Positions 1-26,923 of a stretch of DNA of 26,923 bases are shown here, in pieces. A program made the position numbers and the translations under genes. A model generated the notes under the pieces. That model did not search any database and had not been told where the DNA came from. It was given only the letters and a program-made list of their open reading frames with translations. The stretch's first letter is position 1; each line of letters starts with the position of its first letter. Location of the stretch: assembly GCA_036507075.1 (NCBI GenBank), contig DASXQR010000030.1, forward strand, positions 1 through 26,923. The letters run 5' to 3'. The stretch is from Acidobacteriota bacterium (lineage in GTDB: Bacteria; Acidobacteriota; UBA6911; JACQSX01).

Positions 1-519
1 ATAGCCTTCGGCTTTTCTATTTGGAAGCTCGGTAAATCGGGGCTCTGGCCGGGGCGGCTGCTTGCCGCCGCATTGGTGGCGCTGGCGCTGTTTTCCAGCA
101 GGCGAGGGCTCTTTCTTGCGGACCGATATGACGATTATGTGGATCGCACCAACAACGGTCCACTTACCGACTTGATTGAAAAGCTGCAGGAACGACGACT
201 GAAGTCGGTTTATGCAAGTTACTGGGTGGCCTATCGTCTTAACTTCGAGTCAGGCGAACGCGTTATCGCCACCCCGTTCGGATTGTGGCGATTTACAAGG
301 ATGTCGCGTTACCAGCAAAGCGTCTCCGTTGACCCACATCCGGCGTTTGTCCTGTGCGGACCTGAAGCGGATGAGATGCTTAAATACCTGCGCTCCCGAA
401 AGGCGTGCTTCTCAAAGTTCACACTGCCTCCCTTCGAAGTTTTCTATGACCTGACCCCCGGCGCGCTCGAACCGCTAAGACAGAATCTGGATGTGCCGAA
501 AATTGATGGCAGCAGGTAG
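1..519 (+). CDS. 3' end of a GT-C fold (ArnT/PMT-like, glycosyltransferase family 39-like) membrane protein; 5' part lies outside the window
   Basis: Frame is open from base 1 (IAFGFSIWKLGKSGLWPGRLLAAALVALALFSS, a last TM helix), then a soluble domain SVYASYWVAYRLNFESGERVIATPFG. The paralog at 7327-8239 carries multi-TM ArnT-like segments (GLAAGLGWWVDP). Confidence 0.65.
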   Translation: MAFGFSIWKLGKSGLWPGRLLAAALVALALFSSRRGLFLADRYDDYVDRTNNGPLTDLIEKLQERRLKSVYASYWVAYRLNFESGERVIATPFGLWRFTRMSRYQQSVSVDPHPAFVLCGPEADEMLKYLRSRKACFSKFTLPPFEVFYDLTPGALEPLRQNLDVPKIDGSR

Positions 520-550
520 CAGGAGAGCAGGAGAGCGGGGAGCGGGAGAG
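511..550 (+). repeat. Short degenerate tandem repeat (AGCAGGAG-like units)
   Basis: agcaggt agcaggag agcaggag agcgggg agcgggag spanning and following the stop codon. Confidence 0.6.
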
Positions 551-604
551 ATGGTGGGGGGCACCGTGCCAGAATTCCAGGCGTTAGAAACGTGAGAAAA
601 AAAT

Positions 605-823
605 TCATCGCCTCGGCCCTGTCGCTTCGGATTCCGATCGCGATTTTTTTAACCTGTATGTATTTTCCTTTTCATTGAATACGGCGCCGTTAAGTCCGCC
701 TACAGGAGACTGGTTGATAACGTTGTCGCCAAATTGATGGGTCGCGATAAAAGTGTTCTGTCTGGCACAAGCGAGGAGCGGCGCAAGCGCGGCAAACGCG
801 ATCCAAAACAGTTTTCTCGACAT
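605..823 (-). CDS. Small putative lipoprotein (72 aa), possibly a truncated remnant
   Basis: GGAGG RBS ahead of ATG at 823. MSRKLFWIAFAALAPLLAC is a signal peptide II with an LLAC lipobox. Confidence 0.5.
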   Translation of the reverse strand: MSRKLFWIAFAALAPLLACARQNTFIATHQFGDNVINQSPVGGLNGAVFNEKENTYRLKKSRSESEATGPRR

Positions 824-1009
824 GAGGCGCCTCCGGTGGTTTCGTGGCAACACGGTAATGCATCTGCGTTCAACCTGACTCCCGCCCGCTTGGAGGAAAA
901 GGCTGTTTGTCCGGCGAGCTGGAGTGCTGCGTTCCCGTCTCGAAGAGATCGACGGCCAATCCGGTCGAGTCTATGCTACTGGAAATAGCCAGGGCCTGCT
1001 TCGCAGCGC

Positions 1010-1235
1010 CCAGAGAGACGGCCTGAGGGCCGTCTCTCTGGGATGTAAACTGCAAGGCTGAGACGGCCGTCTCTCCTCTCCCAAATGTAGAAACTCCAGG
1101 GCCTGCTTTGCAGGCCACAGTACCGCGGGCGTAAGCCGCGGCAAGCCACTCTTCAAGGCTCGCCCGATCCCTGCCACGCATCACCATGAGAGAGTCGAGT
1201 AGCGTGTCTTGCCGCGGCTGACGCCCGCGGTACTG
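1010..1235. repeat. REP-like palindrome cluster
   Basis: Perfect 14-bp hairpin 1010-1041 (ccagagagacggcc-tgag-ggccgtctctctgg); palindrome 1060-1073; 28-bp inverted pair 1118-1145/1208-1235 (cagtaccgcgggcgtaagccgcggcaag, 1 mismatch). Confidence 0.8.
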
Positions 1236-1308
1236 ATGATGGAGATCGGTTGTCGCGCGGAGAATCCCGACACCATGCGTTCTACACCCAAAATGGTCAA
1301 CTCCAGTG

Positions 1309-4020
1309 CTACTGGAAGTAGCCGCTCACGTCCAAAATGAAGTGAACTGTGCCCGCAGCCTGCGCAGTCCGCACATTCACCGCGCCTCCGTCACCTAGCT
1401 GCAGCAGCGCGTTATTCGCGCGCGTTAGTCCGGGTCTATAGTTTATGGTTGAGGCAAAAGCGGCAAAAATGCCCGTGGGATAAAGCCGAAGATCTCCCGC
1501 GGCGCTTGCGGCGGTCACGGTGACATTGGCAGCAACGGCTTTAGCTGTCATTGGCACGCCGCATTGGCCGGAAATGTTGAACGTGCGGTCGCTGTTCGCC
1601 GCCAGCGCGGGGCCGCCCTGGGGGCCGGCTGCATTGCGGGTGTCGGCAACGCGGCACGGCGTGAGGGTAAAAAAACCGGAGGTGGGCATTGTTTGGGAAG
1701 GGGCGATTTTTGTTAAGAACGCGTCCTGTATCCCTTTACGATTCGATTGCAGCGGGCGGGCGGTGGGAAAATAGGAAGAGGAGGTGGTACCGCACACGTA
1801 AACAACGTCGCTTGAGTCGACCACAATCATTTTCAGCAGATCGCTTTCGTCCCCTCCAAGATAAGTGGCAAAATCCAGAGATGTGCCCGATGGATGGAAT
1901 TTTGCGATAAACCCGTCGATTGCGCCGTTGTAGGCCTGCAGGGGACGGATCAATGGAAAATCCGGCGAAGAGGTCCAGCCCGAAACGTAAACACTGCCGC
2001 CAGGGCCGAGGACCATCCTGGTCGCCTGTTCGTACGACGTTCCACCGAGGTAGGTCGCGTATTCAATGGAGCGACGGTCCGGCGTGATCTTCAGAAGAAA
2101 TGAGTCGCTACTCGGCGTTGGAAAACGGTATGTGCATTCCGGGCAGGCAGCTTTGTAAGCATTGACGGTGGGAAAGTCATTTGAGTATGTGACTCCCGCC
2201 ACGTAAATGCTGGCGTTGGCGTCTACCGCCACCGCTGTTCCCTGATCATTACTTGTCCCTCCCAGAAATGTGGAAAAAACAAGGTCGTTTCCGGAAGGTC
2301 CGATCTGAGTTACAAAGGCGTCGGGGCAAAAGATAAACCCGGCTACCGACGCGCAATTGCCAAACTTTAAAGGTTGGAAGGTATCTTTTGTCGGAAAGTC
2401 GGCCGACACCGTCGCTCCGGTTACGTAGACATTGCCCGAGGCATCGACCGCGATTGAAGAGCCGATCTCGCCCTGGTTTCCACCCAAAAATCGGGAGTAC
2501 ACAAGTGAGTTTCCGACGGCGCTTATTTTTGTCACGATAGCATCTGAGCTACCGGCAAGGGCCTGCGTCGATCCGACAACTGGAAAGTCACTCGAATACG
2601 TTGTGCCGGTTAAATAGAGATTTTCCTGTGTGTCCAGCGCGACGCGCCCAAGAAACTCATCGAGTGACCCGCCCAGATAGGTTGAATAGATAAGCGCGGA
2701 GCCGGTCGGATTCAGTTTCGAAACCCAAATATCGCGGCCTCCCTGGAGCGCCGGCTGGAACGCATTGACAGTTGGAAAATTAGTCGACGCCGTTGCTCCG
2801 GCAATCCAGACGTTCCCGGAAGTGTCCACTGCCAGGCTAACTTCAGAATCGCCGTCGCTTGCATTGCCCCCCAGATAAGTTGAATAAAGAAGAACACCAG
2901 TCCCGCTGAACTTTGCCACAAACGCGTCGTAATCCAGGTCGAACGGATATTTCCCGGGCTGGTAGGATCCGGCAGTGGTAGGAAAATCTATCGATTTGGA
3001 CCTGCCTGCGACGTAAATGTTTCCCGCCCCATCCACCGCTACCGCATCGCCCTCGTCAGCTCCAGTTCCGCCCCAGTAGGTCGAAAAGACGATCACCGGA
3101 TCGATAATTACGGGCAGCCCGACGTCGTGAGCGCCCAGATCAAATCCAATCCGTCGCGGCGTAATTCGAATGTAGCGGCAGGCGACCTCGACTCTCGTTC
3201 CGGCCTTATACTGATACGCCACAGGCTTGTGCTGGAGAAGGCGTCCCAGCCTCCCTTGGACGACAAGGTTGCCCCCGCGATCAATCGCAACATTCGGCAA
3301 CCCGGGGCCGGTATTAAATTCCATTTCAATCTGTCGCGCATTGGCGCCTGCATCGACGTAAAAATCGTACTCAAGATGATCGGCACTTCCTGAATAAACC
3401 AGATCGATGCCCGGATAGATCTCTCGAAAACGGATACGCCGGTAATGTGGAACGTCCTTGACCCAGCGGAGCGGATCACTCCCGATGAAATAATGGCTTT
3501 TGCCGGGTAGCCGCTCTTCACCTTCTGCCGCGGCTGCGGTGTTACAGTTGCTGAAACGGATTTGCAGCGTTTCCGCGGCAACTCGGTGGTAGCTCACCTT
3601 CGATGGCCGGAAGCCGGGCGCGGGTGATCTGATATCAGGGCGTACACCGGAAAACGAGCGGTAAACCTGAGCGGTGAGTCTTCCAGGGCTAAAGAGCAAG
3701 GTGCGCGCTGCTTGACGCGCCACAAATGCTACGCCGGAAGGCGCCTGACCGATGTTCTCTTCAAATGAAAAGGTCCTCAGATAGTTTCCCGATTTCGCAG
3801 CTCTCAACTCCTGTGAGGGAGAGGAGTGATGATTGGCGGATGGTGGGCGCTGTTTTCCAGACCTGGACAGCGCTAGCTGCAAAGGACTTTGCGAGTAGCG
3901 TTGGTCAGGCAGCCGATACCGAGGCTCTCCGTTGCTGGAGCCAAAAGAAGTGCGCTGCGCGCTTATGCCGCACGGTGACAGCAAGAAAACCATTACCCAA
4001 AGCACCCAATGGGATGACAT
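1309..4020 (-). CDS. Secreted SBBP-repeat beta-propeller protein with the shared C-terminal domain
   Basis: Signal peptide MSSHWVLWVMVFLLSPCGISA with AGGGG RBS at ATG 4020 (ORF track starts at 4056). Typical N-domain FEENIGQ...IYPGIDLVY...LEYDF...IIDP; repeated STYLGG...AVDxSGNxYVxGxTxSxDFP units; C-terminal domain at 1309-1674. Confidence 0.88.
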   Translation of the reverse strand: MSSHWVLWVMVFLLSPCGISAQRTSFGSSNGEPRYRLPDQRYSQSPLQLALSRSGKQRPPSANHHSSPSQELRAAKSGNYLRTFSFEENIGQAPSGVAFVARQAARTLLFSPGRLTAQVYRSFSGVRPDIRSPAPGFRPSKVSYHRVAAETLQIRFSNCNTAAAAEGEERLPGKSHYFIGSDPLRWVKDVPHYRRIRFREIYPGIDLVYSGSADHLEYDFYVDAGANARQIEMEFNTGPGLPNVAIDRGGNLVVQGRLGRLLQHKPVAYQYKAGTRVEVACRYIRITPRRIGFDLGAHDVGLPVIIDPVIVFSTYWGGTGADEGDAVAVDGAGNIYVAGRSKSIDFPTTAGSYQPGKYPFDLDYDAFVAKFSGTGVLLYSTYLGGNASDGDSEVSLAVDTSGNVWIAGATASTNFPTVNAFQPALQGGRDIWVSKLNPTGSALIYSTYLGGSLDEFLGRVALDTQENLYLTGTTYSSDFPVVGSTQALAGSSDAIVTKISAVGNSLVYSRFLGGNQGEIGSSIAVDASGNVYVTGATVSADFPTKDTFQPLKFGNCASVAGFIFCPDAFVTQIGPSGNDLVFSTFLGGTSNDQGTAVAVDANASIYVAGVTYSNDFPTVNAYKAACPECTYRFPTPSSDSFLLKITPDRRSIEYATYLGGTSYEQATRMVLGPGGSVYVSGWTSSPDFPLIRPLQAYNGAIDGFIAKFHPSGTSLDFATYLGGDESDLLKMIVVDSSDVVYVCGTTSSSYFPTARPLQSNRKGIQDAFLTKIAPSQTMPTSGFFTLTPCRVADTRNAAGPQGGPALAANSDRTFNISGQCGVPMTAKAVAANVTVTAASAAGDLRLYPTGIFAAFASTINYRPGLTRANNALLQLGDGGAVNVRTAQAAGTVHFILDVSGYFQ

Positions 4021-4185
4021 GAAACCCCTGGAAGTAAATTTTAGCTTGTGGCACAAGGGTCGGCAATCAATCCATCTCTATCGAACCGGACAGTGGATCT
4101 GCCGGCCAGCGTGATCTGGGCCAGACGCATTCGGAGTGCTGAGACCGTGGAGAGATCCTTAGATAGTCCTTTACGAGGAGATCTC

Positions 4186-6147
4186 TTACTGGAAGTATCC
4201 GACAACGTCAATGATCACGTGCACCGAATCGGTGGGGGTTACTATCCAGACATAGACACCACCGTTAGCGATTCCGAGCGGAACGATGGCATTGTTCGCT
4301 CTGGTTCTTCCGTTGGACCAGTTGATCGTGCTGTTGCCTGCCCAGGAAGTGCCGGAGGGGAAAACGCGCGCGTCGCCAAAGGAGTCGCTGCGCGCAAAAC
4401 CGGTGACGGTAACATTCATCGCCACCGTTTTGGCTGTGACAGGGATGCCGCAGTTCCCAATAAGAATAAATTCGCGCTGCTGGAAAGCCGGAATAGCCGG
4501 ACCTCCGAGAGGGCCGTTGGGGTTTCGGGTGTCGACAACCCGGCAGGGTGTCAGCGTGAAAAACTGTTGCGGCACGGGAGCACATGTCGGCGTTCCCGGA
4601 ATGACACCGCGTCGGGTGGCCGGATTTTGATGGAAAGCCGGCCAAGGGGTGGCCGCCGTCGCGGATCCTGCCAGGTAGGCATAGACCTCCCCGTTGGCTG
4701 CGGAAGGAAACGGCGTTCCGCTCCCTATGATCACGTACAAGCTTCCATTGTTGTCCAGATTGGTTACGACGGCTCCCGATGTTGTAGTCTGCGTGAAGTA
4801 ACTGATTTTGCCAGGCTGATGCGTGCCGTCGTCGGTAATCTGGACGCCAGTCGAAGAGATGACGGCAATCTCGGTATTTGTAGCGACGAGGATGTCAAGA
4901 TTCCCGTCTCCGTCCACATCGGCGACGATTGGGTTGGACGCGTTGAAACTGTTGCCAAAAAAATCTTTGGGTTTTATCGATGTAAAAATCTGTGTGCCAT
5001 TGAATCGGAACGCATAAATGTTGGCGCTGTTGTCCGCGATGACCACATCCAGTTTGCCGTCTTTGTCAAGATCTCCGAGCGCCGGCGAGTTGAATACCTG
5101 ATCGGCTACATTTACCGGCCATCCCGGAAGATTTGTGCCGTCACAGCGGAACGCATAGACCTGCTTTCCCACGCCGGGAGTGGTGTAAAACGTCCCCCCG
5201 CCCACCACGATGTCTGGACGTCCGTCGCCGTCAATGTCGCCCACGGCCGGCGAGGACATGATCGTCTGGTTTACGAAGCGCGGAAAACCGGGCATTTCCT
5301 GCCCGTTCGGCAGGAAAACGTGCAGCCCTCCACCGTCGGGCGTATTGAAGGGCGGTCCCTCGGCATGCGTATCACAGCCGATAATGATTTCCAGCTTGCC
5401 GTCTCCTTTCAGATCCGCCAGAGCCGGTGAAGAGAAAGTCGTATCGCGCAGAAATTTCGGCCATCCGGCAAGTGCGGTGCCGTCTCGGGTGATGACATAC
5501 ACGTTAAAGTCGAAGCTTCCAAAGACGACGTCGTTGCGCCCGTCGCCGTCCACATCGCCGATTGCCGGACTTGAATAGACGCCGTCCGGAAGACCGTCAG
5601 CATTGGCATCCCCAGTGGTGACCGACCAGATCAAACCCGCCGTTCGTGTGTAGGCTCGAACTCCACCGCTTCCCGTGGGATCGGTCGTTCCTTTGAAGCT
5701 AACGACCACGTCGGCAAACCCGTCACCGTCGATATCACCGATGGCGGGGCATCCGACAACTTCGGCGGGAAGCGTAACAGGCCAACCTGCCAGAATCGTT
5801 CCGCCAGCGTTGATCACGTAGAGCTTGCGTCCCTTAGTCCCGACGACGATCTCTTTGACGCCGTCATTGTCCAGATCGCCGACAGCCGGCTGGGTGACCA
5901 CGATGGATCCGGAACCAGCAAGAACTTTGGGAAAGCCGGCGCGCTGGGCCGGAGTATTCGGAATTTGTGCACCTACTGTGGCTGTAAAGATTCCCCAAAG
6001 AACGATCGTAATTGCAGCGAAAGAATACCCAAAGCTTATTTTTGATGAGCCGGGGAGGAGCGAAGCGCCGAACAATCTGGCACGTTCGAAACGCGAAACC
6101 ACACAGCATGCCTCCCTGCGCGGTTCAGAGTGGCGGGTTTTCTTCAT
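4186..6147 (-). CDS. Secreted FG-GAP/VCBS (integrin-alpha-like, Ca-binding) repeat beta-propeller protein with the shared C-terminal domain
   Basis: Seven clear PA[VIL]GD[LIV]DxDGxx[DE][IV]V-type repeats plus one degenerate; WPAFHQNP closing motif; C-terminal domain at 4186-4563. Start codon uncertain. Confidence 0.88.
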   Translation of the reverse strand: MKKTRHSEPRREACCVVSRFERARLFGASLLPGSSKISFGYSFAAITIVLWGIFTATVGAQIPNTPAQRAGFPKVLAGSGSIVVTQPAVGDLDNDGVKEIVVGTKGRKLYVINAGGTILAGWPVTLPAEVVGCPAIGDIDGDGFADVVVSFKGTTDPTGSGGVRAYTRTAGLIWSVTTGDANADGLPDGVYSSPAIGDVDGDGRNDVVFGSFDFNVYVITRDGTALAGWPKFLRDTTFSSPALADLKGDGKLEIIIGCDTHAEGPPFNTPDGGGLHVFLPNGQEMPGFPRFVNQTIMSSPAVGDIDGDGRPDIVVGGGTFYTTPGVGKQVYAFRCDGTNLPGWPVNVADQVFNSPALGDLDKDGKLDVVIADNSANIYAFRFNGTQIFTSIKPKDFFGNSFNASNPIVADVDGDGNLDILVATNTEIAVISSTGVQITDDGTHQPGKISYFTQTTTSGAVVTNLDNNGSLYVIIGSGTPFPSAANGEVYAYLAGSATAATPWPAFHQNPATRRGVIPGTPTCAPVPQQFFTLTPCRVVDTRNPNGPLGGPAIPAFQQREFILIGNCGIPVTAKTVAMNVTVTGFARSDSFGDARVFPSGTSWAGNSTINWSNGRTRANNAIVPLGIANGGVYVWIVTPTDSVHVIIDVVGYFQ

Positions 6148-6252
6148 CTTGGGAGCGAGCTGTGTGTTTAGAGTGATTTGAGCAGTCAGGGCGCATTAAC
6201 GGCGGGACACCCCTGCAACTTGCTCATTGGCAGCCCGGTCCTCAGATTCGTG

Positions 6253-6729
6253 TTATTGGAAATACCCGGTCACGTCCACAATTACATGGCAAGCGCCGGG
6301 GACGGCTGTTCCGTAAACTATCGTCAGGTTCAAGCCGCTGGGATCGCCGGTCGTGAGCGGCACAATCGCTCCATTCGCCAGGGCTGACTCACCGGCAACA
6401 AAGTTAATCGTCGAAACCAACGGCTGGGAAGTGTTGTACGGATAAAGCATCAGGAAACCATCGGCCGTGGGTGTCACAACAGTGACGTTCAAGGCAACTG
6501 CTTTTGCGGTTCCCGGAATTCCGCAAAGTCCGGTGATAGGAAAGCCGCGAGGCTGTCCTGAATTCATCGCCGGGCCTCCCGTGGGACCGTTCGGATTACG
6601 AGTATCCACAATTCTGCAGGGCGTCACGGAAAAGAACTGAAAAGGCCCGGCAGGTTCAACCGCGGGCGAGCCGAGCAGAATAATGGCGATGATAAGAAGC
6701 GCAGACCGCAGGAAGCGACTCTTTGTCAT
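6253..6729 (-). CDS. Secreted protein made only of a signal peptide plus the shared C-terminal domain
   Basis: AAAAGGGGA RBS; signal peptide MTKSRFLRSALLIIAIILLGSPA; domain FFSVTPCRIVDTR...DVTGYFQ at 6253-6636. Confidence 0.88.
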   Translation of the reverse strand: MTKSRFLRSALLIIAIILLGSPAVEPAGPFQFFSVTPCRIVDTRNPNGPTGGPAMNSGQPRGFPITGLCGIPGTAKAVALNVTVVTPTADGFLMLYPYNTSQPLVSTINFVAGESALANGAIVPLTTGDPSGLNLTIVYGTAVPGACHVIVDVTGYFQ

Positions 6730-7026
6730 AAAGTCCCCTTTTGTTGCTTTCTCGAACTAATTCTACCCTAGGTCAAAACCTCGAAAATGTGAGCGATGAA
6801 CCATTTCGGCCCTGGTATTGGCCGGCCCGTAAACTCTCAGGGATAAAGCTTTTTTGGCCATCTGGCGTTTTCTATGAGTATAGCTGATACCCGTAGCCAA
6901 ACGAAAAGCTGTAAAAATTTCACTTCGGCCGCTATCGAGAGAAAATATACGGGGAGGATAGAGCACATAGGATTCTCCCCTTGTCCGTGCCCGTTGTCAG
7001 CGGTCTGGAGTACCGCCAGTCTGTCT

Positions 7027-7326
7027 CTAAAGGGCGGGAATTTTCTGCTCTCGGTGTAACTTGCCCACCACGTCGTTACTCAAGCCGTAAAATACAACAA
7101 ACTGCTGGACTCGGAAGGACTGAAACGGCGTGCCGGTGCTCCAGAGATAACGTTCTAAGTCCTGCGCCTCTGAGTCATACAGCACGAAGGCAGGGTTTGG
7201 ATCTTGCACGACAATGTCCCGGTATCGAGCCACACGAGTCGGGTAAGCACCGAATGGCGTCGAGATTATTTGCTCATTAGATTCGAAGGCAAGTCGATAT
7301 GCCACCCAGTAACTGGCATAAACCGA
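7027..7326 (-). pseudogene. 3' fragment of a GT-C paralog (soluble C-terminal domain only)
   Basis: SVYASYWVAYRLAFESNEQIISTPFG...DPNPAFVL matches the 1-519 protein. Homology stops abruptly at ~7326 with no upstream start. Confidence 0.75.
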
Positions 7327-8239
7327 ATCGGGCTTCTGGCGGCCGGTTACCTCGCCGTACCGCCCTATTTCTTTTTGTATAAGGGCCTGACATCGGACGG
7401 CGCGTACGATGCCGTTGCGGTCTTAGGGACGTTCCTCCTCTATGCGGCGCTGCGACTGGAAGAATCACTGCGGCGCTCCAGAGACGGCCGTCTGTGGATT
7501 ACGCTTCTGGGTTTGGCCGCCGGGCTGGGCTGGTGGGTCGATCCGTTAATAGTCTACTTTTATCTGGCGGTACTGATCTGGTTTGTCGTCGTCAGACCTT
7601 CCGTCTTCGCGCATCTCTCGTTCTACCCTCTTTTTGCCGGCGCATTTTTTTTGGGCGGTTTTCCATGGTGGCATAATAATATCCGTTTTTCATGGCACAG
7701 TCTGACCGCTCCGGAATTGGCGGTCGCTTCTATGGCCGGGGCGTCTGCTTGCCGCGGGGCTGCTGGCGATGGCTTTGTTTTCCAGTGGGCGAGGGCTGTT
7801 TCTTGCGGATAAATACGACGATTATTTGGATCGCACGAACAATGGTCCACTTTCGGACCTGCTTAAGGAACTGGACAGACGAGGTTTGAGGTCAGTTTAT
7901 GCAGGTTACTGGGTTGCCTATCGTCTCAGTTTCGAGTCTGGAGAACGTGTCATTGGCACCCCGTTCGGCGCGTGGCGACATACGCGGGTGTCTCGTTATC
8001 AGCAGAGCGTCTTTCTTGACCCCCGGCCTGCGTTTGTACTTGCCGGGCCCGAAGTCTATGAGATGCTTCACTACCTGCGCTCCCGAAATGCTTCTTTCTC
8101 AAAGTTCACACTGCCTCCCTTTGAAGTTTTCTATGACGTGGCCCCCAATGCCTTGGAGACTCTGCGACAGAATCTGGATGTGCCCAAAGTTGAAGGGAGC
8201 AGTTATTCGAAATATCCGTTGACATCAATGATCAGGTGA
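7327..8239 (+). pseudogene. Internally deleted, frameshifted GT-C (ArnT/PMT-like) paralog
   Basis: 7327-7729 encodes internal TM helices (IGLLAAGYLAVPP...GLAAGLGWWVDP...GGFPWWHNN). From 7730 another frame matches window bases 43-516 (LWPGRLLAA...YWVAYRL.FESGERVI.TPFG...LRQNLDVPK). No N-terminus; reads past the ancestral stop into the 3' end of the convergent protease gene. Confidence 0.78.
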
Positions 8240-9894
8240 ACGGTGCCGGAACCCTGGTCGCTGTGCACGGAAAGTGTGCCGCCTGGGCCGAGCGGAATAA
8301 TCGCACTATTGGCCCTCGTCTGCCCGGCGCGGTAATTGATGGTTGAAGTGTTGGGGACGCTCGAACCGCCCGGATAAAATCGCAAATTCCCGAGCGCGGT
8401 GGCCCCTGTCACCGTTACATTCAGTGAAAGCGACTTGGCGGTGCCGGGCACCCCGCATACTCCGGCCAGCGTGAAAGTCCGGTCGCTGTTGGCGGAAAGA
8501 GCAGGCCCGCCGAAAGGACCATTCGGATTGCGCGTGTCTACCAGGCGGCATGGAGTGAGCGTAAAGAAGTTGCTGGCTGTCGGAGTTATAACTACTCCGG
8601 GATAAACGAATTGAGCCGCTGCGATGTCATCGGCGCGGGGAGAAGCGCCGCGGCCGTCATTATGGGCCAGGTAGTACATCAAGGCGTCCTTCAAAACCGG
8701 ATTCAGCTCATTCGGATTCTCGGAAGAATGGTCAAAACCGATTCCATGTCCCACTTCATGTCCGGTGACCTGTGCCAGGTTGTTCGACACGGCGAGAAAA
8801 CAGTTCATTCCATTGGCGAATACGATGTCTGCCTGAAACAGCGGCTTAAAGTTAACGCCGTTGACAATGCGGTTGCCCATTGCGCCGAACTGGATGTAAG
8901 TAACAGCGAGTGTTCCGGCGCATCCTACCGGATCTTGGATAATCCCCTGCGGATCCCCGAATGTGATTACGTTGGTCCCGTCGCCAAAATTCTGTCCGCT
9001 GAGAGCTGTTTGTCCGCCGTCGCTCAACACGATGTGAGTTGCCGGGATGCTGTTCCAAGCCTGCAGGGCGCTATCGATAGCTGCAATGGTGTTGGAAGGT
9101 GAAAGCGGGGCATTGGTCGTATTTACATAGAATGGAACCGCGATGCTGCTGTCGAATTGATGCCAGCGCACGCCTCCCGCTTCTAAAGTGAAGAGTCGAC
9201 CTGGAGGAAAATTGTCACCCTTCCTCCGCCTGGAGGCAGTCCCATCGCTGACAAGGCTGGCATAGGAAAATTCCTGCAGCTCTTCTGACTCGCGCAGCTT
9301 CATCTGCGTCACAAAATCGTTGGGCCTGGTTTCCTTCCTCCGGCGAGCTGCAGCCCGATCTACTTCCTGAATAGATCTCAATTGGGTTGCAGGCGTACCA
9401 AGCACCAGCGTGCCTGCAGGCGTTTCCTGCTTCAAGTTAGCAGAATCGACTGTGAATTTGCCCTGAAAAAGGTGGGCCGCTCGAAAGAAGCCATCGCGCA
9501 TCAATTCCGAAAAAACCACCACTTCCTCGCCGACGAAAAATTCAGGCGATCCAAAAACCCAACTCGCGTTATGGTGGAAACGCCCTCCCAGTTGCTTTAA
9601 GTAAATCGTTGTACCCTTATTCAGGTGACCGAAAAACTCCCGCTCTACTGAAATTGCGATGAAGGTGTAAATGTTGCCATCGTCTTGCGGCGCACTCTGA
9701 ATACTGGTAACACGCCCCAGTACTATCGCGTCGGAGCTCGATGCCAGTGCATCAGGCGAAAGCGGAATAACGCTGCTGGCCCGGGAGTTCTGCCAGAAAA
9801 ACACCACGGCAAGAATGAGCAGGCAAACGCGTCTGCAGAGGTCCCCAGCCCTTCGTTCAGGCCTGTCAGATCTGACTAATTTCGGTTCAGGCAT
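8203..9894 (-). CDS. Secreted matrixin-like (M10/metzincin) zinc metalloprotease with the shared C-terminal domain
   Basis: HEVGHGIGFDHS (HExxHxxGxxH) and Met-turn ALMYY; signal peptide; C-terminal domain at 8203-8568. Confidence 0.88.
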   Translation of the reverse strand: MPEPKLVRSDRPERRAGDLCRRVCLLILAVVFFWQNSRASSVIPLSPDALASSSDAIVLGRVTSIQSAPQDDGNIYTFIAISVEREFFGHLNKGTTIYLKQLGGRFHHNASWVFGSPEFFVGEEVVVFSELMRDGFFRAAHLFQGKFTVDSANLKQETPAGTLVLGTPATQLRSIQEVDRAAARRRKETRPNDFVTQMKLRESEELQEFSYASLVSDGTASRRRKGDNFPPGRLFTLEAGGVRWHQFDSSIAVPFYVNTTNAPLSPSNTIAAIDSALQAWNSIPATHIVLSDGGQTALSGQNFGDGTNVITFGDPQGIIQDPVGCAGTLAVTYIQFGAMGNRIVNGVNFKPLFQADIVFANGMNCFLAVSNNLAQVTGHEVGHGIGFDHSSENPNELNPVLKDALMYYLAHNDGRGASPRADDIAAAQFVYPGVVITPTASNFFTLTPCRLVDTRNPNGPFGGPALSANSDRTFTLAGVCGVPGTAKSLSLNVTVTGATALGNLRFYPGGSSVPNTSTINYRAGQTRANSAIIPLGPGGTLSVHSDQGSGTVHLIIDVNGYFE

Positions 9895-10110
9895 AGGACT
9901 TCCCTGGTCGCCAATGATGATACTAAGGGGTCCCTCACATCTGTGAGGGGACTCACGGGTTGAAAACTGTCTCTTACCGTTTCCCCAAATCCCGATTTTT
10001 CAGCACGATGGCGGGCTTGGTTGCGGCCTGAGGCCGCACTGTGCCCTTATCGTAAAAAATCATGGGCAAGCTTCTGAAAAGTAAGTTCTAACGGCTGGGT
10101 CCTGATTATC

Positions 10111-10142
10111 TGGTATGATATTCTTACCTCAAAAGTAAGAAT
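10111..10142 (+). promoter_or_regulatory. Extended -10 promoter and palindromic operator of the TA operon
   Basis: TGgTATGAT (10111-10119) directly followed by the inverted repeat attcttac-N7-gtaagaat (10120-10142), 12 nt before the antitoxin ATG. Confidence 0.65.
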
Positions 10143-10154
10143 CGAGGGTCCATT

Positions 10155-10385
10155 ATGAAAGTCACAGAAAAAGGACAAGTCACCCTGCCCAAGAAGCTGA
10201 GGCGAAAATACGGTATTACGCAGGCAACAGAAGTTGAGTTTATCGAACGCGACGGCGCCCTCCTTTTGGTCAAAAAGGCGGCAGCAGGCTCCCTGGCTCG
10301 CTTCCGGGGAATAGCCGACAAGAAAGGAATTCCTCGCCGCACCGATGACTTCTTACGACGGATTCGCGAGGGATCGCTTGAATAA
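10155..10385 (+). CDS. AbrB/MazE/SpoVT-family antitoxin (VapB-like)
   Basis: MKVTEKGQVTLPKKLRRKYGI...VEF is the AbrB swapped-hairpin signature; GAGGG RBS; overlaps the downstream PIN gene. Confidence 0.9.
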   Translation: MKVTEKGQVTLPKKLRRKYGITQATEVEFIERDGALLLVKKAAAGSLARFRGIADKKGIPRRTDDFLRRIREGSLE

Positions 10386-10782
10386 AGCTGCCGTGGACAG
10401 TTCCGTGATACTCGACATTCTTCTGGATGACCCGGAATTTGCCGGGCCCTCCATGAGACTCCTCGGAACACATATTGCTGAGGGCGCTGTGGTGATCTGT
10501 CCTGTGGCTTACTCTGAAAGTGCAGCGTGCCTTTATCCTCCGTCCAAGTTTGTTTCGATTGCAAAAGAGATGGGGCTGATCTACGAGGACTTCGACCCAG
10601 AAGTGTGCACTCTGGCTGCACAAATGTGGCGGGATTACCATGCCAGGGGAGCACGAAAGAAGAGGATTCTGCCCGACTTTCTAATCGGGGCGCATGCACA
10701 AAGGAGAGCGGATCTTCTGCTCAGCAGGGACAGAGGATTTTTCCGCGCCTACTTTCACGGCCTGCGAGTCGTAGGGCCGTAG
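10378..10782 (+). CDS. vapC: PIN-domain ribonuclease toxin
   Basis: VDSSV...YSE...LPDFLIGAHA...LLSRD acidic PIN residues; probable TTG start at 10378 overlapping the antitoxin stop. Confidence 0.88.
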   Translation: MNKAAVDSSVILDILLDDPEFAGPSMRLLGTHIAEGAVVICPVAYSESAACLYPPSKFVSIAKEMGLIYEDFDPEVCTLAAQMWRDYHARGARKKRILPDFLIGAHAQRRADLLLSRDRGFFRAYFHGLRVVGP

Positions 10783-10904
10783 CCGCTTTCACAAGCTGCC
10801 ACGAAACCACCAAAAGTCTTCCACTGTTCTCTGCAGTACGCCTCTGTGGTGAAATCCTTTTTCCGATAGCAGCCAAACCAGCCCACTACGAGAAAATCAG
10901 GACC

Positions 10905-11010
10905 TTATTGAAGATACCCATTCACATCGATTGGCGCCCTCGACATCCACACGATAAAGATTCCACCTGCCCGTCGGGTCATTTGTCTGCGACACGCCGA
11001 TCAGAATTAC
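10905..11010 (-). pseudogene. Collapsed middle and C-terminal remnant of a paralog of the 18519-20627 gene
   Basis: ILIGVSQTNDPTGRWNLYRVD (cf. VCIGASQTSDPTGQWNLFRFD) joined out of frame to IDVNGYLQ-stop (10905-10931), the end of the shared C-terminal domain. Confidence 0.7.
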
Positions 11011-11141
11011 CCCTTCCAACCCGCGAAATTTTCCTTGTGAGATCCCTCCCTGGAGAGATAGGCCTAACGAAACCAGTAAAGAATTTCCCCTCCTATGGCT
11101 TGGCAATGCAAGAAATCAATCAAAAAAGAGGAGATTTTGAA

Positions 11142-11411
11142 ATGACACCAGGACTGACGCGTACTGGTAAACCGATTGCTCTTTTCCTCAGTATCTGGCT
11201 TTTGGCGGCTGCCTTTGTAGCTGCGGCGGAGCAAGGACGAACGGGGCGTTCTGCCGATGGAGAATCCTCCCTTTTGCCGCCGCTGTCAGCCATGATGAAG
11301 CGCGATTTGGGCGAGCGGGAACCCGACGAGAACGGTCCTTGGACTCCGCGGATGCTGAAGCTTGCCGGAAGCCCGGGGATGCTGCAACCTCCAGATCGGA
11401 AAAATTCATGA
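11142..11411 (+). pseudogene. 5' fragment (RBS, signal peptide, N-terminus) of a paralog of the 16859-17968 gene
   Basis: AAGAGGAG RBS; signal peptide MTPGLTRTGKPIALFLSIWLLAAAFVAAA; then SADGESSLLPPLSAMMKRDLGEREPDENGPWTPRMLKLAGSPGMLQP, nearly identical to 16972-17114. Homology ends at ~11391. Confidence 0.8.
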
Positions 11412-11529
11412 CCGACTTCTGGCTTGCCACAAAGGAGTCTCCCCTGATTGGGTCTTCGGCGAAGAGGTAAGTTTTCCCCAGGATCGAGCAGGCGATAACA
11501 ATCAGAGCTGCGGCATAATTCGATTTCAT
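11392..11529 (-). pseudogene. 5' fragment (signal peptide) of a secreted-protein gene, probably the start of the 10905-11010 remnant
   Basis: GAGG RBS; signal peptide MKSNYAAALIVIACSILGKTYLFA; VMNFSDL weakly resembles TVNFDQL of the 702-aa protein; runs head-on into the 11142 fragment. Confidence 0.55.
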
Positions 11530-11842
11530 GAAACCTCGCTGCGGTCCGGATGAACCTTGAGCTGCGCACCTTCACATAGGCCGGGTGATGCATCGAAATT
11601 TCAATGCCACCCTTCGCTCTTAACGTGTTGCGATGCTGAGTTGATGGCGATGGGAATCGTCGTATCGGGTCCAAAAGTAATCCGCAAATAACCTACGAAT
11701 CAAGGTAATTCACGCAGGGCCTCAAAAGATCACCGCAGTCGTAAGCCGCGGCGCGAAGCGTCTGCCAGGCAGCGCATAGCGCCCCGGAGGGCGCTGACTG
11801 GAGTTTCTGCGCGGGGCCGGGCTGGCCAGGGAGCTCGGATTG

Positions 11843-13465
11843 TCACTGGAAATAGCCGTTTACATCCAGGATGAAATGCACTGTCCCCGCTGGCATGTCG
11901 CATCGCACCGCCAGTGTTCCACCGTTCCCAAGCGGGATCACAATGTTGTTGGCTCGTGTCTGCCCTGTCCTGAAGTTGATGTTTGAAACGAGAGGAAGGC
12001 TGGTGCCGCCGGGATAGAGCCTGAGATCGCCAATATTGGTGGGCTGGGTAACTGTGATATTTCCAGAGATCGCTCTTGCCGTGATCGGTATGCCGCACTG
12101 GGTTGCCACCGTAAAAGTCCGATCCGTGTTGGCCGAAAGCGCAGGCCCGCCGTAGGGGCCGGCGGCGTTGCGGGTATCGGCGACGCGGCAGGGAGTCACA
12201 GTGTGAAAATTGACGCCGGCGGGAACGCCCGACTTCGGATAGATGAACGAGGCCCCTCCGATGTCATCCAGCCGTACGGAGGCTCCCCGGTTGTCGTTGT
12301 GGGCAAGAAAGTACATTAAAGCGTCGGACAGCAGCGGGTTTGGCTCCGATGGATTCTCGGAAGAGTGATCCAGCCCGATTCCATGCCCTACTTCGTGCGC
12401 GGTTACCTGGTCCAGGTGGTTGTCGGTCGCAAGAAAACACCCCGCTCCATCGTTAAAAACGATATCCGCATCGAGGAGTTGGAAAAAACTGACCGAGTTT
12501 ACCGTTTGAGCGGGTGATCCGAAACGCATGAAAGCGGTCGCGAGAGTGCCGACGCAGCCAACAATCGGGTCCATTTCGTTGTCAGGATCGTTAAACAAGA
12601 TCACGTTTGTGTTGTCCAGGGCGTTGCGGGCCGCGATGGCTGTTGTGCCTCCGTACGAAAGGAAAATTTTCGCGGTCACGATATTGTTCCACGCCTGCAA
12701 GGCATTGGTCACTGCAGTCGCCGTAGTCGCGGAAGTAAGCGGCGAGCCTGTCGGATTCAGAAGGAAAGGCACCAGGACCGAGCTGTCAAATTGATGCCAG
12801 CGAAACTGAGCGGGGGAGGGGAGGGTAAAGTATTTCTCGCCGGAGTCTGCTTTCTGGTTTCTTACTTCCAGAGATGTGCTGATTCCTTGCAGCGAGAATT
12901 CCCTCAGAGGAAGGGAATCCGGCAAGTCCAGTTCCCTTCGGTACGGGCCGAGTGGAAGCGCCGGGAAGTCCCTGGTTGCGTCGGCGATCTCACTCAGATT
13001 TTCGAAGCGACGGACCTCCGCTCCCAATACGCGAGCGCCTGGAGCCGAATCCGGACGCAGCCTTCCTGATGGCATTACGTTGAATTTTCCCTGGAACAGG
13101 TCGAGTACCCGAAAGAAACCGTCCGGCATGAGCCTGAGCAGCACTACAACATCTTCGCCTTCTGCAAACTCGGCCGACCCGAATGCCCACGCCCCTTCCG
13201 CGCCGTATCTTCCCCCGAACTGTTTTACGTAGATACTGGTGCCGTCGGGAATCTGGCGGAAGAAATCCCGCTGGACCGCCAGCTCGATAAACGTATCAAT
13301 ACTGCGAGCGCTTCGCACGCTTCGAATCGAAGTCACGCGACCCTGCACAACGGCGTCCGCCCGTGCGATCAATTGCTCCCGGGGCACCATGATGACTGTT
13401 GTGGCCCCGACACTTTGACTGGAGAGGAGGAAAAGAGACGCAGCAACGATCTTTCGTATCCACAT
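11843..13465 (-). CDS. Second secreted matrixin-like zinc metalloprotease with the shared C-terminal domain
   Basis: HEVGHGIGLDHS and ALMYF Met-turn; full-length paralog of 8203-9894; signal peptide MWIRKIVAASLFLLSSQSVGA (ATG 13465; ORF track TTG 13522); C-terminal domain at 11843-12208. Confidence 0.88.
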   Translation of the reverse strand: MWIRKIVAASLFLLSSQSVGATTVIMVPREQLIARADAVVQGRVTSIRSVRSARSIDTFIELAVQRDFFRQIPDGTSIYVKQFGGRYGAEGAWAFGSAEFAEGEDVVVLLRLMPDGFFRVLDLFQGKFNVMPSGRLRPDSAPGARVLGAEVRRFENLSEIADATRDFPALPLGPYRRELDLPDSLPLREFSLQGISTSLEVRNQKADSGEKYFTLPSPAQFRWHQFDSSVLVPFLLNPTGSPLTSATTATAVTNALQAWNNIVTAKIFLSYGGTTAIAARNALDNTNVILFNDPDNEMDPIVGCVGTLATAFMRFGSPAQTVNSVSFFQLLDADIVFNDGAGCFLATDNHLDQVTAHEVGHGIGLDHSSENPSEPNPLLSDALMYFLAHNDNRGASVRLDDIGGASFIYPKSGVPAGVNFHTVTPCRVADTRNAAGPYGGPALSANTDRTFTVATQCGIPITARAISGNITVTQPTNIGDLRLYPGGTSLPLVSNINFRTGQTRANNIVIPLGNGGTLAVRCDMPAGTVHFILDVNGYFQ

Positions 13466-13711
13466 AAGGCGCAGCGCCGAGGCTGATAATCGTGACTTAA
13501 ACCATGCCAAAAACGAGTGCAATGAATCACATTTGGTGCCGAATGAGCGAGCTGGTACTTAGTTACGTCGCTGCTGAAGCATTCTCGGGTTGATGCCAGA
13601 TTTGGAACAGCTGGAATTCAGATCAAAGTTCCGGCTCTGGGAGCCGGCAAACTCCGGTCCTCCATAAGGTCCATTAGGATTGCGTGTATCAACAAGCGAA
13701 CCCAAATGACC

Positions 13712-14195
13712 GAACCGCGCGCGTAAGCAAGCGGACTCTCCGGACTGAATTCACGTCGCAGGGGCGGCCTATCATGGTCGCCCGCCTCACAGCCGCCCGG
13801 GTTGCCGCCTCCGGAAGGTCCGCTCGCTTGCTTACGCGGATTATGCATGAATCCCCGTAAAATCTGATGAGTTCGCAATGGGTCAACGAGGCGCGCAGTG
13901 AAATTAGCCGCGTAGCGGCGATCGAGTTGTAGCCGAGGGCGTCAGCCCTCGGTAGCGTTTTGTACGCGAGCGTAGCCGCGCAGCGGCGACAGAATATAAG
14001 ATTTCGGAAAAGGGGACATGTGGCAAGGATTCTGTCGCCGCTGCGCGGCTGCTCGCCATTGTGTAACTACGGAGACTCGTAAATAATCTCGGCTCACGCG
14101 CGCGGTTCGGCTGGGGGACATCAGAGGGTCCGCTTGCTCACGCGCGCGGTTCTGAATAATTGAGAGTCCCCTTGCTTACGCGCGCTATTCCGATA
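13712..14195. repeat. Composite REP/REPIN-like repeat cluster
   Basis: About five copies of a gtccgcttgct[tc]acgcgcgcggttc-like unit (13712 inverted; ~13818, 14091, 14124, 14162 direct, some partial). Perfect 22-bp inverted pair 13974-13995/14029-14050 with a third partial copy at 13906-13921; hairpin 13933-13952. Confidence 0.82.
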
Positions 14196-14319
14196 ATTTG
14201 AGGGTAGGGTCCCTAACTGCAGTATGTCAGCTTCGCCGAGCATCGAGGCCTATCCCTCGACCGCGATACCACCGGGGTTGTCTGCATGAAAGGGCGGCCA
14301 GTCCCTCCGTAAGTATTCG

Positions 14320-14926
14320 TCAAGACGGAAGAGCGGACACTTCCTCGATCGCAGCGCGATAAACATGGGTCACATTTTCCCAGGAATACCTGGCTGCGAC
14401 ATACTTCCGCCCGACGGCACCCATCCGGGCGGTCAAATCAGGATCTTTAACGAGCCGGCAGAGCGCCCAGCGAGTCTGCATCATCGAACAAGAGGCCTCC
14501 GCCGCTGTCCTGGATATGCCGCTCCATTACTTTCGAGCCGCGTCTTGCCACGACCGCCTTGCCATGAGCCCAGGCTTCGAGCGCCGACAGGCTCAGGCTT
14601 TCGTAAAGAGAAGGCAGGATCAGCGCGACGCAGTTGCCGACAAGCCAGTTTTTCTGTGATTCGTCTACTTCTCCCAGCAGGTGAACGGCCGGATGCAGCG
14701 GCACCTTCATCACCGGAGTGCCTGCCAGCGCCAGTGTATAGCTGCCTGAAGCGTCTCGACCCGACTGCACTCCATGTCCATCCAAAAACCATTCGGTCAG
14801 TTCCTTAACTCCTTTATTAATATCCACGCGCCCGAGATACAGGAAAAACTCCCCCGACTGCAGTTGCCTCGCGAAAGCTGCCGGTTTTTGGTCTTTTGCT
14901 TCCGCTGATGGCAGTTCCACTCCGGC
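14320..14926 (-). pseudogene. C-terminal half of a GT4 glycosyltransferase, frameshifted; paralog of 22760-23962
   Basis: FFLYLGRVDINKGVKELTEWFL...PSLYESLSLSALEAWAHGK. A ~5-nt deletion near 14455-14467 shifts to the frame LVKDPDLTARMGAVGRKYVAARYSW...IEEVSALPS-stop. N-terminal domain absent. Confidence 0.82.
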
Positions 14927-14977
14927 GCCTGTCGTGGCGCCTTGACCGATCCTTTTTGAGCAGTCGCGCGCCGGCGG

Positions 14978-16540
14978 TTAACTTCCCAAACGCTGGCGTT
15001 GATTGGAAAAGACTGCTGCAGGGTCGGCGCCGCTGTTCCGAAAGCGCCCCGACACCGAGGGTACTGAAGGCTTGGAGCGGGCCTCTACCAGAGTTTGAAA
15101 GGAGAAAAGGCCGGGCATGATTGCAACCAGAACCTGCCACATTCTGGTAGCCATCCGCGTCCATCGGCTGTCGCCAAACACAATCTGAAATGGGACGGGA
15201 ACGCTGCGGATCCTTTCGATTACAAAGCCGGTTTCTCGGATCAACCTGACAAACGAGGCGCGAGTCATCAGACGGCTGTGATCAATATCCAAAATGCCTC
15301 TGTCGCCGTATTCGAACCGTCCAAGCAGCAATCCGAAACGGATGGTTACAAAGGCCACGTTCGCAGTGGAGAAAATAAAGCGTGTCTTTGAATGACCCGA
15401 GTGTGATTGCCTGAGCCGCAGCAGAAACTGCTCCGGTTCGTGCAAGTGCTCCAACACATCCAGGCACAGAACCGCGTCGTAGTCGAATGGGTTGGTGGGC
15501 ACCAGTTCACGGTTCAGGTCGCAGCGCCAGTATCGGTCGCAGGCCGGCGGGCTCTGAGCAAGCAAATCCGATCCGGAATAGCTCAGAGTCGGAATCTGTT
15601 TTTTTGCCGCAGCGCCGATGTGGCCTGCTCCGCAACCAATGTCGAGAACCGACTTTGGCTTCTGCTGCACCAGCGCCCGCAGCGCAGTCTGGTGAGTGGA
15701 ACCCAGCACTGAGGTCTTGTCGAGATAGATAGTGCGCTTGTACAGGAGGTCTCTAAAGCGCAAAGAGCATCCCATGCCGTGCTTCTGCAGCCAGTACTGA
15801 AATGTAGCTCGAAGAATATTGGCGGCGTAGCGGAAACCCACGACGCGACAGACCTCGTCGGCGTATCTTGTCGGGATGGGGACTTCTGCGACTGTAGCGT
15901 CTACGTAAAATGCTTGAAGAAGGATCTCCGTATCAAAGTCAAAGCTGTCTGAGTTGAGTTCGAAAGGGATTCTACCAAGAAGTTCCGTGGAATAGAGCCG
16001 CAGGCCACTGTGGTACTCGCTGAGATTTCTTCCGGTAAAAAGATTTTGGATTCGGGTCAGCACCTTGTTGCCGGCGATCTTGTAAAGCGGCATGCTTCCT
16101 CGCCAGGCCGATGCCATGCTCCACATGCGCGAGCCCAGTATTACGTCGGCTTTTTTGGCCAGCGCAGTTTCCAGCATGGAAGGCAACGCTTCGGGAGGAT
16201 ACTGGCAATCTCCATGTAATAAAGCCACATGAGTGTAGTTTCCCGATTGCAAGGCATGGCGATAACCCACCTTCTGGTTTCCACCATAGCCCTGATTCTG
16301 ATCGTGGCGTACAACGTTCCAGCTTTGAAATCCATGCTCTTCGAACAGCTTCTCCGCCAACTCGCGCGTGCCGTCCGTTGAGGCGTCATCAAGAAAGAGA
16401 ATCGACCATTCGTCGCGGACCGCGGGAATTGCCGCTAGCCTTTGAATCAGTTCGGTGACGTGTGCTTCAGCTTCGTAAGCAACCACCACCAGCAAACTCG
16501 AGGCCGTGCCGGAATGCCGAGTGTCAGTATGAATAGACAT
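14978..16540 (-). CDS. Bifunctional GT2 (DPM1/polyprenol-phosphate glycosyltransferase-like) and class I SAM-dependent methyltransferase
   Basis: LDDASTDGT, NQGYGG, LHGDCQY, ILGSR, EYHSGLRLY, FDFDTE, EVPIPTRY in the GT2 part; VLDIGCGAG and DVLEHL in the MTase part. Confidence 0.9.
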   Translation of the reverse strand: MSIHTDTRHSGTASSLLVVVAYEAEAHVTELIQRLAAIPAVRDEWSILFLDDASTDGTRELAEKLFEEHGFQSWNVVRHDQNQGYGGNQKVGYRHALQSGNYTHVALLHGDCQYPPEALPSMLETALAKKADVILGSRMWSMASAWRGSMPLYKIAGNKVLTRIQNLFTGRNLSEYHSGLRLYSTELLGRIPFELNSDSFDFDTEILLQAFYVDATVAEVPIPTRYADEVCRVVGFRYAANILRATFQYWLQKHGMGCSLRFRDLLYKRTIYLDKTSVLGSTHQTALRALVQQKPKSVLDIGCGAGHIGAAAKKQIPTLSYSGSDLLAQSPPACDRYWRCDLNRELVPTNPFDYDAVLCLDVLEHLHEPEQFLLRLRQSHSGHSKTRFIFSTANVAFVTIRFGLLLGRFEYGDRGILDIDHSRLMTRASFVRLIRETGFVIERIRSVPVPFQIVFGDSRWTRMATRMWQVLVAIMPGLFSFQTLVEARSKPSVPSVSGRFRNSGADPAAVFSNQRQRLGS

Positions 16541-16858
16541 AATGCATCAGCAGAATTCAGAGCGATTATACGATGTCGCCGCGAACCCGGCCAACTACGC
16601 GATATTGCGACCCATGTTCTCTTAGGGTTTGTCTTTGGACATTTCTAACGAACGACTCTGCCGCCTCAGTACCGCATCCGTCAGCAGGTGTGAAAAAATC
16701 GACGCCACCGGGCTTGGAACGTGAGAAGAAATCGAAGAGGAGTTGCGGCTATGCCGCCCCTCGTGCGGAAAGGCTCTGCCTTTCCGGGCGATGCCCTCCA
16801 TCCTTTCTCGGCAAACCGAGGCTGGGCCTCGGTTTGCGAGAAAGGAAGAATGTGAAGA

Positions 16859-17968
16859 ATGGCGCTGCCATTGCGTGAAATTTTCCTTGTGAAGTGTCTC
16901 GCTGGAGGGATAGGCTTGGCTGAGCAAAAAAACGCATTGCCCCCCCCATGGCATTGGCAATCCAAGAAATCGCGCTCTGCCGACGGGGACTCCCTGCTGC
17001 CGCCGCTGTCGGCCATGCTGAGGCGCGATTTGGGCGAGCGGGAGCCTGACGAGAACGGCCCGTGGACTCCGCGGATGACGAAGCTTGCCGGAAGCCCGGG
17101 GATGCTGCAACCTCTGCTCGTGCAACCGAACGATTTCACCTACCTCAAAGTTATTGGAACAGCATTTTCACCGCGCAAGAGCACATCGACATACGACTAT
17201 GTTTCCAACGGTTGCATTTTCCAGAACGGCGGCTCCGATTTCCGGTTTCAGACCCCTCTGCTGCTTCCCGAGGGGGCGTCGCTCAAGTATGTTCGCTTAT
17301 ACTACGTCGACACGGCAGCGACGGACATGACCGTCTGGCTCACAAAGTACCAGCCGGGGCAGTCGAACGTCGACATCGTCAGCGTGCAGTCGGCCAACGC
17401 TACTGGCTACGGCACGACCCTGAGCAAGCTGATAGGAGGTCCTGACCCGGGGGACCCGCCGGCGGAGATTGTAGACAACGCCACCAACGCATACGTGCTG
17501 ACCTGGGGAACGAGTGTCGCAAACAACACGAACCAGCTCTGTGGCGTGCGCGTGGCATACTATCTGCCGGCTCCCGGCGAGTTCAACCCGATCACGCCCT
17601 GCCGCGTCTTTGATACCCGCGCCGTGGGTCCGCAGACAACAGGAGCGCCTCTCGCAAATCCGGGCCCGTACAACTTTCGGATCCAGGGTAACTGCGGCAT
17701 CCCAAACGGCGCCAAGGCGGTCGCCCTGAATGCCACAGTGGTGACACCGACCCAGGGTGGTGACCTGCGGCTCTTTCCCGCCGGAGGCCCGCTGCCGGGC
17801 GTTTCGGTGATGAACTATCCTGCCGGGATTGCCGCCATCGCCAACGGCGCTGCCGTGCCTCTTGCCGCCGTGGCCGTCCCGACGGACAAGGACCTGGCTG
17901 TCGTGATCGGAATGGCCGCGAGTGGAACGCTGCACCTGATCATCGACGTCACCGGCTACTACTACTGA
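16859..17968 (+). CDS. Protein with an unknown beta-rich domain plus the shared C-terminal domain; native RBS, start and signal peptide deleted (possible pseudogene)
   Basis: C-terminal domain at 17582-17968 (FNPITPCRVFDTR...DVTGYYY). Bases 16873-16971 match the upstream non-coding DNA of the 11142 paralog, and the 128-bp leader (11118-11245) is absent at 16971/16972. Confidence 0.7.
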   Translation: MALPLREIFLVKCLAGGIGLAEQKNALPPPWHWQSKKSRSADGDSLLPPLSAMLRRDLGEREPDENGPWTPRMTKLAGSPGMLQPLLVQPNDFTYLKVIGTAFSPRKSTSTYDYVSNGCIFQNGGSDFRFQTPLLLPEGASLKYVRLYYVDTAATDMTVWLTKYQPGQSNVDIVSVQSANATGYGTTLSKLIGGPDPGDPPAEIVDNATNAYVLTWGTSVANNTNQLCGVRVAYYLPAPGEFNPITPCRVFDTRAVGPQTTGAPLANPGPYNFRIQGNCGIPNGAKAVALNATVVTPTQGGDLRLFPAGGPLPGVSVMNYPAGIAAIANGAAVPLAAVAVPTDKDLAVVIGMAASGTLHLIIDVTGYYY

Positions 17969-18054
17969 GGCACTGAGGGAGCGCAGCTTCGCCGCGTGAG
18001 GTGAAGCTCCGCCTGCCCCTGACACTGCTTCGCCGCCGCTATTGCCGCGCAATT

Positions 18055-18461
18055 GTAGAGACGCCCCGGTGGGCGTCTGCTCCGGAGTCAAACAACACCT
18101 CTGCAGAAGACGGCCCATCGGGCCGTCTCGCGAGCCCGCGCGGTAGGAATCTCCCAGTTCCACGCCCGTCAGTACCGCGGGCGTGAGCCCGTGTGCGGCA
18201 AATCTCCCCAGCTTTACCGCCGTCAGTACCGCAGCCACTACGTGGTGGCACACGGGTCGAAACCCTGGTACTGACGACGCTGGAGTTGGGTTGATTCGTC
18301 TCGCACGGGCTGACGCCCGCGGTACTGACGGGCGTGGAGCTGTTCCTCCTTATTCGAAGGACATAACTGGCCACCCTTATTATTTGCGAAGAATTTTTGG
18401 CATGGGACAGGCTTTCGCCCGCATTCCGTCCCATTCTATGAGACGTCCTTCAGGACGTCTC
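18055..18461. repeat. REP-like palindrome cluster between convergent genes
   Basis: GTAG-footed hairpin gtag-agacgccc-cggt-gggcgtct at 18055; hairpins 18108-18128 and 18440-18461; 39-bp inverted pair 18155-18193/18304-18342 (2 mismatches) enclosing two more partial gtcagtacc units. Same families as 1010-1235. Confidence 0.82.
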
Positions 18462-18518
18462 TCCACGCGGCGAAGCCGCGCGCTGGCGAAGCACTCGCCG
18501 ACGCTTGTCAGGTTTCCG

Positions 18519-20627
18519 TTACTGAAAGTAGCCGTTGACATCCAAAATGAAATGAACTGTGCCGGAGGTTTGGACGCACCGCACGGTGAATGCTCCGCCT
18601 GAGCCGAGAACAATGATGGCGTTGTTGGCGCGGGTTTGGCCGAGCCGGTAGTTTATCGATGATGTATTGGGTATGGCAGTTCCGGTTGGATAAATACGCA
18701 GGTCTCCAGCAGCGGCAGTCGGCTGTGTGACCGTAAGGTTGACGGAAATGGCTTTGGCAGTGGAAGGAATGCCGCACTGGCCGGCCGCCACAAAGGACCG
18801 GTCCGCATTAGCAGACAGGGCCGGGCCGCCAAATGGACCGTTGGCATTACGGGTATCTAAAACGCGGCAGGGGGTCAGCGTAAAGAAATTACTGCCGGTA
18901 ACGGCCGCAGGAGGAACAATCTGTCCCCACCATGTTCCCCAACGGTCGAAACCTCCAGAGGGTGCAGCCGCATACTCCTGTATCGTCCACATGTCCGCGT
19001 CGTTAAGCGGATCCATCACAGTCTTGCTGTAATCGCCCCACCGGTTTTCGGTCCCTGAAAAAGTCTTTACGTACAGGGCCTCGCCGGCCTTCAGTGCCAC
19101 GTCATCCTGAAGCGTATTGGCGGGATCGGTTGCGCTTCGGAACGAGTAAGCTGCGCTCGCAAATTGAGCTGACGAAAACCGCGAGTAGCCGATCAACATG
19201 TCGCCGTTCTTGTTCACCGTGAGGCTGGGATAAGCGAAATGTTTGCCCCCGTTTGTTTGTGTAGCCGTTGGATCTTCGATTCTTCCCTGTTGCAGGATCG
19301 CGGTGCTGGAAGGATTGGAATCCAACTGCCACCACTGCGCGGCCGCGCGGGTGGGAGTAATACCCGCAGGAAGCGTGACATTCTGAGCGCACCAGACTGA
19401 AGTCACCCCGCCCACGGTTCGCACCACTACAGACTGCATTCGCGCATCTCCCACGTCAATCCTGCGGGCAGTGCCACTCTGGGGCAAGAATTCACCAGAT
19501 GGAACCGCCCACGATCCAAGACCGGAGGTGATGATTGCCGTATTCAGAGTAAGTGTCGGCGCAGACGGAGGTGATCCGACCAGCGTGGACTTGCTGATAG
19601 TTCCAGAGGCGCTGCTGATGTGGCGCACCAGGAAGACCGTATTGGAAATATTGTCGTAGGTCACGGCGGGCACCAGCGTAAAAGGAATAGTGACGGAGTT
19701 GAATGTGAAACCGGATCCGGTGTTGGCGTAAACACCGGCTTTGTCGAAAGCATACACCTGGCCGCGGACAAAGGCATTGGCGGCGTTGGTGAACATGTTG
19801 ACCGAAACGACGATCCAGTCCTTGTTAAACCCGAGTGTCGGATAATCGGCCCATAACGTATCGGTGTTATCAGCATCGAAACGAAAAAGATTCCACTGGC
19901 CGGTGGGATCGCTCGTCTGGCTTGCGCCGATACAGACCGACGAATTGCCGTTTTCCGGATCAGACACGATTGCAAATATCCACCGGTTCGCGAAGGGATC
20001 GTACAACACGTGAGGATCTGTTGTTCCAGTTGAACCTGCCGGAAGCACAGGGCTCCAGAAACTAAAGGTCGAAGTAGTGCTGACAGTTGCACCCGCCGGC
20101 CTTGACTGAATTCGCACCTGGGAATTCAGCGCGACCATCAGGTGGTTTGGACCCACGGCGCCGTTTGTATCCGGCGGAATAGTCGTGTTGTTGTCATTGA
20201 GCGCTTGAAAGCTTGATGTCGCTGGAGGGGAGACTACCGACCGTGGGACAACACCTTCTCTCTTTGCCGCTTCGCTACCGGGAGGTTTTACATCTGAAGG
20301 CAAAGGCACATCGTTGGGATCTCGCAGGAACGGATGAACAACATGCGGCTCAGGCAAGGTCGGAAGCACTAATTGCGCCTTGGATAATTGATCGAAGTTA
20401 ACTGTGGCGGAATCGGTCGGAACAACGGGTTCCCCGGCCAGTTCAATCCCGGTTTGCTGGCCTGTGGGCGCCCCGGTCCTGCTCTGTGCTCCGGCAAACA
20501 TCCACAATCCCACATAGTGCAGAAGGGCTATCGCTGCGGACAACCGAATCCAGACTGGGACTAACGTGCAATGTCTGGATCGGGCTTGGCCTTGGCGTCC
20601 TGCGGATGCGCGCACAGTTTTTCTCAT
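18519..20627 (-). CDS. Secreted 702-aa protein with an uncharacterised beta-rich (probably propeller) domain plus the shared C-terminal domain
   Basis: Long signal peptide; motifs PPDTNGAVGPNH, DPHVLYD...RW, DYPTLG, RWGDYS...DP...WTIQEY; C-terminal domain at 18519-18887. Confidence 0.85.
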   Translation of the reverse strand: MRKTVRASAGRQGQARSRHCTLVPVWIRLSAAIALLHYVGLWMFAGAQSRTGAPTGQQTGIELAGEPVVPTDSATVNFDQLSKAQLVLPTLPEPHVVHPFLRDPNDVPLPSDVKPPGSEAAKREGVVPRSVVSPPATSSFQALNDNNTTIPPDTNGAVGPNHLMVALNSQVRIQSRPAGATVSTTSTFSFWSPVLPAGSTGTTDPHVLYDPFANRWIFAIVSDPENGNSSVCIGASQTSDPTGQWNLFRFDADNTDTLWADYPTLGFNKDWIVVSVNMFTNAANAFVRGQVYAFDKAGVYANTGSGFTFNSVTIPFTLVPAVTYDNISNTVFLVRHISSASGTISKSTLVGSPPSAPTLTLNTAIITSGLGSWAVPSGEFLPQSGTARRIDVGDARMQSVVVRTVGGVTSVWCAQNVTLPAGITPTRAAAQWWQLDSNPSSTAILQQGRIEDPTATQTNGGKHFAYPSLTVNKNGDMLIGYSRFSSAQFASAAYSFRSATDPANTLQDDVALKAGEALYVKTFSGTENRWGDYSKTVMDPLNDADMWTIQEYAAAPSGGFDRWGTWWGQIVPPAAVTGSNFFTLTPCRVLDTRNANGPFGGPALSANADRSFVAAGQCGIPSTAKAISVNLTVTQPTAAAGDLRIYPTGTAIPNTSSINYRLGQTRANNAIIVLGSGGAFTVRCVQTSGTVHFILDVNGYFQ

Positions 20628-20835
20628 GTGCTTCTGTTTCGTTTATCTTGACGGCAATAATCGAAGATGGACCGCACTCAACTCTGAGCGGCAAAGCCAG
20701 GAAATTGACAAATCATGTCACTGTTCACCCAATTTTCCAAGGCCATATATGCCCCTGGCGCTGCGGCAAGACGCGACACACCTCGTCTGAGAGATGGGCG
20801 CGATAAATCGCGTCGTGGATGGGGCGCTGATGTTT

Positions 20836-20973
20836 GATGGGCTATGCCGCACTGGTTTGCCACCGTAAAAAGTCCGATCCGTGTTTGTCGAAAGCGCGGG
20901 CCCGCCGTATGGGCCGGCGGCGTTGCGGGTATCGGCGACGCGGCACGGAAGTCACGGTGTGAAAGTTGATGCC
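20836..20973 (-). pseudogene. Isolated, frameshifted fragment of the shared C-terminal domain
   Basis: INFHTVT/PCRVADTRNAAGPYGGPALSTNTDRTF/TVANQCGI/PI with three 1-bp insertions; closest to ~12081-12215 of the second protease. Confidence 0.8.
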
Positions 20974-21127
20974 TGCGAGAGCGCCGGCGCGGCAATCGTT
21001 TCGGTAATTCCGATCACGTAATCCAAAAGTGTGCTCGCCCGCACACAGAGGATGGGGGTCGATCAGGCTACCATCATTCCAAAATCACTAATTTTCCGCG
21101 ACGCGTAGGAGTTGGGAAGGCTTTTTT

Positions 21128-22564
21128 ATGAAGTCCTCCATACTGTGTTTCCTGTGGACTACTCTGCTGGTTTGCCAGGTCGCTGGTCCTGCGCATGCCG
21201 CCACGGTGAAACTGGCTTGGGATCCCAATACCGAACCTGACCTGGCTGGATATAACGTCTACCGATCTCAGACGTCAGGATCGGGCTATTCACGTCTCAA
21301 CGGTGGTTTAGTTCTCACCCCTTCTTACAATGATGCCGCGGCTGGGAGCGGTCAGACCTACTTTTATGTGGTCACAGCCGTCAATGCGCTTGCATCGGAG
21401 AGCGGTTTTTCCAACGAGGTAACGGCTGTCGTTGGGTTCCCCGATCTGGCGATCAGCAAGACCCATGCCGGCAGTTTCCCCGTTGGCGCCAATGGTCTCT
21501 ACACGGTGACGGTGAGCAATGTTGGATCTGCTGCCAGCAGCGGAACGATCACGGTAACCGATACACTGCCCATCGGTCTGAGCTTTATTTCGGGCTCGGG
21601 CACAGGCTGGAGCTTCGCGGCTTCCGGCCAGACAGTTACCTGCCTCAACACTGGATCCGTTGCTGCAGGCGCCAGCAGCGTCTTTACCCTGACAGTCGGT
21701 GTCGGGTCTGCAGCCTTTCCGGCCGTCACGAATATTGCCGCCATTTCGAATTTGAGTGACCTGAATCCGGCTAACAACAACGCAAGCGACCCGACGACGG
21801 TTACGCAGCCTCCCCTGACACCTGACCTGGCGATCAGTAAGAGCCACAGCGGCAGCTTTAGAGTGGGCACAAATGGCGTCTACACGCTGACGGTGACCAA
21901 TGTTGGTTCTGCCGCCAGCAGTGGAACGATCACGGTGACCGATAACCTGCCCGCCGGTTTGAGCTTTGTTTCAGGTGCTGGCACAGGCTGGATCTGCGCG
22001 GCTGCCGGCCAGGTGGTTACATGCACCAACACTGGATCCATTGCTGCTGGCGCGAACAGAGTCATTACGCTGACAGTGAGCGTCGGCGCTGCAGCCTTTC
22101 CATCCATCACAAATGTTGCTACTGTGTCGAATTCGAGTGATCTCAATTCAGCTAACAATAACGCAAGCGACCCGACGATAGTCACCCAGGCGACCTATTT
22201 TTATACGCTCACGCCCTGCCGAGTGCTCGACACTCGGAATCCGAACGGTCCTTTCGGAGGGCCCGCTCTGGTCGCTGGCGCAACTCGCACTTTCACGATA
22301 TCCGGCCGGTGCGCTATTCCCTCAACAGCTAAAGCGGTTTCCATAAACATTACCGTCACAGCGGCAACCGTTGATGGGCATCTCCGGCTCTACCCGGGCG
22401 GTACTCCGCTTCCTCTGGTCTCCAGTATCAACTATCCGGCCGGAAGAACGCGCGCCAACAACGGCATCATTACTTTAGGTGCGCTTGGAGATATTGCTGT
22501 CCGCTCTTTCCAACCCTCTGGTACGGCGCACTTGATTATTGATGTGAACGGCTACTTCCAGTAA
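21128..22564 (+). CDS. Secreted FN3 plus 2x DUF11 (Ig-like) repeat protein with the shared C-terminal domain; adhesin/stalk-like
   Basis: Signal peptide ending GPAHA; FN3 LAWDPNTEPDLAGYNVYRS...YFYVVTAVN...ESGFSNEV; two DLAISK...YTxTVxNxG...VTDxLPxGLSF...DLNxANNxASD units; C-terminal domain at 22199-22564. Confidence 0.88.
   Translation: MKSSILCFLWTTLLVCQVAGPAHAATVKLAWDPNTEPDLAGYNVYRSQTSGSGYSRLNGGLVLTPSYNDAAAGSGQTYFYVVTAVNALASESGFSNEVTAVVGFPDLAISKTHAGSFPVGANGLYTVTVSNVGSAASSGTITVTDTLPIGLSFISGSGTGWSFAASGQTVTCLNTGSVAAGASSVFTLTVGVGSAAFPAVTNIAAISNLSDLNPANNNASDPTTVTQPPLTPDLAISKSHSGSFRVGTNGVYTLTVTNVGSAASSGTITVTDNLPAGLSFVSGAGTGWICAAAGQVVTCTNTGSIAAGANRVITLTVSVGAAAFPSITNVATVSNSSDLNSANNNASDPTIVTQATYFYTLTPCRVLDTRNPNGPFGGPALVAGATRTFTISGRCAIPSTAKAVSINITVTAATVDGHLRLYPGGTPLPLVSSINYPAGRTRANNGIITLGALGDIAVRSFQPSGTAHLIIDVNGYFQ
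21440..22189 (+). repeat. Intragenic direct duplication (381-bp period) encoding the two DUF11 domains
   Basis: 21440-21808 and 21821-22189 align colinearly at DNA and protein level. Confidence 0.9.
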
Positions 22565-22759
22565 CCGCTGAGGCTCGGTGAAACCGATGCGCATCGGCGA
22601 CTGCAAATCGGTAATTCCTACCCCTTGATGGAAGGACGAGGAAAGGGGAACCGCGCCGGTTCAATAGTGTGAAAAAATTCACCGCGATGGCGCAATGGCG
22701 CGAAAGCGAAAATCCCTCAGTTTTCCTTGCGTTCTTGGCGGTCAATTTTCTCGCCTGGG

Positions 22760-23962
22760 TTACCCTTGGGAGACTTCCTCAATGGACCTTCGGTATATCT
22801 CGGTAACTCTGTCCCATGAGTAATTCGCCGCCACATATTGCCGGCCGCGTTCTCCCATCAGCACTCTGGAATCCGGATTTTCGGCGAGCATGTCGAGCAC
22901 CTGCCGGAGCGAGATTGCGTCATGGAATAATAATCCGCCGCCGCTGTCACGCACATGTCGCTCCATCACGCTGGAGCCGCTTCTTGCGATCACCGCTTTC
23001 CCGTGTGCCCAGGTTTCCAGCGCTGAGAGGCTGAGGCTTTCGTAAAGGGAAGGCAGGACCAGGGCGATGCAATTGCTGAGCAGCCACTCCTTCTGTGATT
23101 CACTGACCTCTCCCAGCAAATGCAATCGAGGATGCTTCGGCAGGCGCAGCACCGGAGTGCCTGCAAACACCAGCGAGCAGCGATTTGGTTCGTTTTGCTC
23201 CCGAAAAGCGCTCGACCCGTTCAGAAACCAGTCCGTCAGTTCTCTCACGCCCTTGTTGAGGTCCACCCGCCCCAGGTAAAGGAAAAATTTCTCCGGCTCC
23301 AACATCTGTGGAATGTTTGCAGACCTGGCCGGCGCCGCTGCCGCCAAAGGCAGTTCCACACCTATTCCGGCCACTTCGGAGGGAACCTGGCTGTTTCCAA
23401 AGGTTTTGTGTACCAGCAGTCGTTCTGCTTCCGTGTTGAATAGGATCTTTCTGGGGGAATGAAAAATCGGGCGAAAAATCGAAAAATACAGTTGCAGTTC
23501 ATCGTGGGCGGTCGGCACAAGGATGCTGCGCTCGGGGGCGATGGTGATGCCATCGACGGTGGTGGGGTAGAGGTAGGTAAAGAACAAGACAGCGGCGTAT
23601 GACGAGCGTAACTCCTCCAGATGGCGGTACAAGCCCGGCGCGATCGGTCCTTGATAGCGCATCCAGAGGCGCTCGTCCTCCAGCGTGTGCGGTTTGTTGT
23701 AGACCTTCTTGCACATGCGGTGAAACCGCCAATGCCGGCGGAAGCCTTCGACGCGAAAACGCAGGATCTTCACTTCATTGAAGACGCTGGGGCCCTCGGG
23801 GTAATGATTCTTCCAGTCGTAATAATCCCGCGCGCAGGTGGTCAGTACCTCGACGTCATAAAACGGAGTCAAATGCTCCGCCACCGCCCGGCAGAGCGAC
23901 TCGGAGCCCCCGATCACTTCCTTTCCGTAGCGCTGAATTACAAAGGCAATTTTCTTTTTCAT
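22760..23962 (-). CDS. Glycosyltransferase family 4
   Basis: IAFVIQRYG...GGSE; LYLGRVDLNKG; EX7E motif ESLSLSALE. Probable ATG at 23962 (ORF track starts at 24073). Confidence 0.92.
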   Translation of the reverse strand: MKKKIAFVIQRYGKEVIGGSESLCRAVAEHLTPFYDVEVLTTCARDYYDWKNHYPEGPSVFNEVKILRFRVEGFRRHWRFHRMCKKVYNKPHTLEDERLWMRYQGPIAPGLYRHLEELRSSYAAVLFFTYLYPTTVDGITIAPERSILVPTAHDELQLYFSIFRPIFHSPRKILFNTEAERLLVHKTFGNSQVPSEVAGIGVELPLAAAAPARSANIPQMLEPEKFFLYLGRVDLNKGVRELTDWFLNGSSAFREQNEPNRCSLVFAGTPVLRLPKHPRLHLLGEVSESQKEWLLSNCIALVLPSLYESLSLSALETWAHGKAVIARSGSSVMERHVRDSGGGLLFHDAISLRQVLDMLAENPDSRVLMGERGRQYVAANYSWDRVTEIYRRSIEEVSQG

Positions 23963-24093
23963 TCGCGGATTGATCGATCTGATGATAATGGAAGCCGTTG
24001 GAAAGTGGAATGATCGCTTCTCAGATTCTGTGTCCTGTGTGTGACAAGTTGGCAAATTCTTGTTTTTTGGCAAAGTTTTTTAAGCCATCCACG

Positions 24094-24246
24094 TCCACGA
24101 GCTGCCACGAAGACACGAAGACACGAAGAGTTTCCGAATTTATCCTGAAGTGACACGTCGCGAAATCCACTATCATGTTCCTAAAAGTGGCACTCTAAAA
24201 TCAGTTTAGATTTTCGTGTCTTCGTGCCTTCGTGGCAGCTCGTGGA
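24094..24246. repeat. 34-bp inverted repeat built of CACGAAG[AG] units between divergent GT4 genes
   Basis: 24094-24127 tccacgagctgccacgaagacacgaagacacgaa versus the reverse complement of 24213-24246 (1 mismatch). Confidence 0.85.
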
Positions 24247-24354
24247 TCTGCGCGGCTTGGTTGCGGCCTGCGGCCGGGTTGTGCCCTTGTGGTGACTGAA
24301 GCTTTGACTCACTACCAAGGCTCAGAGGACGCAGACGCTCAACACACCGACTTC

Positions 24355-25515
24355 ATGGTCATAGGATTTGACGCAAGGCCCGCGGCTCGACCTGCTTCAA
24401 GGAAGCGGGGTGTCGGCATGTACACCGGCAAACTGTATCAGGCTCTGAGTGAAAGAAATCGAGCGGTGGGGTCTCCGCATCGCTTCGTCGTTGCTCTTTC
24501 CAGAGGAATGCCGGCGCCGGCCTTTGACGACTGCGATTATTTGCCTGCCGTCAAGAGGCCTTCGCGAGCTCAGTGGGTGGTGGATCGGCATACTTTGCCG
24601 GGATTTCTGTCCAGGAACAAAATCGAGATTTTTCATGCGACAGATTTCACATCCATTCCCGTTTCCTCATCGTCGCGCATTATCGCTCACGTCCACGACA
24701 TGATTCCGTTCATTTTCTGGAAGCAATATGCCCCGCGTATTCCGGTAGATTTCAGGTGGGCGCTCAAACAGGCCAGGCGTCGCATGCTGAAGGCGGATCG
24801 CGTCATCACGGACTCGTATGCCTCGATGAGGGATATCGCCGAAATTTCGGGTTACCCGCCCGATCGGATCCGGGTTGTTTATTTCGGACCCGCCGCCAGC
24901 GACAGCGCCGAAATCGCGTCTGGCCGGCCGGGAAAACTGTCTCCCTACTTGAACGGCCTCACGAGCCGGCCCTATTTTCTCTATGTGGGCGGCACGGATT
25001 TCAGGAAGAATGTTCCTTTCCTGATACGCGCCTTTAGCCGGTTTTCAGAAAAACACGCCGAAGCCGGGCTGTTGTTGGTCGGGGAAACGTTCCGAATGCG
25101 CGGCATTCGGGAAGTCGAGGAGATTTATAGTGAGATAAGTCGTTGCGGATTAGAGGATCGCGTGCACATTACCGGCTTTGTTGACGAAGAATCCCTGTGT
25201 GCCCTGTACAGAGGTGCGCTGGCGCTGGTGTTTCCTTCCCTGTACGAAGGCTTCGGAGTGCCGGTACTCGAGTCTATGGCGCTGGGAACTCCGGTATTGG
25301 CCGCGCAGACGTCGAGCATACCGGAAATACTGGGAGAGGCCGGTTTGTACTTCGATCCACTGGAGGAAGACACGCTGGTAGATCAATTGGAAGTAGTCTA
25401 CACGGGCGGCGCGCTGCGAGAGCGCTTAAGAACGCAGGCGCGTCTCAGGGCCGAACAGTTCTCCTGGGAAAAAGCAGCGGAGGAAGTTTTCCGGATCTAT
25501 GAAGAACTTTTTTGA
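24355..25515 (+). CDS. Glycosyltransferase family 4 (mannosyltransferase WbdB/MtfB-like group)
   Basis: MVIGFDARP...[39 protein letters not shown]. Probable ATG at 24355. Confidence 0.92.
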   Translation: MVIGFDARPAARPASRKRGVGMYTGKLYQALSERNRAVGSPHRFVVALSRGMPAPAFDDCDYLPAVKRPSRAQWVVDRHTLPGFLSRNKIEIFHATDFTSIPVSSSSRIIAHVHDMIPFIFWKQYAPRIPVDFRWALKQARRRMLKADRVITDSYASMRDIAEISGYPPDRIRVVYFGPAASDSAEIASGRPGKLSPYLNGLTSRPYFLYVGGTDFRKNVPFLIRAFSRFSEKHAEAGLLLVGETFRMRGIREVEEIYSEISRCGLEDRVHITGFVDEESLCALYRGALALVFPSLYEGFGVPVLESMALGTPVLAAQTSSIPEILGEAGLYFDPLEEDTLVDQLEVVYTGGALRERLRTQARLRAEQFSWEKAAEEVFRIYEELF

Positions 25516-25518
25516 AGT

Positions 25519-25598
25519 CACGAATTACGAGTTGATCACGAATTACACGAATTACGAGTTGATCACGAATTACACGAATTAAACGAATTACACGAATC
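25519..25598 (+). repeat. Tandem CACGAATTA-type repeat filling the intergenic gap
   Basis: About seven acgaatt cores, including a duplicated cacgaattacgagttgatcacgaattacacgaatta unit. Confidence 0.85.
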
Positions 25599-25601
25599 AT
25601 T

Positions 25602-26771
25602 ATGTTGCACGTGGGAATTGATTGCAGGCCGCTGCAGGAAGGGGCGGCCGGGGTGCGGACGTACCTGCGGGGGTTGCTGCGTGAGTTTGCCCGCTTCTCG
25701 AATCTGCAGGTTACGTGCTTCTGCTCGCGGGCCCTTCCAGCCGTGGAACTGGGAATCAGCTCGCCGCACGTGACGCTGGTAAACGTTGCCGGCCGGTGGG
25801 TGAACAACTGGTTCTGGACGGAATGGCAGTTGCCGCGCGCCGTAATGAAGTCAAACAGCGAGTGGGAAAGGAGCGCGCAACGGCCGCGGGTTCGGGAAGC
25901 GGGAGGCGCCAGGACGCGGCCGATCGATCTTTTCCATTTCCCTGCCTACACGGCTTCATCGCGCCTTTCATGCCGCACCGTGGTAAGCGTGCATGATGTC
26001 AGCTATGCGGCGCATCCGGAATGGTATCCAAATCGCTCCGGGAGGGTGCGGCAGCGCTTTTACCGCGTTTCCGCCGAAGAAGCCGACGCCGTGATTACTA
26101 TGTCGCAGTTTTCCAAAAGTGAAATCATGCGCGTGTACTCGGTGGCCGAGGAAGACATCTACCCCATTTATCTTGCTTCCGGACTGCAGGACGTCAAACC
26201 GGCCCCGCGATGGGATCGACCGGAAAAACTATCGCGCTATCTGCTTCATGTCGGTGACCTGCATCGGCGCCGCAATCTGGTGACTGCTCTGGAGGCGTTC
26301 CATCGGGCCGAGCCGGATCCCGACCTTGACTTTGTGATGGTGGGGAAGGATCTTGGCGGGCGGGCTGAAATCGAAGAGCGCGCCGGGGCACTGGGAATTC
26401 TGCCCCGCCTTCATTTCCTGCAGGATCTGCCCGTCGATCAGATGCCCCATTACTATCAAAATGCGGTTGCGCTGATCTACCCGTCGCTCTACGAAGGCTT
26501 TGGATTGCCGCTTCTGGAAGCAATGCAGTGGCAGTGTCCGGTGGTAGCGTCGCGCGTGGCTTCCATTCCTGAAGTGGCCGGGGATGGAGCCTGGCTGGTG
26601 GATCCGCTTAATCCAGACGAAATTGCCGAGGGCATTCGGGCGATTCTGCGCCAGCCTGAGACGCGCCAGCGTTTCATCGAAAAGGGCCTGAAGCGAGCCG
26701 CCCTGTTCACCTGGCGAAAAACCGCAGAGCAGACCGCCGAGGTTTACCGGCAGGTTTGCGGGGGGGAGTGA
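25602..26771 (+). CDS. Glycosyltransferase family 4 (mannosyltransferase WbdB/MtfB-like group)
   Basis: [11 protein letters not shown]...[38 protein letters not shown]. Confidence 0.92.
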
Positions 26772-26908
26772 GGGATGGAGGGATGGAGGGACGGAGGGAT
26801 GGAGGGACGGAGGGATGGAGGGACGGAGGGCTGGAGGGATGGAGGGGATGGAGGGATGGCGGGATGGAGGGATGGAGGGACGGAGGGAGGGAGGGATGGA
26901 GGGATGGA
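26771..26908 (+). repeat. Purine-rich 8-nt tandem repeat (GGGA[TC]GGA)n
   Basis: Roughly 16-17 imperfect gggatgga/gggacgga units right after the GT4 stop. Confidence 0.9.
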
Positions 26909-26923
26909 AGGCTGTGAACCAAT

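Follow-up and report, generated by a model that had tools for sequence, protein, structure and literature searches.

A C-terminal jelly-roll domain, predicted to trimerize, is shared by unrelated secreted proteins of an acidobacterium

Introduction

In the SLH and CWB2 wall-binding modules, three tandem copies make up one pseudo-trimeric anchor. The C-terminal trimerization knobs of fibres and of spore-surface proteins nucleate assembly. The closest structural relative of the domain described here is the tip of Bd2133 from Bdellovibrio bacteriovorus, a "mosaic adhesive trimeric" fibre (PDB 8OK3 and 8OND). According to the available text of that report, the tip is a C-terminal sandwich of about 119 residues that trimerizes about a central strand and holds a pocket at the trimer interface; the same text reports no glycan match for it (PMC10769870).

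The window analysed here is a stretch of 26,923 nucleotides from an Acidobacteriota bacterium (contig DASXQR010000030.1). Its host is a soil acidobacterium. A sequence-only reading of the window had proposed that eight of its open reading frames end in one common domain, and that this domain exports, sorts or anchors the proteins that carry it.

Eight copies of one domain

All eight reading frames are present, and each of them closes with the same domain of about 122 amino acids (Table 1). Identity to the first copy lies between 42 and 67%, and 31 columns are invariant. The two cysteines that had been described as constant are kept in 8/8 copies, and we infer that a disulfide joins them. At the nucleotide level the coding segments are just 55-67% identical, so the eight copies are old paralogues and no assembly artefact. 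Domain positions were taken from a profile built on the eight copies, which matched the earlier coordinates to within a stop codon.

Genes D and E are paralogues, with 48% identity in the cargo and 64% in the domain. Among the passenger types named earlier, DUF7948 with SBBP, FG-GAP, matrixin-like and DUF11 are backed by Pfam, but FN3 had no Pfam match in the eight proteins at E<=0.01. A signal-peptide-like N-terminus (basic, then a hydrophobic stretch), judged by eye, was recognized in seven of the eight proteins, the same number as in the first reading, the exception being gene F. The proteins all finish in DVxGY[FY][QEY]-stop, which according to the sequences and the model lies inside a beta-strand. 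Neither a hydrophobic or transmembrane tail nor a known sorting motif was seen at any of the eight C-termini, and a tripartite signal of the PEP-CTERM or LPXTG type was rejected on these grounds.

Four relics accompany the eight copies. Two of them had been noticed before. The one placed at 20836-20973 is real, and its DNA is 94-96% identical to positions 12089-12194, the start of the domain of gene E. The other, placed at 10905-10931, is a nine-residue IDVNGYLQ-stop remnant, and it adjoins a fragment resembling gene G. The relic upstream of gene E is an addition to the earlier list. The window also has a truncated sister copy of the beginning of gene F, relative to which gene F lacks about 128 nt. 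In the sister copy this segment carries a ribosome-binding site, a start codon and the code for the signal peptide; the deletion leaves gene F without its signal-peptide segment, and the gene may be decaying.

Table 1. Domain-bearing genes and relics in the window
Feature	Position	Strand	Domain or profile match	Description
Gene A	1309..4056	-	1312-1674	Signal peptide, DUF7948 and SBBP beta-propeller repeats
Gene B	4186..6147	-	4189-4566	FG-GAP repeat protein
Gene C	6253..6729	-	6256-6639	158 aa, cargo-less: signal peptide and domain only
Gene D	8203..9894	-	8206-8571	Matrixin-like metalloprotease, Pfam match just under cut-off
Gene E	11843..13522	-	11846-12211	Matrixin/reprolysin-like metalloprotease, Pfam match above cut-off
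Gene F	16859..17968	+	17579-17965	N-terminal part without known family
Gene G	18519..20627	-	18522-18890	Secreted, 702 aa, without Pfam or NCBIfam family
Gene H	21128..22564	+	22199-22561	Signal peptide, two DUF11 domains
Relic	10905..10934	-		Final strand of the domain and stop (PIDVNGYLQ-stop)
Truncated sister copy of gene F 5' end	10980..11411	+		Ribosome-binding site, start codon and signal peptide retained
Relic	13604..13696	-		Domain positions 10-40 (…DTRNPNGPYGGP…), directly upstream of gene E
Relic	20843..20963	-	20865-20963	First ~35 domain residues, one in-frame TGA and frameshifts

Size, distribution and architecture of the family

The domain family comprises at least 36,013 cluster representatives. 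No characterized domain in Pfam, NCBIfam or the PDB sequences matched this domain. Fifty-one stand-alone members gave no Pfam match even at E<=1, CBM, SLH and CWB2 included, and a literature search found no paper describing the family. The earlier proposal is upheld in so far as the domain is a single module, absent from these catalogues and attached to secreted proteins of otherwise unrelated kinds. As the first reading had it, the domain occurs in both Acidobacteriota and Actinomycetota. The 6.1-Mb genome encodes nine family proteins at two places, eight on this 27-kb contig and one other gene; the family was not found in 30 relatives of the class.

The description of the domain as always single-copy and always last is correct for the window but not for the family, in which tandem copies and N-terminal placements occur. 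In the 75 close loci, 136/136 ORFs are single-copy and 125/136 finish at most 10 residues past the domain, as do 140/150 of the best 150 among the 36,013 relatives, a strong terminal bias. A secretion bias was also seen with a crude heuristic (83/131 family genes versus 102/520 neighbours). Some relatives carry the domain N-terminally, straight after the signal peptide. Cargo-less proteins made of a signal peptide and the domain are conserved in 1005 relatives; in the related loci they occur in 9/25 multi-copy clusters versus 0/50 single-copy loci.

The best 150 of the 36,013 relatives carry three copies in 132 cases, six in 14, nine in one, five in two and eight in one, while four or seven copies occur in none; in this top-scoring set proteins with one or two copies cannot appear. 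Both Actinomycetota plasmid proteins examined (2/2) have three copies. The cargo, here and in relatives or related loci, includes metalloproteases, an S41 protease, CAP, propellers, DUF11 and PKD, and the catalytic domains GH10, GH16, GH18, GH44 and GH113 are found in relatives. No recurrent partner gene lies beside the family genes in 75 related loci, where the commonest non-family neighbour is a Ser/Thr kinase (8/75). The glycosyltransferase neighbourhood of this window is not conserved (GT2 in 3/75 loci) and therefore gives no clue to a ligand.

Predicted fold and trimer

Gene C served as the query for the structure model and for the trimer prediction. The model is a beta jelly-roll (pLDDT 89.8), and its best structural match is the Bd2133 C-terminal tip (8ond_B, VIA-align Z 10.2, rmsd 2.8 A, 110 residues aligned). 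The second is 8ok3_A (Z 10.1, 107 aligned), and the next unrelated matches have Z <= 8.2. The tip and the domain are alike: each is a beta-sandwich of about 120 residues that forms the very C-terminal end of a secreted protein, and in the predicted model the topology is shared over the whole domain. Identity in the structural alignment is only 11-12%, sequence homology is not detectable, and neither 8OK3 nor 8OND was listed at E<=10 in profile searches of PDB sequences. The Bd2133 tip caps a beta-helical fibre, whereas the domain here sits on propellers, proteases or DUF11 proteins, or stands alone. The available text presents the Bd2133 tip as a solved trimer and describes no tandem triplets of it; the domain here is a trimer by prediction only.

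Three copies of gene C residues 28-158 were predicted as a homotrimer with a score of 0.97 in 3/3 runs, compared with 0.02 for the best of three controls. That mark was reached by 20/30 proteins solved as one-chain pairs and by 1/23 solved as single chains, in a calibration run without the own alignment and the three copies that the trimer prediction used. At least 98% of contacts are common to the runs, partner pLDDT is at least 96, and predicted contacts between copies include 32-32 and 119-119, as expected on a three-fold axis. Since the Bd2133-tip trimer has already been solved, the score could partly reflect memory of the fold, though identity is so low. Across the eight paralogues, conservation is higher at the interface, where 16/46 columns are invariant, than elsewhere, where 15/82 are (one-sided Mann-Whitney p 0.011). 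The 15 invariant residues outside the predicted interface include D42-T43-R44, G52, F63, C69, P72, A75 and H148.

A chain with three tandem copies was modelled as one compact body (pLDDT 94.2, pTM 0.91). Foldseek placed engineered single-chain C1q, adiponectin and APRIL-BAFF trimers at the top (E 3e-6 to 9e-5), with TM of only 0.22-0.26, and VIA gave Z 5.9-6.0 to C1q/TNF-type trimers over about 200 of 395 residues. The domain resembles the TNF/C1q trimers and the spore BclA/ExsF heads in its jelly-roll subunits and in the predicted compact C-terminal trimeric head, but it superposes poorly as a whole, has no collagen-like stalk and shows no sequence relation. It shares with SLH and CWB2 modules a non-catalytic, modular unit borne at either end of many unrelated secreted proteins and working in threes. 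This likeness, drawn from the copy number (132/150) and the pTM of the three-copy model, is an analogy of working mode and not membership; the folds differ, and the single copies here must assemble from three chains. Sequence membership of SLH or CWB2 was rejected, as neither the eight proteins nor the stand-alone members matched them in Pfam. From the models and the tandem copy counts, the working unit of the domain appears to be three copies.

Proposed function and alternative explanations

We propose, with about an even chance of being right, that the domain forms a trimeric jelly-roll knob, as predicted from the models, which would multimerize secreted cargo and tether or target it. The extracytoplasmic jelly-roll would act as a three-fold unit. 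Where each protein has one copy, as here, the tails of three chains would come together as a trimeric knob, and other lineages would build an equivalent knob intramolecularly, from a tandem triplet within a single chain. The knob would be a self-contained, non-catalytic head. A short proline-rich linker connects it to secreted cargo of unrelated kinds, namely propellers, metalloproteases and DUF11 proteins, with glycoside hydrolases in other cases. Most probably the knob would bind something extracellular, e.g., a polymer of the cell envelope or matrix, by which the cargo would be held at or near the surface of the producer. Single-copy forms would additionally render the cargo trivalent. The surface anchoring or assembly of cargo suggested by the first reading is kept as a plausible, putative role.

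Pure assembly, in which the tail would bind nothing else and only nucleate the trimerization of the cargo or its assembly to a higher order, is an unlikely account. It agrees with the score of the predicted homotrimer, with the location of the most conserved motifs in the predicted interface, and with the nearest fold, as the Bd2133 tip, in the available text, stands at the end of a trimeric fibre where a chaperone domain would otherwise be. However, three, six or nine copies per chain, as in 147/150 of the best relatives, satisfy the three-fold unit internally, so that the cargo would stay monomeric, and yet the module is kept. The conservation of cargo-less proteins, the cargo of propellers and proteases without fibres, and the fifteen invariant residues outside the predicted interface also speak against it.

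We consider it rather improbable that the domain is a carbohydrate-binding module or lectin, whose jelly-roll would take enzymes to environmental polysaccharide and not to the surface of the producer. CBM6, CBM35 and CBM36 are jelly-rolls of similar size appended to enzymes and are found among the structural matches of the gene C model, and the relatives include glycoside hydrolases. Their Z of 6.5-7.8, however, falls in a range that, according to the tool, is usual between unrelated sandwiches, no CBM family matched in sequence even at E<=1, and the cargo is much wider than glycanases. The domain also differs from these modules in being a three-copy unit with conservation concentrated in the predicted interface; CBMs are not typically known as obligate sets of three copies.

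A tag for sorting or export at the C-terminus, read by a transporter, peptidase or transferase of its own, of the kind of the T9SS CTD, PEP-CTERM, LPXTG or dockerin elements, likewise common to unrelated secreted proteins, would suit the terminal position in close loci, the secreted cargo and the cargo types, which are like those of known tag systems, but it is very improbable, and the sorting system first proposed is not upheld, given the tandem (3, 6 or 9 copies), N-terminal and cargo-less forms, the absence of a transmembrane tail or sorting motif in the eight proteins and of a recurrent partner gene or nearby machinery in the 75 loci, the lack of a match to T9SS CTD, PEP-CTERM, dockerin or SLH models in Pfam and NCBIfam (T9SS CTD membership was rejected on the copy numbers and N-terminal placements as well), the only nine carriers in this genome, clustered as they are and forming no dispersed secretome, and a stable, trimer-forming fold of 120 residues, unlike a cleaved signal.

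The trimeric knob that multimerizes and tethers its cargo also admits a more speculative extension, which we put forward at long odds. The clustered single-copy genes could encode interchangeable subunits of mixed trimers, with up to three cargoes per knob (e.g., protease, propeller and DUF11), in which a cargo-less protein of the gene C type would fill sockets or act as a cap. If so, extracellular enzyme complexes would be built on a combinatorial scaffold with three sockets, minimal and cellulosome-like but based on a jelly-roll trimer, and the tandem-triplet lineages would be a "hard-wired", single-cargo version.

Significance

To our knowledge, almost nothing is known about the surface biology of Acidobacteriota. 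The family described here has no entry in the Pfam and NCBIfam copies searched. It is carried by hydrolases, proteases and adhesin-like proteins that two major soil phyla secrete. The three-fold unit offers a cheap and concrete hypothesis regarding trimers, mixed trimers and ligand binding. The orphan fold of the Bd2133 tip would gain many structural relatives, and the annotation of thousands of Acidobacteriota exoproteins now called "hypothetical" would improve.

Eight proteins with a common C-terminal domain

The window is the complete contig C30 (26,923 bases) of a genome of 6.1 Mb in 233 contigs, and eight of its ORFs, genes A to H, end in a shared C-terminal domain of about 122 residues. 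A profile search of the genome confirmed the eight domain coordinates of the sequence-only reading to within one stop codon. In the alignment, the copies show 42-67% identity to the first copy and 31 invariant columns, and the pair of cysteines that had been described as invariant is present in all eight. These cysteines may form a disulfide pair: both are missing from all three copies in the printed alignment of a Curtobacterium protein, and joint loss is the expectation for such a pair. The domain-coding DNA is only 55-67% identical among the eight copies, which therefore represent old paralogues; the same figure rules out that the tails were duplicated or converted recently.

A signal-peptide-like N-terminus was recognized by eye in seven of the eight proteins, F being the exception, in agreement with the earlier call. 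The proteins end in DVxGY[FY] followed by the stop codon, and neither a hydrophobic tail nor a known sorting motif was seen at the eight C-termini. Among the passengers named previously, SBBP, FG-GAP, matrixin-like and DUF11 parts were recovered by Pfam, but FN3 was not detected in any of the eight. Neither Pfam nor NCBIfam has a family for the passenger parts of G (~580 aa) and F (~240 aa).

Features of the window and of two Actinomycetota plasmids
Feature	Coordinates	Strand	Remark
A	1309-4056	-	DUF7948+SBBP cargo (Pfam)
B	4186-6147	-	FG-GAP cargo (Pfam)
C	6253-6729	-	No Pfam cargo match; cargo-less type
D	8203-9894	-	Matrixin-like cargo, just under Pfam cut-off
E	11843-13522	-	Matrixin-like cargo (Pfam)
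F	16859-17968	+	No Pfam cargo match
F passenger region	16859-17580	+	Family-less
G	18519-20627	-	No Pfam cargo match
G passenger region	18519-20627	-	Family-less; G-like fragment also persists at ~10.9 kb
H	21128-22564	+	DUF11 x2 cargo (Pfam)
X	14978-16540	-	GT2-methyltransferase fusion
Y, Z, ZZ	22760-24073, 24232-25515, 25602-26771		GT4 genes
Relic	10905-10934		Nine-residue end piece of domain
Relic	10980-11411		Truncated copy of F's 5' end
Relic	13604-13696		Domain fragment (genome profile search)
Relic	20843-20963		TGA and frameshifts; 94-96% DNA identity to start of E's domain (12089-12194)
ORFs in membrane-protein repeat regions	1-519, 7204-7812, 7769-8239	+
Intergenic repeat sites	13712-14190, 18155-18342, 24082-24258, 25519-25599, 26760-26922
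Streptomyces globosus plasmid (L089)	2484-3920		Three tandem copies
Curtobacterium plasmid (L090)	2845-6054		Three tandem copies

The domain itself was unmatched in Pfam for the eight proteins, in Pfam at E<=1 for 51 stand-alone members, and in NCBIfam. Of two PDB sequence profile searches, one (A1) gave a best E of 0.14 with no match covering the domain, and the other (A2) a best E of 0.0075 over 38 residues, taken as chance; weak Lactobacillus S-layer rows appeared at E 0.3-0.45. One relative carries a 33-residue match to PF05124. In a protein atlas with Pfam 38.1 annotation, the hits were all unnamed clusters of Acidobacteriota, and the domain stretch has no family in them. No description of the domain was found in the Acidobacteria literature (full text of open-access papers and preprints).

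Family size, copy number and clustering

This is one real, modular and uncatalogued domain from a very large family. Its profile, built from the eight copies and run against 1.84 billion cluster representatives, retrieved 36,013 of them at E<=0.001 and 26,123 at 1e-10. On contigs, with one genome per species, 572 domain stretches were confirmed. The best 75 loci belong to Acidobacteriota MAGs, labelled Thermoanaerobaculia, Vicinamibacteria, Holophagales or at phylum level alone, with a single exception in an Acidithiobacillales MAG. The occurrence in Actinobacteria, named in the sequence-only reading, was borne out by tblastn against plasmids: 25 Actinomycetota records (Streptomyces 19, Arthrobacter 2, Curtobacterium 2, Paenarthrobacter 2) carry the domain at 31-43% identity.

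The copy number follows a 3/6/9 pattern in one lineage and is one in another. Among the 150 best relatives, a list unable to reveal one- or two-copy proteins because the ranking uses the summed score, three copies per chain occur in 132, six in 14 and nine in one; five are found in two and eight in one, and none has four or seven. The last copy lies within 10 residues of the C-terminus in 140 of these 150. A search with the three-copy module yielded 7,695 proteins of 274-874 residues at E<=1e-10, one of them named Candidatus Korobacteraceae. Both Actinomycetota proteins that were opened have three copies; in one, the triplet is C-terminal and follows a PKD part, and in the other it stands right behind the signal peptide, before a cutinase-family cargo.

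Each of the 136 family ORFs in the 75 close loci carries a single copy, which is terminal in 125. The single-copy domains form a clade separate from the triplet copies (33/34, support 0.97). Triplet copies sort by position only in part in the same tree, and a position-specific origin of the single copies from triplet copy 3 was not recovered in it. Two to eight family genes are present in 27 of the 75 loci, so that the clustering in the window is typical. Overlap filtering of the ORFs left 131 family genes, 11 of which are cargo-less (<=210 aa); such genes occur in 9/25 multi-copy loci vs 0/50 single-copy loci. Gene C is of this type, has 1005 relatives of like length, and clusters in the domain tree with stand-alone copies from other genomes. 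D and H also cluster with copies from other genomes, and A, E, G and a copy on contig C11 are mutual neighbours.

Predicted fold and three-fold unit

The model of gene C, computed from an alignment of the 51 stand-alone relatives (pLDDT 89.8, pTM 0.76), comprises a signal helix and a nine-strand sandwich. Its best structural matches are 8ond_B (Z 10.2, rmsd 2.8 A, 110 residues) and 8ok3_A (Z 10.1), both the C-terminal tip of the Bdellovibrio bacteriovorus fibre Bd2133. The domain is thus predicted to adopt a jelly-roll fold with the Bd2133 tip as its nearest relative. The tip and the domain share 11-12% sequence identity and are unlinked by profiles. All remaining matches of the all-against-all search have Z <= 8.2 and include viral coats, the PRD1 P5 and PM2 P1 knobs, the Pgp3 C-terminal domain, the BclA head and CBM35/36/6. 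Foldseek gave a like mixture, and the BFVD fold search only weak matches (TM <= 0.55) to phage-fibre, collagen-head and coat-protein sandwiches. A substrate-binding CBM remains as a rival identity.

The Bd2133 tip has been described as a C-terminal sandwich, W913-K1031, whose fold was uncharacterised at the time, with a central strand as trimerisation axis, ions on the three-fold axis and a trimer-interface pocket occupied by a peptide in the crystal; its Foldseek relatives are in Fig. S20 of the supplement (PMC10769870). Among open-access papers and preprints on Bd2133 or the MAT fibre, searched in full text, none was found treating the domain.

The domain is likewise predicted to form a homotrimer. 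Three copies of gene C residues 28-158 gave a closed trimer with a score of 0.97 in three of three runs, a value that may include fold memory, as a like trimer, the Bd2133 tip, had already been solved; the best of three controls scored 0.02. In the calibration, the mark was reached by 20/30 same-chain-pair structures and 1/23 single-chain structures, using two copies, whereas the prediction used its own alignment and three. The runs agreed in at least 98% of contacts, with a partner pLDDT of at least 96. Residue 32 is predicted to contact residue 32 of another copy, and residue 119 likewise residue 119, which implies a three-fold axis lined by invariant Phe and Asn. The predicted interface (28-39, 76-83, 90-111, 114-124 and 150-157) contains the motifs FxTxTPCR, NxTV, SxINY, AN and DVxGY singled out in the sequence-only reading, and holds invariant columns at 16 of 46 positions vs 15 of 82 elsewhere (p 0.011, eight paralogues).

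A 395-residue three-copy chain (pLDDT 94.2, pTM 0.91) is predicted to be one rigid body, a compact triple module. Its top Foldseek matches were engineered single-chain C1q, adiponectin and TNF-family trimers with poor global TM (0.22-0.26), and this likeness is unproven. The three-fold knob would consist of three single-copy tails or of three tandem copies in one chain. A pure trimeriser, to which the predicted homotrimer would be suited, remains as a rival; because the knob is kept in triplet proteins, where it leaves the cargo monomeric, it would appear to have an action of its own.

Neighbouring genes

A partner was sought by clustering 824 roughly called genes from the 75 related loci, and no recurrent non-family neighbour was found beyond a Ser/Thr kinase (8 loci), MacB/FtsX (5), CysNC (4) and GT2 (3). 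As GT2 occurs in only 3/75 loci, the glycosyltransferases of the window represent local context, with no conserved partner among them. X is a single ORF with a GT2 domain (residues 18-188) and a class I methyltransferase domain (residues 291-442), and its relatives in other genomes matched the two halves as separate frames. A 266-nt fragment of the GT4 gene Y, 76% identical (14469-14734 vs 22908-23173), adjoins X. The family shows a terminal and secretion bias, together with clustering, cargo-less members and no adjacent partner gene; the earlier proposal of an export or sorting tag on unrelated cargo is disfavoured by the lack of such a partner (75 loci) and of a sorting motif or hydrophobic tail.

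Probable acquisition, duplication and decay

Nine full copies are present in the genome, eight in the window and one on contig C11 in a GSDH, DUF11 and domain protein. The domain was found in none of 30 further genomes drawn from the family, the order or the class and in 10 of 300 others sampled from the phylum, a patchy distribution. A mis-binned contig was ruled out by genome-typical composition and by GT4 orthologues: those of the last GT4 gene, ZZ, reach 69% and 63% identity in same-family genomes vs 35-36% in domain-bearing genomes, one of the ten positives (G053) being among the genomes compared. Contig C30 is accordingly judged native on these sequence comparisons. In a same-family genome (G002:C50, locus L087, 14.8-19.8 kb), an X-like GT2 directly neighbours Y, Z and ZZ, which suggests that F-G-H was inserted as a block between X and Y. 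Because no F-G-H block separates these genes there and the C-terminal part of a B-like FG-GAP protein differs, the domain family appears to have been acquired in this lineage and then to have duplicated and decayed locally.

Four relics lie in the window. The one upstream of gene G is a recent, incomplete copy of the first part of E's domain. A truncated sister of F retains about 128 nt that F has lost (16780-17160 vs 10980-11420), comprising the ribosome-binding site, ATG start codon and signal peptide; F's ancestor was therefore secreted too, and the pair reads as one secreted-protein gene in two differently decayed copies. Translated in six frames, the genome contains the motif PCRxxD[TS]R only ten times, nine of them in full copies and the tenth in a relic, and orphan "first-strand" tails were not found by this search.

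A 300-nt duplication (78% identical, 43-342 vs 7730-8029) is shared by the first ORF of the contig, which is open at its 5' end, and a region upstream of D that holds a multi-pass membrane protein in fragments. No Pfam family was found in either region, and they look like a membrane protein gene in two copies, one broken. Intergenic tandem 8-9-mers form GGAGGGAT and CACGAATTA arrays; long inverted repeats also occur, with arms consisting of short tandem units.

Possible role of the domain

The three-fold knob would be the working unit of this family. Its simplest action would be the binding of a ligand, at or between subunits, and the cargo may thereby be tethered or targeted. In single-copy forms, the cargo would additionally become trivalent.
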